Of a stretch of DNA of 64,000 nucleotides, positions 1 through 64,000 are shown in pieces (positions within the stretch are counted from its first letter, which is position 1; every line of letters starts with the position of its first letter). The DNA comes from Oligoflexia bacterium (GTDB taxonomy: Bacteria; Bdellovibrionota; UBA1018): NCBI GenBank assembly GCA_963758495.1, contig CAVWVI010000003.1, positions 512,001-576,000 on the forward strand. Reading direction: 5' to 3'. Below the pieces are notes generated by a model, which saw nothing but the letters and a program-made list of their open reading frames with translations, was not told the origin of the DNA and did no database searches. Made by a program: the position numbers and the translations under genes.

Positions 1-781
1 CCCAAAAAACTGTAAATGCGAACATGAACTTGCCTAAATCATGCAAGTGATTTTCATTCACAATTCCAGTAAGCTTACCTTTGGAACGCATGTAAAGGGT
101 CAGCAAACAAGTAGCAGCCAAATTAGAGTAAAACAAACCAGCGAAGCAATACACTCCAAACATTGTGCTAAACCAATGAGGGTCAAGCGACATGAGCTGA
201 TCGAAACTCGCCATGGTAAATGTGATCGCAAAAAACACCATAAAAGCGGGTGCGAGAACTCGATTTTTTAGAGTGAGGGCAAAGGCTTTAGTCTTATCCT
301 GAGCAATCGAATTTTGAACCATTTTATGAGAAAAAAACAACCAAAGCCCAATCGCTATAAAATTACGAATCGCAAAAAAACCCGTACTCAGATAACCTGA
401 CTTACCCTGAAGAACAAGATCACCCTGAACATGCTCAGCATGACTCCAGATATAGAGCGTTGGAACACCGAAGCAAAGAATACCAAAAGTAACCAACACA
501 ACAGGTAAATAAGCAGTAAATGACTCACTCAATCGACGAACCGGAGCACTCCACATCGCTCCCGTCATCCATTGGATAGCAGCAAAAAAAGCTCCACCCA
601 ATCCCAAACTCATAAAGTAAAAATGATTCATTACAAAACTAGTCCAGGCGCGGGATGGATCAAACATCAAACTAAACCCAAAACTCACGACTCCAATTGC
701 AGAGAAAACTAAAAATGCAGTCCTCACTTCATTTGAAACTTTGAAATTCCCCGGATTCTTAATTGTCGTTGCATTTGACAT
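1..781 (-). CDS. actF: Alternative complex III membrane subunit ActF (3' end runs off window)
   Basis: Not in the ORF track. Manual translation from ATG 781 gives MSNATTIKNPGNFKVSNEVRTAFLVFSAIGVVSFGFSLMFDPSRAWTSFVMNHFYFMSLGLGGAFFAAIQWMTGAMWSAPVRRLSE, a polytopic NrfD-like protein. Directly follows actE. Confidence 0.85.
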   Translation of the reverse strand, partial: MSNATTIKNPGNFKVSNEVRTAFLVFSAIGVVSFGFSLMFDPSRAWTSFVMNHFYFMSLGLGGAFFAAIQWMTGAMWSAPVRRLSESFTAYLPVVLVTFGILCFGVPTLYIWSHAEHVQGDLVLQGKSGYLSTGFFAIRNFIAIGLWLFFSHKMVQNSIAQDKTKAFALTLKNRVLAPAFMVFFAITFTMASFDQLMSLDPHWFSTMFGVYCFAGLFYSNLAATCLLTLYMRSKGKLTGIVNENHLHDLGKFMFAFTVFW

Positions 782-784
782 AAA

Positions 785-1354
785 TTACTTCGACTCCTCG
801 TCAGCCATTTTTAGATCTTCTGCGGTAGGATGTTTCGATCGTTGGAGTGCTCTAATATAATGAATCGCTGCCCAGCGATCGCCAGAGGAAATCTGCGATG
901 CATAGCTTGGCATGAGATTAGCGCCTCGAGTGACTGTATCATAAATAGCCCCATCGCCCCAATTTCGAACCTTATCAGACTGGAGAGACGGTGGTCTTGG
1001 AAATTTGGGAACAACAGAACCATCCCCTTCACCTGCAGGGCCATGACATACAATACAATACGTATTATAGACATGCTGTCCACGAGCTAAAACTGCCTGA
1101 GTTGCCCGTAAAGGATTTTTAAGCTCCTTGCCCGCCATTTCTCGGTCCGTATAAGAATAGGGCTCAAAATCTCTTGGAATCGTGCCCTTCACAGGCATCA
1201 TCATGGACCCTTCTTTTTGAGCTTTCAGTGCCGGACTATAAACCATATCTGGCATATAGATGACGTTAGGAGCTTCATGTCGACATCCGACCCACCCCAG
1301 AATGGATAAAGAAAAAACTGCGGCGAGATAAGAGCTGTATATTTTCCTACTCAT
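785..1354 (-). CDS. actE: Alternative complex III monoheme cytochrome c lipoprotein ActE
   Basis: Lipobox-like LGWVGC, YMPDM motif, single CIVCH heme motif, operon position. Start at ATG 1354 preferred. Confidence 0.88.
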   Translation of the reverse strand: MSRKIYSSYLAAVFSLSILGWVGCRHEAPNVIYMPDMVYSPALKAQKEGSMMMPVKGTIPRDFEPYSYTDREMAGKELKNPLRATQAVLARGQHVYNTYCIVCHGPAGEGDGSVVPKFPRPPSLQSDKVRNWGDGAIYDTVTRGANLMPSYASQISSGDRWAAIHYIRALQRSKHPTAEDLKMADEESK

Positions 1355-1356
1355 GA

Positions 1357-1968
1357 TTAAAACCATCCCTCGGTATAAACACTCTTAACTCCCGTAGCGC
1401 CGGTCTTTGTTAAAAAATCTTGAGCCTCAGATTCGCTAAAGGACTTAAACTTTTTTGCCTTCTTCTGGGAGGAGGAGTCATTTTCTTCGTCCTCTCCTGG
1501 TTCAACTTTCGGAGGCGCTTCAATGATTAAAGCAAAACGATCTCGGGTCAGTCGCGGGTCGAAAGCTTTTTTATGATGGTTAGGTAAACCATTAAATAGA
1601 AACATCCCTGCAACTGTAGCAAGACCTGCAAAAAGAATCGTACATTCGAACATCACAGGCACAAATGCAGGCCAAGAATTAAAGGGCTTTCCTCCCACGA
1701 TGAGTGGCCAATCTACGGCAGATGTCCAATATTGAAGTAAAAACCCCAGACTACATCCCGTAATTCCAGCAGCAAATGTCACAAATGGGAGCGGAGATCG
1801 TTTCAAGCCTTGAGCAGCATCTAAACCATGAACAGGATATGGAGTAAATGCATCAAAACTTTGATAATTTGCTTCTCTCACCTTTTTTGTGGCCTTAATT
1901 AATGCATTTGGATCCTGAAAAAATCCAATTACCCCAGCTAGATTTTTCTCGGTACTCTGATTAACCAT
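1357..1968 (-). CDS. actD: Alternative complex III subunit ActD (DUF3341)
   Basis: [12 protein letters not shown] and [17 protein letters not shown] motifs, two TM helices, between actC and actE. Confidence 0.9.
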
Positions 1969-3370
1969 GGCTTAAAACCTCCTTTGAAGGCGACGGATGT
2001 GGGCCATGACCCTCGTCTAAGTCCATCACTCCCTTAACCTCTGCCATAGCGATCACGGGCAGGATGCGACAGAAGAGCAAGAACCAGATAAAGAACCAAC
2101 CAAAACTCCCTAACGTGATTCCCCAATCATAGAAAGTAGGTACATAATATTTCCAATTAGAAGGAATAAAGTCACGATGCAATGAAGTCACAACGATCAC
2201 AAAACGCTCAAACCACATTCCGATATTTACGAAAAGAGAGACAACAAACATAATCGGAATACTTCTTCTAGCGTTTCTAAACCAAAAAATCTGTGGAATG
2301 ATTACGTTACAAGTTGCCATGATCCAATAAGCCCACCAATAAGGACCAAAGGCTCGATTGATAAATGCAAATCGCTCATAAGGACTACCGCTATACCAAG
2401 CGATAAAAAACTCGCAGGAATAAGCATATCCTACCAACATTCCTGTTGCCATGATGATCTTATTCATCTTTTCTAGATGGTTAATCGTGATGTAGTTTTT
2501 CAAATTAAACATTTCACGAGCAATCACCATCAAAGTGACCACCATTGCAAAACCGGAAAAAATCGCCCCGGCAACAAAGTAAGGAGGAAAGATGGTTGTA
2601 TGCCAACCTGGAAGGTTAGATACCGCAAAGTCAAAGGAAACAACGCTGTGCACAGAAAGCACCAACGGAGTTGATAGACCTGCTAAAAGCATGTAAGCAA
2701 TTTCGTAATGACTCCAATGCCTATTGGATCCTCTCCAGCCCAGGGATAAAACTGTATAAATAAATTTTCGAATTGGATTCTTGGCTCGATCTCGAATTGC
2801 AGCAAGGTCAGGTACTAAACCTACAAACCAAAATACTGCCGAGATCGTAAAATAAGTACCCACTGCAAACACGTCCCAGAGCAAGGGTGAGCGAAAATTG
2901 ACCCACAAGTGCCGTTGGTTTGGATAAGGCAACAGCCAAATTGCAGCATACCAAGGCCGCCCCGTATGGATGACTGGAAATAAGAGTGCAGTCATCACTG
3001 CGAAAATGGTCATCGCTTCTGCGGATCGATTAATTGCAGTACGCCATTTTTGCCTAAAAAGAAACAAAACAGCTGAAATCAACGTTCCAGCATGGCCAAT
3101 ACCCACCCAAAACACGAAATTAACAATGAATATACCCCAGCCATTGGGTTGGTTAAGACCTAAGACGCCCAAACCATTCATAAACATGTCTGTAGCAAGC
3201 GCAGCCCCTAAACCAAAAACTGCGATTGCCGTGATAAAGCAAACCCACCACTTCTGAGTAGGGAATCTTTCTAAGGGTGCCGCGATATCATCATTGACGT
3301 CTGCTAGGCTTTTACCACCTGTCACTAATATATCGGGTGTGAACTTCATCAGATCAGTAGGAGTCGCCAT
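1961..3370 (-). CDS. actC: Alternative complex III quinol-binding subunit ActC (NrfD/PsrC family)
   Basis: [34 protein letters not shown] and [11 protein letters not shown] motifs. Confidence 0.93.
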
Positions 3371-3443
3371 GATTCAATCACCTCTCCTGAGTGCATATCT
3401 CAAATTTTTACAGCAGGTTCTCACTTGATTCAGCATGTGTGGA

Positions 3444-6400
3444 TTAAACATGTTTGGCTCCCTCACCTGCATGGGATAGTTTCGCCCTATTTCGTACTTT
3501 AGTCATATAAGACACGGATGGCTTCGTATTTAAATTCTCAAGCACTCGGAATGCCTGTGGGCTTTCCTTCATTTTGGAGACAATACTCTTTGGATCATTC
3601 ATATCTCCAAAGACGATAGCATCACTTGGACAGGTTTGTTGACACGCTGTCTTTAAATCTCCATCTCGAACTCTCTCACTTGCGTCTTTAGCATGATCTT
3701 TTGCATCACTAATGCGCTGAACACAGAAACTACATTTTTCCATGATCCCGCGAGTTCGGACAGTGACATCCGGATTCCAAACCATGTTCATCGTACCTTC
3801 ATAAGACTTCCAATGATCAAAGAAATTAAAACGACGAACTTTATAAGGACAGTTATTCTGACAGTAACGAGTACCTACGCATCGATTATAAACCTGAACA
3901 TTTAAGCCCTCATCATCATGAACAGTTGCCAATACTGGGCAGACCGTCTCACAAGGAGCATTTTCGCAATGCTGACAAAGCATAGGTTGAAAAATCACTT
4001 CAGGGTTTTCTGGACTCCCTGAATAATATCGATCGATTTTAATCCAGTGCATTTGTCGACTGACTCGAACTTGATCACGCCCCACTACTGGAATATTATT
4101 TTCTGCTTGGCATGCCATGACACAAGCACCACAGCCAGTGCACGAATTTAAATCAATCGCCATTCCCCAGCGATACGATTTGTATTCATGACTTGGCCAA
4201 AGAGAAGGTACCGTCTCCAGCCTTAACTCTGGATCAGTATGCATCGCTGTTGCCGGATTATTTTTAAATTCGCTCAACGAAATATCGTTAATGATGGGAC
4301 GATCTTCGGTGGCTGAATGCCATTGAGTTGCAGCCAATCGATAAAATTTTCCAGTCTTGCTTATTTTGACATCTTGTCCGGAAAAGACGAGTCGATTGTC
4401 CTCTAATTTAAGAAAAGAAAAAACATCAACGCCAGTGAGATTTCCCACTTTTCCAACTGAACGGCGACCATACCCTACCGCAACACTGACTACATGTGCA
4501 TGCATCCCGGGTTGGATATGAACAGGAAGCTGAGCACTGACATCACTCGAGCGAATTTCCACTACGTCGTCGTCTTTAATACCCAGTGTTTTTGCTAATT
4601 GCGGGCTTACATTTAAATAATTATCCCATGTCACAGTAGAAATCGGATCTGGCATTTCCTGTAACCAAGCATTATTAGCGCTACGCCCATCTCCCATAGA
4701 TACTTTGGAGTAGAGAGCCAAAGAAAGGCCCGCCCCCACTGCAGACTGCTGAGGAGAGACTGGATTTTCTGAACTGGTTAGAATTGAATGCGCTATTGCC
4801 TTTTTAGGCGATAACTGACTCAAAGATCCTTTTAAAAATGAACGAGCTGTAGGTTTTTTAGATGAGCCCCCTAGAGCCGTTGTAGCATCGAAAACTCCTG
4901 CCCTTAATACGCCTTCCCAAAAGCGATCAAAAGAGGTTGCGCTCTGTGAATCCCGAAAGATCGTTCCCTTCCAATGCCCCTGAATATATTCATGCCAATC
5001 TTGAGCTTGGGCAACCAAACCCTTCACTCCTAATGCTTTTGCCCAAATTAAAAGAGAATCTTGAAAAGCGCGGGATGAATGAATGGGGGCCATCGCAGGT
5101 TGCTGCAGACTATAAAGACCTTTTCTTGGATTTGAATCGCCCCAGTTCTCCAAATAATGGTGATCTGGCAAAATATAATCAGCCAAGTGTCCTGTTTCAT
5201 CTTCATGCTCGGAAGCCACTATGACTAAAGGTACTTTTTTCATGGCCTCTTCAAGGCCTAGTAAGATCTTGGGTAACGTATAAGCAGGATTAGATCGATA
5301 GATGATCAGTGCATCCACCTGACCCGATTTCATATCTGAAATCAGTTTTGTCATACCTGCAAAATTCCCGTGAGCTGCACTATAGCTCACAGTACCATCC
5401 ACTGTAGCGCCTTCATTTGCTAAAACTGTATTTAAAAAGTTAATGGCTACTTGAAGAGCAAGCGCATCTTGAGTCTTGGACTGAATACTTCCGCCTACTA
5501 CTAGACTTTTTCCACAATTCTCCCACAAATCCTTTGCTACTTCCTTGAGCTGATCTGGACCTCCAGGTAGCCCAACTTCTGCAGCGATTTTTTCAGGAGT
5601 AAACCCGGCAAGAGCTGACAGGACATTAGGATCTGAGGCAAAATTAGAATGCCTTCGTCTCACAATGATTTCATGAGCTAAAGCAAGTGCAATTTTTAAC
5701 TCATCACCCGGCCTAATAGGATATCGCTGATCCGAATTAGAACCCGTTACCGTTAACATCGGCTCAAAACAGATTAATTTAGAAAGCTTTGCTTGAGCTG
5801 GATTTTGTTTCGAAAGCTTCCGCCCTTTAGACCAAGCCTTTGAGTATTCAACGGGAGAATTCCACGTACCCAAAAAATCCGCTCCCAAAGAAACAACGAC
5901 GTCTGCCTGATCAAATCGATAATGAGGAACCAAAGAAGTGCCGTAGGAAAGCTCTTGTGCTTCCGCTATTTCTTCTAACTCCAAAGGTTCAAACTCAACA
6001 TGAACACCATTCCGAAAACCGCTTAAAAATTCTTGAATCAAACGGCTTGTAGATCCACTCCGAACTGCTCCAGTTAAAATTCTGACTCGACCCGAATTAG
6101 AAGCAATTGCTTTCAGTTTAGACTGAACCGCAGTATCCACATCGGTCCAAGAAATTTCCTGACCGAAGCCCTCTCGCCCAGCTCTCATCTTGGGAGCTTT
6201 TAACCGATCGGGATCATAAAGATTCAGTAGCGAAGCTTGCCCTCTTCCACAAAGCGAGCCCTGATTCACAGGGTGATCTGGATTACCTTCTAGTTTAATT
6301 GGACGTCCTTCACGATTTTTTACCAGGACTCCACAATTGGTTGAGCATTCTTGACAGGTTGAAGCATAAAAGTTTGCAACACCCGGAGTGATTTCTTCCG

Positions 6401-6707
6401 GTTTAACAACATATGGAATAATTTTATGAACTGGCCTACGAGCACAAGCAAAGCTAGCCATCGCCATACTTGCGCCCATCACTGTAAGAAAATCTCTTCG
6501 AGCAATGCCTTGCTTATCAATCCGATCTATTTGCTCCACCCATTCTACAGGCTTCTCATAGAATTCTTGGGCACGCTTTTCTTGAACTTTGGGATCATTC
6601 CAATAGCTAGCATCCAACTCCTCAGGACCTATCCAATGGCGCGGTGGAATAAATGGCTGCGTATTTAGGGAATCTGCCTTCGTCTCTTCGTGGTGATGGT
6701 TGTCCAT
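3444..6707 (-). CDS. actB: Alternative complex III subunit ActB (molybdopterin-oxidoreductase-like plus Fe-S domains)
   Basis: TAT-like RRDFL, KLEGNPDHP, C-terminal CTGCGAC, CQHCENAPC and CVGTRYC Fe-S motifs. Start at ATG 6707 preferred. Confidence 0.92.
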   Translation of the reverse strand: MDNHHHEETKADSLNTQPFIPPRHWIGPEELDASYWNDPKVQEKRAQEFYEKPVEWVEQIDRIDKQGIARRDFLTVMGASMAMASFACARRPVHKIIPYVVKPEEITPGVANFYASTCQECSTNCGVLVKNREGRPIKLEGNPDHPVNQGSLCGRGQASLLNLYDPDRLKAPKMRAGREGFGQEISWTDVDTAVQSKLKAIASNSGRVRILTGAVRSGSTSRLIQEFLSGFRNGVHVEFEPLELEEIAEAQELSYGTSLVPHYRFDQADVVVSLGADFLGTWNSPVEYSKAWSKGRKLSKQNPAQAKLSKLICFEPMLTVTGSNSDQRYPIRPGDELKIALALAHEIIVRRRHSNFASDPNVLSALAGFTPEKIAAEVGLPGGPDQLKEVAKDLWENCGKSLVVGGSIQSKTQDALALQVAINFLNTVLANEGATVDGTVSYSAAHGNFAGMTKLISDMKSGQVDALIIYRSNPAYTLPKILLGLEEAMKKVPLVIVASEHEDETGHLADYILPDHHYLENWGDSNPRKGLYSLQQPAMAPIHSSRAFQDSLLIWAKALGVKGLVAQAQDWHEYIQGHWKGTIFRDSQSATSFDRFWEGVLRAGVFDATTALGGSSKKPTARSFLKGSLSQLSPKKAIAHSILTSSENPVSPQQSAVGAGLSLALYSKVSMGDGRSANNAWLQEMPDPISTVTWDNYLNVSPQLAKTLGIKDDDVVEIRSSDVSAQLPVHIQPGMHAHVVSVAVGYGRRSVGKVGNLTGVDVFSFLKLEDNRLVFSGQDVKISKTGKFYRLAATQWHSATEDRPIINDISLSEFKNNPATAMHTDPELRLETVPSLWPSHEYKSYRWGMAIDLNSCTGCGACVMACQAENNIPVVGRDQVRVSRQMHWIKIDRYYSGSPENPEVIFQPMLCQHCENAPCETVCPVLATVHDDEGLNVQVYNRCVGTRYCQNNCPYKVRRFNFFDHWKSYEGTMNMVWNPDVTVRTRGIMEKCSFCVQRISDAKDHAKDASERVRDGDLKTACQQTCPSDAIVFGDMNDPKSIVSKMKESPQAFRVLENLNTKPSVSYMTKVRNRAKLSHAGEGAKHV

Positions 6708-6741
6708 AATTTCTCTCTTCACTTCAAACAGAGTCTTTTCC

Positions 6742-7332
6742 TTAACGATGGCAAGTGCTGCAATTTACAGATGCAACAGGGCCACGTGGGTTTTTCTGAT
6801 TTGGATAAATCTTTGTCAGGACATTACGAGGTGTCGTCTGTCCCCGATGGCATTCCATACACCATCCCATAGTCAACGCTTCTTTTTGCTCAATACGAGC
6901 CATTTCCTTTACGTTACCATGACAGGTTTCACAGGATACACCTTTTGCTACGTGCCTCTTATGAGGGAAGTAGACATAATCAGGCAGCTCATGAACGCGA
7001 ATCCATTCAATGGGCTTACCCTCTGTAAATGCCTTTCTCATCTTCTGAATGTAGGGACTGTCCAACTTCACAACGGAATGACAATTCATACAGACATTCA
7101 GTGACGGAACTGAAGCATGCCGTGATTTTTCAGCCCCAGAGTGGCAGTACAAGCAAGGGACTTTATTGTCCCCAGCATGAAGCTTATGACTAAATGGAAT
7201 AGGCTGCTCAGGAGCATACCCTTGGTTAGAAGCGGTTGGGTAAAACCGAATCAATCCAAAGATCGCAATGACCCCTACTGTCAGAAATAGAGCAACACCT
7301 AGTTTCTTTTGTGTCCCAGAGATGCGAACCAT
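6742..7332 (-). CDS. actA: Alternative complex III pentaheme cytochrome c ActA
   Basis: N-terminal TM, EQPIPFSHKLH, five CxxCH motifs (CLYCH, CMNCH, CETCH, CMECH, CSTCH). Confidence 0.92.
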   Translation of the reverse strand: MVRISGTQKKLGVALFLTVGVIAIFGLIRFYPTASNQGYAPEQPIPFSHKLHAGDNKVPCLYCHSGAEKSRHASVPSLNVCMNCHSVVKLDSPYIQKMRKAFTEGKPIEWIRVHELPDYVYFPHKRHVAKGVSCETCHGNVKEMARIEQKEALTMGWCMECHRGQTTPRNVLTKIYPNQKNPRGPVASVNCSTCHR

Positions 7333-7488
7333 GAGGTACCTACTTATTGTTTTGAACTTTTTTTGTATTAACGCTTATCTGACAAACTTACTAGTCCCTT
7401 TTCAAGTAAATCTTGACCGAGGGCACCAGATTTTACATTTTCTTGTCAAATTCCACCCCTGAGAGGCCAATCCACACCCTAAAAGTGA

Positions 7489-8187
7489 TTAAAGCACCCC
7501 ATCAGTCCTTAATAGAATGCCTTCTTGTACCCACATTCTCAAGGTGGGTTCCATAAGAAAGACGGTTTCCTGAATAGGCCGACTCAATTGCTGAGCCAAG
7601 GATTGAATTAAGGACTGAGGATTCCCCCCCCCTTCCAAGCACTGAAAGAGAAGTTCAAAGACCATCGGCTCCACTTGAAGAGTTCTTAATAGAGAGGTTT
7701 GATCATCTCTAAAAATAAGTATACAAAATAATTCGACTTTCTTTAAAAGCTCGAATTCCTCTCGGTTACCTTTTATATACCAATGAGGAATGGGATATTG
7801 ATATGTCCTCAAAAGTAGACTGGGATTAACCCAATCCCCTTCATTGGGATCTCGACTGGTTTTCGATTGAAATCGAGCCCATTCATAATCTGCTAATTCC
7901 TTCAAAGCGGGCTCAAACTTCAGCCGCTCTGAAAACTGCTGAACTGCCCAATTGATACGAAAGTCTTTTGGCCAAAACTGAGTGATGAAATCATTCCCTA
8001 CTTCTTCCCAAGATGGACTAGGTACAAGTGACTGATAAATTTTTTTACATTCTGGATAGACCGCATCGATTGCCTCTTGAATTGAGACGCGAGTCAATTC
8101 ACGGTAAAAAGCGAATTGAGGGTCCGCAGGGACTTGAGCACCATAAATACTTTTCAGCATCTGCTCTTGAACTTCTTTTAAAGACAT
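7489..8187 (-). CDS. MNIO partner protein (DUF2063; HvfC/BufC-like)
   Basis: Overlaps the DUF692 gene end; YRELT..AVYP and ELADYEWA motifs typical of DUF2063 partners. Start at ATG 8187 preferred. Confidence 0.75.
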   Translation of the reverse strand: MSLKEVQEQMLKSIYGAQVPADPQFAFYRELTRVSIQEAIDAVYPECKKIYQSLVPSPSWEEVGNDFITQFWPKDFRINWAVQQFSERLKFEPALKELADYEWARFQSKTSRDPNEGDWVNPSLLLRTYQYPIPHWYIKGNREEFELLKKVELFCILIFRDDQTSLLRTLQVEPMVFELLFQCLEGGGNPQSLIQSLAQQLSRPIQETVFLMEPTLRMWVQEGILLRTDGVL

Positions 8188-9062
8188 AAGTCTCTGGATT
8201 GATCCTTCTTCTCGATAGTTTTCCAAAGTGCGGCAACTTCATCTACAAGGACGTTTAATGGGGGGACATCCCTTTCCCGCTCAAGTAACAAAGTCTTTAC
8301 TGGCATGAGGGAATGGATATCTTTTAATAAAAGCCGAACTGGATCAGGAACTGGAGACCCATGAGTATCCAATAACCGTTCTTTTCCCGCCAAATGAATC
8401 TGCTCATGTCCCGCTATATGAACTTCTATCACCCGTTCGAGCGGAATCTGGCGAAGGTAACGCCGCGAAGCCGCGATGGCATCTGGAAAGTGATTAAAAC
8501 TATTCACATACACATTATTTATGTCTAACAGCATTGAACAATTTGCTTGTTCCAAAATTTCTGTCGTAAATTCGGCTTCAGTCATCTCTGCACCTGGCAT
8601 CATAAGGTAATAAGAAGGATTTTCCAATCCAAACGGGACCTCTAAGAAGTCTTGAACTTGGCGCACTCGTTCCACAACATGTCGAACTACCTCGTGAGTA
8701 AAGGGTAAAGGCAATAAGTTATGTAACTGCACTCCCCCCGTGCTGGAAAAACAAATATGATCAGTGACCCAACGAGCACCCGTGTCTCGAACTAATTTTT
8801 TGATTTGGGTCAAATAATTAAAATCCAAAGCATCCGTGCTCCCAATAGATAAACTAATTCCATGCATTGCTACAGGAAGAATTTCTGAAACTTGAAGAAG
8901 AGCGCGACGGGTTTTACCGCCGCGCCCTATAAAGTTCTCAGGCACCCACTCTACCCAATCGAGTCGAGAAAGTAAGGTAACATCTCCCTTCGCCAAACGA
9001 TCCGCGAGCTCAAAGAGAAATGATTTACGGACACTAATTCCGCGCATGAGAGAAGAAATCAC
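8178..9062 (-). CDS. DUF692 multinuclear non-heme iron oxidase (MNIO)
   Basis: EWVPENF, HGISLSIG, TDHICF, LLPLPF, LENPS, LLDINNVYVN, EVHIAGH, DTHG and LLER motifs. Confidence 0.93.
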   Translation of the reverse strand: MISSLMRGISVRKSFLFELADRLAKGDVTLLSRLDWVEWVPENFIGRGGKTRRALLQVSEILPVAMHGISLSIGSTDALDFNYLTQIKKLVRDTGARWVTDHICFSSTGGVQLHNLLPLPFTHEVVRHVVERVRQVQDFLEVPFGLENPSYYLMMPGAEMTEAEFTTEILEQANCSMLLDINNVYVNSFNHFPDAIAASRRYLRQIPLERVIEVHIAGHEQIHLAGKERLLDTHGSPVPDPVRLLLKDIHSLMPVKTLLLERERDVPPLNVLVDEVAALWKTIEKKDQSRDLCL

Positions 9063-9070
9063 AAAACCAC

Positions 9071-9376
9071 TTATGGAGTGCTCTTGTCTTTAGTAGGAGC
9101 AGGGTTACTGTCCATATTTTGATTTGTGGCACCTGTAGAAGGTGCAGCACCCGTAGGAGTCGTGTCATCCGCTTTTTTCATTTTTTTGCCCATGTCACCA
9201 CTGCAACCCCCGTCTTTACCACTACAACCGCTGTCTTTTCCATCTTCCATCGCGATGAGTGTGGATTTAGAAAGATCTTGAGTTTTCACTAAGTCGGCTG
9301 CATGAGCTGCCCCTACTGAAAATGCTGCAATCAGCGCGCCGGTAAAGACTACCCTTTGTCCTTTATTGTCCTTCAT
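9071..9376 (-). CDS. Secreted RiPP precursor peptide (oxazolin/bufferin-like) with two GCSG motifs
   Basis: AAGGAG RBS before ATG 9376; Sec signal ending AHA; core DSGCSGKDGGCSG; immediately upstream of DUF692. Confidence 0.8.
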   Translation of the reverse strand: MKDNKGQRVVFTGALIAAFSVGAAHAADLVKTQDLSKSTLIAMEDGKDSGCSGKDGGCSGDMGKKMKKADDTTPTGAAPSTGATNQNMDSNPAPTKDKSTP

Positions 9377-9410
9377 TACAAATGCTCCTTTATTCATGAG
9401 TTATTAGGCT

Positions 9411-9457
9411 ATTCAATTCTCAAAATATATTGTGATATTGAATTCTAATTGTGTCAA
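9411..9457 (-). promoter_or_regulatory. Putative sigma70 promoter of the MNIO cluster, overlapped by an imperfect inverted repeat
   Basis: Minus strand TTGACA (9457-9452)-17 nt-CACAAT (9434-9429). ATTCAAT...ATTGAAT inverted arms (9411-9443) span the -10. Confidence 0.5.
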
Positions 9458-9629
9458 AAGCCAGATTTTTGGCGGAACAGCTCTGCAAAATTTTCCTAGC
9501 TTTTTGGTGGCACAATACTGCAAGATCTTCCATAAGCAGTTCCTTTCGGGCCGTTGACAAGCACGGCAAGGAATCCAGCTAACAGTGAGTTAGCGGCTGA
9601 AAAACCATTTGAGAGATACTGGGCTTTAC

Positions 9630-10058
9630 ATGATAACCACTCTGACTAACGACATACGATGGCATCAAAGACTGGAGAATTTCAGTAGAGCACTCTCGCA
9701 GCTACGAACAGCAGTAGCACTGAGCCGTCAAAGATCCCTTTCCGAACTAGAGATCCAGGGACTGATCCAAGCTTTTGAATTTACTCACGAGCTGGCCTGG
9801 AACGTTATCAAAGACTTCTTTTTTGAGCAAGGCAACAGCTCCATCATGGGCTCTAAAGACGCTACACGCGAGGCTTTTCAGCACAGCCTGATTGAAGATG
9901 GACAGAGCTGGATGGATATGATTCGAAGCAGAAATTTGAGCACTCACACTTATAACGAAGTGACTGCTCTTGAAATAGCTCATAAAATTCTTGTCATCTA
10001 TTTCCCACTTTTTGAGAGCTTTTTAAATAAAATGAATGAGCTGAAATCGACAAAATGA
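9630..10058 (+). CDS. HEPN-domain toxin (HI0074 / nucleotidyltransferase substrate-binding family)
   Basis: GLIQAFEFTHELAW motif and Rx4H motif RNLSTH; coupled to the MNT gene by an ATGA overlap. Confidence 0.88.
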   Translation: MITTLTNDIRWHQRLENFSRALSQLRTAVALSRQRSLSELEIQGLIQAFEFTHELAWNVIKDFFFEQGNSSIMGSKDATREAFQHSLIEDGQSWMDMIRSRNLSTHTYNEVTALEIAHKILVIYFPLFESFLNKMNELKSTK

Positions 10059-10381
10059 CCTTAAACTGCATTCATGCTTTTGGACTTGAACCCGAATTGC
10101 TGTCAAAAATCATTGATGTCTTTAAAAAGTATAACAACGTCGAAAAGGTCGTCCTCTATGGATCTCGTGCAAAAGGGACATATAGACCAGGATCAGACAT
10201 TGACCTTAACCTGGAAGGTGAGAAATTAGACGATTTGACTCTCCTTCAAATTGAAAACGATCTAGATGGTCTGATGTTGCCCTATAAAATGGACATTTCA
10301 GCAAAAAAATCCATCACCCATCAGAAACTTTTGGATCATATTTCAAGAGTTGGGAAAATTATTTTTCAAAGAACGAGTTAG
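10055..10381 (+). CDS. Minimal nucleotidyltransferase antitoxin (MntA-like)
   Basis: LYGSRAKG...SDIDL motif, 108 aa. Confidence 0.9.
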   Translation: MTLNCIHAFGLEPELLSKIIDVFKKYNNVEKVVLYGSRAKGTYRPGSDIDLNLEGEKLDDLTLLQIENDLDGLMLPYKMDISAKKSITHQKLLDHISRVGKIIFQRTS

Positions 10382-10427
10382 ACATCAGACTTGCACGACC
10401 TCTCTAACAGAGATATGGATCTCTTTA

Positions 10428-11816
10428 ATGCTGCACGAAAATGTCTTACAGGCAATTGGCAATACGCCCATCGTTCGACTCAACCGAGTCGCTCAAGGGA
10501 TTCATGCAAATATTTATGTAAAACTCGAATTCACGAATCCAGGAGGGTCCATTAAAGACCGAATCGGCTGGTGGATGATCGAGGACGCCGAAAAGAGAGG
10601 TCTGCTCCAACCAGGTGGCACTATCGTAGAAGGAACCAGTGGAAATACAGGTGTCGGCCTGGCTATTGCTGCTGCAATTAAAGGCTATAAGTGCATTTTT
10701 GTTCTTCCCGATAAAATGTCTTCGGAAAAAATCAGAAACCTCAGGGCATTTGGAGCTAAAGTAGTGGTTACACCGACGGCTGTCGAGCCTGATGATCCTC
10801 GAAGTTACTATCAAGTTTCTCGTAGATTAGCGCGTGAGACTCCCAACTCCCTCTATATGAATCAATACGACAATCTCTCGAATCGAGAAGCTCATTACAA
10901 AATGACTGGCCCAGAAATTCTGAGTCAAATGCCTGAAATTGATGCTTTTGTCGCAGGGATCGGAACAGGCGGCACTATTTGTGGTGTGGGAAAATATTTA
11001 AAGGAAAAAAAGCCCTTATGTCAGGTCATTGCAGTCGATCCTGTGGGCTCTATTGTTTATGAATATTTTAAAAGCGGAAAGATTCTGAGCGCACCCAAAA
11101 CTTACAAGATTGAGGGTATCGGTGAAGATTTCATTCCAAAGAATTACGACCTTTCCGTAATCGACGATGTAGTACAAGTGGAGGACAAGGAATCCTTCTT
11201 ACTCACTCGCGACCTCTTAACAAAAGAGGGACTTTTTGCGGGTATCTCGAGTGGCTCTGCTGTCATGGGAGCAATAAGATGGGTCAAGAAACAAGGTGAG
11301 CGCTTTAAAAATAAAAATATTCTCGTCATTCTTCCTGATAGCGGCAATCGGTACATGTCTAAGGTCTATAATGATGACTGGATGAGGGAAGCAGGTTTTC
11401 TCGAAAAGCCCTCTATGGGTTCCGTCGCGGATCTGATGCATATGACTCGAGCCAATCGGATTTCGATTGTTCTCGCCAAACAGACTGATAAGGTCTCGGC
11501 GGTCATTGAACGAATGCGAGAAAAAAATATTAGTCAACTTCCGATTTCGGATGATGCAGGTTGGATTAAGGGAGTAGTCACAGAAGGTGCCATTTTAAAT
11601 GCACTTTACGAAAATCGAATTCAACCGACAGACTCGATTGAAAATCTCGTTGATCCTTCTGTTGAGTTTGTCACTCCAGAAGACCCCATTGAAAAAGTTT
11701 CACGTCTTGTGACCGCTGGCAAAACTCCACTTGTTACAGATCCAAATAAACAAGGTGAACTTCTGACCATCATTACTAAAATTGATCTTCTTACTTTTCT
11801 AGGACATCGCACATGA
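10428..11816 (+). CDS. cbs: Cystathionine beta-synthase with C-terminal CBS domains
   Basis: IGNTP, NPGGSIKDR (PLP Lys), TSGNTG, GIGTGGT, IEGIG; C-terminal CBS pair. Start at ATG 10428. Confidence 0.9.
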   Translation: MLHENVLQAIGNTPIVRLNRVAQGIHANIYVKLEFTNPGGSIKDRIGWWMIEDAEKRGLLQPGGTIVEGTSGNTGVGLAIAAAIKGYKCIFVLPDKMSSEKIRNLRAFGAKVVVTPTAVEPDDPRSYYQVSRRLARETPNSLYMNQYDNLSNREAHYKMTGPEILSQMPEIDAFVAGIGTGGTICGVGKYLKEKKPLCQVIAVDPVGSIVYEYFKSGKILSAPKTYKIEGIGEDFIPKNYDLSVIDDVVQVEDKESFLLTRDLLTKEGLFAGISSGSAVMGAIRWVKKQGERFKNKNILVILPDSGNRYMSKVYNDDWMREAGFLEKPSMGSVADLMHMTRANRISIVLAKQTDKVSAVIERMREKNISQLPISDDAGWIKGVVTEGAILNALYENRIQPTDSIENLVDPSVEFVTPEDPIEKVSRLVTAGKTPLVTDPNKQGELLTIITKIDLLTFLGHRT

Positions 11817-12976
11817 AAGAATCCCATTTAGATACAAAAAAAGGTTTTGGAACTTTAGCCATTCATGCAGGACAAGCACCAGAACCTATGACTGGCGCAG
11901 TCATGACGCCGATTTTTCAAACTAGCACTTATGTTCAAGAATCTCCGGGCAAGCATCGTGGATATGAATACTCCAGAACCGACAACCCCACTCGAACTGC
12001 TTATCAAGATTGTGTTGCAGCTCTTGAAGGAGCCAAACATGCCCTTGCCTTCGCTTCTGGGCTTGCAACCACAGATGCTGTATTGCACACATTAAAAGCC
12101 GGAGACCATGTTGTTTCATGCGACGACGTTTATGGCGGCACTTTCCGTATTTTTGACAAAGTATTTAAGAAGATGGGAATTGAATTCACCTTCGCCGATC
12201 TCTCTGATTTAAAAAAAGCCGAGACCGCTTTTCGCCCGAATACAAAATTACTTTGGATGGAAAGTCCAACCAATCCCATGCTGAAAATTTTAGACATTAA
12301 AGGACTCACGGCACTCGCAGCACGCAAAAATGTCATTTCAGTTGTCGATAATACTTTCATGAGCCCTTATTTTCAAAAGCCCCTTGAACTGGGTGCTGAC
12401 ATTGTCGTTCACAGTGTCACCAAATACATGAACGGACATAGCGATGTTGTGGGGGGTGTCTTAGCAACGAACAACACTCCATTATATACGGATTTAAAAT
12501 TCTTCCAAAACGCGGTTGGCGCAATCCCTGCTCCCATGGATTGCTTTTTAGTACTGCGAGGACTGAAAACTTTGCATGTACGAATGGAGCGCCACGCTCA
12601 AAATGCGATGGCTATTGCACGTTATCTGGAGAAGCATCCAAAAATTGAGAAAGTGATTTATCCAGGGCTCGAATCGCATCCTCAGCATGCGCTTGCGCGC
12701 GAGCAGATGTCAGGGTTTGGTGGAATGATTACTTTTTTTATTAAAGGGGGCTTGACTGAAGCCAGGACATTCTTAGAAAAAGTCCGTATTTTCGCATTGG
12801 CGGAAAGCTTAGGTGGTGTTGAATCTCTCATTGAACATCCTGCGATTATGACTCATGCAAGCATTCCCGCAGAAACTCGTAACTCTCTCGGAATTCATGA
12901 TAATCTGATCCGAATCAGTACTGGGATTGAAGATCTTGCAGATCTCACCGCAGATTTGGCTCAGGCGTTACTATAA
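11813..12976 (+). CDS. Cystathionine gamma-lyase/synthase
   Basis: YSRTDNPT, ESPTNP, DNTF, HSVTKYMNGHSD and AESLGGVES motifs; coupled to CBS. Confidence 0.92.
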   Translation: MKESHLDTKKGFGTLAIHAGQAPEPMTGAVMTPIFQTSTYVQESPGKHRGYEYSRTDNPTRTAYQDCVAALEGAKHALAFASGLATTDAVLHTLKAGDHVVSCDDVYGGTFRIFDKVFKKMGIEFTFADLSDLKKAETAFRPNTKLLWMESPTNPMLKILDIKGLTALAARKNVISVVDNTFMSPYFQKPLELGADIVVHSVTKYMNGHSDVVGGVLATNNTPLYTDLKFFQNAVGAIPAPMDCFLVLRGLKTLHVRMERHAQNAMAIARYLEKHPKIEKVIYPGLESHPQHALAREQMSGFGGMITFFIKGGLTEARTFLEKVRIFALAESLGGVESLIEHPAIMTHASIPAETRNSLGIHDNLIRISTGIEDLADLTADLAQALL

Positions 12977-13155
12977 ATTCGTAACTACTCACGCATAGCA
13001 TTCAGTTGAAAATATCTCCATTCGAAGCCTCAGGAATCGAGCGGCAAATTTTTGACTATCTGAAATACTATTTTTAAAATACATCTTGTAGATTTAGCAT
13101 ATAGTCATAATAATAGAATATATCGCATAGCGGATAAGGTGATTATATTCGATTT

Positions 13156-14301
13156 TTGGAATATTTATTTTCATACAAATTATTCATGCCCCACGGTCAT
13201 TGTTTTCTTTGGAGTTCTGATATTCTGTGGGTTTCAGTCATTTCAGACGCCGTGATTGCTACGGCGTACTATGCGATTCCACCTGTACTATTTTATTTCA
13301 CTAGGAAGAAAAAAGATCTTCCATTTGTTTGGATGTTTTTTCTATTTTGTGGATTTATACTATTATGCGGAACGACACATATACTTGATATATGGACAAT
13401 TTGGATTCCAGTCTACCGATTGTTAACTTTTACAAAAGCAATTACTGCGAGTATATCTATTGTAACTGCTATTTTGCTTATTCCTCTCATTCCGAAAGCG
13501 CTATCGCTCAGAAGTCCAGCCGAACTTGCAGCAAAGAATAAGGAGTTAGAGAGCGAAATAAAAGAGCGCGAACGGATGGAAAAACTTTTAAAAGAACAAC
13601 AATTAAGGACTACTGAGTCCGCAAAAATGTGTGCTTTAGGTGAGATGGCTGGAGGAATCGCCCATGAGGTTAATAACCCCCTGACAGGCATTAAAAATAC
13701 AATCTCACAAATGGCCGAGCTTTTGACTGAAGATCCCATTGATAGGAAAACTCTCATTGAAATGGCGAACACCATTGAGAAGACAGCAGATCGAGTTGCT
13801 AAAATCGTTCAGGGACTTCGGTCCTTTTCCAGGGATGGAAGCCAGGATCAACACCAAAATGTAAACTGTAGGCAACTGATTGATGAAACATTAGCTTTCT
13901 GCAACGAACGATTCAAAACTCACCGGATTCAATTAGTAATAGAAGAATTCAAAGACGACGTTGCGTTTAATGGTAATTTTATCCAAATCTCCCAGGTTCT
14001 TCTTAACCTCTTGAACAATGCTTATGATGCCGTCCAGAACCTTGAAGAAAAGTGGGTCAAAATTTCAATTATCGATCGACAAGAAAAGGTAGAGATTTCT
14101 GTAACAGACAGCGGTCAGGGCATTACCTTCGAAAACCAGAGTAAGCTTTTCCAGCCTTTTTTCACGACGAAAGAGATCGGCAAAGGGACTGGAATTGGCT
14201 TAAGTATTGCGTTAGGAATTATTCAGAGTCACCGGGGAGAGATAAAAATTGACCCACTATGTAAGAATACAAAATTTTTGATCCTCATACCGAAAAAATA
14301 A
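13156..14301 (+). CDS. Sensor histidine kinase with ethylene-receptor-like N-terminal membrane domain
   Basis: MPHGHC, SD..IA.AY..IP and FILLCGTTH in the TM region; HEVNNP, NLLNNA, DSGQG, PFFTTK and GTGIGL boxes. Confidence 0.88.
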   Translation: MEYLFSYKLFMPHGHCFLWSSDILWVSVISDAVIATAYYAIPPVLFYFTRKKKDLPFVWMFFLFCGFILLCGTTHILDIWTIWIPVYRLLTFTKAITASISIVTAILLIPLIPKALSLRSPAELAAKNKELESEIKERERMEKLLKEQQLRTTESAKMCALGEMAGGIAHEVNNPLTGIKNTISQMAELLTEDPIDRKTLIEMANTIEKTADRVAKIVQGLRSFSRDGSQDQHQNVNCRQLIDETLAFCNERFKTHRIQLVIEEFKDDVAFNGNFIQISQVLLNLLNNAYDAVQNLEEKWVKISIIDRQEKVEISVTDSGQGITFENQSKLFQPFFTTKEIGKGTGIGLSIALGIIQSHRGEIKIDPLCKNTKFLILIPKK

Positions 14302-14342
14302 AAAACAAAAGCATCGAACTTTATGGAGATTAGGAATAAAAA

Positions 14343-14726
14343 ATGGGAGACCTAAAAAAATATACGATCCTTGTGGTCGATGATGAGGAAATCGTCCGAA
14401 ATTCCGTTAGTTTTGATTTTAAGAGAAAAGGTTTTACAGTTTTTTCTGCCGAGAGCGGTGATGAAGGATTTAATATTGTAAAGGCAAATAAAACCGATCT
14501 TGTTCTCTCAGACATTCGGATGCCTAACGGCGATGGATTGTCACTTCTCGAACAAATTAGGACCTACGATCCAGCTATTCCGATAGTTATTTTTATGACT
14601 GGCTTCAGTCAAATCAGCGAGAAAGAATGTATTTCCAAGGGAGCACAAAAAGTAATTCTAAAACCATACGACCGTAAGCAGCTTATGGACACTATATTTC
14701 AAATGCTTGGCATTCCTGCAGTTTGA
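14343..14726 (+). CDS. Single-domain response regulator
   Basis: VVDDE, SDIRMP, MTG and KP receiver motifs. Confidence 0.92.
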   Translation: MGDLKKYTILVVDDEEIVRNSVSFDFKRKGFTVFSAESGDEGFNIVKANKTDLVLSDIRMPNGDGLSLLEQIRTYDPAIPIVIFMTGFSQISEKECISKGAQKVILKPYDRKQLMDTIFQMLGIPAV

Positions 14727-14784
14727 GAACATAACGAAAATCCTAAAACATGGACGTAGAGAGAGCCCTTGAGTATAGAGCTTC

Positions 14785-15921
14785 TTAAGTCGCCTTAGCA
14801 AGTCGAAGGACTCGTGAATTCACATCGAAGATGATTGCTGTGCAATCTCGCGCAGGCACATCGTTTTCATCCCCAAGTTTTGACTTCACTTTAAATGCAA
14901 ACTCGTTGAGAACCTTAAGCGAATCATTGTCTCTAAACTGATCTAAATAGTTTCGAATTCCGGCAGCACTTTCGAATGCTTGGGTAAACCCATCAGAGAC
15001 CAAAGCAAATCTGCTCTCCGGTTCAAGATGAATCTCACCTTCTTTTTCTGTTTTAAATCCAGAACTGCTTGAAATTACGCCGCCTTGACGCGGTAACTCA
15101 AAAGTAGAGTGACCCAGTGCTGAGTAGTAAGCTGAAATATTCCCAAAGTTCATATACCTTAAACACTGATCTTCACGAGAATAGCTTCCATAAAATAAAG
15201 AAAGTTGATTTTTCTCTCCTAATAAAGCTGCTAATTCATCGTAAATTCGTTTTACAACCTCAGTCGTTGCTCCTTTTTTTCTAAGATGATCCAATGAAAG
15301 CTTAGCAGTGACACTCATCACACTCGAAAGAACTGCACTGGAAAGTCCATAACTGGTTGAATGAGAAAGAATGATAGACAGTTGCTTTTTATCGCTCGAC
15401 TCTGCCAAGTCAAAATAATCACCACCCGATCGCATTCCTGCAATATAGCGGCTCGACACTTTAAAACCCTTCACTTGGGGAAAGCGCTTAGGAAGCTTAG
15501 CTTTTTGAATCCGCTCTGCTACGCGAAGCTCTTCGTGAAGGTATTCCAAAACATCTGAGAAGGAGGCATGCATCTCTTCCACTTCCTTCCACATTAAAAT
15601 TTGCTCATAGCAACGAACTTTACTCATGACCTCGAGACGGCGAAAAGGAATTGTAATCAGATCATCTACCAGCCCCCGAGCGAGTAGATCAGGAAAAGGA
15701 TGATGTTCATCTAACACCAAAAAAATAGCACGCCCTTTGCGATCTAACTTTTTTAAAAATTCTTCTAATTGTCCTAAAGTCCCATCTACAAAAACAATCT
15801 GGCCATATTCTTTCACTTCTGAAGCTTGCGTCACTCGAATGTCAACGACGCTGCTCAATTGATTGACCCAATTTTTTAACTTTTCAACATCTTCTGAATA
15901 GACTGTAAGACTTAAACTCAT
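14785..15921 (-). CDS. Degenerate receiver plus SpoIIE/PP2C-like phosphatase
   Basis: AERIQ..LP, SGGDYFD, SDG and RDCTAI motifs. Confidence 0.8.
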   Translation of the reverse strand: MSLSLTVYSEDVEKLKNWVNQLSSVVDIRVTQASEVKEYGQIVFVDGTLGQLEEFLKKLDRKGRAIFLVLDEHHPFPDLLARGLVDDLITIPFRRLEVMSKVRCYEQILMWKEVEEMHASFSDVLEYLHEELRVAERIQKAKLPKRFPQVKGFKVSSRYIAGMRSGGDYFDLAESSDKKQLSIILSHSTSYGLSSAVLSSVMSVTAKLSLDHLRKKGATTEVVKRIYDELAALLGEKNQLSLFYGSYSREDQCLRYMNFGNISAYYSALGHSTFELPRQGGVISSSSGFKTEKEGEIHLEPESRFALVSDGFTQAFESAAGIRNYLDQFRDNDSLKVLNEFAFKVKSKLGDENDVPARDCTAIIFDVNSRVLRLAKAT

Positions 15922-15942
15922 AGCTCTTTCCCCGTCTCCACT

Positions 15943-17037
15943 CTAGAATGTTCTCATCTGGTATTGCAGCATGAAGCGTGAGTCACCCACACTCATATAC
16001 GAACCGCCAATCTCCTCTGTGTACCAAGTCAGAGCAATCTCGGCACCCGGTCGTTTCATACCGAATCCAGCACTCGGGTATCCATCACCCCAGCCACCTC
16101 TCAAAAAGATTCCACTTTGAAATATAAACTCTGTCCCAATTGCGAGATGACCCAAAAATGCATCACCCGATTGATTCGTTATGTCTCGGTCCTCCAGTAC
16201 CAAATTCATCGCCACACCTTGCCCAAGGACAGGCGTAATACTGAATGACCCATCAAAAGTCATAGGCTCCGTAGCAGGTGCGCCAGTAGAAGTACTCGTG
16301 AATGAAATAAGTGAATTTGAATTATATTGTGTATTAAAGACATTTCTTGCCACCAGATTCACCGATGGAAGTAAACGAATAGGAGCTGTTATCGCTACAC
16401 CGACTGTATGTGAAAAACCAGAGCCTTGCGCAAGTCCCTGATTGTAACCTAAAGGGGATGTGTCTCCCGGAACCGTCGGAGTTCCTATTGCTTCATTCAC
16501 CCATTGTAAACTATAGCCCAACCGCACCACTCCATCAAAGAGACGAAAGCCCGTTCCAAGAGTCGGAATAAATTGATAAAGGCTTTTATAGGTAATGGAA
16601 CCCTGTGAATTCGCTTGCGCAGCGAGTTGTGATTGCATTAAAATTCCGAAGGCCAACCCTGGAAAACCAAAGTTTGGTAATATCGCCCCCCCTACGCCGG
16701 CGAGTTGTCTCTTATTACTATCTAAAGTCGCTTGATAGGAACTCAAACTAGTTACTTGGAAGAAGTTCAAACCCATCATACTTAGATAAGAAGAACTCGC
16801 ATAAATAGAGTAATTGATAGGTTCAAATACTGCTTTTCTGATTTTTCCTAAATCTGCCGGATTGTAAAATAACCCGGACGCAGGGTCATCGCCCAAAGGT
16901 AAATACGCATCCCCCATGGCGGCCGCTCTACCGGAAGTATATCGAGAACCGGGAATGATATCTTCTCTCGCAAATGCCGAGATACTTAATCCCAAACAGC
17001 CTAAAATAAATACTACGAATGTGAGTAGATTAAGGAA
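15943..17037 (-). CDS. Putative outer-membrane beta-barrel protein (start codon uncertain)
   Basis: GRAAAMGDA..DD..LFYNPA N-terminal motif seen in FadL/PorV/TraF-like barrels, C-terminal Phe. The frame is open upstream of TTG 16995 through a signal-peptide-like stretch to a stop at 17043. Confidence 0.7.
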   Translation of the reverse strand, partial: FLNLLTFVVFILGCLGLSISAFAREDIIPGSRYTSGRAAAMGDAYLPLGDDPASGLFYNPADLGKIRKAVFEPINYSIYASSSYLSMMGLNFFQVTSLSSYQATLDSNKRQLAGVGGAILPNFGFPGLAFGILMQSQLAAQANSQGSITYKSLYQFIPTLGTGFRLFDGVVRLGYSLQWVNEAIGTPTVPGDTSPLGYNQGLAQGSGFSHTVGVAITAPIRLLPSVNLVARNVFNTQYNSNSLISFTSTSTGAPATEPMTFDGSFSITPVLGQGVAMNLVLEDRDITNQSGDAFLGHLAIGTEFIFQSGIFLRGGWGDGYPSAGFGMKRPGAEIALTWYTEEIGGSYMSVGDSRFMLQYQMRTF

Positions 17038-17068
17038 TGTTTTACTCCAACTTAAAAATGAAAAGTTC

Positions 17069-17746
17069 TTACGTTTCGTATTTGTACCCTATTCCGTAAA
17101 TAGAGAGAATATGCTTGGATAGACCTGGGATTTTACGCCTCAGTGCCCTAATATGAACATCAATAGTCCGATCATTTGCTTTAGAGGAATCCTCTTTCCA
17201 TACTTCTTTTAAAATTTTATCTCGAGATACAATATTTCCGTGCTTTTGAGCAAGGTATCGGAGAATATCAAATTCTGTCAAGGTGAGTTGCGCTTTTTTC
17301 CCTTCAAATATGACCTCACGGCTTGTCGGATCAATACTGAGATTACCAACTAGGATCGTTTGGACACTTTGTGCTTCGCTTTTTCTCAAATGAACTTTAA
17401 TTCGAGCGAGCAGTTCCTTGTAGTCAAAAGGCTTTGCTATATAATCATCAGCCCCCAGTGAGAGACCTTGTGTAATTTCAGTAACGCTACTTCTAGCAGA
17501 TAAGAAGATAATTGGAATTCGACTTGTTTTCTCATCTTTCTTGAGGAGACTGCAAGCATCGTAGCCACTTAAGATAGGAAGCGTGACATCTAGAATGATC
17601 AGATTTGGAGATTTATTTCGAGCGTAATCTACTCCAATTACTCCATTAGGCGCGACGATGATTTCGAATTCCTTTTTAAGCATGGCCTCTAGAAATCTTC
17701 TCGTGTCCGCATTGTCTTCAATAATTAAAATCTTTGATCTATTCAT
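17069..17746 (-). CDS. OmpR-family response regulator
   Basis: Receiver domain plus winged helix (LTLTEFDIL, RTIDVHI, YGIGY). Confidence 0.92.
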   Translation of the reverse strand: MNRSKILIIEDNADTRRFLEAMLKKEFEIIVAPNGVIGVDYARNKSPNLIILDVTLPILSGYDACSLLKKDEKTSRIPIIFLSARSSVTEITQGLSLGADDYIAKPFDYKELLARIKVHLRKSEAQSVQTILVGNLSIDPTSREVIFEGKKAQLTLTEFDILRYLAQKHGNIVSRDKILKEVWKEDSSKANDRTIDVHIRALRRKIPGLSKHILSIYGIGYKYET

Positions 17747-17747
17747 T

Positions 17748-18395
17748 CTATGCGGCCCTATGAAAGTGACTTGTTACAAACTCTTCCGTGATTTCCTCTT
17801 CAATCGAGCCCCACTTTGGGTGAGCTTTTAGAAAGATTCGCGCTAGATGAGTATCAAATTGGCGGCCCGAGAATTTTATAATTTCCTGATACGCAAACTC
17901 ATAAGAGCGTCCTTTTCTGTAGGAGCGCGTCGTAGTGATGGCGTCAAAGGTATCCGCAATCAAAATAATTCTGGCATGAACAGGAATTAAATCTCCCTGA
18001 AGACCGTCTGGATAACCACGACCATCAACTCGTTCATGATGATGTTTAATTGCAGGAAACATAGATCTAAAAAATGGAATTTTTGAGAGCGGATCCAAGA
18101 TCTCAACACTTCGAACGGGATGCTCTCGTATGATCTCTTCCTCTTCAGCGGTGAGGCGTCCGGGTTTCATTAAGACTCTATCAGGAATACCAATTTTTCC
18201 TAAGTCATGAAACACACTTGAGTATTCGACCTGTTTTTGCTCAAATTCGCTCAGGCCAGCTGCTTTCGCTAAGAGCCGTGCATTTCGGGAGACACGGCGG
18301 CAATGCCCATACGTATAGGGATCTCTCTCCATCAGTGTCTGGAGAAGTGTTTTAGATAATAATTCTGCCCAATCGGGAATTTTGTCCCATGCCAT
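17748..18395 (-). CDS. HD-GYP phosphodiesterase
   Basis: HDLGK, HHERVDGRGYP and ADTFDA motifs. Confidence 0.92.
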   Translation of the reverse strand: MAWDKIPDWAELLSKTLLQTLMERDPYTYGHCRRVSRNARLLAKAAGLSEFEQKQVEYSSVFHDLGKIGIPDRVLMKPGRLTAEEEEIIREHPVRSVEILDPLSKIPFFRSMFPAIKHHHERVDGRGYPDGLQGDLIPVHARIILIADTFDAITTTRSYRKGRSYEFAYQEIIKFSGRQFDTHLARIFLKAHPKWGSIEEEITEEFVTSHFHRAA

Positions 18396-18536
18396 GTCAG
18401 TCTCTTTATCGACACGGGGGATGGGGTACTTGAGAAAATTATTCTCACTCGTTAAACTACGACCATAATACAGTGCATTGTAATTATTTAGGTAGTATAT
18501 TGGGTCAAAATATTTCGAAAGTTAGGTTTTATTTAA

Positions 18537-19418
18537 ATGAGTACTGATTTATTGCTTTATTTGGGCACTATCTCTATTTGGGGATCTACTTGGCTCGTTA
18601 CTAAATTTCAATCGGGAGTAGTTTCTCCAGAAGTCTCGGTAGTTTATCGCTTCGCACTCGCTTCTATGATCCTTTTTATTTGGTGTTGGATAAAAAAGCT
18701 CAATCTCCGATTTTCACTGCAAGACCATTTTTTTATGATGTTACAAGGACTTGCTCTTTTTGGTTTAAATTATCAATTAATCTATTTGGCATCTCAATCT
18801 ATACCATCAGGACTGAATGCAGTGATTTTTTCGTCTATCTTAATCTTTGATATTATTAATTCTACCCTTTTTTATCATATGGCCATTACAGGTCGGACTG
18901 TATTAGCGGCACTTCTAGGATTGGTTGGAGTTGGGACGGTATTTTCTACCGAGTTATCTTCTCTGGATTACGCTCACGGACCTCTATTTGGATATATTTG
19001 CAGTCTGGGTGCTGCCATCATTACATCCTTTGGACATATGGTCGCGGTTCGACATCATAGGCGATCATTACCGGTGACTGAAACGAATGCGTTTGCAATG
19101 GGATATGGTGCGATTCTAACTACAATTTTATTGCTCATAAGAGGGATTCCCTTTTCTTTTGATGTATCTGCGCCGTACCTTACTTCGCTTTTTTATTTAA
19201 GCGTTTTTGGGTCGGTTTTTGCATTTGGATGCTACCTAAAACTTCAGGGGAGAATTGGGCCACAGCGATCAGCTTATGCTCCGGCAGTTACTCCCATCAT
19301 TGCTCTTGGAATATCAACTCTATTTGAAAATTATATTTGGACCTTGCAAGCAATTGTAGGATTTATTTTAATCCTTCTAGGCAATGTACTGGTTCTAGCA
19401 AGAAAAAAAAGTTCTTAA
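18537..19418 (+). CDS. EamA/DMT family transporter
   Basis: IWGSTW, about 10 TM helices, duplicated EamA pattern. Confidence 0.9.
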   Translation: MSTDLLLYLGTISIWGSTWLVTKFQSGVVSPEVSVVYRFALASMILFIWCWIKKLNLRFSLQDHFFMMLQGLALFGLNYQLIYLASQSIPSGLNAVIFSSILIFDIINSTLFYHMAITGRTVLAALLGLVGVGTVFSTELSSLDYAHGPLFGYICSLGAAIITSFGHMVAVRHHRRSLPVTETNAFAMGYGAILTTILLLIRGIPFSFDVSAPYLTSLFYLSVFGSVFAFGCYLKLQGRIGPQRSAYAPAVTPIIALGISTLFENYIWTLQAIVGFILILLGNVLVLARKKSS

Positions 19419-19623
19419 AATTCTACTTCTGGACCTACAAAAAAGTTGGCTGAGTTCTTGTTGGAGTAAGAAGATTTCTTTGTAACACGACGCACCACTA
19501 TCTCCATAAAATCTATTAACATAATTATTTTGAATCCCTCAATTTTCGTGCTAGATGCCTGCACTTGAACGTGAACTAAAAATACAGTTCATCCGCCGAT
19601 TATTTTAAAATAGGGGAATAATA

Positions 19624-20403
19624 ATGTTGAATAGAGGTATCTCTGCAGCAATTGCAGTAACTTGTCTTATGTCAGCTCAGACCGCCCGAGCTGAGAGTTT
19701 TTACTATCATGGCAGCACTATTGATGTGGCACCTCTCGCCGGTTCAGAGTGGGCTATCGCCCACAAGGGGCAGCTTCCGTATGAGAAGTGCTTCATCACT
19801 GCTCCCGACGGTTTAAATACTGATCGGACTGACGTTCTGGTTTATGGAGTATCTCACCTTCAAAGAACCGAAGACGAAGACAAGGCACCTCGCCTCGTTT
19901 GTTACTCTAGGACTTTGAAATTGGGATTTATGCTTCCCATCGGTCTGGACTCAACTGACCATGCAGGCCTACTAGCGCACATCATGATGGGAGAAGAAGT
20001 AAATGATAGCATGAGCGTCTCCAAATTGGACGGAAAGACTGTTTCAATGCTCTTTGGCAACTATAAAGGTTTTGAAGCCTCCCTTTCCGCGCTTTTCGGG
20101 TTCAGTGGCCAGATTATGACTAACCCTTACGGTGTAAAAATCAAAAATGCGCAGGGTCTCGCGTTTGCCATTGGTGTTTCGGCAGGATACGTTCAAACCA
20201 GCATCCTCAGACGAACCCACTATTACTCTATCGATGGTTCGAATCTACTCATGTTGGTTAATGGGACTGAACTTCCTCGAACAATGACGGATTGGTACAC
20301 GAGAGTAGAACATACCCATCCAAATGATCCTGTTCGCTTTCATATCGACACCACCGTGGATTATTCAAACTTGGATGACCTTCGATTCGTTAAAATTAAA
20401 TAA
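19624..20403 (+). CDS. Secreted hypothetical protein
   Basis: GGGG RBS-like sequence, signal peptide ending ARA, 259-aa ORF; Gly-rich beta region weakly reminiscent of DUF992/DUF1134. Confidence 0.7.
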   Translation: MLNRGISAAIAVTCLMSAQTARAESFYYHGSTIDVAPLAGSEWAIAHKGQLPYEKCFITAPDGLNTDRTDVLVYGVSHLQRTEDEDKAPRLVCYSRTLKLGFMLPIGLDSTDHAGLLAHIMMGEEVNDSMSVSKLDGKTVSMLFGNYKGFEASLSALFGFSGQIMTNPYGVKIKNAQGLAFAIGVSAGYVQTSILRRTHYYSIDGSNLLMLVNGTELPRTMTDWYTRVEHTHPNDPVRFHIDTTVDYSNLDDLRFVKIK

Positions 20404-20458
20404 TAAGTCAGACACCGCTTGGCTTGATATGAATGTTTTATAGTTAGATATGAATTAC

Positions 20459-20496
20459 TCATGAGTGTTTTATACCTTGATATACAACACTCATGA
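20459..20496. terminator. Hairpin between convergent genes
   Basis: TCATGAGTGTT...AACACTCATGA, 11-bp inverted repeat. Confidence 0.55.
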
Positions 20497-20532
20497 TTCT
20501 ATTAAAAATACGGAGTAATCGAACCGTCCTTA

Positions 20533-22155
20533 CTAGTGGAATATGAGCCGCACCCCAACGTGCGCGTAGCAGTTCGAAGGAACAACGTGGTCGCGAGACC
20601 CAGACCGCAGAAACCTCGCCTTATACGCAAAGGAACCGCCGCGGAGGACGCGACGCGGACCCCTATCGTAAAGATCGCTTGTCCAAGTATACACGTTCCC
20701 CCGAGCATCATAGATCCCTGCAATCGGTCGCTTCGATCTTACCTTCTGCACCTGACTTCCATCATACACTGCATAATTACCCAGCTCCCTCTCAGGAAAG
20801 GGATAAGGTCCAGCATGAATTTGTTTGTCAGCCCCAAGACGAGCCAGGTATTCCGCCTCGGCACTGCTGATCAACCTCGGGATTAACCTATTTCCGTTCA
20901 ATTTACTTTTTAGCTTTTCTACAAATGCATCCGCCTCATATGCAGTAATTCCGTTGGCGGGCAAATCCATCTCGCTTTCATCCCAGTTCTTAATCTTATA
21001 ACATCCTTGCAGCGCCGGTTTTCTACCCATGACCGCCATCCACTGACGCCGTGTAATATGCGTATCCATCGACTTAAATGAACCCACTGTCACTCTGTGT
21101 GGATACTCTTCCCAATTATATCGACCGGCTTCGCCTGCTGGTGTTCCCATATCGAACGTTCCACCGGGAAGCGCAACAGCATTGAGCCCCGCAATCCCTC
21201 CTATATTCTCGATCCTTCCTTCTACGACTCCTCCTGACGACGGTGTCTCCGCAACTACCTCCCCAGGAAGAGGAACTCGGGAAATCCCCCCAGCACTGGA
21301 ATCCAACCAATGAAACTCTTCAATCGCATTCAAGATGATATGATAACTACCCGAGGGCAACGCGGTCCTACAGAAAGGACATCTTTGATCCCTTGCAGAT
21401 CCCTCTTTTAAACATTTTTCACAAAAATCTTGGCCACAGCACGGCGTTGTCGCTGAATTGCCCGTATGCATGTTCCCATCGATAAGAACACTCTCCCCTA
21501 CAGTGCCCGGAGTCTCCAAACAAATCTTACAACTGGAGTCCATCGTCCGATAGGCAGATGCCTGATGATCCCACCGAGAATGTCCTTCCACTTCATGGGT
21601 GGTATCCAGTGCATCTCCCCAAGGAAAAAACTGATGCACTCGCGTAAGCTGATTCTTCAAGTTTGGCTGCTTAAATAAGCTCGCATTTCTACTTTCCTGA
21701 GCCAGCATTGCCGAGTCAAACTGAGGCGAATTGAGGATTCGCGCCATCACGTCTTTTCGATTATTTTGGGCCGCCAGAATAAAAGGGGTGGCCTGCCTTC
21801 CCTCATACTTAAGAGACACATCCAACTTAGCCCCCTTGTTCATGAGAAGCGCCACAATGTCGGCATTCCCTTTGGCCGCCGCCAGTCCCAACGGAAACCA
21901 CCCGTCCGAGCGCTTCTCGTTCAGATTGATCTTCGACATTTTTTCCGAATTCTCTAGAATCACCTTCGCGTGTTCGACCGTCTGTGCCTGTTCCTGCTCA
22001 GAACCTTGGCCTAGTTGGGTCAGGACAGTCATCAATTCTTCGTACTCCGGCCCCACCACTGCCTGCGCAGAAGTGCTCAATAGAAGTCCCAACACGAAGA
22101 TCCAGTTCTGGGCCCTGAAAGATTTGTGTTCGAATCGCATCAAGAAACGCGCCAT
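20533..22155 (-). CDS. Secreted ankyrin + RING-finger + FGE-sulfatase (C-type-lectin fold) protein
   Basis: Signal peptide ending AQA; PLGLAAAKGNADIVALLMNKGA ankyrin; CKIC...CCGQDFCEKC...CPFC; GGTFDMG, YDARGNVYTW and RVLRGGSF FGE motifs. Confidence 0.85.
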   Translation of the reverse strand: MARFLMRFEHKSFRAQNWIFVLGLLLSTSAQAVVGPEYEELMTVLTQLGQGSEQEQAQTVEHAKVILENSEKMSKINLNEKRSDGWFPLGLAAAKGNADIVALLMNKGAKLDVSLKYEGRQATPFILAAQNNRKDVMARILNSPQFDSAMLAQESRNASLFKQPNLKNQLTRVHQFFPWGDALDTTHEVEGHSRWDHQASAYRTMDSSCKICLETPGTVGESVLIDGNMHTGNSATTPCCGQDFCEKCLKEGSARDQRCPFCRTALPSGSYHIILNAIEEFHWLDSSAGGISRVPLPGEVVAETPSSGGVVEGRIENIGGIAGLNAVALPGGTFDMGTPAGEAGRYNWEEYPHRVTVGSFKSMDTHITRRQWMAVMGRKPALQGCYKIKNWDESEMDLPANGITAYEADAFVEKLKSKLNGNRLIPRLISSAEAEYLARLGADKQIHAGPYPFPERELGNYAVYDGSQVQKVRSKRPIAGIYDARGNVYTWTSDLYDRGPRRVLRGGSFAYKARFLRSGSRDHVVPSNCYAHVGVRLIFH

Positions 22156-22746
22156 CTGTTATTATCTCCCCTTCTCTCATCGGCGATCCATTGAATTTCT
22201 TGACAAAAGGAAGAATTGAGTAGTGACGGAAGTCTATTGGGCCAAATCCATGGGTATAGAGAAATATAAATTCCCGACTTTGCTGTAGCGGCACATGGCT
22301 TTAGTATTTCTCCGGACGACGCTGGGCGCGTGCCGCAAACGGGAACATCTCCGAGGGGAGGGGGGCCGACTTATTGAGAAATTTTTCTGGCTGAGTGGGC
22401 TGATGATTATTCGGAATTGAGGTAAAAAACTATAAATCCTGCCTGCCGGTATCTGGCAACAGACAGGATCATGGGTTGATTTTATTTTTATGTACTTCAC
22501 ATCCAGGTCCCTTTGCTCTCGTACGCTCATTTTGAACACCTGTCTCTCCTTGTTGTAAGTAATTGGACTACTTAAAAAAACAAGAAGATTACAACACGCT
22601 TTAACGCAGGTAGGCCGTCAAATTCCCTTGGTAATTAAGTGCCGTCAAAATCACAATGGTAATCACAATGTAGGAAAGAATTATGTAGGGAGTGATTAAT
22701 TTTATCCTCTCTTCTTCCGAATAGCATTCAAGAGGGTTCCTGAGAC

Positions 22747-24738
22747 ATGGGTGATGTCCTTAAAAAATTCGGCCGATACTTCTTGCTCGACCAATTAGCG
22801 CAAGGTGGAATGGCAGAAATTTACCGTGCACGACTCGCTTCAGTTGGAGGAGCCGGTCGGCTGATGGTCATTAAGAGAATCCAAGCGGGGTATGGCAGTA
22901 ATTCAGAGTTCTTAGAAATGTTTAAATCTGAAATCAAAGTCACCATGGGATTCAATCACCCTAATATTGTCCAACTTTATGATTTCGGCGAAGAGCAAGA
23001 TCAACCCTATATTGCCATGGAATTGGTCGATGGAAAAAATCTCCGTCAATTTATGTCTCGATTTACAGAATCGCAACAAACTTTCCCCATTGAGTTAGCT
23101 ACTTTTATTATTGAACAATCAGCATCCGGACTCAATTATGCCCATAGCTTTAAGGATAAAATCACAGGTGAACCCTTCAATATTGTACATCGAGATATCA
23201 GTCCACAAAACATTCTCATTTCCTATGAGGGAAACGTAAAAGTCATTGATTTCGGAATTGCCAAGGCCACTACTAATAATGAAGCGACCCGCGCAGGTGT
23301 CATCAAAGGTAAACCGAGCTATCTTTCACCTGAACAAATTAGCGGAGAACCATTGGATGGTAGAAGTGATATTTTTGCATTAGGCGCGGTATTTTGGGAA
23401 ATACTCACAGGTAAAAAATTATTTGCGGGAGAAAATGACTTAGCTGTTCTTAAGCTCATTGAAAGCTGCCAAACTTATGTCAAACCTCCCTCGACTCTCA
23501 ATCCTAAAATTCCAAAAGAACTCGACTATATTGTATTAAAATCCCTCGCAAAACAAAGAGAGAAGCGTTACCAATCAGCGGAAGAGCTGCAACGCGCTCT
23601 TCATAAATTTCTATATAGCTTCATGAGTGAGTTCAACCCCTCTGATCTCTCTTATTACGCAAAAGATCTTTTCAAAAATGAAATTGTAGAAGATAGAAAA
23701 AAGATTCAAAAACTCAATGACAAGGTCGAACAACTCCTTGCTTCGAATCTGTCTCAATCCTCGATTGAAACCCCCAGTGAAGAGGGAACGAGCACAACAA
23801 AAGAAGATACGACAACCCTTGTAGAATCCCGTCCGCAAGGAAACCCAAGGCGTGAAGTATTCTCACTAGAAGAAGCAACCAACGGAAACATTGAAATAGA
23901 GATGTCTAGAAGCACATTTCCCTCGCCCTCATCATCTGTATCATCGTCTTCATCATCACCTTTATCTGGATCACCATCATCCAATCCGTCTAAGTCCTCA
24001 GCACCTAAGCAACGCTACTCATCGAATTCCACGAAGACTTATTCCCCCGTAGGGCGGTCTTTAATTGTAGGAGCTGCCGCTGTTCTCGCTGTTGCGATTT
24101 TGGGGCCTGATTATGGAATTAAAATTCCTATCCTTTCTGATTTGCTTACAACTGAAAAGAAAGTGGAGAAAAAAGTTTCGCTGCCTATTTCGAATGTAGA
24201 TAGAAGTGCAGCATCAACTCCATCCGATGGCTCGGGAGCTAACCTCAAAAATGTAAAAACACTCTTGCTCAAGCTCAATCTTTCACCCGCAGGCGGAGCA
24301 CCCGTCATTACTGTGAGAGAAAAACTCATTGGAGAAAAAATCTTAAACGCAAGCAAACCAGAGATTCAAGTTCCATTAGATTCACCTTTAGAAATCACAG
24401 TTGAGCGTTCAGGTTATAAATCATTCAAAAGACTCTCGGTTTTGAAGTCCGAAGAATACAATGGCCTTGCTGAGTATCAAATGGATATCCAGCAGGATCT
24501 AGACCCTCAGCATTTTGGCTTCTTATCCATTCACACCACCCCGAGTTCTGATGCAACCATTCTTTTGAATGGGAGCCCGTGGAAAAAGCAGACTCCTTTG
24601 GAAAACGAAAAATTCCCCGTCGGCACCTATAGTATTCATCTGACAAATGACGTTCTCGGAATGGAAAAAACAGTCTCCATCACGATTGATGAAGGCAAAG
24701 CGGTAAATATAGATACGCAGTTAGAAGTTAAAAACTAA
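22747..24738 (+). CDS. Hanks-type Ser/Thr protein kinase with TM segment and PEGA-like C-terminus
   Basis: GGMAEIY, HRDISPQN, DFG and YLSPEQ motifs; Ser-rich linker. Confidence 0.92.
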   Translation: MGDVLKKFGRYFLLDQLAQGGMAEIYRARLASVGGAGRLMVIKRIQAGYGSNSEFLEMFKSEIKVTMGFNHPNIVQLYDFGEEQDQPYIAMELVDGKNLRQFMSRFTESQQTFPIELATFIIEQSASGLNYAHSFKDKITGEPFNIVHRDISPQNILISYEGNVKVIDFGIAKATTNNEATRAGVIKGKPSYLSPEQISGEPLDGRSDIFALGAVFWEILTGKKLFAGENDLAVLKLIESCQTYVKPPSTLNPKIPKELDYIVLKSLAKQREKRYQSAEELQRALHKFLYSFMSEFNPSDLSYYAKDLFKNEIVEDRKKIQKLNDKVEQLLASNLSQSSIETPSEEGTSTTKEDTTTLVESRPQGNPRREVFSLEEATNGNIEIEMSRSTFPSPSSSVSSSSSSPLSGSPSSNPSKSSAPKQRYSSNSTKTYSPVGRSLIVGAAAVLAVAILGPDYGIKIPILSDLLTTEKKVEKKVSLPISNVDRSAASTPSDGSGANLKNVKTLLLKLNLSPAGGAPVITVREKLIGEKILNASKPEIQVPLDSPLEITVERSGYKSFKRLSVLKSEEYNGLAEYQMDIQQDLDPQHFGFLSIHTTPSSDATILLNGSPWKKQTPLENEKFPVGTYSIHLTNDVLGMEKTVSITIDEGKAVNIDTQLEVKN

Positions 24739-24762
24739 ATTTTCATAACCGACTGATCCCAC

Positions 24763-26256
24763 TTATTCTAAAGGAGAGTGTGTCGCAAGATTCTGAAGCA
24801 ATTTAGGAATCAATCCTCCAAATCCGCCATTAGAAAGCACCGCAACTAGATCTCCTGCTTGGGATAATTTCGTAATCTCAGCAACGCCTTCTTCTACTGT
24901 CATCATTAAATAAGCTTTTTTTCCGGCTTGAATCAGATCGGATACTAACATTTCACTTGAAAATTGATCATCAAGAGGAATGCGGGTTTGATCATGAGGC
25001 TGAGAAATAAAAACTATATCAGATCCACTGAAAGCATCCGCATATTCTTTTTGAAATATTTTTCGCCTTGATGTAGCACTTCGAGGCTCAAAGACTGCTA
25101 CAAGTCTTCGTTTTGGATATTTTAACTGAAGCGCTCTAAGAGTCTCACGTACCGCGGTAGGATGATGAGCAAAGTCATCCATGACTAAAACCCCTCCCAC
25201 TTCTCCCCTGATTTCTTGTCGTCGCTTTACACCGCGAAAAGACTGAAACGCCTGACGAACTTGATGAGGATCTAACCCAAGCTCTCTACATTCAATCCAC
25301 GCAGCAAGTGCATTCAAGACATTATGCATACCTGGAACTTGAATCGTCAACTCATCGACAATCTGATTCTCGTCCAAGACCTCAAATCGTGTCAGACCTT
25401 CTTCAAACCGAACACGAGCCGGCGTAAATCTAGCATGAAATTGAGAAGAGCTCGCGTAAGAAAGAACTGACACTCCTGAATTCAAAATTAGATCCTTCAC
25501 ATTTGGATAATCAAAGCAGCAAATCACTCGTCCTCCGGGACGAATGCGAGATATTAAACCTTCGAAAGCATAAAGGACTGCACTTAAATCTGGATAAATA
25601 TCAGCATGATCATATTCTACTGAAGTAAGAATGACATCATCTGGAAGATAATGATTAAATTTTGGAACTTTGTCCCAAAAAGCAGTATCGTACTCATCCC
25701 CTTCTAAAACAAATAGCTTCTTGGATTCAATACTGGAAATATGAAAACTAAAGGGCAAATCATGTGAGACTCCACCTATAAAATAACTCGGATCCTGCTG
25801 ACACTGAATCAGGATGTGCGCAAGAAGACTAGAAGTTGTGGTTTTTCCATGGGTGCCCGCTACCACCAAATTTCTAGTTTCTTTAAGAAAGAGCTTCTCC
25901 ATGGCCTCAGGTAATGAGCTATAGGCATACCCGCCATCAATTGCAGCCCTTGCTTCGGGATTATTAGCCTGAATTACATTGCCAATAACAACAAGATCAG
26001 GGCGTCCATCAGAAGTATTGACCAGGCCATTTACCAGGCCATTTAAATGATCTGTATGGTAACCACTTAAAAGCTCAACACCCGCATTTTTCAATACGTC
26101 ACTCATAGGTGGGTAAACATTTTGGTCACTGCCAGTTACTTGAATTCCTCGGCGCTTTAAGTAAGCGGCAAAAGCGCCCATGAGTGTTCCACCGACACCC
26201 ACGATATGAACCTTTTTAAGAGCACTTAATTCTGGCAAATTCTTTTTTTGATCCAT
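24763..26256 (-). CDS. mpl: Murein peptide ligase (UDP-MurNAc:tripeptide ligase)
   Basis: GVGGTLMG, GTHGKTT, EGDEYD, DDFAHHP, FEPRS and SNGGFGG motifs. Confidence 0.85.
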   Translation of the reverse strand: MDQKKNLPELSALKKVHIVGVGGTLMGAFAAYLKRRGIQVTGSDQNVYPPMSDVLKNAGVELLSGYHTDHLNGLVNGLVNTSDGRPDLVVIGNVIQANNPEARAAIDGGYAYSSLPEAMEKLFLKETRNLVVAGTHGKTTTSSLLAHILIQCQQDPSYFIGGVSHDLPFSFHISSIESKKLFVLEGDEYDTAFWDKVPKFNHYLPDDVILTSVEYDHADIYPDLSAVLYAFEGLISRIRPGGRVICCFDYPNVKDLILNSGVSVLSYASSSQFHARFTPARVRFEEGLTRFEVLDENQIVDELTIQVPGMHNVLNALAAWIECRELGLDPHQVRQAFQSFRGVKRRQEIRGEVGGVLVMDDFAHHPTAVRETLRALQLKYPKRRLVAVFEPRSATSRRKIFQKEYADAFSGSDIVFISQPHDQTRIPLDDQFSSEMLVSDLIQAGKKAYLMMTVEEGVAEITKLSQAGDLVAVLSNGGFGGLIPKLLQNLATHSPLE

Positions 26257-26267
26257 AAAACTCCATT

Positions 26268-27404
26268 TTATTTTAACTCCGCCCGAATTGCTTCATGAAA
26301 CCGAGGCCTGAACTCCTGAATCTTGATATTATCTCGCGACGGATGCACTCGATTGGAGAACAAAACAACAGCAAGTTCTGCCTCGCGATCAATCCATAAA
26401 GAAGTTCCAGTATAACCGGAATGTCCAACAGAATGACGGGAAAATCCCTTACCTACTGCAGGATGACTCCCTGATGGCGTATCCCAACCCAAAGTCCTTG
26501 TACATCCCGCAGGATGAGAAACTCGAGACCAAGCTTCATCTAAAACAGGGGAAGATAAGAATCCCATCATGAGACTTCGTGAAAAGTGGAGTACATCCCT
26601 AGCAGTCGCGAAAGCACCCGCATGTCCTCCATAGCCGCCCATCGCCCAACAATTATCATCGTGCACATAACCCTGTAAAACCCCGCCTCGCCACGAACAG
26701 TCCTCAGTTGCAGCAACAGCTTCATACACTTTTAAATTTGAAGCCTTTATAATACGTCGATAATAAGCACCTCGAATACCCATAGGCTGCCATAAAAACT
26801 TTTCAACTGCACGATCAAGTGGCATTTGTGTCACTTGCTCTAGAGCAAATCCCAAAAGTAAAAATGACAGGTCTGAATAGACCATTTGTTCACCAGGAGA
26901 GCCCACTGGAACACTGAGGAATATTAATTTTCTCATGCATTCCTGACGTTTCTCAATGCTCATAGTATAAAGAGGCATGGGTGCAAAATAATTACGGATT
27001 TGCTCCCATAATGGCTGCCATGCAACATATCCAGACGTATGAGAGAGCAAATGCCGAATCTCAACTTTGGGATAAGAATATTCGGGAAAGATGGAACTTA
27101 AGGAAGTATTCCAACCAATCCAGCCCCTCTCTACCAAAACAGCAGCAAGGGTGGCTGTGGCAAACACTTTGGTGACTGAGGCAAGGTCAAATGGAGTGTC
27201 TGGCATCATAGGGAGTACAGAAGGGGTAACTCTCCGATTTCCTATACTTGCTACCCAAAACTGTTGAGGGTCTTTCTTTCTCCAAAAACCAGCAACAAAT
27301 CCTGGGGCAACCCCTTCTTTTACGCCGGATTCTAAAACTTCCCAAGTCAAGGGGAAGCTCTGCTTTGACAATTCATTTTGAACGAGTTGAGTAGAGTCGA
27401 TCAT
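26268..27404 (-). CDS. Serine hydrolase, beta-lactamase-related family
   Basis: FDLASVTK (SxxK), LLSHTSG, YSD, VHDDN, GHAG and HSGYTGTS motifs. Confidence 0.88.
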   Translation of the reverse strand: MIDSTQLVQNELSKQSFPLTWEVLESGVKEGVAPGFVAGFWRKKDPQQFWVASIGNRRVTPSVLPMMPDTPFDLASVTKVFATATLAAVLVERGWIGWNTSLSSIFPEYSYPKVEIRHLLSHTSGYVAWQPLWEQIRNYFAPMPLYTMSIEKRQECMRKLIFLSVPVGSPGEQMVYSDLSFLLLGFALEQVTQMPLDRAVEKFLWQPMGIRGAYYRRIIKASNLKVYEAVAATEDCSWRGGVLQGYVHDDNCWAMGGYGGHAGAFATARDVLHFSRSLMMGFLSSPVLDEAWSRVSHPAGCTRTLGWDTPSGSHPAVGKGFSRHSVGHSGYTGTSLWIDREAELAVVLFSNRVHPSRDNIKIQEFRPRFHEAIRAELK

Positions 27405-28078
27405 ATTTTACGTGCGGTAACCATCAGCATTTTAGAAAATGCTGGAAAAATTTTTCCTAGCCACGCTAAAGAAGTATCAATCCATTTTCCTCGTGACTCT
27501 AAATTGAGTACACCACAAATATCAACCACTTCGAAACCCGTTTGGTTACAGAGCTCACGAATTTTAGAAATATTAAAAACTCTTACATGTTCTCCAAAAT
27601 GGTCTTCTGGATAGGCACCCGTCATGGAGAGATATCCTCCTGAGATAATCCGAATTCGATTTTCAAGGCTATTGAGATTGGGGGTCGTAAATAAAAGAAC
27701 TCCCCCTTCTTTCAGCACTCGCCATGTTTCATCAAAAAAAAATTTAGTGTCATAAAGTTGCTCTAAAACTTCGCCTGCATTCACGAAATCAAATTTGGAA
27801 TTTTCAAAGGGTAAACCCTCTTCTACGTCCGCGATCTTAACACGAACGCCCCTTCGTTCAGCAACGGCTGCCGCTACAGGATTGACTTCAACGCCCCATA
27901 CTTCGTTATTTTGTTCTAATATCAATCGAGAAACCTTGCCCCCCAAGCAACCCACATCCAGCACCTTCTTGCCTCGACCAATCCGGGAAAGAACGTATTC
28001 CTTAAGCAAAGGAATCTGATATAAAGTATCTTCAGTGTCCAATCTATCGTACCGGGTCAGATATTCTCGCATTTGCAT
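27401..28078 (-). CDS. Class I SAM-dependent methyltransferase
   Basis: VLDVGCLGG, LPF, VLKEGG and TTPN motifs. Confidence 0.88.
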   Translation of the reverse strand: MQMREYLTRYDRLDTEDTLYQIPLLKEYVLSRIGRGKKVLDVGCLGGKVSRLILEQNNEVWGVEVNPVAAAVAERRGVRVKIADVEEGLPFENSKFDFVNAGEVLEQLYDTKFFFDETWRVLKEGGVLLFTTPNLNSLENRIRIISGGYLSMTGAYPEDHFGEHVRVFNISKIRELCNQTGFEVVDICGVLNLESRGKWIDTSLAWLGKIFPAFSKMLMVTARKI

Positions 28079-28085
28079 AAATTTT

Positions 28086-29324
28086 TTAAATCACAAGATT
28101 TTCTCGGATCCATTGTCCCGTCTCAAAACGAGCCCCAGCTAACTGAGCCGCGTCTAATGTCTCGTACCGACCTTTGATGATTCTCTCAGCAAGAGCTAAT
28201 CCAGCTCCATAGCTATGCATCACTCCGTGTCCAGAAAAGGAATGAGCTTCATAGATCCTTTCATTTCGCTTGATTTCTTTTTGGTGCACAGGACCTATAA
28301 TGGCGCATTCGTCAGGTGAAACTTCATATTGCCCTGCCCATCCGGTAACATGCTTGAGTTTTTCAAAATGAGTAGAGCGCTCATACAACGCTGGCCAGAT
28401 GGTCTCTATAAAAAAGCTTTCTCCATCGTAAGCGTAATTAATCCCATGCGATTCGTTGGGATGAGCGTAACCCGCTAGTCCATTTGTTGCCTCTGAATGA
28501 AAATACACTCCCGAAGTATCCACAATCATTCCATAAGAAGTCAAGTCTACTTCTTTGCAATCAAAGATGGAAACTTGTCGGCGTATTGGAAAAGAAGGAC
28601 TTTGATAACCTATGATTTTTGCAACTTTTCCGGCCCAAGGTCCTGCACAATTAATAATCCGTTCAGCATGATATTCAATACGGGAACGTTGTGAATCAAG
28701 GACTTCCTTCGTAAGCACATCGAGCTTTGTCTCATGTGACATCACGCTTTCAAATCGTTCTGCGACTGCACGGATTGGATGACTTCCCTGTTCGCTATGC
28801 TCAACAGAACAGAGGAGAGTCCGATCGTCATACACCACTCCCAGCGCACGACTTTGAGTTCGATAATAATTTTTTAATAAATTGGGATTAATCAGACCGT
28901 CCCGAGGTGCGAATAACGCTCCCACAATTCCATCCGTTTTATCTATAAATGAAACTTTGCGTTTTAGCTCAGAAACATCCCACACCTCCACGGGCCAACC
29001 CAATCTTAATTGAGTTTCCCTCGCCTTGAGCGCAGCCTCCCATTTATTTTGAGAATGAAGCCAAAGATAACCACAAGGCTTATATCCCACCTCCTCGGCC
29101 AGGGTAGCAAAGAAACCGATTGTCAATTTTGACATCTCAATATTAATAGGCTGAACCCAAGTAGCTCTTACGCCACCTGCATTGAGTTCCGAACTACTCA
29201 ATGAACCTTCTAAATCAAAGTCAATGACACGAATATCGGTCATCCCCTGTTTAGCCAAGTGCATCGCAACACTGCTTCCAATGACTCCAGCTCCGATAAT
29301 GAGCGTTTGAACTTTCTGGATCAT
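28086..29324 (-). CDS. FAD-dependent oxidoreductase (sarcosine oxidase beta/DAO family)
   Basis: IIGAGVIG, NAGGVR, NCAGPWA, WAGQY and FSGHGVM motifs. Confidence 0.88.
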   Translation of the reverse strand: MIQKVQTLIIGAGVIGSSVAMHLAKQGMTDIRVIDFDLEGSLSSSELNAGGVRATWVQPINIEMSKLTIGFFATLAEEVGYKPCGYLWLHSQNKWEAALKARETQLRLGWPVEVWDVSELKRKVSFIDKTDGIVGALFAPRDGLINPNLLKNYYRTQSRALGVVYDDRTLLCSVEHSEQGSHPIRAVAERFESVMSHETKLDVLTKEVLDSQRSRIEYHAERIINCAGPWAGKVAKIIGYQSPSFPIRRQVSIFDCKEVDLTSYGMIVDTSGVYFHSEATNGLAGYAHPNESHGINYAYDGESFFIETIWPALYERSTHFEKLKHVTGWAGQYEVSPDECAIIGPVHQKEIKRNERIYEAHSFSGHGVMHSYGAGLALAERIIKGRYETLDAAQLAGARFETGQWIRENLVI

Positions 29325-29333
29325 AAGACGACC

Positions 29334-30212
29334 CTACCACATGAGATCAGTATACGTCTCGGCAATGATTTTAGGCTGTCCTGCTTCCTCTGCAATATAT
29401 AAGATTTTAGTACCCCTAGAACGATGACCCATGCCACCCGACTTGAGTTGAGATTTATAGTTCTGAGTAAAAGTAACCATTGAATACTTAGGGTGGCGAT
29501 AATAACGAATGTTCTCAGGACCAATCTTGATTGTAGAATATCGAGCGTTCAACTGAGCTTTGTAAGATTTCCAAGCAGACTTACTCTTTCCCTGAGCAGA
29601 AAAATCGGAATGATAGTAAGAAATATATTTATTAATATCCTTTTTTTCCCAACTTTGAATCCACTCATCCACAAAATTCTTGAGTTCAAGATTCTGGCCA
29701 GGTTGCATATACTCGCTAGTCAGTTCAGAAAAAATGAGAATGGGAGTCAAACCTAAGCGAATATGAGACTTAATTTCTAAAATTTCTTCATTTTTAACTA
29801 CAATGCAACCTTGGCTATCATAATTTTTTTTCAATCTTTCGGGCTCATTGGTGGCATGAAGCATAATCCCTGAACCGGTACGTCCCGCCAATTGATCAAA
29901 TGTGTTAGGGAAATTAATATGATATCCCATTTTACCAAACTTCTTATTGAGCGCAGGCGGTGTGGAAATGGATTTAAAAGTATAAATCCCTTCAGGGGTT
30001 TTCAAATCGTTTTCATCTTCCTTATCCCCTGCTACTTGCCCCAATGTAGCATGATAAGTTTTGATGGGTTTATAGGTACCGTTACTGTATTCGCAAACAA
30101 GTAAGTTATTGGTCTTTTTGTCTACCAAAACCGCTGAAGTGGTGACTATCGAAGCAAAAAGGTTGCTCTCAAAAAAGATAAGAATGAATACGAAACAAGT
30201 CAATTTAGCCAT
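29334..30212 (-). CDS. L,D-transpeptidase (YkuD) with C-terminal NTF2-like domain
   Basis: KTPEGIY, GIMLH and SQGC catalytic motifs; signal peptide. Confidence 0.88.
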   Translation of the reverse strand: MAKLTCFVFILIFFESNLFASIVTTSAVLVDKKTNNLLVCEYSNGTYKPIKTYHATLGQVAGDKEDENDLKTPEGIYTFKSISTPPALNKKFGKMGYHINFPNTFDQLAGRTGSGIMLHATNEPERLKKNYDSQGCIVVKNEEILEIKSHIRLGLTPILIFSELTSEYMQPGQNLELKNFVDEWIQSWEKKDINKYISYYHSDFSAQGKSKSAWKSYKAQLNARYSTIKIGPENIRYYRHPKYSMVTFTQNYKSQLKSGGMGHRSRGTKILYIAEEAGQPKIIAETYTDLMW

Positions 30213-30272
30213 GGGAGTATAGTATCATTAAAATGACAAAATCGCCTCAATGACAAGCAAAATTACTTATAA

Positions 30273-31007
30273 TTAGGAAGCTGCAATATGCTTTTGACCT
30301 TGCCGAAAAGATCGCCATCGGAAGCCCCAAACTCGAAGTAATGCCTCAAAAACAATTCTTCGATTCATTTTTGATTTACCGATTTTACGATCTTCAAAAA
30401 TAATTGGAAACTCGACTATCTTAAATCCTCGCAAGAATGCGCGATACTTCAACTCGATTTGAAATGAATACCCATCTGACTTAAGAGTAGGCAAATCTAC
30501 CGATGTAAGTACATGGCGTCTCCAGCCATTAAACCCACCGGTAAAGTCCCGAATGGAAGCACCTAATATCATTCGAGAATAAAAACTTCCTCCTCGACTC
30601 AAAATTTTTCGACCTAAACCCCAATTGAGAGTTCCACCACCCGATACATAACGGGATCCAATCACGACATCATTTTGCGTCAGAAGCTCAAGCATCTTCC
30701 CTAAATATTTAGGATCATGTGAGAAATCCGCATCCATCTCAATGAAGCTCTCAAAGTCTTCTTTAAGACCCCATCCAAACCCATGAATATAAGCCGTTCC
30801 TAAACCCATTTTCTTAGCTCGATGAAGCACATGAAGCCGGCTGTTTTTTTGAGCGAGGGTATCTGCAAGCTCACCGGTTCCATCAGGAGAGCCGTCATCT
30901 ACTATCAAGATTTCGACATTTTTCGGGGCGATAGAAAGAACCGCTTCAGCGAGAAGCTTTAGATTCTCAATTTCATTGTAGGTCGGTATGACGATGAGTG
31001 TACGCAT
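30273..31007 (-). CDS. Polyprenol monophosphomannose synthase (GT2)
   Basis: IPTYNE, VDDGSPDGT, MDADFSH, GSRY and GYSFQIE motifs. Confidence 0.9.
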   Translation of the reverse strand: MRTLIVIPTYNEIENLKLLAEAVLSIAPKNVEILIVDDGSPDGTGELADTLAQKNSRLHVLHRAKKMGLGTAYIHGFGWGLKEDFESFIEMDADFSHDPKYLGKMLELLTQNDVVIGSRYVSGGGTLNWGLGRKILSRGGSFYSRMILGASIRDFTGGFNGWRRHVLTSVDLPTLKSDGYSFQIELKYRAFLRGFKIVEFPIIFEDRKIGKSKMNRRIVFEALLRVWGFRWRSFRQGQKHIAAS

Positions 31008-31105
31008 TTGTTAAGTATTGAACTAACATTTTTATGAGATTCCTGACAAGTTTTTATACTGACATAAGCCAACATAAAAAGAGAGAATGACTCATCTCAT
31101 CACAC

Positions 31106-32482
31106 TCAGTTTTGAACTAGATCCAAAATCCTCTTGAGCTCTTTCAGTCTCTCCGTTTTGGATCGATTTTTTATTCTCTCCCAGTCTCGGTAACTGATTC
31201 GTATGACCTTCCAGCCTTCATCACGAAGAATGAAATCAAGCATTTGATCTTGGGCACTCAAGATCTCCTGGCCATTTCTTAGTTGAAAGTGATGCGGACC
31301 ATCAAATTGAATAATTAACTTGGAAGAAGGTACTGCAAAATCAACGTGAGTTGCAGTACTTTCAATCCAATACTCTTCCCGCAAGTCTTGAGGATAAAAA
31401 ACTCGAATATCTTTACCGATGGCCTTCTGAGCATTAGATATTCTAACTCCTTGAGCCTTAAATCGAGAAGAGGCCTCTTCCAAGCGACGAATGATCGGAG
31501 AAGGCATAAGAATTTTGAATCTTGCAAATAAAACTCCCCTAGCTAAAGAAAGCTGATGAAGCTCTATAAGATTAAAATCCCCAATTATCTTTAGGGCCCT
31601 TTTTTTCCAGGCTTCTAAGTAATGCTCTGTAGGCTGAACACCTAAAACTGAAAATGCATAAATTGAATTAGAAAGCCCCTGAGATTTAAAATTTTCAATG
31701 AAATAAATAGCCCTATTCTGCCATACCGCTAAGAAGTGATCTTCAGGATGAATTCCTAATACTGAAAATGCATAGAGTGAGTTAGAAAGCTCCTGAGACT
31801 TAAAGCTTTCAATAGAATGGATTGCCTGCGTCTGCCAGACCTCTATGAAGTGATCTGTAGGATGAATTCCTAATCCTGAAAATGCATAGAGTGAGTTAGA
31901 AAGGCCCTGAGATGTAAAGCTTTTAATTAAATCAATCGCCTGACTCTGCCAAGCCGCTAAAAAATCATCTGTGGGATGAATTCCTAATCCTGAAAATGCA
32001 TAGAGTGAGTTAGAAAGCTCCTGAGATTTAAAGCTTTTAATTAAATGAATCGCCTGACTCTGCCAAGCCGCCAAAAAATCATCTGTGGGATGAATTCCTA
32101 ATCCTGAAAATGCATAGAGTGAGTTAGAAAGCTCCTGAGCATTAAAACTATTCATCTGACCTAAGGCAGATTTCAGCCAAGATTGAATAAAAGAATCTGG
32201 GATAGAATGAATGCGTCGAGCTTTCTTAAGCTTTGCTAAAGAATGTAAACTCATAGCTAGGTTAATTTTATTAAAACGAGGTAATAATGGAGTTACTCTG
32301 CCAAACCAGGCCTGAACGTCCTGGTCCTTCACTCTCCATGGATTTTGAGACATTTCACGAATCTCATATGACACATCACTAGGCCGTTCAATACTCCAAG
32401 CGGGTGTAAGTAAATTTAAGCCACTTCCCAGTGTAATACACAGAACCAGCAGGGAAATCATTTCCCTCATTAATTTCTTCAT
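31106..32482 (-). CDS. Secreted 38-aa-repeat (OPR-like) protein with C-terminal RAP domain, paralog A (5 core repeats)
   Basis: GGGAG RBS before ATG 32482; signal peptide ending AWS; repeats FxSQ(E/G)LSNS(L/I)YAFS..; RAP-like VD...QFDGPHHF...GWKVIRISYRDW. Confidence 0.85.
   Translation of the reverse strand: MKKLMREMISLLVLCITLGSGLNLLTPAWSIERPSDVSYEIREMSQNPWRVKDQDVQAWFGRVTPLLPRFNKINLAMSLHSLAKLKKARRIHSIPDSFIQSWLKSALGQMNSFNAQELSNSLYAFSGLGIHPTDDFLAAWQSQAIHLIKSFKSQELSNSLYAFSGLGIHPTDDFLAAWQSQAIDLIKSFTSQGLSNSLYAFSGLGIHPTDHFIEVWQTQAIHSIESFKSQELSNSLYAFSVLGIHPEDHFLAVWQNRAIYFIENFKSQGLSNSIYAFSVLGVQPTEHYLEAWKKRALKIIGDFNLIELHQLSLARGVLFARFKILMPSPIIRRLEEASSRFKAQGVRISNAQKAIGKDIRVFYPQDLREEYWIESTATHVDFAVPSSKLIIQFDGPHHFQLRNGQEILSAQDQMLDFILRDEGWKVIRISYRDWERIKNRSKTERLKELKRILDLVQN
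31577..32146 (-). repeat. 5 x 114-bp intragenic tandem repeat
   Basis: Five 38-codon units from TTT at 32146 to 31577. Confidence 0.92.
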
Positions 32483-32632
32483 ATTTTTCGATCTCCCTGA
32501 TCTTTTTCTGAGCAATACCAGTGATAATGAAATTAAAGTCTACGCGGATAACGGGAATTTAACAAAAAAATTAAATAGTCTGCGGAATCAGACAAACTTA
32601 AAAGCCTGTGTGAAAAAAACTCACAAATCCCA

Positions 32633-34243
32633 TCACACTCCGTTTTGAACTTGATCCAAAATGCTCTTGAACTCTTTCAGTCTCTCCGTTTGGGATCGAT
32701 CCTTTATTCTCTCCCAGTCTCGGTAACTGATTCGTATGACCTTCCAGCCTTCATCACGAAGAATGAAATCAAGCATTTGATCTTGGGCACTCAAGATCTC
32801 CTGGCCATTTCTTAGTTGGAAGTGATGCGGACCGTCAAATTGAATAATTAACTTGGAAGAAGGTACTGCAAAATCAACATAGCTCGCAATAGCGTCACTC
32901 CAATACTCTTCTCGCAAGTCCTGAGGATAAAGAACTCGAATATCGTTACCAACGGCCTTCTGAGTTTTGGATATTGTGACTCCTTGGGCCTTAAACCTAG
33001 AAGAAGCCTCCTCCAAGCGACGAATGATCGGAAAAGGCATAAGAATTTTGAATCTTGCAAATAAAACTCTCCTAGCTAAAGAAAGCTGATGAAGCTCTGC
33101 AAGATTAAAATCTCCAATTATCTTTAGAGCGCTTTTCTTCCAGGCTTCTAAGTAATGCTCTGTAGGCTGAACACCTAAAACTGAAAATGCATAAATTGAA
33201 TTAGAAAGCTCCTGAGATGTAAAGCTTTCAATAGAATGGATTGCCTGCGTCTGCCAGACCTCTAGGAAGTGATCTTTAGGATGAGTGCCTAAAACTGAAA
33301 ATGCATAGAGTGAATTAGAAAGGCCCTGAGACTTAAAGCTTTCAATAGAATGGATTGCCTGCGTCTGCCAGACCTCTATGAAGTGATCTGTAGGATGAAT
33401 TCCTAATCCTGAAAATGCATAGAGTGAGTTAGAAAGCTCCTGAGAGTTAAAGCTTTTAATTAAATCAATCGCCTGACTCTGCCAAGCCGCTAAAAAATCA
33501 TCTGTGGGATGAATTCCTAATCCTGAAAATGCATAGAGGGAGTTAGAAAGCTCCTGAGAGTTAAAGCTTTTAAATAAATGAATCACCTGACTCTGCCAAG
33601 CCGCTAAAAAATCATCTGTGGGATGAATTCCTAATCCTGAAAATGCATAAATTGAATTAGAAAGCTCCTGAGATGTAAAGCTTTTAATGGAATGAATTGC
33701 CTGACTCTGCCAAGCCGCTAAAAAGTCATCTGCCGGCTGAATTTTTAATACTGAAAATGCATAAAGTGAGTTAGAAAGTCCCTGAGATGTAAAGCTTTTA
33801 ATGGAACGAATTGCCTGCGTCTGCCAGACCTCTAGGAAGTGATTTGTGGGATGAATTCCTAATCCTGAAAATGCATAAATTGAGTTAGAAAGCTCCTGAG
33901 AGTTAAAGCTATTGATTTGACTTAAGGCAGATTCCAGCCAAGATTGTATAAAAGAATCTGAGATGAAATGAATGCGTCTAGCTTTCTTAAGCTTTGCTAA
34001 AGAATGTAAACTCATAGCTAGATTCATTTTACTAAAACGAGGTAATAATGGCGTTGCTCTGCCAAACCAGGCCTGAACGTCCTGGTCCTTCACTCTCCCT
34101 GGATTTTGAGACATTTCGCGAATCTCGTGTGCCAAATTATTAGGCCGTTCAATGCTCCAAGCGGGTGTAAGTAAATTTAAGCTACTTCCCAGTATAATAC
34201 ACAGAACCAGCAGGGAAATCATTCCCCTCACTAATTTTTTCAT
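32633..34243 (-). CDS. Secreted OPR-like/RAP protein, paralog B (7 core repeats)
   Basis: Tandem duplicate of paralog A, including ~80 bp of upstream sequence; two more 38-aa units. Confidence 0.85.
   Translation of the reverse strand: MKKLVRGMISLLVLCIILGSSLNLLTPAWSIERPNNLAHEIREMSQNPGRVKDQDVQAWFGRATPLLPRFSKMNLAMSLHSLAKLKKARRIHFISDSFIQSWLESALSQINSFNSQELSNSIYAFSGLGIHPTNHFLEVWQTQAIRSIKSFTSQGLSNSLYAFSVLKIQPADDFLAAWQSQAIHSIKSFTSQELSNSIYAFSGLGIHPTDDFLAAWQSQVIHLFKSFNSQELSNSLYAFSGLGIHPTDDFLAAWQSQAIDLIKSFNSQELSNSLYAFSGLGIHPTDHFIEVWQTQAIHSIESFKSQGLSNSLYAFSVLGTHPKDHFLEVWQTQAIHSIESFTSQELSNSIYAFSVLGVQPTEHYLEAWKKSALKIIGDFNLAELHQLSLARRVLFARFKILMPFPIIRRLEEASSRFKAQGVTISKTQKAVGNDIRVLYPQDLREEYWSDAIASYVDFAVPSSKLIIQFDGPHHFQLRNGQEILSAQDQMLDFILRDEGWKVIRISYRDWERIKDRSQTERLKEFKSILDQVQNGV
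33110..33907 (-). repeat. 7 x 114-bp intragenic tandem repeat
   Basis: Seven 38-codon units from TTT at 33907 to 33110. Confidence 0.92.
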
Positions 34244-34355
34244 CTTTTTTGATCCCTCTGATCTTTTTCTGAGCAATACCAGTGATAATGAAATTAAAGT
34301 CTACGTAGATAGGAGAAATTTAGCAAATAATTGCTGAATAATATGCGAAGTTAAG

Positions 34356-34366
34356 ATTCCGACCTA
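34356..34366 (+). repeat. Putative att core, distal copy (ATTCCGACCTA)
   Basis: Identical to 52370-52380. Confidence 0.6.
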
Positions 34367-34397
34367 TTGCTCTGTTCGCGGACGTCTAGATTGAAAC
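34366..34397 (+). repeat. Inverted degenerate CRISPR repeat
   Basis: ATTGCTCTGTTCGCGGACGTCTAGATTGAAAC matches GTCGCGCCCCTCGCGGGCGCGTGGATTGAAAC at 22/32, in the orientation opposite to the array. Confidence 0.65.
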
Positions 34398-34420
34398 AGT
34401 CCTAACTCTTTACTGAGAAT

Positions 34421-36320
34421 ATTTCAATCCACAGGCCCGCGAAGGGCGCGACCATGCAATTCAATTCGCGAAGCTGATATTAAAAAGTTTCAATCCACGC
34501 GCCCGTGAGGGGCGCGACCAGTCAGAGTAATAGACATCCACTTTTTTCATCGTTTCAATCCACGCGCCCGCGAGGGGCGCGACTTGCTTTAAAACATAGG
34601 CGTCAAGCTGATCAAATGTTTCAATCCACGCGCCCGCGAGGGGCGCGACCCGCTTGCATCAACCGCTTTTTCTCATTTTGAGGTTTCAATCCACGCGCCC
34701 GCGAGGGGCGCGACTCGATATTACTGATGGACATAGGATACATACAATGTTTCAATCCACGCGCCCGCGAGGGGCGCGACGTGTTCCTTCGGATCTTTGG
34801 GCGGGAGAAGCTGACGTTTCAATCCACGCGCCCGCGAGGGGCGCGACAGAGACGATGGCCGCATAGTGAGTTTTGATAATGGTTTCAATCCACGCGCCCG
34901 CGAGGGGCGCGACTCACTAACTCGGACGGGATACATTAACCATAAAGTTTCAATCCACGCGCCCGCGAGGGGCGCGACTTAGCGATGGTGAGCTAGGTGG
35001 ATATATTGAAAAAGTTTCAATCCACGCGCCCGCGAGGGGCGCGACCCGATCAACCCGATCAACTCGCCAATGCTATAAAGTTTCAATCCACGCGCCCGCG
35101 AGGGGCGCGACGTTACGGCGGGAATACTTCAGCTTCGATTGCATGGTTTCAATCCACGCGCCCGCGAGGGGCGCGACGTAGAACAACTGTTACCGGCGGA
35201 TTTTCAAGAGAGTTTCAATCCACGCGCCCGCGAGGGGCGCGACTTTCAGCACTCCTAGACTATTAACTAACTGACTAGTTTCAATCCACGCGCCCGCGAG
35301 GGGCGCGACAGATATAAAACCACGCATGAGCTTCGTAATAAGTGTTTCAATCCACGCGCCCGCGAGGGGCGCGACTCAATCATCTTGGGCAGCTTACGTT
35401 TCGTGAAAGTTTCAATCCACGCGCCCGCGAGGGGCGCGACTTGCCTAGTGACTTAACCCCTCCCCATACTTTAGGTTTCAATCCACGCGCCCGCGAGGGG
35501 CGCGACAGTTGCATAAAAATACGTCATACTGATCCTCGGTGTTTCAATCCACGCGCCCGCGAGGGGCGCGACTTAATTCCTTGGTCTGCCAAAGATTTAA
35601 GCTCAGGTTTCAATCCACGCGCCCGCGAGGGGCGCGACATCGAGTGCAGAACTCATTCAAGCAACCGCTCGAAAGTTTCAATCCACGCGCCCGCGAGGGG
35701 CGCGACCTTCGGGAGGAAATTTACAGGTCAGCGATATCATGTTTCAATCCACGCGCCCGCGAGGGGCGCGACCTCAAGCCGGAAGAGATATAGAAGCAGC
35801 TTGCTAGTTTCAATCCACGCGCCCGCGAGGGGCGCGACGTTTGGGATTTAACTTGCCTAAACTTAGTATCATTGTTTCAATCCACGCGCCCGCGAGGGGC
35901 GCGACCGGTGGAGATGGCGCAGGAGATGTCACCTACGTATGAGTTTCAATCCACGCGCCCGCGAGGGGCGCGACAGGACATCCCGCGTTTTATCTTGTGC
36001 CGCATTCCTGTTTCAATCCACGCGCCCGCGAGGGGCGCGACCGCCGACCATTATCAATGCTTGCGACTTCCGATGACATGTTTCAATCCACGCGCCCCGC
36101 GAGGGGCGCGACCTGAGCGGCGTCAGCGTTATCGTGAGTTAATCATTGCAGTTTCAATCCACGCGCCCCGCGAGGGGCGCGACCCATCGTGATTTACATA
36201 ATGAGCGTTGTAGATCCCAATGTTTCAATCCACGCGCCCGCGAGGGGCGCGACGAAATGAAGTACTGGTGTATGGGCAATTCATGATAGTTTCAATCCAC
36301 GCGCCCGCGAGGGGCGCGAC
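34421..36320 (-). CRISPR. Type I-C CRISPR array, 29 repeats / 28 spacers (33-38 nt)
   Basis: Repeat GTCGCGCCCCTCGCGGGCGCGTGGATTGAAAC on the minus strand. Degenerate terminal repeat at 34421-34452, a 1-nt variant at 34487, and two 33-nt variants at 36080 and 36151. Leader lies toward cas2. Confidence 0.98.
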
Positions 36321-36490
36321 TCCTTAATGCTAAGATCATAAAATAACACAAAATTTCAAAGACCCATCGCTAATCGCGACTTCTATTTCAATAAAAAACA
36401 AAAAAGAACGACCACCGACGTATAAACTATTGAAATCATTAAAGCGCTAATCACTGGCACTAATGATGTCTCATTGAGGTTAGCGAAAAA
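36321..36490 (-). promoter_or_regulatory. CRISPR leader
   Basis: AT-rich 170 bp between the cas2 stop and the first canonical repeat; the degenerate repeat is at the opposite end. Confidence 0.8.
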
Positions 36491-36781
36491 TTATAAAATT
36501 AACGTGTCCTGGAAATCTGTTGCTTTCTTGGTACCGAAATGCTCTACTTTTGACTTCCAATTGCTTCCAAGATAGTAAAAACGCAAACTGTCTTTTTCTA
36601 CGTCATATTCTTTGAGTAACCTTGATTTTAACATTTCCCATTGGGTTGGGTCCACTTCACATTCAAATACAGAACATTGAACCCTCTGACCGAAATCTTG
36701 ACATGCTCTAGCTATTCGCCTCAATCTGCGACTCCCTGCCAAGTTTTTTGTTTCTACATCATAAGTAATTAACATTAGCAT
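36491..36781 (-). CDS. cas2: CRISPR-associated Cas2
   Basis: ITYDV, GQRVQCSVFEC and DSLRFY motifs; 96 aa. Confidence 0.96.
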   Translation of the reverse strand: MLMLITYDVETKNLAGSRRLRRIARACQDFGQRVQCSVFECEVDPTQWEMLKSRLLKEYDVEKDSLRFYYLGSNWKSKVEHFGTKKATDFQDTLIL

Positions 36782-36786
36782 AGGTA

Positions 36787-37818
36787 TTATTTAGATAAAA
36801 ATGCTGGATAATGATTTAAGTCGCCACGAATCGTCCGCGCTAACAGTAGAGCTTGCAAATGAATAACAATACCGATTGGTGCCTTTTCTCCGAGAAAAGG
36901 GTGGATTAATTCTTCCTTTTTTTTCTCTTGCCAAGCAACTAAAATTTCTCTTCTGACTTTATCATCAATTTGTACCGCACCCGTTTCAGAAATTTTAAAT
37001 CCTTCGGAACCAACCTGTTTAAGATTAATCAAACTCAGAACGAGACGATCTCCCAAGACTGCCCGAAATTCCTCCACCAAATCCAGCGCTAAACTAGGTC
37101 GACCTGGGCGGTCTCGATGCAGGAACCCTGCCTGAGGATCTAATCCAACCCCTTCAAGAGCCGAACGACAATCATGAGTAATTAAAGAATATACAAAAGA
37201 AAGCATAGCATTCAGTCTATCTAACGGTGGGCGACGACTACGAGTCTTAAACAAAAAATCTTCCTTTTGGCAGGTAATTAAATTGTTAAAACACGAAAAA
37301 TATTCGTCGGCTGCAGCCCCCTCTATTCCTCGTAATCGATCCAAATCAAATTCCATACCAGACTGCTCCTGCATTCGCCCCATTCGAAGCACAGTGCCCT
37401 TTAAAAGCTCCTTTGAATCACATTCAGAGTAATTTCTTAGATGCCTTTGTAATACCGATCGACTATTAGCAATTTTCGCAGCGACTATTGCTTTTGCAAT
37501 TAAAACAGACCGTTCCGTTAAATCAGATATTCGATATTGTTCCTTACGAAGGAGTATATTTCCAGAAACGGGTCCTTCTACTCGGGCTAAGAATTTACCA
37601 AATTCTGAAAAAAAACTGATCGATACACCACGTTCAGCACAAAAAGCCATCGCATATGGAGAAATCCATATAGGCCCAAATACCATCAACCCCTGAAACA
37701 TGTGAATTGGGAACTGTCCGAGTTTTTTTTCACCGGCCTCTACCACCAAAGTTTCATTTTCCTTACGTACACGTGAATTTTCAGTAGTGATATAGAGAAT
37801 ATTCAACAATTTCTTCAT
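36787..37818 (-). CDS. cas1: Type I-C Cas1
   Basis: MKKLLN.LY, GNILLR, LRGIEG, RRPPLD, GLDP..GFLH and DLVEEFR motifs. Confidence 0.97.
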   Translation of the reverse strand: MKKLLNILYITTENSRVRKENETLVVEAGEKKLGQFPIHMFQGLMVFGPIWISPYAMAFCAERGVSISFFSEFGKFLARVEGPVSGNILLRKEQYRISDLTERSVLIAKAIVAAKIANSRSVLQRHLRNYSECDSKELLKGTVLRMGRMQEQSGMEFDLDRLRGIEGAAADEYFSCFNNLITCQKEDFLFKTRSRRPPLDRLNAMLSFVYSLITHDCRSALEGVGLDPQAGFLHRDRPGRPSLALDLVEEFRAVLGDRLVLSLINLKQVGSEGFKISETGAVQIDDKVRREILVAWQEKKKEELIHPFLGEKAPIGIVIHLQALLLARTIRGDLNHYPAFLSK

Positions 37819-38474
37819 AAATCACCCGGTTTAAAAAGACTTTTAAAATAATGATCTGCTCTATTACTATCAGAATTAGGTTGACATAAATCCATCAAAG
37901 AACAATTGCGACATTTCTTTTCAAAAATTGGCAATGGGGTTCTCCCTGAATGAATCAGTTCATGTACATATTTTGCTACTGTTGCTGTCTCAGTGCGGAT
38001 AGCGTCATTCATCTGTACCCATTCACGACGATTTGGCTGGGCATAATAGAGAGCACCCTTAGAAATGGTAAGACCAAACATTTCTTCAAGACAGATTACT
38101 TGTGCACAAAGTTGAATTCTGTCTATATTAGTGCTTTTTTTTTGACCTCGCTTATATTCGATCGGACATGGTTGCCAAAGCCCCTCTCTTCCAGACAATG
38201 AAACTCCCTGTTGCGATCGAAAAAATTCAACAACATCGGCAATTCCACTTAAACCTAAACTATTTGATCTAATCCTCAAGCTCCGTGCAATAAATAGGTC
38301 TTTCCTTTGTTCAGATTGACCAGTATCTACCTTTTCGTGTAAAAGTTTACCTTGAGTCGTTAGAATATTTTCCGCCCAAACTTGCTCAATGTGAATCAAA
38401 GCACATTGCCTCTCACAAAAGGCGTAATGCTGAAGGGCTGAAATAGGTATAAAATCAACTTCAAAATAATTCAC
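37815..38474 (-). CDS. cas4: Cas4
   Basis: ISALQHYAFCERQ, DVVE, PIEYKRG, QLCAQ and CxxCSLxxxC motifs. Confidence 0.96.
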   Translation of the reverse strand: MNYFEVDFIPISALQHYAFCERQCALIHIEQVWAENILTTQGKLLHEKVDTGQSEQRKDLFIARSLRIRSNSLGLSGIADVVEFFRSQQGVSLSGREGLWQPCPIEYKRGQKKSTNIDRIQLCAQVICLEEMFGLTISKGALYYAQPNRREWVQMNDAIRTETATVAKYVHELIHSGRTPLPIFEKKCRNCSLMDLCQPNSDSNRADHYFKSLFKPGDL

Positions 38475-38506
38475 ATCAGAGATGTTCTAAACAATGGAGT
38501 TAGATG

Positions 38507-39364
38507 TTAATAGCCATTAATCTCTTCAGGAATTAAACCGTCAATCTGATCTATTCTATAAGTACCATCTGTATCCACTTTCAGGCTTCCGTGCACTTTA
38601 GACGAGGCACATTTCCCTTCTTTAGAGGAATGCCTCCACCAAATAACTTTAAGTACTTCCATACTGCCTTCTGGGCGGGCAGAAGAGGCGTCATTTTCAA
38701 ATAACTTCGGAAGGATATTTTTTATGACTTCAGCATCTGTATCGCTGAAACCAGTTCGCACGGCAAGTTGCGGATTCATGCTTCCGTAGGTGAGATAGAC
38801 TCCATAATCAACTCGATGTTTCATACCCATAGTATCAGAAGCACGCTTAGATCCATCACCCTCGCCATTTACACTTTTGGTAATCTGAGTGCTGCTTGTG
38901 CTAATTGGTTCAAGGCTAAATGCGGATTGTATCGTTACGGGGCCACGAATTCCAATAGAGACTCCAGTATCTCCCTCAAAATTGGTTTCTTCTTCACTTT
39001 TATTAATTTTTTTTTCATTTTTTTTGAAGGCGAGCAATTGACCAAATGTTCGAACATCCAACCAATTTTCACATGCTAATTTTGCTGTCTCTATTGAACT
39101 TAATTTTCTTCCAAGTTTTTCTTCTACTCTTTGGCGAATACTTTTACAATCATCAACCTTGCGATCATCAGATTGAACTAAAATAGAATGTCCATTTTCA
39201 AGTAATCGATCACGAATTTTGCGTTTGAGGCACACATCGGTTATCTCACCGAATCCTTCGTAGTTCGTACGAGGACGATTACCATTTAAAGGGTCACCAT
39301 TGGGATTTGCGTTTTTTACTCTAAGAATAATCGCAAAATCAATTTTATTTTGTAACGAACCCAT
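38507..39364 (-). CDS. cas7: Type I-C Cas7/Csd2
   Basis: NANPNGDP, DVCLKRKIRD, DVRTFG and FENDASSARP motifs. Confidence 0.96.
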   Translation of the reverse strand: MGSLQNKIDFAIILRVKNANPNGDPLNGNRPRTNYEGFGEITDVCLKRKIRDRLLENGHSILVQSDDRKVDDCKSIRQRVEEKLGRKLSSIETAKLACENWLDVRTFGQLLAFKKNEKKINKSEEETNFEGDTGVSIGIRGPVTIQSAFSLEPISTSSTQITKSVNGEGDGSKRASDTMGMKHRVDYGVYLTYGSMNPQLAVRTGFSDTDAEVIKNILPKLFENDASSARPEGSMEVLKVIWWRHSSKEGKCASSKVHGSLKVDTDGTYRIDQIDGLIPEEINGY

Positions 39365-39765
39365 TATTGCTCTCCTTTTGTGTTTTCAGTCTGTAAGTCG
39401 GATTTTTTTCTGTTCAGGTCCTGTCGTTGACAGTGATATCCTAGAAGAAATTCACCATTCAAGCGGACATCGCTTTGATACTCATTTAATTGAAAGAGAC
39501 AGGTGACCTCAGTCAGAAGATTTTTCATTACCTGTAAAAAAGGAGCCCTCTTTGCTTTGAGTCTGGCTTGGTAGGGTACCAAGGAAGTTTCTATATTCTT
39601 CCAAGTTGAAAAAGGACGATCAGCAAATCGCTGCATCAACTTGAATGCAGTAGTGTCACGGCTCTCACCTCCTACATGGAGAGCCCTTTCCTCAAGATGA
39701 TCAGCAATAGCAAGTAGTCGCCCATAGAGGTAGTCTCGGCTTGTTCGATCTGGTTCAAGGGCCAT
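39364..39765 (-). CDS. cas11c: Cas11c small subunit translated in-frame within cas8c (133 aa)
   Basis: AAAAGGAGTTATCAA-ATG at 39765, giving MALEPDRTSRDYLYGRLLA; this is the internal-start position established for type I-C. Confidence 0.8.
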   Translation of the reverse strand: MALEPDRTSRDYLYGRLLAIADHLEERALHVGGESRDTTAFKLMQRFADRPFSTWKNIETSLVPYQARLKAKRAPFLQVMKNLLTEVTCLFQLNEYQSDVRLNGEFLLGYHCQRQDLNRKKSDLQTENTKGEQ

Positions 39766-41289
39766 TTGATAACTCCTTTTTTCTTTAGAATTGCGTTCAT
39801 AATAACCTTTGAAAAGTGCGCAAGCAATGCCAAGAGTTTGTTCCCATTCTCTAGGATCTTTTATTCCTACGCGATTACAAGCCCTTCGGAAGACAGACTC
39901 AACCAGATCACGTGGAATTGGGGCTGAATCTAAAATACAAGGCAAAATCCGTTGAATTGTATGTTTTTTTAATTTGTCATCAATACGTTTCGAGAAACAT
40001 GCCTCTGCAATACTACTTGGACTTGGAGCGAAAATTTGCCATAGAATACCTGTTTTCCCTTTTGCTTTCGGATCCAGGAGATGCCAGGAAAAATCAGAGT
40101 GCCAATTTTCGATCCGTCGAAGAAATTCCGAGCTTTGCAATTCCCGGTAATAAACGATAGCTATTCTACCATCACTTGCTGAATCAAGACCTATCACTAC
40201 GATATCCTGAAGCTCTCCTAGTTTCGCCTTATATCCAGCTATCTTCTTATTCAGTTTTAATGCGAAGGTTTGGCCAAAATCAGATTCATTTTTTGAATCG
40301 CTATCCAGTGATTCTCCAAAAAGAATGGAAGTATCAGCAAAGGGATCTGGGATATCTTGGCCACCAGTCGCCCATGAAACAAACACAAGATTCCCGAATC
40401 GCTGGGACTGGCGTTTAATAAGCCACTGAAGCGCATTGTGGATTTTTTGGGAGGCTTCGCTAGACATGCCTACAGCTTGGCTGGCAACACTAAATCTGCC
40501 TCTAAATGTATAGCCCGTACTATCATTAGAAGAGATAAGTTTAGCTCCATCACCACTATGCCGAATTCGACCGGGGTGTTTTGTCGCCAATACTCCCACA
40601 TTCCCAGTTACAAAGCATAAACCCTTCTCGACACACTCAAGCGTTGAGTTATATAGAGTCCAAGCGTCGAACAATGACGGATCTTCCCAGGTAGTAGAGT
40701 TTGGATTTCCTGGTTCCTCTACTCTCCATCTAACAAATGCATCCCCTTGATCCATAGAGGTGGGAAGGACGCTGAAAATTTCATTCTTAAAGACCGCTGG
40801 CTTTTCGCTTTTTGGATTCCACATACAAGCGAGGGTAGCAGGTGAGTCCGTATGAAGAACATTGCAGCCGATTAAGTCAGCTACAACCGTTCCCTTGCTA
40901 ATATATTTAAAAACAGCATTTACTTTGGGGTGATTCGCAACTGGCGAAGACGCCCAGGCTTGTAACTGCTTTGAATATGAGTCGAAGTAAGAATCCTTCC
41001 TTCCACCAAAAGTCTTGTAGTCCTTCGCTATGTATTGAATTTTATCAGAAAGAGGATATGGTGCGTCATTAGCAGTTCGAGTCGCAGACTTTTCTGTGGT
41101 TGGAATAATCGTCTCTATCTTGAGAATGACTTTAGCAGTGTTAAAATTGCCATCTAGATCAATAACAATCTCAATATGAGCATTCTGCAACTTATGGGCG
41201 ACAGGTACTAATATGTTCTTTCCTGTGCTTGTATGAGTAGTATTTGAAACTAAATTGAAGGTTTCATATAATTTTTGGCTCCAACTCAT
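39364..41289 (-). CDS. cas8c: Type I-C Cas8c/Csd1
   Basis: MSW.QKLYETF, AKLISSND, SQKIHNALQWL, YLYGRLLA and FLLGY motifs. Confidence 0.95.
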   Translation of the reverse strand: MSWSQKLYETFNLVSNTTHTSTGKNILVPVAHKLQNAHIEIVIDLDGNFNTAKVILKIETIIPTTEKSATRTANDAPYPLSDKIQYIAKDYKTFGGRKDSYFDSYSKQLQAWASSPVANHPKVNAVFKYISKGTVVADLIGCNVLHTDSPATLACMWNPKSEKPAVFKNEIFSVLPTSMDQGDAFVRWRVEEPGNPNSTTWEDPSLFDAWTLYNSTLECVEKGLCFVTGNVGVLATKHPGRIRHSGDGAKLISSNDSTGYTFRGRFSVASQAVGMSSEASQKIHNALQWLIKRQSQRFGNLVFVSWATGGQDIPDPFADTSILFGESLDSDSKNESDFGQTFALKLNKKIAGYKAKLGELQDIVVIGLDSASDGRIAIVYYRELQSSEFLRRIENWHSDFSWHLLDPKAKGKTGILWQIFAPSPSSIAEACFSKRIDDKLKKHTIQRILPCILDSAPIPRDLVESVFRRACNRVGIKDPREWEQTLGIACALFKGYYERNSKEKRSYQMALEPDRTSRDYLYGRLLAIADHLEERALHVGGESRDTTAFKLMQRFADRPFSTWKNIETSLVPYQARLKAKRAPFLQVMKNLLTEVTCLFQLNEYQSDVRLNGEFLLGYHCQRQDLNRKKSDLQTENTKGEQ

Positions 41290-41996
41290 TCAACCACTCC
41301 GTCGTCAGAGGTGATTGAAAAATTACATCCAATTTCAAACTTTTTCGGCATCATCTCGCGTACCAGGTGACGAACTTTACACACTTCAGGACGATCAAAT
41401 TGAATAATCCCACTCTTCATCACAGGAGAGAAAAGGCGCTTATAGAGCTTATTTTCTCCGTTTTCATCAGGATAATCAAAACCGTGAAACATCAGACCAA
41501 ACCCGAGTTCATCCAAATCATCGTAATCACTCTTGCCGGTACCAAATTCACAAGGCTCCACATAAGCCTGACAGTCTCTTGTCCCCAGGTAAACGTCCAG
41601 GCTTCCACCTTTATCAAGCTTTCTTAAGGCAATCTGGTAGTGCTTACCATCGTTGCGATCTTTCTCCAATTCTGAACGAAAGAGATTCCATTCGAAGTGG
41701 GCTTGAACTTGGTATTCAACATCCGCCAAGAATGTATAAATAGATAACGAATTTCCCCCTCCATAGTTCAAAGGTTTAGTCCCTTTCGTTTGGGTTCGAA
41801 TTTTCTTCATCACGCGAACCTTATCAATGACCCAAATAAAAGTGGGTTTCCAATAGATAGATTTGGCTATGCCTTTTAAAGCTTCATAAGTAGGAATGTG
41901 GTAAGAGCACTTCTCTCCCCCAATTTTTGTCAAAGGATCTGTAAAAAGAGCATGAGGACCCCAAACTTTGAATTCAATACAATTTTTCGGTTTCAT
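41286..41996 (-). CDS. cas5c: Type I-C Cas5c/Cas5d
   Basis: ALFTDP, SYHIPTYEAL, IYWKP and YLGTRDC motifs. Confidence 0.96.
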   Translation of the reverse strand: MKPKNCIEFKVWGPHALFTDPLTKIGGEKCSYHIPTYEALKGIAKSIYWKPTFIWVIDKVRVMKKIRTQTKGTKPLNYGGGNSLSIYTFLADVEYQVQAHFEWNLFRSELEKDRNDGKHYQIALRKLDKGGSLDVYLGTRDCQAYVEPCEFGTGKSDYDDLDELGFGLMFHGFDYPDENGENKLYKRLFSPVMKSGIIQFDRPEVCKVRHLVREMMPKKFEIGCNFSITSDDGVVE

Positions 41997-42016
41997 AGGG
42001 TATTCCAAAGTCTACT

Positions 42017-44500
42017 TTAACAATTTATAAAACTCATTGAGTTGACCATTTCGAGACTAATGCCGAAATCATCACTATAGTACTGTTTATCCAAGTAATA
42101 GATACCTGTGCTTTTTTGAATTTCCTGCATAGCACCCTCCTGAGAAAATTTCAAAATTAAATTTGGATACAGATTTACAGTATAGCGCTGAGCTTTTCTA
42201 AGAAGCTCAAATTGTTTTTCTACTTGAAAGGCACCGCATAGTTCAGTTACAAGGGCTTCGCCTTCTTTGCCATACGGTACAATAACTCCTTGTGTGGAGA
42301 TATCCATGGCTTTGAATTCCTTTCCCGCAGACATGAAGGAATGTCTTAAAAAGATCGCAGGCGCACAGTCCTTTGTTCTCTTATGTTCTGAAACAGAAAT
42401 CGAATTTTCTCCCAATAAATTCAAGAGTCGATCGGAACGTCCGATATAACCTGAACTTTGATCTCCAATTGGGTAATCCATCTCTCCTCTTCGATCAAAA
42501 AAATTATACTGATAGTATCGTTGCATTGCACTTGGACTAAGAAGACTATTACCTAGTAGAGATGGGCTGCTCTCAAATTCACGTAAGATGCGATCAGTAT
42601 GCTTTTGTCCTGTAGAGATATCTTCAAGCGATTTAATATTCTCTTGAGCGGCGTTTACTACATAAACTCTGCCCACTTTTATTCGACCGTTTCGGTTACA
42701 GCGCCCAGCAGCTTGGGCTATGGAATCCAATCCTGCGCTACAGCGAATCACAGAATTAAAATCTAAATCCACCCCTGCTTCAATCAATTGTGTACTAATA
42801 CATAACACTGGATCTCCCCTTTCCAGCATTGCACGAATCTGATTCAGAATAACCAACCGGTGAGCTGGGCACATCGCTGTACTGAGATGAAAGACAGGAA
42901 ACATCGAAGGCGCTTTGCAGAGCTGAAAAAGGGCTTGCGCCATCTGTTTTGTATTTACAATGACAAGGCAACTATTCGCCTGGGAAATCTGATCCAAGGC
43001 CAATTTCGCAATTTCTTCATTGGTCCAACCTATAGACCTAGTGTAATTAAGAACTTCCACCCGTTTGAGGTCATCAAAAAGACTCCGGACATCTGACATT
43101 ATTTCGTTGCGATCGTCATATTTCATCATCCCTTTTGTGGGTTCAACTTGATTTAGAAGTGGTTGCGTCGCGGTACATAGTACAACCGTGCTCCCACATT
43201 GCTCCACGAGAAAATTCACGGCATTGTTAAACAAATGAATGCAGCGAATGGGCAGAGTCTGAATTTCATCAAAGATAATCAACGAATTGGCCAATTGATG
43301 TAGGCGTCGAGCCCCACGGGTACCACCACTAAATAGAGACTCGAGCAATTGAACGCTCGTGGTATAAATCACTGGAGCATCCCAGTTTTCAGTGAGGATC
43401 TTGGCCTTCCAGGTCTGCTCTTCGGGAGTCAGATTAGAATGATGTTCCAAAACAATCAAACTAGGTTCAACGTTGTCGGATGTTGGGTCCAAAATGTTAC
43501 GAACAGTTTCGGCATTTTGATCAATGATAGTGGTAAAAGGTATAACAAAAATGATGCGGTCAAGATGATGTTTTTTTGCGTGATGCAAGCCAAAGCGGAG
43601 GCTAGCAAGGGTTTTCCCTCCACCTGTAGGAACAGTCAGAGTAAAAATCCCTTTGCCCCTTTGAGCACTTTCGAAACAACCCTGTGAGATTTTTCGCCGA
43701 ATTTCATCAATTCTGTTTTGAATCGGAATATTCTCCAAATATTTTTCAAGTCGTTCAATCAAGAGATCCCACTGGGGATATGAGCCATTGTAGCACCTAA
43801 GTGCAGCCTTCGGATTTTCGAAGTCTGCACTATCAATTCGATCCCCGTCAATAAGACAACTGAAGAGAAAACGAACTAACAGACCTTCCTGAATTGCGCG
43901 GGTTTGGCGAGACTGGTTGTATTTTTGAATAGATGCAATGACCTTTTTTAAGGGAATTAATAAGTCTTCAGAGTCCAAAATACGCTGAACCTCTCGAAAT
44001 ATTTCTGGATCGGCTTTTTCAGTGACTTCTATTAAGTGCGTTTTTTTATCATCTTTCTGAATTCTGCGTTCCCAATTATTCTCTCCACTAGGCTTCAGAC
44101 AGTCAATAAGCCCAGAATGATGTGAGACAATACAGAGAGTGAGTATTTGCTCCAAAAATTTCTCGGCAGGGGTGTCTTTCCCCTTGAACTGCTGCCGTAT
44201 ATACTGAGCCCCAGCAGTGGAATGATCAATCTTGCCCTTCAGTCCTGAGGCATCAACATATTCCTCATCCTCATCAGGATTGAGTAAACCAACCGCAGAT
44301 TGGATATATGATTGGAATTCTTGACTGAATTTTCCAAGATCATGTAACAATCCAACCAGTGCGCCATAGTCGCCAAGGCCTATCTTGGCCCCGAATATCC
44401 GACTTTTTGCACTCACTCCTTGTAGGTGGCTAATGACAGATTGATTTGTCCCATCCTTGCGTGCATGCGCAATATAATTATCTTGGTTAGTCTTACTCAC
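42017..44500 (-). CDS. cas3: Cas3 HD nuclease-helicase
   Basis: LHDLGK, DHS, SHH, DGD, PTGGGKT, DEIQ, TAT, TQLIEAGVD and QAAGRCNR motifs. Confidence 0.96.
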   Translation of the reverse strand: MSKTNQDNYIAHARKDGTNQSVISHLQGVSAKSRIFGAKIGLGDYGALVGLLHDLGKFSQEFQSYIQSAVGLLNPDEDEEYVDASGLKGKIDHSTAGAQYIRQQFKGKDTPAEKFLEQILTLCIVSHHSGLIDCLKPSGENNWERRIQKDDKKTHLIEVTEKADPEIFREVQRILDSEDLLIPLKKVIASIQKYNQSRQTRAIQEGLLVRFLFSCLIDGDRIDSADFENPKAALRCYNGSYPQWDLLIERLEKYLENIPIQNRIDEIRRKISQGCFESAQRGKGIFTLTVPTGGGKTLASLRFGLHHAKKHHLDRIIFVIPFTTIIDQNAETVRNILDPTSDNVEPSLIVLEHHSNLTPEEQTWKAKILTENWDAPVIYTTSVQLLESLFSGGTRGARRLHQLANSLIIFDEIQTLPIRCIHLFNNAVNFLVEQCGSTVVLCTATQPLLNQVEPTKGMMKYDDRNEIMSDVRSLFDDLKRVEVLNYTRSIGWTNEEIAKLALDQISQANSCLVIVNTKQMAQALFQLCKAPSMFPVFHLSTAMCPAHRLVILNQIRAMLERGDPVLCISTQLIEAGVDLDFNSVIRCSAGLDSIAQAAGRCNRNGRIKVGRVYVVNAAQENIKSLEDISTGQKHTDRILREFESSPSLLGNSLLSPSAMQRYYQYNFFDRRGEMDYPIGDQSSGYIGRSDRLLNLLGENSISVSEHKRTKDCAPAIFLRHSFMSAGKEFKAMDISTQGVIVPYGKEGEALVTELCGAFQVEKQFELLRKAQRYTVNLYPNLILKFSQEGAMQEIQKSTGIYYLDKQYYSDDFGISLEMVNSMSFINC

Positions 44501-45101
44501 AGTAATTTACCCTCTCTTTTCAGTGATTTCAGAAGTGTCGCCATTACAATCAATGAGTCTGCCTTGTACTCTAATAACCTAATGACATAGCCGAAAAGCC
44601 GTTTCCGGCGATATGGGCCGTATCTGAGTAGATGAAGTTATTATTTTCTAGTGCTAGTCCGGCGATTACTGTCATATTGCTATCCTTATTCCAAGAATCA
44701 GGAAGATCCTGCATACAACAGTAGCGCTGATGCTCAAAACAAAAATATCTAAAGAAAGTTATCCGGAATATATGGTTTTCCAAAAATCCAGATCTCATAT
44801 TTTCCGGAAAGAAGTGCCATTACTGCGCAAGTGACTTGTCCGCGATCAGGATCGGTTGGCCATTATTCCTATGTGGGGTCAGGCATGATCGAAACTAGTA
44901 ACTCGGTTTTGCAAAGTCAGATCTAGTTTCTTACATTTTAAATTTCAACGTTTGATTGGCATTACCAGGACATGGCGCAAGAATTAATGGATCAAGGCGC
45001 CAGCAAATCGTTTTAACTTTAGACTTTTTTCTTGGGTGTTTGATGATTTTTTAGGAATGAAAAGGCAATACTCCTTTGCATAGAAGAGGCCAAAACGGTG
45101 A

Positions 45102-45197
45102 ACAATCCAACACATGCTCATGATCAGCCTGCCGATAAGGCTGGAACTTAGGGCATAGGTAACAAAAAAAGGGGGATCCAAATGACAGAGTGATTTT
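45102..45197 (-). pseudogene. 96-bp relic of the ginB-like recombinase gene
   Basis: Direct repeat of 49490-49586 with about 4 substitutions and a 1-nt deletion. Confidence 0.85.
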
Positions 45198-45276
45198 ATC
45201 TTTTACGCATTCACCTGGAGCTTTAAAAGTAAAAAAGGGCTCTCAAATCTTTACGATGATAAAATAACAAATAGCC

Positions 45277-45306
45277 AAAAAAAAGGAGCCTTAAAAGGCT
45301 CCTTTT
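45277..45306 (-). terminator. Rho-independent terminator (possibly bidirectional)
   Basis: A8-GGAGCC-TTAAAA-GGCTCC-T4. Confidence 0.8.
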
Positions 45307-45727
45307 AATAAATAATACTTTACAAATCTTTATGATTTTCAATTATTGCATGTCAAAATGGTAGTTTATATAAAACAAACAAAAACTATTCTTAAGTATC
45401 GATAACTATTTGAAATAATATGTAATTTTAGTACATCTGTAAAATCTTTGTCTAAAAAATGGTAAGAAACTATGCCTCCTAAGAAGAATAGCCACTTTCA
45501 GTTGAATGATTTTCTCATTCAGTTTGTAAAGTTTGTGATTAACACTTTTAAACGCGCCGGATTGGTCCCTAACTTCACTCAGTTTGGCAACTTAGGAGCG
45601 ACTGACCGTGTTACCGTTGAGAAATCCCGAAAATATACAGCCAGATGTCTCTGTCGTTGCAAAGCCAGGTCGACAATACAATATCCTACCCCAAGCGAGA
45701 GGTCTGCCACCTCTCACACTCTCTGGC

Positions 45728-45758
45728 CCCATGTGCTGTTAAGCACATGGGCTTTTTT
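45728..45758 (+). terminator. Rho-independent terminator on the plus strand
   Basis: CCCATGTGCT-GTTA-AGCACATGGG-C-TTTTTT. Confidence 0.7.
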
Positions 45759-45765
45759 AAAAGCC

Positions 45766-46443
45766 CTATCCCTTCATAGCATCTAAATTGTCTTCAATGC
45801 TCTTGTCTGGCCTTGTCCGTAAGTAGAGATTTCCAGATCTTGAATGCGCAATCACTGCGTCCACTCTTCCTTGACGAGTCAGTGCAATACCCTGAATTTT
45901 TGAAATCCATCCCATCGTTTCAATCTGATAGGAAACGATCGTTTTCTTTTTGTTTCTTTGAACCCCAATAATTTTAAGTTTATCCGTGCATTCTTCGATT
46001 ACGCCCTTTTGCTGGCCCTCCATTTGTTCAATGGCCTTCCAGAGCATTTCAAATTCATTAGGACTGAAATCTTTGATTTTTTTGTCTCCCTTGACTCCAA
46101 TCTTCCCACGTAAAAATCGCACGTAATTCTCTGGATCATTACCATCTTCTTTTGGAGCATACACTTTTATCAATGCTTTAAGATCTTTCGTTCCATGCTC
46201 ATTTTTCAAGCAATCAAGATGTGCCTGATGGCCCGTTTTATAATCTGGGAATACCGCAAATCCCCCTGCTTTCCCAATAGCACCATTTCTTTTACTGACT
46301 TTCCCTACAACAAGATTGCCAGGATTATTATTTCTCCAGGTCCAATTGCCTTTTGAAAAACAAAACTTCCTGCCATCTTCAGATTCGTAAATTACAGAGT
46401 GCCTAGGTCCAGGACCTGCTTTAACAAATTTGGGTTCACTCAT
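45766..46443 (-). CDS. Lysozyme-like (RNNNPGN) domain plus C-terminal DUF3892-like domain
   Basis: WRNNNPGNL...GFAVFP...YAP..DGNDPENY; C-terminal YLRTRPD....NLD. Confidence 0.7.
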   Translation of the reverse strand: MSEPKFVKAGPGPRHSVIYESEDGRKFCFSKGNWTWRNNNPGNLVVGKVSKRNGAIGKAGGFAVFPDYKTGHQAHLDCLKNEHGTKDLKALIKVYAPKEDGNDPENYVRFLRGKIGVKGDKKIKDFSPNEFEMLWKAIEQMEGQQKGVIEECTDKLKIIGVQRNKKKTIVSYQIETMGWISKIQGIALTRQGRVDAVIAHSRSGNLYLRTRPDKSIEDNLDAMKG

Positions 46444-46883
46444 GATTTAATTACTTCCAGTTGATCAACTGACATTAAAACTCTAGAATGATGATGCCCT
46501 GACCATCGATGAAAAAAATACCCTTTCAAGTGGACTTTAATTTTTTTCTTCATTGTTTCTCTAATTTTTTTTTCAAGTTTATGGTTTTCATAATCCCAAG
46601 TTAACTGGATGATCCTAACATTTCTTTCGGTTTCAGATTCTGCCGAAGGAGCATCATTTTTGGTCTCTTCAACATCAACTGGCTCTAAAAATCTTAGGTA
46701 CCAACCTTTTTCAATCCTATCTCCTTTGGCAATACTTTCATATTCTGGAGGACCAGGAAACGTTTGTTGCTCGATTATTCCCGTTACCTCAACAATTGCT
46801 GGCTCATAATGCATGACTGGATTTGCGCCAAAACTCAGATTGATATCCAATAACAAGCTTATAAATAATAATATAATTTTCAT
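46440..46883 (-). CDS. Secreted DUF4431-like protein (putative immunity protein)
   Basis: Signal peptide; TFPGPPEYES...QL...GHHHSRVLM; ATGA-coupled to the downstream gene. Confidence 0.7.
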   Translation of the reverse strand: MKIILLFISLLLDINLSFGANPVMHYEPAIVEVTGIIEQQTFPGPPEYESIAKGDRIEKGWYLRFLEPVDVEETKNDAPSAESETERNVRIIQLTWDYENHKLEKKIRETMKKKIKVHLKGYFFHRWSGHHHSRVLMSVDQLEVIKS

Positions 46884-46895
46884 ACAAGAACTGCC

Positions 46896-47372
46896 CTAAA
46901 TTCGGCCGCTGAATGGAATTTCTTTGTCAAACACCGTCAAAACTTTGTTTATTTCCTTATCTGAGGGTAATTCGACACCCTTTGGAGCAGCAGCATCTAC
47001 CTGATGAACCTGTATTCCTTTTTGCCGAATGTGAAACGCAATTCGTTGCCATCGTTGTCTCCAAAGGCATTCTCGACGTTTGTATTCAGCCACCTCAAGC
47101 TTGAGCCTCTCAACCTCACCCGCGAGTTCCTGATTTTCTTGAGTAGCTTCTTGTTGGCTTTTAATGGCCCCCCTGCCCAGAGACTTCTTAGCATAATCGT
47201 AAGCTGCTTTAATTTCTGACTTAGCTTGAAGTGACTGTCGACTGAACCCGAACCTCTCTCCAAGGGCTTCCCAGGTTAGTTTCGATCCAAATTGTCCGGC
47301 TGCCCAACGGTCGAGATCAGAAACAATGGTAGAAACATCAGATTTGGTCATTTTGCGAAATCGTTTAGTCAT
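46896..47372 (-). CDS. Small coiled-coil accessory protein (GinD/TnpC-like)
   Basis: KLTWEAL...FSRQSL...IK.AY HTH-like region plus coiled coil; overlaps the third recombinase gene. Confidence 0.75.
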   Translation of the reverse strand: MTKRFRKMTKSDVSTIVSDLDRWAAGQFGSKLTWEALGERFGFSRQSLQAKSEIKAAYDYAKKSLGRGAIKSQQEATQENQELAGEVERLKLEVAEYKRRECLWRQRWQRIAFHIRQKGIQVHQVDAAAPKGVELPSDKEINKVLTVFDKEIPFSGRI

Positions 47373-49368
47373 GGATAGAGTCCTCCAGATACTGATAAGG
47401 GCTGAAGTCTGAGATCCCGTTATCGATCAACTGTTGGGAAAGTACTTTGAACTTCTTATCGTTGTGAGCAATCCAATCGACGCTCTTTTTCGGCTTGTCG
47501 GTTTTTGCCTGTTTCTCTGCGGTTTCTCTTGCAATCAAAGTCATCGCGTATTGGCGCTTGAGTTCTTCAATACGGCCATCATCGTTCTTGACCCACACAT
47601 AGTCTTTACAATCCGCAGAGCACTGAAGATGCCTCTCACAAGGAGTTTGGGCAAAATTATGCACGCACATTCCAGTGCCAACATCATGGACGGCATTAAT
47701 CCGTGCCTTTAAAAAAGCATCCTGCACCTGAGCTGGGACATATTTCAGTTGTTCCGCAACTTGCCCTTGAACGAGCCCTTTCTTAATATCTTCTCGCAAC
47801 ATCAAAGCCCGCTTTTCTCGGCTCGTATGCTGATAGGCTTTAGTGTCTCTTGGATTTTTCCGGCCGAACCACTCAGTTTGCAGAAGGTCAGTCAACCCGC
47901 CTTCATCGAGTAAGGTATTGAGGGTATGACGAAAATGATGAGTTGTAAAATCAGCCTCCATAGAATACTCCGTATACTCTTTGGCCAAAGTCTCAAAAGA
48001 TCTCAAAAAAGTAGTCATCATGGAATGCGTACAAAAGGTAGCAATCCAGCGTTTTTCACGTCCAGTTGTTGAGAAACCAACAAATTTCAAAAGAAGAAGA
48101 TCTTTAAGAAAATAGTGGCGACCGCACTGATCGACGTGAACAGGCGCAATGAATTGGGGCGAAAAATCCTTTTCACAGTAGGCCGTTATCCCCTCCTTTG
48201 TAAGAAAATACTGTGACCTCTTCACACCTGAAACCGATGATAAGACCTCTTTGCCAAGATAACCATTTTGGCTAAACCATCCAGCTGTACTAATCGCCTT
48301 TAAGGGGAGACCTACCGCTTCAAGCTGGTGCCTATTAAATTTTTGGTCATCAGAGACGTCTGCGAGAAAAGTCAAATCAGGGCCTTTTACTTTTTCCATG
48401 ATAGCCGCTGTCTGCCTTGCAGGTGCACAAATCTGATCTAGCTCTGTGATGACATCACGTACAATTCCCACAACCTTTGTCGGCAAGAATAGACGTCGCC
48501 GAGGAGTAAATGTATCCCCAGAGGAACGCTTCCGAGGGAAATACTCAATATAAAATCTACCTTCGTTATCACATTCAACCTTTTGATAAGGAAGTAAAGC
48601 TATCTCACTAAAACGCCGCCCCAAACAGGCCAGGAGAACCAACACTAATACGTAGAAACGATACTTATGATCATGAGGTACTCGTTGGTAAAGTTGTCCT
48701 AAAATCCGAAATACGGCAGGCTCCACCAATTTCGATGACTTTGTTTCTGATGCTTCTGGATCGTCAAGGCGTTTATGAGCCAAGCCGCCTACGTTTTCGG
48801 GACGCTTCATTCCTGTAAATCTGTATCCTAAGTGAGTCTTGCAGAGACGATTTGCGTCGCAGTACCCCGCAAATTCATGAACTGCTTTGTGTAAATTGTA
48901 GCCGACTCCATCGCTATAGTGTGATGTAATCAGTCGACACGCGTAATCAAGATGCTCAGGCGTGAGTTGAAAAAAACCCTGACTCTGCTCAGAGCCAGCG
49001 AAAGCCACGTACCCTATTGCTGTAATAAAAAATCTCTGGCTGGTTGCAGTTTGATTTCCACGATGAAAACGAAGAACAAAGAGTGCCTTCGCCACTTCAA
49101 GCCATACCCCCGTTAGCTCAGCCCCTCCCAATTTTGGTGCGAATTGAAAATTGAGCGTCGTCGCTTTGCAGTTTTTGCCCGTAATCTTGACTAAGCGCCC
49201 CCTTGCAATCGTCCATAAGGAAGATTCCCAATTCACATCTTCAAATCCTTCCAGTTTAAGCATCTTTGCTCTTTCACACAGGGAGCGAAAATTTTCCGAA
49301 CAGTCTTTCTCTAAACGGCTTATAAATTGGACGACGTTAGTTCTTCCACTAGTAATTGGCCTATCCAT
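47365..49368 (-). CDS. Tyrosine recombinase 3 (GinC-like)
   Basis: GRRFSE, HHFRH, WFGR and AYQH; Cys-rich tail (GMCVH, PCERHLQC). Start at ATG 49368 with GGAGG RBS. Confidence 0.85.
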   Translation of the reverse strand: MDRPITSGRTNVVQFISRLEKDCSENFRSLCERAKMLKLEGFEDVNWESSLWTIARGRLVKITGKNCKATTLNFQFAPKLGGAELTGVWLEVAKALFVLRFHRGNQTATSQRFFITAIGYVAFAGSEQSQGFFQLTPEHLDYACRLITSHYSDGVGYNLHKAVHEFAGYCDANRLCKTHLGYRFTGMKRPENVGGLAHKRLDDPEASETKSSKLVEPAVFRILGQLYQRVPHDHKYRFYVLVLVLLACLGRRFSEIALLPYQKVECDNEGRFYIEYFPRKRSSGDTFTPRRRLFLPTKVVGIVRDVITELDQICAPARQTAAIMEKVKGPDLTFLADVSDDQKFNRHQLEAVGLPLKAISTAGWFSQNGYLGKEVLSSVSGVKRSQYFLTKEGITAYCEKDFSPQFIAPVHVDQCGRHYFLKDLLLLKFVGFSTTGREKRWIATFCTHSMMTTFLRSFETLAKEYTEYSMEADFTTHHFRHTLNTLLDEGGLTDLLQTEWFGRKNPRDTKAYQHTSREKRALMLREDIKKGLVQGQVAEQLKYVPAQVQDAFLKARINAVHDVGTGMCVHNFAQTPCERHLQCSADCKDYVWVKNDDGRIEELKRQYAMTLIARETAEKQAKTDKPKKSVDWIAHNDKKFKVLSQQLIDNGISDFSPYQYLEDSIHD

Positions 49369-50965
49369 GAACAACCCCCTCCTTACATTGTTCAATGACT
49401 TGAGCGACTGCTAGAATCACTTCATCCAATTGAATCCCCAAACGTCCCTGCTCGTATTTTTCTAACCTTTCCTTTCGGCCCATCAGGAGACAATCCAAAA
49501 CATGCTCATGATCAGCCTGCCGATACGGCTGGAACTTAGGGCATAGGTAACAAGAAAAAGGGGGATCTAAATGACAGAGTGATTTTTCACCGCAGATCCC
49601 GATATCAGTTTGATCTAAGGGATTTACTTCGCTCACAAACGCCAAGTGCTTGTCGTCTCGCTCTCCGTTGATGGCTTCGTGCTGGCTTTCAATTACTATC
49701 CCTCGGAATAATTGGAGGTATTTTGAAAAACCTTTCGCCATTGCTTTGTCCAAATGCTCAACAATGGTTCCGGCAAGTTCAAAATAGACTTGTACGTGCT
49801 GTGTGTCAGTATGGTCTAAAATCCGAGCCAACTCAGCTCTACTGATACCTTCCGCTGCAAGACCTGTCGCGAGAGTGTATCTCAAGCGACGAGTGCAGAT
49901 TTGGAGCAGCTCGCCTGTTAATGGTGAAATAATTTTATGACGGCGAACGAACCCAACTATTAGACGGGTAATATCAAAACTGGTCATATTGAAAATATCA
50001 CCAAAAGAACCAGCAGCAAGTGCAGAACGGTTTTTCTCAATATTGATAAAGATTGGTTTTTCTACTTCAATTGTATTCCCCTCATGTATGGCAACGGTAG
50101 AAATACTTTTGTTTGCTTCAATAAGTTCAAGCACATAATCTGCAAATTGGGGCTCTAAATATTCATCTAACAAGTCATCCCGAGGGTTGAGGCCACGCTT
50201 CTTAATTCGTGGCATGCGGATCACATAACAAGGCGGTTGCCCATCGAGAGCTAAATTCATCAAATCTGAAGCCTTAAGATAGGTCAAATTCGCTGGATTG
50301 CGACCCAATGCTATTGAAAGAGCAAGCGCCGCCTTTTGTTGCAAATGGGAAAGTTTGGAACTTTTATCCTGCCGAAGAGCGTCTAGAAGTAGAGGGAGTT
50401 CCAATGACCGATGAAGTGGGCCCTTATCTTTATCTTCTAAACGAACAGCCTCCCCTTTTGGATTTCCAGGAATAACCATTCCTTCAAGTTCCATTGCATA
50501 TGCTGGACAAAATCCTAGTTCGGGATAATTCTCTGCACACCAAAGATACCACTGTATTGGACGATATAAGGCCCATAAGCGGTGCTTTGAACGAGCTTGC
50601 GAAATGGAGTCCTCTACCAATCTTATAAGACTATTTTTTAGGACTTCGGTATCGAGAGAGTTCGATAGTTGATATCTTCCTTGAGCCTTTAGAAATTCAA
50701 ACCAAATCCCTCTATAGGCAATGAACCCAGCATGGGTTGAAGTAAATTGAATTCTATCTTGCACATACCTTTTTGCGCTCCACCGAAGGAAGGAGTTTTG
50801 AATATCAGAAAATACGACTGAGCCATTTGTCTCCGTGGGGCATGGCAGGTGCCATGTATCGGAGACACTATCAACTACGAGACCTTCCCTCGTTATGATC
50901 GTAGTAGGCAATTCAGCCCAGCCATTTCCGGTAATGAGTTGATTTAAGGTTTGATGAGCACTCAT
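49361..50965 (-). CDS. Tyrosine recombinase 2 (GinB-like)
   Basis: PRIK, RRLRYT, LDHTD and VY; Cys tail IGIC...CH...SCYLCPKFQP. Confidence 0.85.
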   Translation of the reverse strand: MSAHQTLNQLITGNGWAELPTTIITREGLVVDSVSDTWHLPCPTETNGSVVFSDIQNSFLRWSAKRYVQDRIQFTSTHAGFIAYRGIWFEFLKAQGRYQLSNSLDTEVLKNSLIRLVEDSISQARSKHRLWALYRPIQWYLWCAENYPELGFCPAYAMELEGMVIPGNPKGEAVRLEDKDKGPLHRSLELPLLLDALRQDKSSKLSHLQQKAALALSIALGRNPANLTYLKASDLMNLALDGQPPCYVIRMPRIKKRGLNPRDDLLDEYLEPQFADYVLELIEANKSISTVAIHEGNTIEVEKPIFINIEKNRSALAAGSFGDIFNMTSFDITRLIVGFVRRHKIISPLTGELLQICTRRLRYTLATGLAAEGISRAELARILDHTDTQHVQVYFELAGTIVEHLDKAMAKGFSKYLQLFRGIVIESQHEAINGERDDKHLAFVSEVNPLDQTDIGICGEKSLCHLDPPFSCYLCPKFQPYRQADHEHVLDCLLMGRKERLEKYEQGRLGIQLDEVILAVAQVIEQCKEGVVHG

Positions 50966-52152
50966 CCTTCGCTCCCCGACAGGAGTAATTTCTTTTGAAA
51001 GCTTTTCAGAGCATATTTAGCCTGCTCTTCAATCTCTTGAGCAATGTAGACTGACTGTGACTCTAAACTACTGTCACCCCTTAGAATTGCCAGAGCTTGT
51101 CTTCTGCGATCTTCGTTCAAACCAGATTCGCGAAGTGTTCGCTCTATTCTGCTTGAAAATGTATGTCGGAGAGCTTTTGCAGACAGATGCGGAGGCAATT
51201 GATCTGCAAACCGCCTTCTCAATCCTTCATACAGTTTATTTAAAGCTGATTGAGAGAGGGGGTCTCCCTCATCACTCAATATTAGATATTCGGAATCCTG
51301 TTTAGACTTGGCCTCAAGCTCGTCTCTCCATGTCATGATATATTCATTTAGTCTGCGAGCAAACTGAGGATCCTCGATAGGTAATATGCGGCCATTACGT
51401 TTTATTTTCGGACGGGGGCGGCGAGTATCGTTAGGATCCGGAGGTCTTCGTTTGACATGTATTCCAGACACTCCGCCCAACTCAATGTCTTCTACCTTTA
51501 GGCTTAAAAGCTCACCTGGGCGGAGGCCATAATAGAGCATGATCATAGTCGAGATATAATTTCTAAATTTTACAGCTGCGTTTCGTCCAACCGACTTCGG
51601 ATTGTTTGGATCAAGGCATTCAATCAAGTCTTTTACTTCCTGCTCTTTTAAGCCCTTAGGTTTGCGCGTATTGACTGGAGGAAGGCTTGTATAGGTAGTA
51701 TCTAGCCATTTCAAGTTTCTTAACTGTTGGTCTCTTATGCGCTCGTAGCGCATGTCTCCGAGAGCCAAGCTACTCAAATATAAATCGAAGCACCAACTAA
51801 AAAAGTTTCTTATAGTTGCTACCCGTAAATTAAAACTATGGGGAGAGACTGCAAGCTGAGTTACTCTTCTATCCATGCACTGATCACGTCTTAGAGCCTC
51901 TACTAAGCTTCCTCGTAGTTCGGCCTCTGAAAAAAACTTTCCTGACTCTATTCTTTCCCACAGATCAATCGAATGTTTATCTAGCCACCGATAAAGCACC
52001 ATCAATTCCCTAAGATTTCGTACTAAGGTCGAGGTACTCATTGATCTTCTTCCCAAGATAAACTCATTGGGAGTAGGTATCGGCAACCCGTTTATATCAA
52101 GGAGTATCGGAATTTGATCCCCGGAAGAATGAGAGATGATGTCAATACGCAC
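50962..52152 (-). CDS. Tyrosine recombinase 1 (GinA-like)
   Basis: GLRPGELLSL, ALRHTF, RGD and VY; GTG start; ATGA-coupled to the next gene. Confidence 0.88.
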   Translation of the reverse strand: MRIDIISHSSGDQIPILLDINGLPIPTPNEFILGRRSMSTSTLVRNLRELMVLYRWLDKHSIDLWERIESGKFFSEAELRGSLVEALRRDQCMDRRVTQLAVSPHSFNLRVATIRNFFSWCFDLYLSSLALGDMRYERIRDQQLRNLKWLDTTYTSLPPVNTRKPKGLKEQEVKDLIECLDPNNPKSVGRNAAVKFRNYISTMIMLYYGLRPGELLSLKVEDIELGGVSGIHVKRRPPDPNDTRRPRPKIKRNGRILPIEDPQFARRLNEYIMTWRDELEAKSKQDSEYLILSDEGDPLSQSALNKLYEGLRRRFADQLPPHLSAKALRHTFSSRIERTLRESGLNEDRRRQALAILRGDSSLESQSVYIAQEIEEQAKYALKSFQKKLLLSGSEG

Positions 52153-52257
52153 GTTGTAAGTCCTTTACAAAATGAATTAACTCTCAATTACTAAATTTAC
52201 AATTTAATTTTTATCCGTATTAGTAGATTACTTATTATTCTCTTAGCTTGAAAAATG

Positions 52258-52293
52258 AAAAAAAGCCTTTTGAATCTTTACAATCCAAAAGGC
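52258..52293 (-). terminator. Terminator downstream of ssb, inside the island end
   Basis: GCCTTTTG...CAAAAGGC stem followed by T7 on the minus strand. Confidence 0.7.
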
Positions 52294-52369
52294 CTTCTTA
52301 ATAACTTATTTTCTTATTTTTCAGTAGGTTAGCAAAAACAGCGTTGTCCTTGCTTTACAAAACCACTTT

Positions 52370-52380
52370 ATTCCGACCTA
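52370..52380 (+). repeat. Putative att core, ssb-proximal copy (ATTCCGACCTA)
   Basis: Overlaps the ssb TAG; identical to 34356-34366. Confidence 0.6.
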
Positions 52381-52902
52381 AAATGGAATGTCGTCTTCAG
52401 TAAAAGACGGCTCCATATTCATAGGTGAAGAATTTCCCTGAATTCCCTGAGATGGGTGCTGTTGAAATGAGCCGCCACCCATATTGGAATCATGGGCTTG
52501 CGTATCTCGCTGTGGACGATCGCCATAATGAGAGCCAGCTCCAGGCCCAGCAGCCGCGCCTGCACCCGCTCCTGCAGTAGCACCTAAGAACTGAACTGTT
52601 TGAGCCTGTACTTCCGTCGTGTATTTAGTCTGACCATCTTTATCCTGCCATTGGCGGGTCTGAAGACGTCCTTCTACATAAACTTGGCGGCCTTTTGTCA
52701 AAAACTGATTACAGTTTTCAGCGGTTTTTCCCCAAACAACAATTTTGTGCCATTCAGTTTTTTCCTGCTTTTGACCTGACTTATCGGTCCAAGACTCGTT
52801 CGTTGCTACACTAAAATTTGCGACAGCAGCCCCTGATGGCGTATAACGCACTTCTGGGTTTTGCCCTAAACGACCTACTAAAATCACTTTATTGACGGAC
52901 AT
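52378..52902 (-). CDS. ssb: Single-stranded DNA-binding protein
   Basis: [16 protein letters not shown] and VEGRLQTR; C-terminal DDIPF. Confidence 0.97.
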
Positions 52903-52976
52903 GAAATGACAAATAGCTTCCCCGGAATGGGTCTGTCAAGGCAAAATCCCTCCGAGTCGCTATTCTAAATGGAGTT

Positions 52977-53495
52977 TTAAACCGGTGGAGCAGGAGACTG
53001 AGGAGATACAGGGGTTGTTTTAGGAGGAGATACAAGAGGAGCTTTAGCAACAGAGGGCCCTCCAGACTCTGGATAAGCAATACCTTTATCAGCGAATTTT
53101 TTGCGCCAATAAGCATCCACCTCTCGACGCGCCCATTTCTCATTGACTAAGAAAAGGTAAGGGTCAAAACCACATTGAGGACAACTTAATGCTGCACGTA
53201 TTTTCCATCGATAGACGGTTTCAAAAACCATCCAAAATGGAAAAAATGAGACGATCCCCTTCCAATTCATCCACTTCCAGGAGACCAGCATAAAAATAAT
53301 CGAGGTCAGCACCACTTGAAAAACCTGCCTAAATCCCTCGGGTTTAGGCCGAAAAGGCACCTTCCGAGTCGCTTCACAAAGAGGACAAATAAAACACCAA
53401 AGTGTGCTATATCTGTCCCGCCAAAAGGGGGATTTAATTTTTTCTTCAAGCTTTAGTCTTTGATTTAACCGTCGAGAGCCCATTCGATGATCCAT
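52977..53495 (-). CDS. Hypothetical membrane protein with two CxxC motifs
   Basis: CPLC, two TM segments, CPQCGFDP. Confidence 0.7.
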   Translation of the reverse strand: MDHRMGSRRLNQRLKLEEKIKSPFWRDRYSTLWCFICPLCEATRKVPFRPKPEGFRQVFQVVLTSIIFMLVSWKWMNWKGIVSFFPFWMVFETVYRWKIRAALSCPQCGFDPYLFLVNEKWARREVDAYWRKKFADKGIAYPESGGPSVAKAPLVSPPKTTPVSPQSPAPPV

Positions 53496-53536
53496 TCATT
53501 GCCTCTATAGCCAAAGTATAGCATATTAGGTCACAC

Positions 53537-54706
53537 ATGAATCCAATGAGAATAAATCAGTATATTAAGCCTACCACCCAATTTCCTCCCGCCTGGCTTT
53601 GGCTTGTCGATGAAGCTATCCCTAATTGGGTAAAGAAAGAGTATAGCCCTCGAGAAAGCTGGAAAAATAAGCCATTTTCGAAAGAGGATGCTCGATTTTT
53701 TTTCAAAGGGATCGAAGAACTTTCAGATCTCTTTACTGAAGAACGCCCCAAAGGGATGCCCAACTACTTCCAACATCCGAAATATCGTTCTTCCTACCTT
53801 CTTTACTTCCTCCCTCTTCAAGCTGCCAAGTTCTTGACTCTTTTTCAACTTTACCCTCACGCAATTGAAGCGGCACTCTCTCATGGACGAAAAACTGGCA
53901 CTCTCCGAATAGCAGACATTGGAGCGGGGCCAGGCACAGCTTCGCTGGCTTTATTGCTCCTTCTGATGAATTTAAAAATGGAGCCGGGTCAGGAAATTCC
54001 GCCTATTGAAATAACTTTGGTTGATACAAATCCAGATATCATGGCCGACGGAAAAGCTCTTATTGAACAACTCTCTAGCAGCTTCCCTAAGCTTCGCGGA
54101 CGGATCCAACTCAAAACTCATATTCTTCCTTGGTGGAAAGCAGCGTCTCACATCCCTGACGCTCAATCTTTAATACTCCTGGGGCACGTCTTGAACGAGG
54201 CTTCTGCTCCCCAGCGGGATTCTCATAGCTTTTGGGAACTACTACTTAAGAAAGCAGAGGGTGGCGGTGTTCTTATGGCTGAACCTGCCACAAGAAAATC
54301 GGGTCAGTTACTCTCTTCATTGCGAAACCATTTTTTTGAATCAGGTCTGATTGAAAATACTCCTTCTCAAATCTGGGGGCCTTGCCTCCATGCAGGTACA
54401 TGCCCCCTCACTCGAGGCCGAGATTGGTGCCATGCTTCTGTTCCCATTGATGTTCCTGGTAAATGGTTCAGAGATATTTCCGCGGCGTTAGGGTCTGAAA
54501 AACACTGGGTGAAGTTTACTTATCTTTGGCTCGCCTCTTCATCCTATCCTTCGCCAAAACCTTACCCTCAATTACGACGCGTCATTAGTGACCCCCTCAG
54601 TCAAGGCCCAAAATCTACCGTATTGATTTGCGAGCCTGAAGTTGCTGGTAGATTTCCAGTTTTAGAAAAACAAAGAGTGGGTCGAGGAGATATCGTTAAA
54701 ATTTAA
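53537..54706 (+). CDS. Rsm22/METTL17-family methyltransferase-like protein
   Basis: DIGAGPGTAS, HVLNE, EP and GPCLH..CPL....WCH motifs. Confidence 0.8.
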   Translation: MNPMRINQYIKPTTQFPPAWLWLVDEAIPNWVKKEYSPRESWKNKPFSKEDARFFFKGIEELSDLFTEERPKGMPNYFQHPKYRSSYLLYFLPLQAAKFLTLFQLYPHAIEAALSHGRKTGTLRIADIGAGPGTASLALLLLLMNLKMEPGQEIPPIEITLVDTNPDIMADGKALIEQLSSSFPKLRGRIQLKTHILPWWKAASHIPDAQSLILLGHVLNEASAPQRDSHSFWELLLKKAEGGGVLMAEPATRKSGQLLSSLRNHFFESGLIENTPSQIWGPCLHAGTCPLTRGRDWCHASVPIDVPGKWFRDISAALGSEKHWVKFTYLWLASSSYPSPKPYPQLRRVISDPLSQGPKSTVLICEPEVAGRFPVLEKQRVGRGDIVKI

Positions 54707-54733
54707 CAAATACGTAAAGATCTCTCATAACGA

Positions 54734-56128
54734 GTGCGAGGTAATTCGGTGTTGTCCTTTTCAAGCTTCTTTTCGTTTTTTTTGTTTTCTTTATTACTTT
54801 CTACTTCATCTTTTGCGGGTTCAAAAATATCAACTTTACAAACAGAATTAAGCCAAGCTTTAGACCCAACTCTACACATCAAAGATTTGCAGAATTTTAT
54901 TTTAGATTATGCCCGCCCCATTCAACCGCTATTCGCATCTTCTGATCACTCCTGCGCCTTATTCCAAAATAAAGTATTTTGCTGGGGTAGGAATCAGCAG
55001 AGTCAACTAGGAGACAGGACGAAAGATCCTCATCCGAAACCCACCTTGGTATTAGGACTTCGAGAGGTCACTGCCATTGCAGGGAGTGCTCAATCTTCTT
55101 GTGCAATCCATGGAAAAAATAGAAGAGTCAGTTGTTGGGGAACCTTAGATTACGGCGGACTCAAAACTTTGATTAAAAACAAAATCACTCCTCTCACTCC
55201 CATTCCAGGGATTGAAAATGCAACCTCTGTCGCTGTAGGTTATCTTCACGCCTGTGCCACACTCGACAATGGACATGGAGTTTGCTGGGGTAATAATAGT
55301 GATGGCCAGCTGGGGAATGGAAAACTGGATCAAGACTATGAGGAATATTCCTATTTCAAACAACCTACACCCGTCTCAAGGCTTAAAAATGCGATCTCAA
55401 TTGTAGCGGGACTCAATCACTCCTGTGCAATTTTAAAAGGAGGTCAAGTAGCGTGCTGGGGGGATAATCTTTACGGTCAATTAGGAGATGGAACCTCTAA
55501 GAATCGCCTTCGTCCTACTTTGGTTCTGGGACTCACGAATGTCACTTCTCTTTCAGCAGGTGCTTATTACACCTGCGCAGCAGGAGAAGATGGAAAAGCT
55601 TTTTGTTGGGGCCGCAATGATTCTGGTCAACTCGGCGATGGAACGAAAATCGATCATTCTACACCCACGCCTATTGCAGAACTTGAAAATGTTCTTTCTA
55701 TATCGGCTGGAAGTCACCACACTTGTGCAACAACGCAAGGGGGAAAAGGATTCTGCTGGGGTGCCAATATCTTTGGAGAGTTAGGCAATGGCTCCAAAAA
55801 TAAAAGCTTGATCCCGACTCCTATATTAGGATTTGAAAATATCCTCTCTATTGCAAATGGAGACTTTCATTCCTGTGCGAATTTAATGGACAACTCAATC
55901 GCCTGTTGGGGACGGAATCTTTTTGGAGAATTAGGAAACGGCCGTAGCACTGAAAATGCTACTTCGATAGCTGAGAAATGCTTTGATTCCCTGATCGAAA
56001 CCTTTCCTCTGAGTTCATCTTCCAAAAACTGGAACATTTCTTTTGAACCCAATGTCTACACCGGAAAATCTGCATGCAGTCAGATTGAAAGCAGCTCCAT
56101 CCCCATTTGTACTGAAGCTTTTCTTTGA
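54734..56128 (+). CDS. Secreted RCC1-repeat beta-propeller protein
   Basis: About 7 repeats of H(S/T)CA...CWG.N..GQLG.G; signal peptide ending SFA. Confidence 0.9.
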   Translation: MRGNSVLSFSSFFSFFLFSLLLSTSSFAGSKISTLQTELSQALDPTLHIKDLQNFILDYARPIQPLFASSDHSCALFQNKVFCWGRNQQSQLGDRTKDPHPKPTLVLGLREVTAIAGSAQSSCAIHGKNRRVSCWGTLDYGGLKTLIKNKITPLTPIPGIENATSVAVGYLHACATLDNGHGVCWGNNSDGQLGNGKLDQDYEEYSYFKQPTPVSRLKNAISIVAGLNHSCAILKGGQVACWGDNLYGQLGDGTSKNRLRPTLVLGLTNVTSLSAGAYYTCAAGEDGKAFCWGRNDSGQLGDGTKIDHSTPTPIAELENVLSISAGSHHTCATTQGGKGFCWGANIFGELGNGSKNKSLIPTPILGFENILSIANGDFHSCANLMDNSIACWGRNLFGELGNGRSTENATSIAEKCFDSLIETFPLSSSSKNWNISFEPNVYTGKSACSQIESSSIPICTEAFL

Positions 56129-56407
56129 GGATCCGGCTGGCCCCCTTTCGGGAGCCAGCGGAAGAGGTAGGCCAATTTGAATTCGAGCATTGAATTTTTT
56201 TGGATGACCACTCTCGCCCCCACAGCATACGTTCCGCAATAATCCGCAACCAGTGGCCTTATTTTGTACATATGCAGCGAACGTGCCAACGACCGACTTA
56301 AAATTTATGGGAAAATAAAACAAACAGTTCTATTGAAATCAAAATAGATCACGCATTATGCATTTCTACTTTAAAGATGACATTGCAAAAAAAGCACCGT
56401 CACAAAA

Positions 56408-57652
56408 TTAAACACGTTTGAGTAATGCTGCCCAAAAACCATCACCATAGGGAGCCTGATGAGGCGCAAGAAACCATTGATCTACCATGAACTCTTTTAA
56501 TCCAGCTTGGGTAATTGCTTGAGGACCTTCCTCTTTGAGCACTGAACAGACTGAATAAGCAAGGAAGCCCCCAGGTCTAACTTTCTCCCAGGCAGATTTT
56601 AAAACCTCTTGCTGAGCTTTCATGAGTCCCTGTAATTCTTTTTCCTGTCTGAGCCAACGAACATCAGGATGTCTCCGTAAAATACCCGTACCCGAACAAG
56701 GCGCATCTACCCAAACCAGATCCTTTGGCCCCTGATTGCTCAACTCTTCCCATGGGATCACTTGGATCTCAGGCGCAGCTCGCTGTACCGTTTGCACGAG
56801 AAGCGGAAGCCGAGTCGCAACTCGATCCGTTGCAACCCCCTGAATTCCATTCCATGCCATCCCTACCGATTTACCTCCAGGTGCAGCGCAGAGATCGAGA
56901 CCTAATATAACTTGATCTCCATAGTCTTGCCTGACTCGATTCACAATTTCATTCACTAAAAATTGACTCGAAATATCCTGAACAATCCATTCACCTTCAG
57001 CAAATCCTTTGCGATTAACAACTGATCCACCTTCAATGCTTTTCCAAGACCCTGGAACAGGGCCCGCTTGAGCCCAATCTGCCGTAAAATCTAATTTTCG
57101 AGATCGAATCCATAACGTAGGTCTCTCCAAACTTGCCTGCGCATAACCTTGGGCCCATTCTAAACCGTGCTGATGAAAAACTTTAAGCCAAAGCCACTCA
57201 GGTAAACTCGCCCAGGCAGCTACCACACGAGAGTCTTGATCAGCAGGAAATTTTTGATTTCGCCATTGAGATGCATATTCAGATATTTTTCTTAAACAAG
57301 CATTTGCGAACTTTGCAGGAGCTTCCCCTTCTTTAGAACGAACCTCAGTTACCGTTTCAGAGACGACAACTGCCGCAGGAGTGCGATCTTGAACGATGAT
57401 TTGATAACTCGCTAATAGCAAAATTTTCCTGAGCCACCCCGAAGGCTTTTTTCGCAGCGAAACCGAATCCAAGATAAAATCGAGACGCCCCTTCCATCGA
57501 AGGGTTCCTGAACACACATCCTGCAGCCAAGCCAAAGAAGGAGACTCCTTACTTAAGGCTGCCATCTCCTCATCTAGAGCACGATGCTCGCTCAAAACCC
57601 GGGTGAGAATTCGAACTGCCAAAGCTCTAGGGTACATCGTTTTTTCAGACAT
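56408..57652 (-). CDS. rsmB: 16S rRNA m5C967 methyltransferase-like protein (NusB plus RsmB domains)
   Basis: NusB-like N-terminus; QD, DLCAAPGGKS, DAPCSGTG and YSVCS motifs. Confidence 0.85.
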   Translation of the reverse strand: MSEKTMYPRALAVRILTRVLSEHRALDEEMAALSKESPSLAWLQDVCSGTLRWKGRLDFILDSVSLRKKPSGWLRKILLLASYQIIVQDRTPAAVVVSETVTEVRSKEGEAPAKFANACLRKISEYASQWRNQKFPADQDSRVVAAWASLPEWLWLKVFHQHGLEWAQGYAQASLERPTLWIRSRKLDFTADWAQAGPVPGSWKSIEGGSVVNRKGFAEGEWIVQDISSQFLVNEIVNRVRQDYGDQVILGLDLCAAPGGKSVGMAWNGIQGVATDRVATRLPLLVQTVQRAAPEIQVIPWEELSNQGPKDLVWVDAPCSGTGILRRHPDVRWLRQEKELQGLMKAQQEVLKSAWEKVRPGGFLAYSVCSVLKEEGPQAITQAGLKEFMVDQWFLAPHQAPYGDGFWAALLKRV

Positions 57653-58650
57653 TATTTAATACCACCCCACAATAAATAGGCTCCAGGTACAAAAGCAGAG
57701 TCTTCACGGGGATAGCCACTTAGTTTTTCTAAAAATGGAAATAACCATCTCAATAGACCTTCCCTGCCGCTGAGAAATTCCGTAGAGTCAGGTCCAGAGC
57801 CATCATCCATTACAAAATCCAATAGGCCTCGTTTCTGCTTATCGATATAAATAACTGAAGGTTTCCCTTTAATATTCGCAAGTCTTCCTGCTTCATGAAT
57901 AGCATCATTCAGAGATCCAAGTTCGTCTACTAAATGGGCTTGCTTAGCCTGATTACCTGAAAAAATCCGTCCATCAGCAATGGCGGTCACTTGATTCAGG
58001 GTGAGTTTACGACCTGTGGCTACGGCTTGCTTGAACTGCAATAAAATATCATCGACCATAGTTTGGAGTAATGCGCGCTCCTCTGAAGTCATCTTGCGAT
58101 ATTCCGCGCCCGAATCTTTAAACTTACCTGTCTTAATCGCAAAGCGTTCAATCTTTGCCCAATCATAGAGTTTTTCTAAGTTAGCAAACTCCATAATGAC
58201 TCCAATGGATCCAGTCATACTTCCAGGATTTGCGAAAACCTTCTTTGCACCACAAGCAATGTAATAAGCCCCACTTGCGGCTATTGATCCCATAGATACG
58301 ACTAGAGGCTTTTTATATTTTTTAACAGCTTCATAAATTTCTTGAGAAGGGGCTACAGATCCTCCTGGTGAATTCAATCTTAAAACAACTGCCTTCACCT
58401 GATCGTTGTCTTCAAGTTTTTCAAGTTTCGCCAAAGTTTTTTTGGAATCCAGAATAATTCCATTCATTTCAATGACCCCAACAGACTCTCCGCTAAAAAG
58501 CGCCAAACCGCTTCCACTTCGAGTTGAACTCACTGGAGATTTAGAAAGGAAAAAAATTCCGGATATTAAAAGGAATAAGGCGAAAAAAACACCAGAAAGG
58601 ATAAGAACGATAGATAATGGCCCCAGAGAACTTTTCTTCTGTTCAGTCAT
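57652..58650 (-). CDS. sppA: Signal peptide peptidase SppA (S49)
   Basis: NSPGGS, AASGAY, TGSIGV and DGRIF motifs. Start at ATG 58650. Confidence 0.92.
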   Translation of the reverse strand: MTEQKKSSLGPLSIVLILSGVFFALFLLISGIFFLSKSPVSSTRSGSGLALFSGESVGVIEMNGIILDSKKTLAKLEKLEDNDQVKAVVLRLNSPGGSVAPSQEIYEAVKKYKKPLVVSMGSIAASGAYYIACGAKKVFANPGSMTGSIGVIMEFANLEKLYDWAKIERFAIKTGKFKDSGAEYRKMTSEERALLQTMVDDILLQFKQAVATGRKLTLNQVTAIADGRIFSGNQAKQAHLVDELGSLNDAIHEAGRLANIKGKPSVIYIDKQKRGLLDFVMDDGSGPDSTEFLSGREGLLRWLFPFLEKLSGYPREDSAFVPGAYLLWGGIK

Positions 58651-58699
58651 AGAAATAAAACTACCTCTAGAAGGCTTTGAGACACTAGAAAAAAGAACT

Positions 58700-58758
58700 A
58701 AAAAAAAGCGCCGTCTCAACTGCCCCCTGTTTATTGGAGACTTCTGAGATCGGCGCTT
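58700..58758 (-). terminator. Terminator after rpsA
   Basis: AAGCGCCGATCTCA...TGAGACGGCGCTT followed by a T-tract on the minus strand. Confidence 0.6.
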
Positions 58759-58792
58759 CTTTTACATTTTTAACTAAAAGCGAGTCAAGAAT

Positions 58793-60613
58793 TTATTCTT
58801 GCTCTTCTTTTCCACCCTTAAGTGCTGCTTTGAGTTTATCGCCCAAAATATCACCCATAGATGTTTTCTTAGAACGTTCTCCGACGTATTGGTCGTAATT
58901 TGCACGCTCTTCTGTTCTGCCCAGTTGCTTAATGGATAAGCCAATGCGACGTTCTTTCGGTTCAATCGAAAGAATTTCAGCACGAATCTTATCGTCTGGC
59001 TTCAGAATATCAGAAGGCTTCTCAATACGATGATCTGCAATCTCACTGACGTAGATCAGACCTTCAACGCCTTCTTCCAACTCAACAAAAGCACCGAAGT
59101 CAGTGAGTTTAGTCACTATACCGTCAACTGCTTGTCCTTGACGATAACGGGATTTAATATTCTCCCAAGGATCGCGCTCAAGTTGTTTGATACCCAAAGA
59201 GAACTTCTCAGATGGCTTATCAATGCCCAGAACAACCGCTCTGACATGATCGCCCTTCTTAAACTTCTCAGAAGGATGAGTGAACTTCTTAGTCCAAGCG
59301 ATATCACTAATATGAACGAGACCATCAATGCCCATTCCAATATCAATGAACACACCGAAATCGGTCACAGATTTTACATCGCCTTCAGCAATGGTACCCA
59401 CAGGGTATTTCAGCTCAAGAGCATCCCATGGATTCTCTTGAAGCTGTTTAAGTCCGAGGCTAATGCGCTTATTCTTAGAATCGACTTCAAGCACTTTGCA
59501 CTCGACTTCATCGCCCACATTGATGAGCTTAGAAGGATGCTTCACGCGTTCGGTCCACGACATTTCTGAAACGTGGATCAGACCTTCAATGCCATCCTCA
59601 AGCTCAACAAAGGCTCCGTAGTCTTTCAGACTGACAATCTTGCCTTTAACCTTAACTCCGACTGGGAACTTATATTCCGCATCATCCCAAGGATTAGGTG
59701 AAACTTGTTTTAAGCCTAATGAAACACGTTCTTTATCTCGATCATACTTGAGAATCTTAACTTTAATTTCATCGCTGACCGCAAACAATTCACTTGGGTG
59801 CTTAATACGCCCCCAAGACATATCGGTAATATGGAGTAATCCATCCATGCCACCGAGGTCAATGAACGCACCATATTCAGTGATATTCTTGACTGTACCG
59901 GTAACAATCGCACCTTCTTGAAGATTTGCTAATGTCTCTGCTCGTTGAAGCTCTCGCTCTTGAGCGACGACTGCACGACGAGAAAGAACGATATTGCCAC
60001 GTTTTTTATTAAACTTGATAATCTTGAACTTGAGCTTCTTACCTAGAAACTTGTCCAAATTCTTCACTGGCTTGGTATCGATCTGGCTTCCTGGTAAAAA
60101 GGCTTTTACGCCGATATCTACTGAAAGTCCACCCTTCACCTTAGCGATGACAGTACCTTCTACAAGCTGATCTTTTTCACATGCTTGAGAAATTTCATCC
60201 CAGGCGCGGATAATTTCTGCCTTGTCTTTGGAAAGCAGCATAAAGCCGTTTTCCATTTCCATACGTTCAAGATAAACGCTCACTACATCGCCCACACTGA
60301 CTTGGGCAACTCCGTGCGCATCTTTAAACTCTTGAATGGGAACTAAACCTTCACATTTGTAACCGATATCAACAGTTACATATTCAGAGCCAACAGAAAC
60401 GATGGTTCCGTCAACGACTTCCCCTTCTTTAATTTCTTGCTGTCTTTGAGAAGCTTCGAAAAGCTCTGCAAAGTTTTCTTCTTGATCATCTAAATTGATT
60501 AAGGATTCCTCAGGACCTAAATCTGATGAGAATTCGCTCATCCAATCTTGATTCTTTGGGAGAGGCTGGGACTTTTTGGAGGCCTCTACTCCACTGGTTT
60601 GCTTACCTACCAT
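58793..60613 (-). CDS. rpsA: 30S ribosomal protein S1
   Basis: Six S1 domains (AFLPGSQ, YGAFIDLGG.DGLLHITD, EGLIHVSE). Confidence 0.97.
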   Translation of the reverse strand: MVGKQTSGVEASKKSQPLPKNQDWMSEFSSDLGPEESLINLDDQEENFAELFEASQRQQEIKEGEVVDGTIVSVGSEYVTVDIGYKCEGLVPIQEFKDAHGVAQVSVGDVVSVYLERMEMENGFMLLSKDKAEIIRAWDEISQACEKDQLVEGTVIAKVKGGLSVDIGVKAFLPGSQIDTKPVKNLDKFLGKKLKFKIIKFNKKRGNIVLSRRAVVAQERELQRAETLANLQEGAIVTGTVKNITEYGAFIDLGGMDGLLHITDMSWGRIKHPSELFAVSDEIKVKILKYDRDKERVSLGLKQVSPNPWDDAEYKFPVGVKVKGKIVSLKDYGAFVELEDGIEGLIHVSEMSWTERVKHPSKLINVGDEVECKVLEVDSKNKRISLGLKQLQENPWDALELKYPVGTIAEGDVKSVTDFGVFIDIGMGIDGLVHISDIAWTKKFTHPSEKFKKGDHVRAVVLGIDKPSEKFSLGIKQLERDPWENIKSRYRQGQAVDGIVTKLTDFGAFVELEEGVEGLIYVSEIADHRIEKPSDILKPDDKIRAEILSIEPKERRIGLSIKQLGRTEERANYDQYVGERSKKTSMGDILGDKLKAALKGGKEEQE

Positions 60614-60796
60614 AAATGATAAATGGCCTTTCTTTTACACACTTGAGGGCATTCAATACCGCAAAGCAGTACAAACGAACGCTCACTCACCGGGAACCGA
60701 AATTACGGAATCTCCGTTGTGGAGATTAGGTATAGAGAGGTAAACACCCTTTGTCAAGTTAGCGTTCAGGCTACAGACGGCCTGCGCCTCGAGGCG

Positions 60797-60826
60797 CAGA
60801 TTATAGGATACCAGATTATAGGATAC
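60797..60826. repeat. 15-bp tandem duplication next to an 18-bp perfect palindrome
   Basis: CAGATTATAGGATAC x2 (60797-60826); CTGCGCCTCGAGGCGCAG (60782-60799). Confidence 0.8.
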
Positions 60827-62048
60827 GACGACGCTTGAGTGCACGTTCATACACGCCCAGTGTCTTAATAATTCTTTTTTTGCCATCATAATGAGCTTTT
60901 ACGTGTTCTCGGGCTCTCAAACCCATTTTAACCCTCTCTAAGGGGTGATCTAATAAAAACCGTATTTGCCGCTGAAGATCAAATGGATCATTAGGCCGAA
61001 CGGTAAGGCCAAACTCCTCTTGACCAACAATTTCTTCTGCGCTTCCACCTCTAGAGATAATAATTGGACATTCCATCGCCATGGCTTCTATGGCTACCAA
61101 CCCAAAGGCTTCTTGCCTGGAAGGCATCACAAAAATATCTAAAGCCTTCATGACTTCTGGAATATTTTCTTGATATCCTGCAAATAGTACATGATCGTCC
61201 AACCGAAACTGTCCTATCATTTGCTTCAGTTCTTCGAAGTAATTATACTCTGCGCCTATAGTTTCTTCTCCTACAATAACAAATTTTACCTTTTCTCCTT
61301 CATTCAGGCTTTTGAGTAAGCCGGCAGCTGCCTTGATAAAAGTGGCCTGACCTTTGGCGGGATCTATCCGACCCACTAAGCCAATGACTACTGTATTTTT
61401 ATCTACTTGCCACAAAGCTCTCTGCTGTTGTTCATTGACACGTGCAGGATCAAATAGATCAAAATCAAGTCCCAAATTGACGACTTTAATATCCCTTTCC
61501 TTTATGGAATGAGTTTCTAGGACATTTTTAAGGAGAGTTTGACTCATCACTATCAATGAGTCTAATCGACTATAAATAGCCCGATGAAAGAAATCCTTTT
61601 TACTGTGATTATTCATGATGTGCCGAGTGGCCACGAGAGCAATTCTAGGCTTTTTCCACAACCATGGAACAATTGAACCCAAAAGTGAAGTTTGGTGGGT
61701 ATGAATGAGATTAACGCCGTCATTAATAAATAAATTCAGCTCATTTCTAATTTTTAAATCAAAATAATTGCTTGGCTGATAAGAAAAGGGTGAAACTATG
61801 ATTTCGGCACGGTTAGCCAATTCCTCATGAAGAGGACTCCCTTCCAAGCAAAACACCCGAACCTTCAATCCCAGACTTGCAAGACTCAAAGAATCACTTG
61901 CAGCCACTTGCTCTAAGCCCCCCCAAGAACGAGAAAGACAAATCACAAGACAATTGAGACGGGCTTTAAGAATATCAACTAAGGGTGTTAACTGCTGTAA
62001 ATCACCGCGAAGGGCGGATGCCGGTTTTAATTGAATTCCAGACTGCAT
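60816..62048 (-). CDS. GT4 glycosyltransferase
   Basis: WGGLE, VGRIDPAKG and EAFGLVAIEAMA motifs; start uncertain. Confidence 0.9.
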   Translation of the reverse strand: MQSGIQLKPASALRGDLQQLTPLVDILKARLNCLVICLSRSWGGLEQVAASDSLSLASLGLKVRVFCLEGSPLHEELANRAEIIVSPFSYQPSNYFDLKIRNELNLFINDGVNLIHTHQTSLLGSIVPWLWKKPRIALVATRHIMNNHSKKDFFHRAIYSRLDSLIVMSQTLLKNVLETHSIKERDIKVVNLGLDFDLFDPARVNEQQQRALWQVDKNTVVIGLVGRIDPAKGQATFIKAAAGLLKSLNEGEKVKFVIVGEETIGAEYNYFEELKQMIGQFRLDDHVLFAGYQENIPEVMKALDIFVMPSRQEAFGLVAIEAMAMECPIIISRGGSAEEIVGQEEFGLTVRPNDPFDLQRQIRFLLDHPLERVKMGLRAREHVKAHYDGKKRIIKTLGVYERALKRRRIL

Positions 62049-63093
62049 CAGAACTGATTCCTTTCAAACAATCTAACTTCTTTTCTGGCGGCTGCAAACA
62101 AGTGTTACGTTCACAGGGCCAACAATCTACTGGATTAAATATCACTTGAACTTTTCCGGGCCCCAAAGGCTCGGTTCTTTTCAAATCACCTGCACCCCAC
62201 ACCACTTGAACAGGAGATCCGCAAAGGGCCGCCACATGGGCTAAGCCAGAATCATTACAAACCGAAAACTTTGCCTTTCGGAACAGCTTCCAATAAGAAC
62301 TGACTGTTCCTCTTCCCGTCCAATCAGACAACCTTAAGGAAGGATTGTCCGCAAGCCTCATCGCTAAAGAAGACTCTGCCGCCCCACCGATAATGACTCC
62401 CTCCCACTGAGTTTCTTGAGAAATCTGATAGGCTAAAGCCGTAAATTGATCTTCTGACCATCGGCGTGATTCAGCAGTGGCACCCGGAGCCAAAATCCAA
62501 AACGGTTTTTCTGGTGGATCGAACGCTTCTGCATCTGGCCAAGCTCTCTCAGCATCAAACGAGCTTAACACACCCGCAATGCCTGGATCGAGGTCATTAT
62601 CGGCAGGAATTCCCCAAAACCCTTTGATAGATCTTTGCAGCTGCTTCAGTTCGGGTAAGAGCGCCACATAGGATTCCGACCGATGCTCAGTTTCTTTACT
62701 ATTCCAAGCAACGACTTGATTGAGTAAAAATCTTCGCCCATCCTTATTATAGCCGCGTCGCACTTGCACATGAGAGCGAAATAAAAACCAAGCAGATGAA
62801 AATGAATCAGGCAGACAGATCCCCAAGTCCCAACTCCCTGCCACGCGCATCATTCGTGCTCCTTTTTCAATCGCATCCCAACGATTAAAAAAAGAGGAGT
62901 TCATCGGCCGAGGTAAAATAAAAACTTCATCGATCAGGTTTCGAAATTGAATCGCTTGCACCCACGGCACACAAGCCACAGTTATTTTAGCTGAAGGATA
63001 CGCTTCTCTTAAGTAATGAAAAAAAGGATAGGCTAAAATTTGGTCCCCAATCCAATTAGGAGATCGGATTAAAATCTTTTTTGGAACTTTCAT
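62002..63093 (-). CDS. waaF: LPS heptosyltransferase II (GT9)
   Basis: PNWIGD, LPDSFSSA, PGA and NDSGLAHVA motifs. Confidence 0.85.
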   Translation of the reverse strand: MKVPKKILIRSPNWIGDQILAYPFFHYLREAYPSAKITVACVPWVQAIQFRNLIDEVFILPRPMNSSFFNRWDAIEKGARMMRVAGSWDLGICLPDSFSSAWFLFRSHVQVRRGYNKDGRRFLLNQVVAWNSKETEHRSESYVALLPELKQLQRSIKGFWGIPADNDLDPGIAGVLSSFDAERAWPDAEAFDPPEKPFWILAPGATAESRRWSEDQFTALAYQISQETQWEGVIIGGAAESSLAMRLADNPSLRLSDWTGRGTVSSYWKLFRKAKFSVCNDSGLAHVAALCGSPVQVVWGAGDLKRTEPLGPGKVQVIFNPVDCWPCERNTCLQPPEKKLDCLKGISSDAVWNSIKTGIRPSR

Positions 63094-64000
63094 TTAAGGT
63101 GCCTCAGCGGACTTACCTAACTCCACTTGCTTCAAATTCGCAACCACAACTCCAATTTTGACTTTTGCCTCAAGTCGAAGCGGTATTCTACGATCATCAT
63201 CCGTTAACCACAGAAAACTATCACCATTTTTTCTTAACATACCCTGAAATTTTATTTCAGGTTTAATTACAATGGCCGCTACTCGCCCCAATGGTGAATC
63301 TACTTTTTCTCTACGAACCACTGTACATACCCCTTCCAAAATTTTTCCTTCAGATACAATAGGAAGTGTGATGACAGCTCCTGTGGGTAGAGGAATTGTT
63401 CTTAAATAATAGAGTGCGGAAACAGTGTCTTGTGAAAAGGGGGCTATAGGTGAATATACTTTTGTTTCAATATACCCTTGGGCTTTACGAGTCCATCGAT
63501 TCCAATAGAAAGTTTGTTTCTTCTTAGAATCATAGAGTTCAAGGGAATCCCGAGTCTGTTTCGTTTCATCTAAAACGAGGTGAAATCGGTGTGAAAAAAA
63601 TCCATTATAATCTATAAAACTCTCCAACACATCATTCAGCCTATAGAAGAGGCTGAAAATCGATGAGCTAACGGCGCTCCCTTTGATATGATAAACTTTT
63701 CGATTATCCATATATTTAAAAGGTAATACCTGCACCACCATCTCCCCGGCAGGTAATCCAAAGTATAAAATATTATAAGTGAATTGTTCATTAACCCAGA
63801 TCGGATCTTTTTTGGGCCGACGATTTGGATAAACAAAAATCTTTTCTCCAACTTTTTTTGGGCTTGAATATTTATGACTCTGAGAAAAGCGACGTAGGTG
63901 CCCATGTCTTTTCTTTTTATGAGATATTTTAATTAAAATAGGATCGACTGCACTGTCAGGAGTACGGGAGCCAGCTTCTTTAATATCAAATCTTTCTTTG
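63094..64000 (-). CDS. DUF3108 domain protein (5' end beyond window)
   Basis: Frame is open from the window end (…NEQFTYNILYFGLPAGEM…); QD..SALYYLR and WLTDD.RRIP motifs. Confidence 0.8.
   Translation of the reverse strand, partial: KERFDIKEAGSRTPDSAVDPILIKISHKKKRHGHLRRFSQSHKYSSPKKVGEKIFVYPNRRPKKDPIWVNEQFTYNILYFGLPAGEMVVQVLPFKYMDNRKVYHIKGSAVSSSIFSLFYRLNDVLESFIDYNGFFSHRFHLVLDETKQTRDSLELYDSKKKQTFYWNRWTRKAQGYIETKVYSPIAPFSQDTVSALYYLRTIPLPTGAVITLPIVSEGKILEGVCTVVRREKVDSPLGRVAAIVIKPEIKFQGMLRKNGDSFLWLTDDDRRIPLRLEAKVKIGVVVANLKQVELGKSAEAP

Follow-up and report, generated by a model that had tools for sequence, protein, structure and literature searches.

Two adjacent genes in a 64,000-nucleotide stretch of Oligoflexia DNA, here called the window, encode proteins that carry near-copies of a 38-amino-acid repeat. 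The initial annotation had read two positions of these repeats, 2 and 5, as hypervariable and as an RVD-like recognition code, and the question is whether the two residues select what the proteins bind and what that ligand would be. Target choice by OPR, HPR, and FASTK repeats is described as undeciphered in the accessible text of reports from 2017 (PMC5541062) and 2025 (PMC12691811), and the algal and human members are too degenerate for single residues to be isolated. Bacterial OPR-RAP proteins and a draft OPR code are already known; the value of the present genes is as a near-uniform natural scaffold for testing such a code.

Two tandem OPR-RAP genes

Both genes lie on the reverse strand. 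Gene A (positions 31106 to 32482), whose product equals database protein P0001, encodes 458 amino acids, and its tandem paralog, gene B (32633 to 34243), encodes 536. Each has a likely ATG start, and the reading frames can be extended to TTG codons at 32515 and 34276, respectively. Helix-turn-helix (OPR) repeats with a period of 114 nucleotides, or 38 amino acids, occur in five copies in A (31577 to 32146) and seven in B (33110 to 33907), with one degenerate repeat on each flank of either array. The interval given initially, 31577 to 33907, indeed runs from the end of repeat A5 to the start of repeat B1. Outside the repeats the genes share 91 to 92% nucleotide identity, and the best explanation, toward which we incline slightly as a whole, is that they are tandem duplicates reshuffled by repeat gain, loss, and conversion. 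One 170-base piece from one DNA sequencing run was identical to the window, and none of the runs listed as carrying the window sequence was of the RNA type.

A and B almost certainly belong to the OPR-RAP family. The structure model (pLDDT, 92.3) is an alpha-solenoid with two antiparallel helices per repeat. Its top structural matches were RESC6, mitoribosomal OPR/RAP proteins, ASA2, and FASTKD4 (Z, 20.5; rmsd, 2.9; 272 residues aligned), with OPR/RAP structures at Z 20 to 25; the best match was ASA2, an ATP synthase subunit. A profile match to RESC6 had an E value of 9e-27, and the Pfam FAST_1 family scored 34.2 bits in B, over the cut-off of 27.4, and 25.1 in A, under it. The repeats contain the OPR-type consensus (F..Q.L.N..W/YA...L; compare the Paulinella motif FxxQxxxxxLNAxAKL). 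The literal PPPEW motif, typical of many but not all algal OPR proteins, was not in the A and B repeats, which keep only P20 and W28; it is not required for membership, since CCS2 also lacks it.

The RAP domain

The RAP core of A (Pfam PF08373; E value, 2.2e-11; 44 bits against a cut-off of 24.2) spans 31139 to 31312, and the candidate catalytic residue Asp381 falls just upstream of the match. In B, the domain extends over 32684 to 32875, from candidate catalytic Asp457 to the motif D470-G471-x-x-H474 (Pfam match, 32684 to 32845; E value, 1.5e-10). D457, D470, G471, and H474 were invariant in 24 of 24 aligned sequences, and the motif, which reads QFDG rather than EVDG, is intact in both proteins. 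RAP is said to resemble the DNA endonuclease Vsr in the portions of the literature available, which also describe FASTKD4 as being without nuclease activity and the key FASTKD5 residue as lying outside the expected RAP site. FASTKD4 has an Asn at the position of the Vsr His, whereas A and B keep both Asp and His. We give even chances that the domain is an active nuclease.

Comparison with known repeat proteins

Like A and B, green algal OPR-RAP proteins (Chlamydomonas NCC1/NCC2, NCL family; Arabidopsis RAP) combine two-helix repeats of 38 amino acids with a RAP domain at the C terminus, and the accessible sections of two articles describe them as tandem paralogs (PMC8635915, PMC5449608). A and B differ in being bacterial and only two genes, in starting with a Sec-like signal and not with an organelle transit peptide, and in having no PPPEW as such; their repeats are near-copies, whereas motifs from a single algal protein are usually spread over different clusters (PMC13126933). 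The OPR-RAP proteins of Orientia, Rickettsiales, and Coxiellaceae (OtRAP, PMC7729196; Coxiella, in the part of PMC8635915 available) are 31 to 35% identical to A and B and share with them the repeat consensus, homogeneous arrays, the Q before the RAP DG motif, and variation at positions 2, 3, and 5; the examples aligned were without a hydrophobic signal sequence, unlike A and B. Such a sequence is present in the closest relatives, proteins from Bdellovibrionia metagenome-assembled genomes with 61 to 64% identity. Human FASTKD4 and FASTKD5, trypanosome RESC6/RESC8, and apicomplexan HPR/RAP mitoribosomal proteins combine a solenoid with a Vsr-like RAP fold, as A and B do, and are RNA associated, but they are only 9 to 17% identical and have degenerate repeats.

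TAL effectors and the SKWP effectors (RipS/XopAD) also have near-identical tandem repeats with focused variation and come from exporting bacteria. TALE repeats are 33 to 35 amino acids long, carry their RVD at adjacent residues 12 and 13, and read DNA. A and B are not TAL effectors: their repeats have 38 residues, positions 12 and 13 are invariant, and the variable sites are three residues apart. Nor are they SKWP proteins, whose 42-residue repeats, type III secretion, and RdRP-like unit in place of RAP are given in the available text of PMC13667924; the 38-residue repeats are without SKWP, and the XopAD profile match (E value, 6.5e-7) reached 27 bits against a cut-off of 2000. A TALE-like DNA code that directs a Vsr-like DNA nuclease to DNA such as that of prey, phage, or host, and is possibly tied to the adjacent CRISPR-Cas locus, is very improbable. 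The likeness of RAP to Vsr would suit it, as would the distance of about 180 bases between the start of gene B and a type I-C array; however, there was no TALE among the structural or profile matches listed, the period of 38 residues and the nonadjacent variable residues do not fit, and the characterized nucleic-acid-binding relatives bind RNA. The 20 related loci checked, many of which are short, all lacked a CRISPR-like array, and the 28 spacers did not match genes A and B, with one 17-base match elsewhere. We therefore set the CRISPR link aside and treated the adjacency as incidental.

The system that would work most like A and B is the PPR protein, in which one helical hairpin serves one nucleotide and the code consists of two nonadjacent small polar residues, according to the part of PMC8635915 available. 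By analogy, the PPR code residue at the N-cap may be equivalent to the N-cap position here. PPR proteins differ in their 35-residue period and consensus, and a Pfam search of A and B gave no match to a PPR family.

Variation among the repeats of A and B

The residue pairs at positions 2 and 5 are NE, KE, TG, KE, and KG in A and NE, TG, TE, NE, NE, KG, and TE in B, exactly as first annotated. Likewise exact were three comparisons: A2 and B4 differ at position 2 only, A3 and B5 at 2 and 5, and A5 and B7 at 2, 5, and 31. These are three of five C-terminally aligned pairs; the two omitted were A4/B6, with nine differences that include position 5 and not 2, and A1/B3, with five that include position 2 and not 5. 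The repeats had been called otherwise identical, but the 12 vary at 25 of 38 positions, and differences are not confined almost to positions 2 and 5, since A1 and B1 differ at nine positions that include neither; A1 and B4 differ only at 3 and 34. Over the five aligned pairs, positions 2 and 5 take 7 of 20 differences (P = 6e-4, taking 2 of the 25 variable positions as the expectation), a value that becomes about 0.19 once the 300 possible position pairs are allowed for.

By entropy over the 12 repeats, position 2 ranked fourth (1.58 bits, after 34, 30, and 35), and position 5 (0.92) fell below 14 others. Of the nearest-neighbor links between repeats (n = 10), 9 had a change at position 2, 6 had one at position 34, and 3 had one at position 5. 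Position 2 was first in 12 of 13 phasings and tied in the other, which rules out a repeat-boundary artifact for it in the window. Of the two positions proposed as hypervariable, then, 2 stands out within the window and 5 does not. The pN/pS ratio was 2.67 for position 2 over these 10 links and, with 49 links from other loci, 1.65 for position 5; conversion between repeats makes both unusable as tests of selection.

In the structure model, position 2 is not in helix 1, where it had been placed, but in a two-residue loop before helix A, at the N-cap. Position 5 is in the first turn of helix A and, on a helical wheel, at the edge of the face formed by positions Q4, N8, Y11, and 15. N or T at an N-cap followed three residues later by E is an ordinary helix capping box. 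This fits an account without a code, in which the N-cap and first-turn sites 2 and 5 tolerate change, a few preexisting variants are shuffled by short gene conversion between repeats of 82 to 98% identity, the pairs were hand-picked, and the solenoid binds RNA with little sequence specificity or serves as a scaffold. The four base differences between A3 and B5, all within codons 2 and 5, resemble a conversion patch; the states at position 2 are all one base apart; and both the count at position 34 and the corrected statistic above agree with it. We nevertheless judge this account unlikely. Gly at position 5 is encoded by three different codons in four repeats, and further evidence against it comes from other lineages.

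Positions 5 and 2 in other lineages

The protein comparison used one closest repeat pair per lineage, picked without the tested position, in 23 lineages; 44 of 67 lineages, having no close pair, were left out, as were 158 of 230 proteins (157 without three distinct 38-residue pattern-matching repeats and the window's own P0001). Differences between sister repeats were most frequent at position 5 (0.59) and position 2 (0.46), first and second of the 38 positions, with the next at 0.37. Position 5 was first in six of six phasings, which rules out a boundary artifact for it in the family, and lay above seven helix-B positions presumed to be exposed (Wilcoxon P = 0.004). In loci from bacteria and metagenomes, where links above the distance thresholds were dropped, together with L035 (a near-duplicate of L034) and L032, L041, and L100 (single or spurious repeats), position 5 was first at all three thresholds (6 of 54, 21 of 217, and 46 of 595 changes). 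In the protein set, bootstrap values for its first place were only 0.51 to 0.89, and 7 of 20 untied lineages opposed it. Support for position 2 across the family was mixed: two of the three thresholds applied to the bacterial loci put it 11th, with position 3 second, and it was 6th in two of six phasings of the protein set (P = 0.10), so that re-phasing does not rule out a boundary artifact for it there.

Among 330 repeats, position 5 was occupied by E, G, D, N, A, H, and S, with 0% K/R and 1% hydrophobic residues, and its entropy of 2.8 bits was below that of exposed positions (3.3 to 3.8). Position 5 thus switches fast among few, small polar states throughout the family. G, N, H, and S are poor residues for a first helix turn, so capping alone does not explain position 5. 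The account without a code is also at odds with the first rank of position 5 in other lineages and in every phasing and with its rate of change, more than double that of the helix-B positions presumed to be exposed, from a smaller set of residue types.

A different alternative takes positions 2 to 5 as a diversifying contact surface, either for a protein or peptide held in armadillo/importin-like fashion via invariant N8 and the aromatic residue at 11 or for escape from host recognition. The charge of the repeats (8 of 12 net acidic, 2 neutral), the protein-scaffold members ASA2 and ASA3 of the fold, and importins at Z of about 10 to 12 point in this direction, and diversification is common among the repeat proteins that host-associated bacteria secrete. 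We consider it improbable, as the importin matches lie far under the Z of 20 to 25 of OPR/RAP structures, the attached nuclease-fold domain keeps its conserved D and H, and escape from recognition predicts something other than a narrow polar alphabet.

Genome context and predicted export

A signal-peptide-like N terminus of about 30 amino acids, with a basic start, a hydrophobic core, and a putative cleavage site, is encoded at 32393 to 32482 in A (hydropathy maximum, 2.85); that of B, at 34154 to 34243 (maximum, 3.32), likewise has a putative cleavage site and is modeled as a helix at residues 2 to 25 with low pLDDT. Signal-like N termini also occur in P0002, P0004, L007, and L002. Judged by these N termini, A and B are probably exported.

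A and B were the only paralogs detected in the genome, which is 92% complete, by tblastn, two profile searches over 13,850 open reading frames, and the RAP family. No close relative was found in any of 36 same-family genomes searched, and weak matches in 2 of 24 other genomes of the order were, by eye, divergent repeat-plus-RAP-like proteins. The genome has 85 Ank_2 matches, against 0 to 15 in 30 relatives, and 18 of 32 ankyrin open reading frames passed a crude filter for a hydrophobic N terminus; both counts favor the proposed eukaryotic partner. The ATP/ADP translocase, a marker of intracellular life, had no match in the genome; the control was equally without one, which makes the result uninformative. 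Whether A and B act in a eukaryote is, in our estimate, evenly balanced.

A proposed RNA-reading mechanism

Taken as a whole, the reading toward which we lean is that a PPR-like solenoid reads single-stranded RNA, mainly via position 5, and aims the RAP domain, in proteins that are probably exported. Position 5 is quite probably a site of ligand specificity, and it may correspond to the published primary determinant of OPR proteins. In that proposal, one position is anticipated to act as the main determinant and three upstream positions contribute (PMC13126933). By analogy with the family, it is fairly likely that the ligand would be RNA, read base by base, and a role of position 2 in co-specifying it is tentative, at slightly under even chances. 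Given the OPR-RAP/FASTK-like family, the nonadjacent residues, and the probable RNA ligand, the logic would be PPR-like rather than that of the adjacent, DNA-reading TALE RVD. Of the initial reading as an RVD-like code, the ranking of positions 5 and 2, first and second outside the window, is supported, with position 5 leading every test there, and the fold does belong to an RNA-binding repeat family.

Within the concave groove, each repeat would take up one nucleotide of a single-stranded RNA; invariant Q4, N8, and Y11 would make up the constant portion of the pocket, position 5 would be the main base selector, and positions 2 and 3, at the N-cap and helix start, would tune the selection. A would read about 5 to 7 nucleotides and B about 7 to 9, with different preferences, and the array would position the Vsr-like RAP domain so that it cuts or processes the RNA held there. 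In a weaker step, a Sec-type signal would export the proteins, and the RNA they act on would belong to a eukaryotic partner, probably a protist, and possibly to its organelles. In OPR proteins, single-stranded rRNA occupies the inner groove, and the contacts solved are mainly charge based and to the backbone (PMC8660880). Given such contacts, the mostly acidic repeats and the G or V at position 15, where K or R is common across the family, count against an RNA ligand. ASA2 as the best structural match, the FASTKD4 and FASTKD5 findings, and the QFDG form of the RAP motif also weigh against the proposed mechanism. NCC1 and NCC2 were retargeted by single OPR substitutions, as described in the accessible parts of PMC8635915 and PMC5449608, and mutagenesis of FASTKD5 and FASTKD4, in the text available, included no residues mapping to repeat positions 2 or 5.

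The pairs A2/B4 and A3/B5, differing by one and two residues, are natural near-controls, which makes the role of positions 2 and 5 directly testable, and the family-wide count independently picks out position 5. We consider it doubtful that A and B go so far as to be naturally occurring RNA endonucleases that can be programmed, exported by a Bdellovibrionota-like bacterium associated with protists, reading one base per repeat via positions 2 to 5 and re-aimed by codon swaps between repeats; if so, they would be to RNA what TAL effectors are to DNA, as well as a scaffold ready for solving the OPR code. If the code is true, a compact array that comes with a nuclease fold attached would provide a new programmable tool for RNA, and it would suggest that some bacteria manipulate the RNA of their eukaryotic partners.

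Tandem OPR-RAP genes

The minus strand carries two tandem genes, A (window positions 31106 to 32482; 458 aa, with five 38-aa repeats, A1 to A5) and B (32633 to 34243; 536 aa, with seven, B1 to B7). They share 91 to 92% DNA identity outside the repeats, and the duplication takes in some 100 bases upstream as well. Both proteins begin with about 30 residues that are basic and then hydrophobic, followed by a short helical region, a degenerate repeat, the 38-aa array, a second degenerate repeat, and a RAP domain (PF08373) that scores over the cutoff (E values of 2e-11 in A and 1.5e-10 in B). AlphaFold2 models B (pLDDT 92.3, pTM 0.82) as an alpha-solenoid of two-helix units with an alpha/beta domain at the end. 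Among solved structures, the model's top match was ASA2 (Z score, 24.8; RMSD, 6.0; 421 residues aligned), and it also matched RESC6 (24.6, 4.5, and 400, respectively), Chlamydomonas mL115 (24.5, 4.7, and 401), a Toxoplasma mitoribosomal RAP protein (23.6, 2.9, and 345), and human FASTKD4 (20.5, 2.9, and 272). A and B are bacterial OPR-RAP proteins, probably a secreted pair with unusually uniform repeats, and a genome-wide search found no others in the source genome.

Repeat variation within the window

The initial annotation proposed an RVD-like recognition code at positions 2 and 5 of otherwise identical repeats. Its twelve position-2/5 pairs and three pairwise repeat comparisons proved exact on rechecking. 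The repeats are not otherwise identical: 25 of the 38 positions vary, position 2 ranks fourth by entropy, and 14 positions rank above position 5. Two of the five C-terminally aligned A/B pairs had been omitted: A4/B6, which has nine differences, and A1/B3, which has five. The five pairs together have 20 differences, and 7 of these lie at position 2 or 5, an enrichment with a P value of 6e-4 against the 25 variable positions and of about 0.19 once the post hoc choice of two positions is allowed for. The feature is real and was partly overstated. Among 10 links joining each repeat to its nearest neighbor, changes occurred nine times at position 2, six at position 34, four at position 25, and three at position 5. 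When the repeat unit was phased in 13 ways, position 2 came top in 12 and tied in one. Given these link counts, the rephasing, and the corrected P value, the evidence from the window alone points to position 2 and is no more than suggestive. Only position 2 is more changeable in the window than position 34, which was left out of the annotation; the link changes at position 34 are all nonsynonymous, and its residues across A1 to B7 are H, D, Y, K, and R. Positions 34 and 37 are likewise high for change in bacterial loci.

Variation in other lineages

Since the window names positions 2 and 5 beforehand, other lineages provide a fair test. Homologous DNA loci from GTDB and metagenomes were analyzed through nearest-neighbor repeat links at three distance thresholds; at the loosest, a single endosymbiont whose repeats are 37 aa long supplies half of the links. 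Position 5 ranked first at all three (6/54, 21/217, and 46/595 changes); position 2 ranked 2, 11, and 11, with position 3 second where position 2 was 11th. In the protein set, 230 homologs were reduced to 72 with at least three distinct 38-aa repeats and then to 67 lineage clusters, bacterial and eukaryotic mixed. One closest repeat pair per lineage was picked without the tested position, giving 23 lineages with a pair at eight or fewer differences. The share of these lineages that differed was 0.59 at position 5, 0.46 at position 2, 0.37 at position 23, and 0.35 at position 15. Position 5 came top in all six phasings (bootstrap, 0.51 to 0.89); position 2 took second place in four of them and sixth in the other two. 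Compared with the mean of seven helix-B positions presumed exposed on polarity (0.23), position 5 was higher in 13 lineages and lower in 7 (Wilcoxon P = 0.004); for position 2, the same comparison gave a P value of 0.10. The DNA and protein sets are not fully independent, because a few lineages occur in both.

Across 330 repeats, position 5 draws on E, G, D, N, A, H, and S, with no K or R and 1% hydrophobic residues, and its entropy of 2.8 bits lies below that of the seven presumed-exposed positions (3.3 to 3.8 bits). Such rapid change among few polar states looks like that of a code site. In this set, K at position 2 occurs in 57 cases, of which 47 have E at position 5 and none has G, a pattern from which the window departs, KG being present twice. 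The pN/pS ratio at position 5 is 1.65, above 1, yet exchange of sequence among repeats makes the ratio invalid as a test of selection. These outside data lend the code idea real support at position 5 and weaker backing at position 2, and such a code would work like that of PPR proteins and not like that of TALE proteins.

Placement of the variable positions and candidate function

In the AlphaFold2 model of B, the loop that joins helix B of one repeat to the following repeat's helix A consists of positions 1 and 2. This makes position 2 an N-cap, outside the helix 1 to which it had been assigned; position 5 lies within the first turn of helix A. A helical wheel puts the invariant Q4, N8, and Y11 on one face together with position 15, with position 5 at the edge of that face, and by analogy with PPR and OPR structures this face would line the groove. 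N or T at a cap with E three residues on is a classic capping box. The match of the repeats to this pattern makes tolerated capping variation at positions 2 and 5, plus conversion between repeats, the main rival explanation, which we consider unlikely.

The reading we favor is that the solenoid of A and B would read single-stranded RNA base by base, chiefly at position 5, and so position the Vsr-like RAP domain; on balance we lean slightly toward this account as a whole. Counting against it are the repeats themselves, 8 of 12 being net acidic between basic flanking regions and position 15 lacking the basic residue commonly found there in other family members, where solved OPR-RNA contacts are said to be mainly charge based (PMC8660880). 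The protein-scaffold role of some fold relatives and the shortness of a target of five to nine bases also count against RNA reading. In the RAP domain of B, residues D457, D470, G471, and H474 show no variation across 24/24 aligned homologs. The Vsr active site is described as pairing D51 with H69 (PMC11879112), and by analogy these may correspond to D457 and H474. FASTKD4 function is stated to require a conserved Asp (PMC5449608); FASTKD4 is reported as a non-nuclease and FASTKD5 as cleaving RNA (PMC12242768).

Relation to published work

We take the published OPR determinant to be OPR position 6, which would be position 5 here, with positions 2 to 4 upstream. One OPR position is described as the expected primary determinant, with three upstream positions contributing, an idea credited to a 2019 thesis (PMC13126933), and the basis of OPR specificity is elsewhere described as undeciphered (PMC5541062; PMC12691811). 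The pertinent passages of PMC10226603 and PMC6212722 give OPR/RAP family background only. Bacterial OPR or OPR-RAP proteins were already noted in Coxiella (PMC8635915) and in Orientia, where they were compared to SKWP effectors (PMC7729196). SKWP repeats are reported as similar to a Rickettsiella RAP protein (PMC13667924), and bacterial RAP is ascribed to horizontal transfer (PMC8190603). The literature searched, whose coverage was without Boulouis 2015, contained no account of how bacterial OPR-RAP arrays vary from position to position or of members bearing signal peptides; because of that coverage, positions 2 and 5 themselves should not be called new. The code idea is open to direct test.

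Relatives, genomic context, and lifestyle

No A/B gene was found in any of 36 genomes of the same family. Nearest among the named relatives are proteins from Bdellovibrionia MAGs (64% for the best segment, and 61%); these have signal-like starts and are in tandem in one MAG (locus L006). Next are proteins of Orientia and other Rickettsiales. Tandem paralogs with differing position-2/3/5 strings occur in other bacteria at L006:1-2986 and L009:790-6337. Two genomes of the same order encode divergent repeat-plus-RAP-like proteins (L002:673-3273 and L003:1-1956), one with a signal-like N terminus and many degenerate repeats, and an Orientia chuto member (L008:506-2137) has an in-frame stop within the repeat array. 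The repeat of A and B is also found with a 37-aa or 42-aa period at further loci (L013, L015, L016, L017; L019). A Rickettsiales endosymbiont of Peranema carries it at a 37-aa period in long arrays of up to about 20 copies, and a Coxiellaceae MAG has it in an SKW-containing form at a 42-aa period ahead of a RAP domain. The 37-aa and 42-aa arrays link HPR, OPR, and SKWP repeats.

A complete type I-C CRISPR-Cas locus (window positions 34421 to 44500) lies upstream of gene B, its start some 180 bases away, and comprises cas3, cas5d, cas8c/csd1, cas7, cas4, cas1, cas2, and an array of 29 repeats; no connection between this adjoining locus and the OPR-RAP genes was found. Farther along, positions 47368 to 52152 look like an integrated mobile element, with two adjoining tyrosine-recombinase-type genes (396 and 534 aa) and then a 676-aa ORF that has no NCBIfam match.

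The source genome, probably that of a member of Bdellovibrionota, also has 85 Ank_2 ankyrin matches in at least 32 ORFs, versus 0 to 15 in 30 relatives. Of 32 ankyrin ORFs, 18 satisfy a crude filter for a hydrophobic N terminus. Some ankyrin ORFs are clustered in tandem; examples of the expansion lie at C4:926036-935214 and at positions 20536 to 22155 of the window. Such a large set of exported eukaryote-like repeat proteins suggests that this bacterium may live in association with a protist.

Follow-up and report, generated by a model that had tools for sequence, protein, structure and literature searches.

What two adjacent, repeat-rich proteins with predicted export signals do for a bacterium is the question raised by a gene pair on the minus strand of the window, the 64,000-nucleotide stretch of Oligoflexia DNA analyzed here, and our answer, to which we give an even chance, is that both are Sec-exported effectors that bind, and probably cut, host RNA. 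Gene A (31106..32482) and gene B (32633..34243) each encode a predicted signal peptide, a helical N-cap, OPR-type repeats (five in A, seven in B), a linker, and a RAP/Vsr-like domain. The open frames extend to TTG codons (31106-32515 in A, 469 aa, and 32633-34276 in B, 547 aa, both counted from the TTG), and the likely starts are the ATG codons at 32482 and 34243. The first-pass annotation had described two paralogs with an N-cap, five or seven repeats, and a RAP domain, and this holds: both frames are intact, the repeats are 38 aa long, and RAP (PF08373) passes its cut-off of 24.2 bits in both paralogs (44.0 and 41.3 bits). A and B are 91% identical in the N-terminal part and 92% in the C-terminal part, with dN/dS values of 0.46 and 0.35, respectively; as this divergence and these ratios fit a real, selected duplication, the earlier concern that the paralogs might be assembly artefacts is rejected. 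The locus lies on a 1.68-Mb contig of a five-contig assembly. The duplication takes in upstream DNA, as had been noticed before: the region upstream of B (34244..34331, minus strand) has a copy in A (~32483-32570), with 29 identical nucleotides ahead of the TTG and a weaker resemblance out to about 55 nucleotides. Upstream of B, a GAGG resembling a ribosome-binding site is present, as is a weak sigma70-like pair (8/12) that is under the threshold and absent from the promoter scan output. One DNA sequencing run (5% share) yielded a single 170-nt contig identical to 33261-33430, which is too short to inform on repeat number or habitat and is possibly not independent; no RNA sequencing run was listed as containing the gene pair, and a scan of genome contigs with gene B as query gave no match.

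The arrays occupy 31577..32146 in A (5 x 114 bp) and 33110..33907 in B (7 x 114 bp), both on the minus strand, and TRF reports 114-bp arrays at 31626-32154 and 33159-33910. All 5 + 7 copies are exactly 38 aa long, within the 38-40 aa that define OPR-RAP repeats, and in register, and the DNA identity among the 12 repeats is 66-98%, with no identical pair. The terminal repeats A5 and B7 are 95% alike to each other and only 66-75% like the rest, and therefore the earlier description of the repeats as near-identical stands for the 10 internal ones (75-98%) and fails for these two. Twelve of the 38 repeat positions are invariant, among them P20 and W28, and positions 11-14 are fixed; the pattern F-x-x-Q-x-L-x-N matches the Paulinella motif, and no PPPEW word is present, although OPRs without PPPEW exist according to a review.

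Against this fixed background, the variation is concentrated at two places. The residues at positions 2 and 5, located at the helix start, read NE KE TG KE KG in A and NE TG TE NE NE KG TE in B; between repeats A3 and B5, codons 2 and 5 are the sole differences, and the changes at these codons are almost all non-synonymous. In leave-one-out counts within the window, position 2 was first or tied first in 6/6 registers and position 5 was within the top four in 6/6, with position 34 as variable as position 5. A survey of homologues, which the first-pass annotation had recommended, covered 208 proteins and found near-identical arrays in 25, which are partly kin. Averaged over these 25, variability is highest at position 5 (0.79 of pairs differing), followed by position 2 (0.60) and the third-ranked position (0.49), with neighbors at 0.06-0.23; position 5 is among the three most variable in 21/25, and it is hypervariable in arrays from bacteria and eukaryotes alike. 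The modular variation claimed before is real, and its concentration at positions 2 and 5 is a detail new to that reading. Variation at position 5, and then 2, in an otherwise fixed helix is an RVD-like signature, and the view that the recognition helix is invariant, so that no code is possible, is overturned by it. We take position 5 to correspond to the primary determinant position of OPRs. A passage in PMC13126933 treats one OPR position as the expected primary determinant, with a contribution from three positions upstream. Helix-capping preferences alone, however, favor N/T/D and E/D at positions 2 and 5, which counts against a code, and since position 5 is only E or G in A and B, such a code would imply a short, low-complexity target (5-7 nt).

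The predicted fold favors RNA as the ligand. The AF2 model (pLDDT 89.4), a check proposed earlier, shows a continuous helix-hairpin solenoid and then an alpha/beta domain at the end. Most of its top structural matches are RNA-associated, and the best are repeat proteins that bind RNA in organelles, namely chain 7pkt_O of the Chlamydomonas mitoribosome (Z 24.3, rmsd 8.5, 399 aligned), RESC6 (Z 24.1, rmsd 4.6, 389 aligned), and FASTKD4 FAST-RAP (Z 19.8, rmsd 3.2, 270 aligned); these matches suggest a fold of the OPR/HPR-RAP type, in agreement with the PF08373 scores and with the OPR-type solenoid plus RAP proposed at first. FAST_1 passes its cut-off in B only, and DUF559 lies just below (E 0.0006-0.001). 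The RAP/Vsr-like nuclease fold spans 31139..31342 in A and 32684..32875 in B, on the minus strand, and contains D468, D481, G482, and H485 in B (numbered from the TTG), with the equivalents kept in A. D468, G482, and H485 are the sole invariant columns in an alignment of 20 proteins. The Vsr active site is an Asp51-His69 pair, as stated in a section of PMC11879112, and from the motif position D468/H485 are the putative counterparts of D51/H69.

It is nevertheless conceivable, though in our judgment unlikely, that the solenoid binds a host protein, in the manner of ankyrin or armadillo repeats, that RAP serves as a cap or non-catalytic RNA clamp, and that differing residues at positions 2 and 5 adjust a protein interface or helix capping. 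With a pI of 5.5-5.6, the repeat region is acidic, whereas many RNA-binding solenoids have basic grooves. The ATP-synthase subunit ASA2 (Z 23.9) matches as well as the top RNA-associated chains, designed armadillo proteins are among the matches too, and many other DNA-conserved repeat proteins of the genome (ankyrin, HEAT-like) show the same turnover. Furthermore, the inactive FASTKD4, which has Asn at the Vsr His position, is not a nuclease according to the same section of PMC11879112. What argues against protein binding is that the Asp/His pair is kept in 20/20 aligned homologues, that arrays from bacteria and eukaryotes are hypervariable at the same repeat position, and that the top fold matches are mostly RNA-associated.

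The first-pass annotation had assigned a signal peptide to both paralogs, and hydropathy places predicted Sec signal peptides at 32393..32482 in A and 34154..34243 in B (30 aa, probable cleavage after A-W-S), both on the minus strand. The N-termini have a basic n-region, an A-x-S ending, and 10-residue mean hydropathies of 2.9 and 3.5; the AF2 model has a low-confidence stretch there (residues 29-41), and the signal peptide is kept in two close homologues (G107, P0004), all of which supports the prediction of a Sec-type signal. No organelle presequence was found after it, the next 40 aa having 5 basic and 5-6 acidic residues. The genome contains a gspD/E/F/G-like cluster (C4:359504-365681), and searches of the 92%-complete genome for VirB4, a T6SS sheath, and a nucleotide translocase found none of them; its single FHIPEP gene is, we infer, the flagellar FlhA.

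The genome belongs to a UBA1018-type member of the Bdellovibrionota, and its RING/ankyrin load points to a eukaryotic target and not to bacterial prey. Its 15 RING and 65 Ank_2 matches are each the highest of 75 family genomes (RING matches occur in 9/75, and in 0/14 controls), and an N-terminal hydrophobic stretch is found in 13/15 RING and 28/32 ankyrin ORFs, vs. 881/1956 long ORFs. Because the RING/ankyrin proteins are mostly signal-bearing, export and a eukaryotic target are favored; of the earlier proposal of exported effectors against host or prey, export is retained with a eukaryotic target, and bacterial prey has lost ground. Elsewhere in the family, the gene occurs in 1/74 genomes, that of G107, where ankyrin matches number 33 (the second-highest count), RING matches 8 (the third-highest), and F-box-like matches 5 (the highest); the gene occurs in 0/4 other ankyrin/RING-rich relatives. 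Searches for U-box, PPR_2, and TLC gave no match anywhere, controls included, and are hence uninformative. That the genome is loaded with signal-bearing proteins of the RING, ankyrin, and OPR-RAP kinds suggests that this member of a family described as predatory on bacteria lives in association with eukaryotes, and a limited literature search found no paper saying so for this family.

Predatory Bdellovibrionota secrete other nucleases against prey nucleic acid, and A and B could likewise be released into bacterial prey or the surroundings, for nucleic-acid food or prey silencing. We consider this distinctly unlikely. It would fit the Tad/Kil-like locus and the pilus loci kept in the genome, the former typical of predators of bacteria and the family described as likely predatory in parts of PMC13200544, and also the signal-bearing RAP proteins of three other Bdellovibrionota (G043, G197, G308). 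However, the gene's presence in just 1/74 family genomes speaks against it, the accompanying RING/F-box proteins require a eukaryotic ubiquitin system, a variable recognition array is useless to a bulk nuclease, and the named close relatives come from intracellular bacteria.

A literal TALEN analogue, with double-stranded DNA as the ligand of the repeats and host or organelle DNA as the substrate nicked by the Vsr-like domain, appears improbable. DNA endonuclease folds include those of Vsr, DUF559, and I-Bth0305I, which agrees with the DUF559 score and with 3hrl among the structural matches, the variable positions are RVD-like, and the N-cap is basic (pI 10.4-10.5). Yet the lysine-arginine patch is not conserved in the two close homologues, no TALE, mTERF, or other DNA-bound chain is among the matches listed, and an HPR relative shows binding to RNA but none to DNA in vitro, as described in a section of PMC6212722.

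The neighboring type I-C CRISPR-Cas belongs to a separate island. An 11-bp direct repeat at 34356..34366 (minus strand), the candidate right island end, matches the ssb stop region at 52370-52380, and the two copies (34356-52380) bracket integrases and the CRISPR, with the gene pair outside; chance predicts a second copy at some place in the genome, and one within this interval at about 1 in 200. The ssb and GT2 genes are adjacent in at least eight relatives' loci, and also in L057, with the insert in none listed. A link of the gene pair to the CRISPR-Cas is rejected on the grounds of this boundary, of the spacers, 0/28 of which match the genome beyond 18 nt, and of homologues at other loci. 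An anti-phage role (no PADLOC match of note) and plasmid or viral carriage (no match) were also rejected. That horizontally acquired genes merely drift in a variable slot, their variation a by-product of slippage or gene conversion with no retargeting, is suggested by three chromosomal locations in three lineages, by the patchy distribution, and by a judgment resting on 12 repeats only, but is hard to credit given intact frames, flank dN/dS of 0.35-0.46, 12/38 invariant repeat positions, almost exclusively non-synonymous changes at codons 2 and 5, and GC3 values within the genome's range (0.33 and 0.36 vs. a median of 0.36).

Sec-exported effectors acting on host RNA could work as follows. They would act in a eukaryotic cell, with a protist as the most likely host or prey; the signal peptide would be removed and the protein would leave the periplasm, for which a type II secretion system is the available route. 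The 38-aa repeats may then form a solenoid that binds single-stranded RNA, each repeat reading one base through putative specificity residues at its positions 5 and 2, and the Vsr-like RAP domain would cut or block the bound RNA. Tandem duplication, unequal crossover of 114-bp units, and substitutions at positions 2 and 5 could create new lengths and specificities. In a stronger and rather doubtful version, a sub-lineage of the "predatory" Bdellovibrionota moved to eukaryotic hosts using Sec-exported, reprogrammable RNA endonucleases with a two-position base code and an active RAP domain. If true, near-identical bacterial arrays would yield the OPR code directly, for which PMC13126933, in the passage concerned, cites just a thesis. 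The TALE and PPR codes were read from arrays differing almost only at two positions, and the same material is present here. A and B are small bacterial proteins for which good folding is predicted, and they could be a clean model for an RNA-reading repeat code; if the RAP domain cuts, they would provide a natural modular RNA nuclease.

TALEs have 33-35-aa repeats with the RVD at 12-13, a DNA target, type III secretion, and an activation domain, and the FokI of TALENs is an engineered addition. A and B resemble them by analogy in their near-identical tandem repeats of variable number, variation at one or two positions, and C-terminal nuclease module, but their repeats have 38 aa, are fixed at 11-14 and variable at 2 and 5, and follow a Sec-type signal. 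No homology to TALEs was seen, and the TALE/TALEN label used at first, failing on repeat length, variable-residue position, secretion route, and nuclease type, is an analogy only. The SKWP effectors (RipS, XopAD, Mlr6331/6361) are secreted bacterial effectors with solenoid repeats related to those of A and B, and are proposed to recognize host RNA in a passage of PMC13667924; in contrast, they have ~42-aa repeats in ~20 copies, type III secretion, and an RdRP-like domain instead of RAP, and the 38-aa repeats and RAP domain place A and B outside this group (SKWP/XopAD HMM 19-27 bits, best 26.9, vs. a cut-off of 2000). With FASTK/FASTKD1-5, RESC6, and HPR-RAP mitoribosomal proteins, they share the solenoid plus RAP fold (Z 19.8-24.3) and the FAST_1 match, but HPR proteins have degenerate 37-aa repeats (in part of PMC6212722), a definition that 38-aa repeats do not fit. 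FASTKD5 cuts RNA with an Asp outside RAP-type logic (sections of PMC11879112 and PMC12242768), and a passage on mitoribosome structures finds no recognizable OPR code and some OPR repeats without RNA contact (PMC8998825). Chlamydomonas NCL/NCC, Arabidopsis RAP, and Paulinella OPR likewise combine 38-aa helix-hairpin repeats with RAP, and tandemly duplicated paralogs are common to A/B and NCL/NCC-type proteins; in ncc1/ncc2, single residue changes retarget RNA destabilization (parts of PMC8635915 and PMC13126933). These proteins are nucleus-encoded and organelle-targeted, with usually degenerate repeats, whereas A and B are bacterial, with a Sec-type signal, no transit peptide, and no PPPEW. 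Bacterial OPR members in print likewise have no organelle transit peptide.

The first-pass annotation had implied that the architecture and the conservation of the repeats at the DNA level were peculiar to this bacterium, which is not supported: OPR-RAP proteins of Orientia, Coxiella, and Rickettsiella are in print (the OtRAP type of Orientia is figured in PMC7729196), database relatives include Ca. Bealeia paramacronuclearis, Ca. Tisiphia, Holosporales, and Ca. Rickettsiella, and near-identical arrays also occur in Orientia, Tisiphia, Bealeia, Holosporales, and eukaryotes. Added here are the eukaryote-directed host repertoire, the position 5/2 signature, and the assignment of the CRISPR to a separate island. 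The closest comparison is the Orientia tsutsugamushi "repeat-containing protein A_04" (BAG40345.1; 93% mean repeat identity), which has near-identical 38-aa repeats, a C-terminal RAP, 35% identity over residues 122-528, and a variable position 5 (E G G N N), but comes from another phylum and is without a signal-like N-terminus, whereas A and B have their own N-cap and form a tandem pair. In a quick tree of 118 columns, from which the direction of transfer is not readable, the RAP domains of A and B group with those of Orientia, Tisiphia, and Holosporales (SH-aLRT 93). If the stronger, rather doubtful version holds, such Vsr-like RAP effectors would be to RNA what TAL effectors are to DNA, with A and B as one branch of a family shared with intracellular bacteria.

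The two paralogous genes on the minus strand, A (31106-32482) and B (32633-34243), contain five and seven repeats of exactly 114 bp, respectively, and both pass the Pfam cut-off for RAP, so that the pair described in the first-pass annotation is indeed present. The duplication of upstream DNA, which had also been claimed, was recovered as shared sequence, which extends beyond the first possible start by about 55 nt on the upstream side. Outside the repeats, A and B are 91-92% identical with a dN/dS of 0.35-0.46, no two of their 12 repeats are identical, and tblastn, phmmer, and a 20-sequence profile detected no further copy of the gene in the genome. A and B are a genuine pair under selection and encode OPR-RAP proteins with a predicted signal peptide. 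The expected alpha-solenoid plus RAP arrangement is seen in a confident AlphaFold2 model (pLDDT 89.4, pTM 0.79; 9-row alignment), which is made up of a signal helix, three helices of the cap, a helix pair for each repeat, linker helices, and an alpha/beta domain. Its top fold matches with Foldseek and VIA-align were trypanosome RESC6, Polytomella ASA2, and human FASTKD4, together with mitoribosomal repeat proteins of Chlamydomonas, Polytomella, Toxoplasma, and Tetrahymena. In the RAP domain, the invariant columns across 20 homologues are D468, G482, and H485 (gene B, numbered from TTG). An active nuclease is plausible, as D468 and H485 would correspond by motif position to the Vsr pair Asp51-His69 (PMC11879112). 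Inactive FASTKD4 is reported to have Asn at the Vsr His position (PMC11879112), a RAP nuclease function has been argued for (PMC5449608), and FASTKD5 has been shown to cleave RNA with a different key Asp (PMC12242768).

What makes A and B of interest is the variability at two positions of the 38-residue repeat, as this makes an OPR code testable. Of the 38 positions, 12 are constant in the repeats of A and B, and positions 1-14 vary only at 2 (N/K/T), 5 (E/G), 10 (L/I), and once at 3. Codons 2 and 5 are the sole differences between repeats A3 and B5, and the terminal repeats A5 and B7 are also unlike at these codons. When each codon was left out in turn in six repeat registers, position 2 ranked first or tied first and position 5 among the top four in all six; position 34 varies to about the same extent as position 5. 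In Chlamydomonas OPR proteins, the primary determinant is presumably the residue between Q and L, which would be position 5 here. We surveyed 208 homologues, left from 214 after exclusion of the two window proteins, one gene A duplicate, and three near-duplicates, and 25 of them have near-identical arrays (at least four repeats, at least 55% periodic identity). In these arrays, which include kin, the mean fraction of differing repeat pairs was 0.79 at position 5, 0.60 at position 2, and 0.49 at the next position, with position 5 among the top three in 21 arrays and first or tied first in 15. A motif-anchored version with 21 arrays gave 0.73 for position 5 and 0.64 for position 2. Few residues occur at position 5 (E, N, D, G, H, A). 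According to PMC13126933, one OPR position is the expected primary determinant, with contributions from the three positions upstream of it. Against a code, helix-capping preferences could influence positions 2 and 5, some of the arrays are kin, the repeats of A and B are acidic, and PMC8998825 reports no recognisable OPR code in ribosome structures. The literature searched, part of it as excerpts, contained no test of a bacterial OPR-RAP protein and no report of the variability pattern at positions 2 and 5.

A word-based search yielded 67 homologous proteins and a full scan 3436. The closest relatives, which share the signal peptide and cap, are P0004, a protein with four repeats and 44-53% identity, and a gene of the Bdellovibrionota genome G107, present as two contig-end pieces with 62% and 61% identity; the gene occupies a different locus in each of the three lineages. 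Organisms named among the 20 + 10 matches looked up were Orientia tsutsugamushi, Ca. Bealeia, Ca. Tisiphia, a Holosporales bacterium, a Bdellovibrionia bacterium, and a Pseudomonadota bacterium. In a quick RAP tree, A and B belong to a group of 28 rows (SH-aLRT 93) that also contains Orientia, Tisiphia, Holosporales, and further Bdellovibrionota; Bealeia lies outside it. RAP was found in 1/74 other genomes of the family UBA1018, 5/116 of the order, and 22/401 of the phylum (11 above cut-off). Helical proteins with a signal-like N-terminal stretch, degenerate repeats, and RAP at the C-terminus are encoded in other Bdellovibrionota at L002 (genome G043), L013 (G308), L014 (G197), and L012 (G198). 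In the tree, the degenerate G308 protein is sister to the homologue P0006, whose repeats are near-identical, so that arrays may become homogenised and degenerate again more than once.

Among the loci listed, the GT2 gene directly follows ssb in relatives; in the window, 21 kb separate them, filled in order by four genes of an integrative element, a type I-C cas operon, a 29-repeat array, and the pair A/B. An 11-bp repeat that occurs just twice in the genome, once at the ssb stop and once at 34356-34366, encloses the element and the CRISPR but not the pair, and the CRISPR is therefore a neighbour and not a partner of A and B. The island at the ssb 3' end (34356-52380) comprises a four-gene recombinase block (46896-52152), which we take to be SE/GInt-like and in which three of the four genes have integrase-family matches, a DUF3892 gene pair, and the full type I-C CRISPR-Cas with its 29 repeats. 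An inverted, degenerate partial repeat copy (34376-34398; 83% complementary) lies 21 nt past the last repeat and could fold back on it in the transcript. At 36080-36184, two repeats with one extra C flank 38-nt spacers, the other spacers being 33-37 nt. The second recombinase gene has about 96 bp of its 3' part duplicated within the island (45102-45197 and 49490-49586), which resembles a relic of an earlier element.

The second point of interest is a eukaryote-directed secretome in the host lineage. The best relatives of the neighbouring kinase come from Bdellovibrionota, among them FG-1, FG-2, and UBA1018; PMC13200544 assigns these to family UBA1018 and regards them as likely predators that have a Kil system. 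The genome (92% complete) retains Tad-like, type IV pilus, and type II secretion loci, and VirB4 and a T6SS sheath were not found in it. It has the most RING (15) and Ank_2 (65) matches of 75 family genomes, only nine of which have any RING, and G107 is close behind in eukaryote-type domains. An N-terminal hydrophobic stretch is present in 13/15 RING and 28/32 ankyrin proteins, against a background of 881/1956. RING ligases require a ubiquitin system, and a eukaryotic partner is therefore the simplest reading. The ORFs noted include at least 15 with a RING finger and about 30 with ankyrin repeats, besides HEAT-like and RCC1-like repeat proteins and a single weak F-box, mostly with signal-like N-termini; examples lie at C3:157162-158322, C1:146136-148730, and C4:226948-228537 (C1-C5, contigs of this genome) and at window 20533-22155, the last a fusion of signal, ankyrin, RING, and FGE-sulfatase parts that has a paralog at C2:113049. 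Comparable loads recur in G107, G108, G028, G086, and genus g9, which suggests a eukaryote-associated sub-lineage within the family. In a crude scan with a composition filter, passed by 16/757 ORFs, the signal peptides at C5:48602-51268, C5:41446-44103, and C4:501677-502552 precede a basic stretch free of acidic residues that resembles a mitochondrial presequence, in two cases with an R-x-F/Y-S motif; bipartite export-plus-mitochondrion targeting is possible for these proteins.

Exported proteins of this genome generally show DNA-conserved repeats, and repeat conservation alone is therefore not special to A and B. The pair, initially described as TALEN-like, is not a TALE. The most likely reading, to which we give about an even chance, is that A and B are exported to a eukaryote and act like an NCL/FASTK-type factor that targets RNA. 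OPR or OPR-RAP proteins of bacteria are already in print, for Orientia and SKWP effectors (PMC7729196), Coxiella (PMC8635915), Rickettsiella (PMC13667924), and a few prokaryotes (PMC8190603), and A and B are a variant among these known OPR-RAP proteins.

Follow-up and report, generated by a model that had tools for sequence, protein, structure and literature searches.

Introduction

The 3′ end of ssb is the commonest published target of GInts, genomic islands that bear three integrases. Six of the eleven GInts analysed across taxa sit in an ssb homologue, with the gene end overlapped by attL (Bardaji et al. 2017, PMC5385486), and the yjcB–ssb interval of Escherichia coli, hotspot 39, is named as a GInt site in excerpts of Hochhauser et al. 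2023 (PMC10121019). GinC is reported to lack the first catalytic arginine (Bardaji et al. 2017, PMC5385486) and, in excerpts of Idola et al. 2023 (PMC10214605), the RHRY motif; the same excerpts report no BLAST-level similarity between the proteins of strand-biased circularizing elements (SEs) and those of GInts. Excerpts of McDonald et al. 2019 (PMC6360697) place a type I-F CRISPR-Cas system on VPI-6, a type I-E system on GI-24 and, in V. natriegens, a type II-B system at tRNA-Met, in an island of 30 kb that has “three integrases”.

Here we analyse a 64,000-nucleotide stretch of DNA (the window) in which a gin element at the 3′ end of ssb is, by its sequence, a GInt. The original prediction knew of no described GInt with such a cargo or site, but for the site the six published cases and hotspot 39 show otherwise; GInts at ssb are already in the literature and the window island is a further member. 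What lies at this ssb end is probably a tandem array composed of an intact small GInt and a decayed one, with a CRISPR-Cas system in the cargo position of the latter. From ssb outwards, the order would be the intact GInt (unit 1), the relic of the second GInt, an acquired type I-C CRISPR-Cas system, two RAP-domain genes and the ancestral neighbour of ssb.

Results

The target gene and its ancestral neighbourhood

The integration target, ssb (52378..52902, minus strand; Pfam SSB, E = 1.5e-43), has an intact frame of 174 aa with a C-terminal end like that of its relatives, so the SSB product is unaltered by the insertion. All 14 fetched relatives contain ssb homologues, and in all 14 the gene is directly adjoined, at a distance of 2–130 bp, by a homologue of the gene found here at 30273..31007 (minus strand), which synteny identifies as the ancestral downstream neighbour. 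We take its product to be a family-2 glycosyltransferase from the N-terminal IPTYNE motif; a family scan of the product returned no match. In the window 21.4 kb separates the two genes, compared with direct adjacency in the relatives, which supports reading the entire stretch between them as inserted DNA. Two paralogous RAP/FAST-like repeat-protein genes (31106..34276, minus strand) are absent at this position in the relatives and occupy a different locus in G112, a metagenome-assembled genome of the same family.

The gin operon

The first recombinase gene begins 225 bp past the ssb stop codon, as had been noted. Three overlapping, co-directional recombinase-fold ORFs (50962-52152, 49361-50965 and 47365-49395) all have PF00589 matches. 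Counting a small fourth ORF on the same strand, the products measure 396, 534, 676 and 158 aa, and the ends of the ORFs overlap. GinA (50962..52152, minus strand; 396 aa) is a tyrosine recombinase (PF00589, E = 2.4e-13), 72% identical to its G112 homologue and 55–56% to those of Pseudoalteromonas, Klebsiella and E. coli. GinB (49361..50965, minus strand; 534 aa) is a recombinase-fold protein with a Cys/His-rich C-terminal part, which matches NF041502 with E = 1.7e-76, yet below the family cut-off, and PF00589 weakly over its catalytic end. It shares 58–59% identity with its Klebsiella and E. coli counterparts and keeps R222, R362, H385 and Y394, as read by eye, the Pfam match covering residues 355–397.

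GinC (47365..49395, minus strand) has a weak PF00589 match and measures 676 aa from a TTG start, or 667 aa from the ATG at 49368, its likely start. It has 256 homologues at E ≤ 1e-5, and an alignment of 28 sequences shows no variation at R260 and R261 (GRRFSE), H486, R489, W509 and Y521, the assignment of the first arginine being our own reading of the GRRFSE motif; hhalign of GinC against GinA gave no usable alignment. A coiled-coil gene had been noted along with the recombinases. The fourth ORF (ginD, 46896..47372, minus strand; 158 aa) encodes a protein that is mostly helical in its AlphaFold model (mean pLDDT only 68), with one 45-residue helix at residues 73–117, and the protein had no match in Pfam, NCBIfam or PADLOC; it is 83% identical to its G112 homologue and 63% to those of Pseudoalteromonas and Klebsiella.

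Overall, GinA–D are 55–63% identical to the proteins of the Klebsiella and Pseudoalteromonas elements, whose DNA is 89% identical to the E. coli ssb–yjcB element at the hotspot 39 GInt site. The GInt assignment by sequence goes through this E. coli element. The closest gin relatives also lie at ssb. G112 carries ssb-ginA-ginB′ on one contig and ginB′-ginC-ginD on another (67–83% aa identity), and there ginD precedes a different gene. In Pseudoalteromonas and Klebsiella indica the order is uvrA-ssb-ginABCD with a TPR-GreAB-C-PIN cargo behind it, and in E. coli 2/0 uvrA-ssb-ginABCD is followed by a type I restriction system and yjcB. Homology among the window, G112, E. coli and Pseudoalteromonas ends after ginD, and the four cargos differ. 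In the window the cargo (45766..46883, minus strand) encodes two proteins, one of 147 aa with an N-terminus that to the eye looks like a signal peptide, and a DUF3892 protein of 225 aa (Pfam); the same gene pair is found elsewhere in the genome, on contig C1, at ~62% identity. The anatomy of the operon and its homologues, together with the core at the ssb end described below, bear out the predicted GInt-type element targeting ssb.

The ends of a 7-kb island

Comparison of the occupied E. coli site with the empty site of K-12 yields a 7-bp repeat, CCGTTCT, preceded by the right end ...GTGAACTA. The attL core of the window, CCATTTT (52380..52386, minus strand), occupies the position of this repeat and consists of the last two ssb codons and the T of the stop. 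The left-end region (52153..52379, minus strand) contains three TGTAAAG motifs, one TTGTAAA and a hairpin. When the elements of the window, G112, E. coli and Pseudoalteromonas are aligned, each of the four has its first TGTAA motif 18 nt past the stop codon.

The right-end block (45355..45550, minus strand), located by homology and with a matrix, terminates in the 20-mer TTTATATAAACTACCATTTT at 45355–45374, the last seven bases of which (45355–45361) form the attR core. The block (~190 bp) is 78% identical to the G112 contig C271, and the terminal 20-mer is common to the window, E. coli and Pseudoalteromonas. GInts are described as having a short 3′ end of poor conservation in which some AT-rich stretches are conserved, and the window block agrees with this. 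A right-end matrix built from four other ends, two of them from one genome and with the window's own site left out, ranks 45355 first on both strands of the 3.66-Mb genome (21.4 vs 18.3 bits for the next site). A 15-nt subterminal inverted repeat pairs the right end with the left end.

The repeat co-varies with the ssb of its host. The right end reads ...ATAAACTA + CCATTTT at 45355 in the window, where ssb ends in CCATTTT, and ...CAGACTA + CCGTTTT in G112, where ssb ends in CCGTTTT; the E. coli repeat is CCGTTCT, and the Pseudoalteromonas right end, ...GTGAACTG + CCGTTCT, lies 12.3 kb from its ssb end. An older, second right end, ...AAACTA + CCATTCT, survives in G112, where it abuts the glycosyltransferase start. 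Unit 1, at about 45355–52386 (7.0 kb), is most likely an intact GInt that ends upstream of cas3. By analogy with tested GInts, for which circular excision and integration are described as requiring all four genes, we infer that it is active: its four Gin proteins would recombine the two ends into a circle that re-inserts at an ssb end, leaving SSB unchanged.

A relic and a CRISPR-Cas block behind the right end

Directly behind the attR core is a stretch resembling a second GInt left end (45225..45354, minus strand), which is common to G112. It carries an ATAAAG...TTTGTAAAG motif, and a 33-nt block 98 nt from the attR core matches, collinearly and at 76% identity, a block 96 nt from the attL core. 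It is followed by a 97-bp ginB fragment (45102..45197, minus strand; codons 460–492; blastn and tblastn). The fragment is 96% identical to the resident ginB, whereas the left-end relic is 64–76% like the resident left end, so the two need not derive from one old element. A further piece (44859..44970) is ~79% identical to the G112 DNA that adjoins the right-end block, but here it is inverted and outside the island. A search of ORFs and Pfam matches found no other mobility gene in 34367-45354. These resemblances most likely mark the relic of a second GInt, devoid of recombinase genes, behind the right end of unit 1.

The type I-C operon cas3, cas5, cas8c, cas7, cas4, cas1, cas2 (36491..44500, minus strand; Pfam and NCBIfam) has all its frames open. 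Cas8c scores 376.9 bits with TIGR01863 (cut-off 218.65), and Cas5d, Cas7, Cas4, Cas1 and Cas2 are above their Pfam cut-offs. The adjoining leader (36321–36490) and array (34421–36320), together 34421..36490 on the minus strand, contain 29 repeats (25 exact, counted by script, and 4 variant, by eye) and 28 unique spacers; none of the spacers matched the own genome, phages or plasmids. Cas8c was found in one of 127 genomes of the class, the source genome itself (G000), which supports the view that this complete system is foreign and horizontally acquired. The nearest Cas3 relatives found, at two metagenome loci, are 55–56% identical.

The predicted complete type I-C system is therefore present with its array, but it lies outside the intact GInt, which does not enclose the cas locus as had been proposed: the right end at 45355–45374 is ~850 bp upstream of the cas3 start (44500). 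The sole element that retains mobility genes thus does not include the CRISPR-Cas block, which we read as stranded there.

Arrival of the cas block

In our judgement there is about an even chance that the older, decayed tandem GInt brought the cas block here as its cargo. The block starts right past the left-end relic and the ginB fragment, where the cargo of a GInt begins; serial insertion at the ssb end is documented by the two right ends of G112; and 34367-45354 harbours no other mobility gene. Since no right-end motif was found beyond the cas block, this reading has to do without a far border. The same observation fits a somewhat less probable course of events, in which the block came without any GInt, for example by recombination after transformation or on an element that is now unrecognisable, and simply occupies a variable region behind ssb, the adjoining GInt fragments being unrelated debris. 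G112 has the left-end relic too and no cas nucleotide match, so the relic may predate the block; the different locus of the RAP genes in G112 points to other processes that move genes in and out here; and the 2.3–2.7 kb upstream of the two metagenome Cas3 relatives contained no match to gin or ssb.

It is improbable that the intact 7-kb GInt and the gin-less relic form a composite, in which the resident Gin proteins would recombine the ssb-side end with an outer site at 34356–34366 and move the complete, adaptation-capable type I-C CRISPR-Cas system as a passenger by accretion-mobilisation. The eight bases next to the core at attL are identical to those of this outer site. If the composite were true, it would be the first demonstrated case of a CRISPR-Cas system carried by a GInt, and the host would belong to Bdellovibrionota. 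Integrative elements that accrete beside decayed neighbours devoid of a recombinase are known from the CIMEs next to ICESt1 and ICESt3 of Streptococcus thermophilus. There, as proposed for the window, a new element at the gene-proximal att site pushes a decayed one outwards and inner att sites are hybrid, although those systems are ICEs and the window contains GInts. The outer att site of the relic is unrecognisable here, which leaves co-mobilisation unsupported.

The 11-mer and the proposed 18-kb island

The 11-mer ATTCCGACCTA, on which the original prediction based its island borders, occurs exactly twice, at 34356..34366 (plus strand, exact match) and at 52370–52380. As stated there, it overlaps the ssb stop and recurs 54 bp past the last CRISPR repeat; the repeat nearest the distal copy is the last, degenerate one. 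In relatives, the glycosyltransferase gene behind ssb has conserved I-P-T-Y codons at its start, and the 11-mer is their reverse complement. At attL its first base is the last one of the core, and it runs up to the beginning of the conserved left-arm motif, a placement more orderly than pure chance suggests.

A single 18-kb GInt (34356–52380), with the 11-mer as target duplication, the CRISPR-Cas system as its own cargo and the 45355 site as an absorbed fossil, is likewise unlikely. It would account for the exact 11-mer at both places and for its placement at attL, and it agrees with published GInt repeats of 10–17 nt and with published cargo reaching at least 70 kb. As a pre-specified word, two copies of the 11-mer were reached in none of 100 shuffles. 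The word was, however, chosen after sight; when the search space is counted, same-strand matches of at least 11 nt that link the 81 bp surrounding the ssb stop to the next 21 kb downstream arise in 179 of 500 first-order Markov controls, so the match is not significant post hoc. The distal copy lacks the right-end 20-mer and every part of the 190-bp right-end block, and no right-end motif was found beside it or elsewhere beyond the array. The 20-nt stretch around the attL copy resembles the inverted glycosyltransferase start in 17 of 20 bases, a score reached by 3 of 1000 shuffles; the distal region resembles the neighbour gene no better than shuffles do (606 of 1000). The last ssb codons lie within the published ssb repeats but outside the 11-mer. 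Comparison of the occupied and empty E. coli sites shows the bases past the core at attL to be island-derived, and by analogy those past the T of the stop in the window would come from the island and not from the target. The inner site at 45355 co-varies with ssb in two genomes. The repeat of the family is the 7-bp CCATTTT, and the claim that the 11-mer marks the border of an island of ~18 kb is not supported.

Discussion

The comparison defines precise, cross-phylum ends for ssb-targeting GInts: a repeat of 7 bp that covers the last ssb codons and, ahead of it, a conserved 20-mer. This pattern is common to E. coli, Pseudoalteromonas and two Bdellovibrionota-like genomes, and it can be used to delimit islands for which there is no empty site. 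A short exact repeat beside a recombinase operon is by itself not an island border. Repeated insertion at the ssb end yields arrays in which live and dead islands stand side by side, and the window shows how an entire CRISPR-Cas system can come to rest behind a GInt, a point relevant to the accumulation of defence systems at integration hotspots.

It is very improbable that the gin element is an SE or a recombinase-in-trio (RIT) element: the SE layout likewise has three recombinase-fold genes and a small gene, and the gin element has a weak match to NCBIfam GmtY, but that match scores 29.5 bits against a cut-off of 340, the middle protein keeps the R...R-H-Y pattern that the SE middle protein lacks, RIT elements do not have the fourth gene conserved here, and the homologues are E. 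coli ssb–yjcB elements, at a site that the literature assigns to GInts. SEs (intA-tfp-intB-srap; excerpts of Idola et al. 2023, PMC10214605) share with the window a recombination module of four genes, the fourth of which encodes a small helical protein, and the different bases next to the core at the two window ends (AGGTCGGA vs GACATGCA) recall the footprints of SEs. They differ in the position of the degenerate member in the gene order, and the target in the window is ssb.

The islands in excerpts of McDonald et al. 2019 (PMC6360697) resemble the window in that a complete acquired CRISPR-Cas system lies in an integration hotspot beside recombinase genes. In the window the system is of type I-C, the hotspot is ssb and the cas block is beyond the borders of the intact island; the Vibrio integrase trio is not classed as a GInt in those excerpts.

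The closest likeness is to the GInts at ssb, in which ginABCD is also proximal to ssb, cargo follows directly after ginD, the far end is short and conserved, a short repeat covers the last ssb codons and the SSB product is unchanged; the Gin proteins are like those of the E. coli ssb–yjcB element (55–63% identity). The window repeat, 7 bp and exact, is short beside the imperfect published repeats of 10–17 nt, and the island, at 7.0 kb, is under the 8.3–75.8 kb of published GInts (Bardaji et al. 2017, PMC5385486, Table S3). GinC retains the invariant GRRFSE arginine, in contrast to the missing first arginine of that report. The host is apparently a member of Bdellovibrionota, whereas PMC5385486 and the excerpts of PMC10121019 name Proteobacteria, Verrucomicrobia, Bacteroidetes and Firmicutes. 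Finally, unlike the published GInts at ssb, the window GInt is joined in a tandem arrangement by a relic that lacks gin genes and by a CRISPR-Cas block.

Organization of the ssb region

The ssb gene (52378–52902, minus strand) is followed, after a gap of 225 bp, by four overlapping gin open reading frames (ORFs) of 396, 534, 676 and 158 amino acids, which run on the minus strand from 52152 down to 46896, and then by the ORFs of a 147-residue protein and of a 225-residue DUF3892 protein on the same strand. A stretch of about 1.27 kb without a convincing gene separates the DUF3892 ORF from a complete type I-C operon (cas3, cas5, cas8c, cas7, cas4, cas1 and cas2; 44500 down to 36491, minus strand), after which come a 170-bp leader and the CRISPR array (34421–36320), both also on the minus strand. 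The array contains 29 repeats and 28 unique spacers, 25 exact repeats being located by script and four variants (34421, 34487, 36080 and 36151) being read from the printed sequence. Two of the variants, both close to the leader (36080–36112 and 36151–36183), are 33 rather than 32 nt long through the insertion of one base, and four changes distinguish the terminal repeat at 34421. An Rfam search over 30000–54000 gave no match at E ≤ 0.1.

The original prediction placed the gin genes and the CRISPR-Cas system in an 18-kb Genomic Island with three Integrases (GInt) bounded by an 11-mer at 34356–34366 and 52370–52380. The gaps that it gave, 225 bp from ssb to the gin operon and 54 bp from the last CRISPR repeat to the 11-mer, are both correct, and the word occurs in exactly two copies in the window, at 34356 and 52370, so that the observation itself holds.

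The ssb neighborhoods of 14 relatives, 13 from the same family and one from another, were compared by tblastn. In 14 of 14, the gene next after ssb, at a distance of 2–130 bp, is a homologue of 30273–31007, which we take from its IPTYNE motif to encode a family-2 glycosyltransferase; in the source genome the two genes are 21.4 kb apart. The inserted segment is longer than originally estimated: besides the gin genes and the cas block it contains two paralogous RAP/FAST-like genes (31106–34276). Homologues of the RAP genes were found in four of the 127 genomes of the class, the source genome included, and in G112, a metagenome-assembled genome (MAG) of the same family, they lie at an unrelated locus; they were treated as a separate variable element. 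The two RAP/FAST-kinase-like genes (31106–32515 and 32633–34276) are tandem paralogues made of 114-bp (38-residue) tandem repeats and are the only copies in the genome. This pair of domains is typical of eukaryotic organellar RNA-binding proteins, and further eukaryote-like domains are found on the other side of ssb (53537–56128), in the genes for an Rsm22-like methyltransferase and a 464-residue RCC1-repeat protein.

A GInt at its textbook site

GInts are defined by a terminal ginABCD operon, cargo that starts from the ginD stop codon, a short far end and imperfect flanking repeats of 10–17 nt (Bardaji et al. 2017, PMC5385486). The element in the window is a GInt, inserted at the textbook location, ssb. 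The statement that no GInt had been described at this site is wrong, because an ssb homologue is the site of 6 of 11 GInts analyzed across taxa, with attL overlapping the gene end (Bardaji et al. 2017, PMC5385486), and because in E. coli hotspot 39 (yjcB-ssb), occupied in 38 of 1292 genomes, harbors GInts that carry defence systems (Hochhauser et al. 2023, PMC10121019).

A search of a large protein collection returned 256 GinC homologues at E ≤ 1e-5, mostly at 55–61% identity, some of them from E. coli, Vibrio cholerae, P. aeruginosa, Neisseria and an Oligoflexus MAG. Among species-representative genomes GinC is rare: 2 of 127 from the organism's class have it, as does 1 of 401 sampled from the class to which the Pseudoalteromonas genome belongs, and this one is the query's own source. 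Scanning of the genome collection yielded three loci, in G112 (82%) and in Pseudoalteromonas sp. T1lg65 and Klebsiella indica (58%). The last two show the order uvrA-ssb-ginABCD followed by a TPR-GreAB-C-PIN pair, so that, in the stretches compared, the same GInt with this cargo stands at ssb in two orders of Gammaproteobacteria. Of 5426 complete E. coli genomes, 56 contain DNA 89% identical to Klebsiella ginB'-ginC-ginD; the island of strain 2/0 is inserted between ssb and yjcB, with a type I restriction system as cargo.

Ends of the intact unit

The island ends were defined by aligning the empty site of E. coli K-12 with the occupied site of strain 2/0. The flanking repeat is CCGTTCT, which corresponds to the last two ssb codons and the T of the stop codon. 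On the ssb side all bases after this T are island DNA, the stop codon changing from TGA to TAG, and on the far side ...TTTATGTGAACTA directly precedes the repeat. The E. coli matches H4 and H12 represent the same element as match H2 and provide no independent end. The Pseudoalteromonas island ends in ...CTTATGTGAACTG followed by CCGTTCT, just before a host EAL-domain gene, 12.3 kb from the ssb end, this being the length of that GInt between its CCGTTCT repeats.

In the window, read in ssb orientation, TTTATATAAACTA followed by CCATTTT is found at 45355–45374 (core, 45355–45361), within the non-coding DNA that precedes cas3, and the ssb end is also CCATTTT (52380–52386). A segment of G112 contig C271 is 78% identical to window 45244–45550; at the right end there, ...CAGACTA precedes CCGTTTT, and CCGTTTT is also the ssb end of G112. 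The repeat of each genome matches its own ssb end and therefore tracks the synonymous ssb codons of each host, a co-variation in two genera that suggests insertion, or re-insertion, after the lineages split. A second, older right end in G112, ...AAACTA followed by CCATTCT, abuts the glycosyltransferase start codon; it is located on contig C96, behind opposite-strand genes of 291 and 458 residues. Given these two right ends, there are two or more GInt-derived units, nested or in tandem, at the ssb gene of G112, which shows serial insertion at this site within the same family.

The four other right ends, but not that of the window, were used to derive a position weight matrix, which was applied to both strands at all positions of the 3.66-Mb genome. 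Its best score, 21.4 bits, falls at 45355, the next being 18.3. Both GInt ends of the window share a subterminal inverted repeat of 15 nt that includes TGTAAAG, and the first TGTAA motif lies 18 nt past the stop codon in the left ends of all four elements (4/4). From these end signals we conclude that the intact GInt probably spans about 45355–52386 (7.0 kb) and that its cargo consists only of the 147-residue and DUF3892 genes. The headline of the original prediction, that the CRISPR-Cas system is cargo of a GInt bounded by the 11-mer, is hence not supported, since the GInt ends at about 45355, upstream of cas3.

In the Pseudomonas GInts that have been tested, all four gin genes are needed for joining of the ends into a circle and for insertion into the target (PMC5385486). 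The unit at 45355–52386 is a complete GInt. By analogy, its four Gin proteins would join its ends as a circle and insert it at the ssb end, both steps presumably requiring all four genes.

The CRISPR-Cas block and a GInt relic behind the right end

Cas8c was found in only one of the 127 genomes of the class, that of the source organism itself, and the cas block is therefore foreign. No right-end motif was found beyond the array, even at three mismatches or by matrix score. With neither mobility genes nor a recognizable far end, the block appears to be stranded.

Directly past the inner core (45355–45361) lie about 110–130 bp, present past the G112 core too, which have the layout of a GInt left end. 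Besides a hairpin they hold an ATAAAG...TTTGTAAAG motif, and a block of 33 nt, located 98 nt from the inner core, is 76% identical to the one 96 nt from attL of the resident island. Further on, a 97-bp ginB fragment (45102–45197, codons 460–492), 96% identical to the resident ginB, stands isolated in the non-coding DNA before cas3; its similarity to the resident gene far exceeds that between the neighboring left-end relic and the left end of the resident island. Another fragment, of about 112 bp, adjoins the right-end block in G112 and is inverted in the window. Further gin remnants were not detected behind the right end, and some 600 bp farther along the cas operon starts. We put the chance that the cas block arrived as cargo of a decayed second GInt at about one half; the alternative is that it arrived independently of such an element. 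A metagenome scan with Cas3 returned two distant loci (55–56% identity), with no match to gin or ssb in the 2.3–2.7 kb upstream of either, and the protein atlas contained generic Cas8c clusters only. The array had no match in the phage and plasmid collections, and the longest spacer match in the organism's own genome outside the array was 18 nt.

The 11-mer

Treated as a pre-specified word, the 11-mer is unexpected, two copies being reached in 0 of 100 shuffles. It was, however, picked after inspection, and in 179 of 500 controls the 81 bp surrounding the ssb stop shared a match of at least 11 nt with the 21 kb downstream. The 11-mer does not cover the last ssb codons, which are covered by the published ssb repeats (Table S3, PMC5385486) and by the four ends mapped here, and by analogy with E. 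coli its ssb-side copy would be island DNA. Its first base is exactly the last one of the core, and it extends up to the beginning of the conserved left-arm motif. Its reverse complement, moreover, matches the initial I-P-T-Y codons of the ancestral neighbor gene, exactly in one relative and at 10 of 11 positions in the source genome. Because of this placement at the core edge and this likeness to the neighbor gene, we do not call it pure chance.

The 20-nt attL stretch 52370–52389, formed by the ssb end and the next eight bases, agrees in 17 of 20 bases with 30970–30989 taken in inverted orientation, a score reached by 3 of 1000 shuffles; the matched target encodes I-P-T-Y-N-E-I at the start of the glycosyltransferase gene. 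A few host bases can be carried along at the attachment site, as reported for GInts (PMC5385486) and for strand-biased circularizing integrative elements (Idola et al. 2023, PMC10214605). Such carriage could have left the attL likeness to the glycosyltransferase start as a footprint, and the matched pair 52370–52389/30970–30989 might represent either this or a pseudo-attachment site. There is no 11-mer-like site in direct orientation near 31008–31105. A glycosyltransferase start remnant at 34343–34366, with ATGCG 13 nt upstream of the word, was rejected, as the score of the distal region against the gene start was reached by 606 of 1000 shuffles.

Cargo, Gin proteins and relation to known GInts

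A paralogous copy of the cargo pair, about 62% identical, is present at another locus of the genome, which fits the remark that GInt cargo comes mostly from related bacteria (Bardaji et al. 2017, PMC5385486). It recurs, as a pair or as fragments, at 57–74% identity on contigs C1 (about 405792–406858) and C3 (about 65046–65701 and 911255–911556), and is a small multi-copy accessory module. PADLOC returned nothing better than E = 0.005 for the cargo and flanking ORFs.

Sequence searches of the PDB with GinA, GinB and GinC gave no usable match, and hhalign comparisons of GinC and of GinB with GinA, made with shallow alignments, had probabilities below 1%. Each of the three large Gin proteins has the arginine, histidine/tryptophan and tyrosine positions, the C-terminal motifs being identified by eye and covered by Pfam matches, and the GinC residues R260, R261, H486, R489, W509 and Y521 do not vary among 28 homologues. 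GinD is helical, with one 45-residue helix in a low-confidence model. Behind the catalytic domain there are invariant Cys/His clusters, in GinC at 577–596 (C577, H579, C586, H589, C592 and C596) and in GinB at about 458–492 (both encoded within 47365–50965), which look like a putative zinc-binding module; the parts of the GInt literature considered here make no mention of one.

No description of a GInt with CRISPR-Cas cargo was found in searches of open-access papers on GInts and CRISPR, among which only Hochhauser et al. 2023 (PMC10121019) contains both Tn6571 and CRISPR. The type II-B system of V. natriegens lies on an island with "three integrases" at tRNA-Met that was not classed as a GInt (McDonald et al. 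2019, PMC6360697). The element at ssb is real and belongs to an already known kind, the GInt, with one apparent difference in its recombinases: GinC has been published as being without the first arginine (Bardaji et al. 2017, PMC5385486), whereas the GinC of the window seems to keep it, a putative assignment from motif reading.
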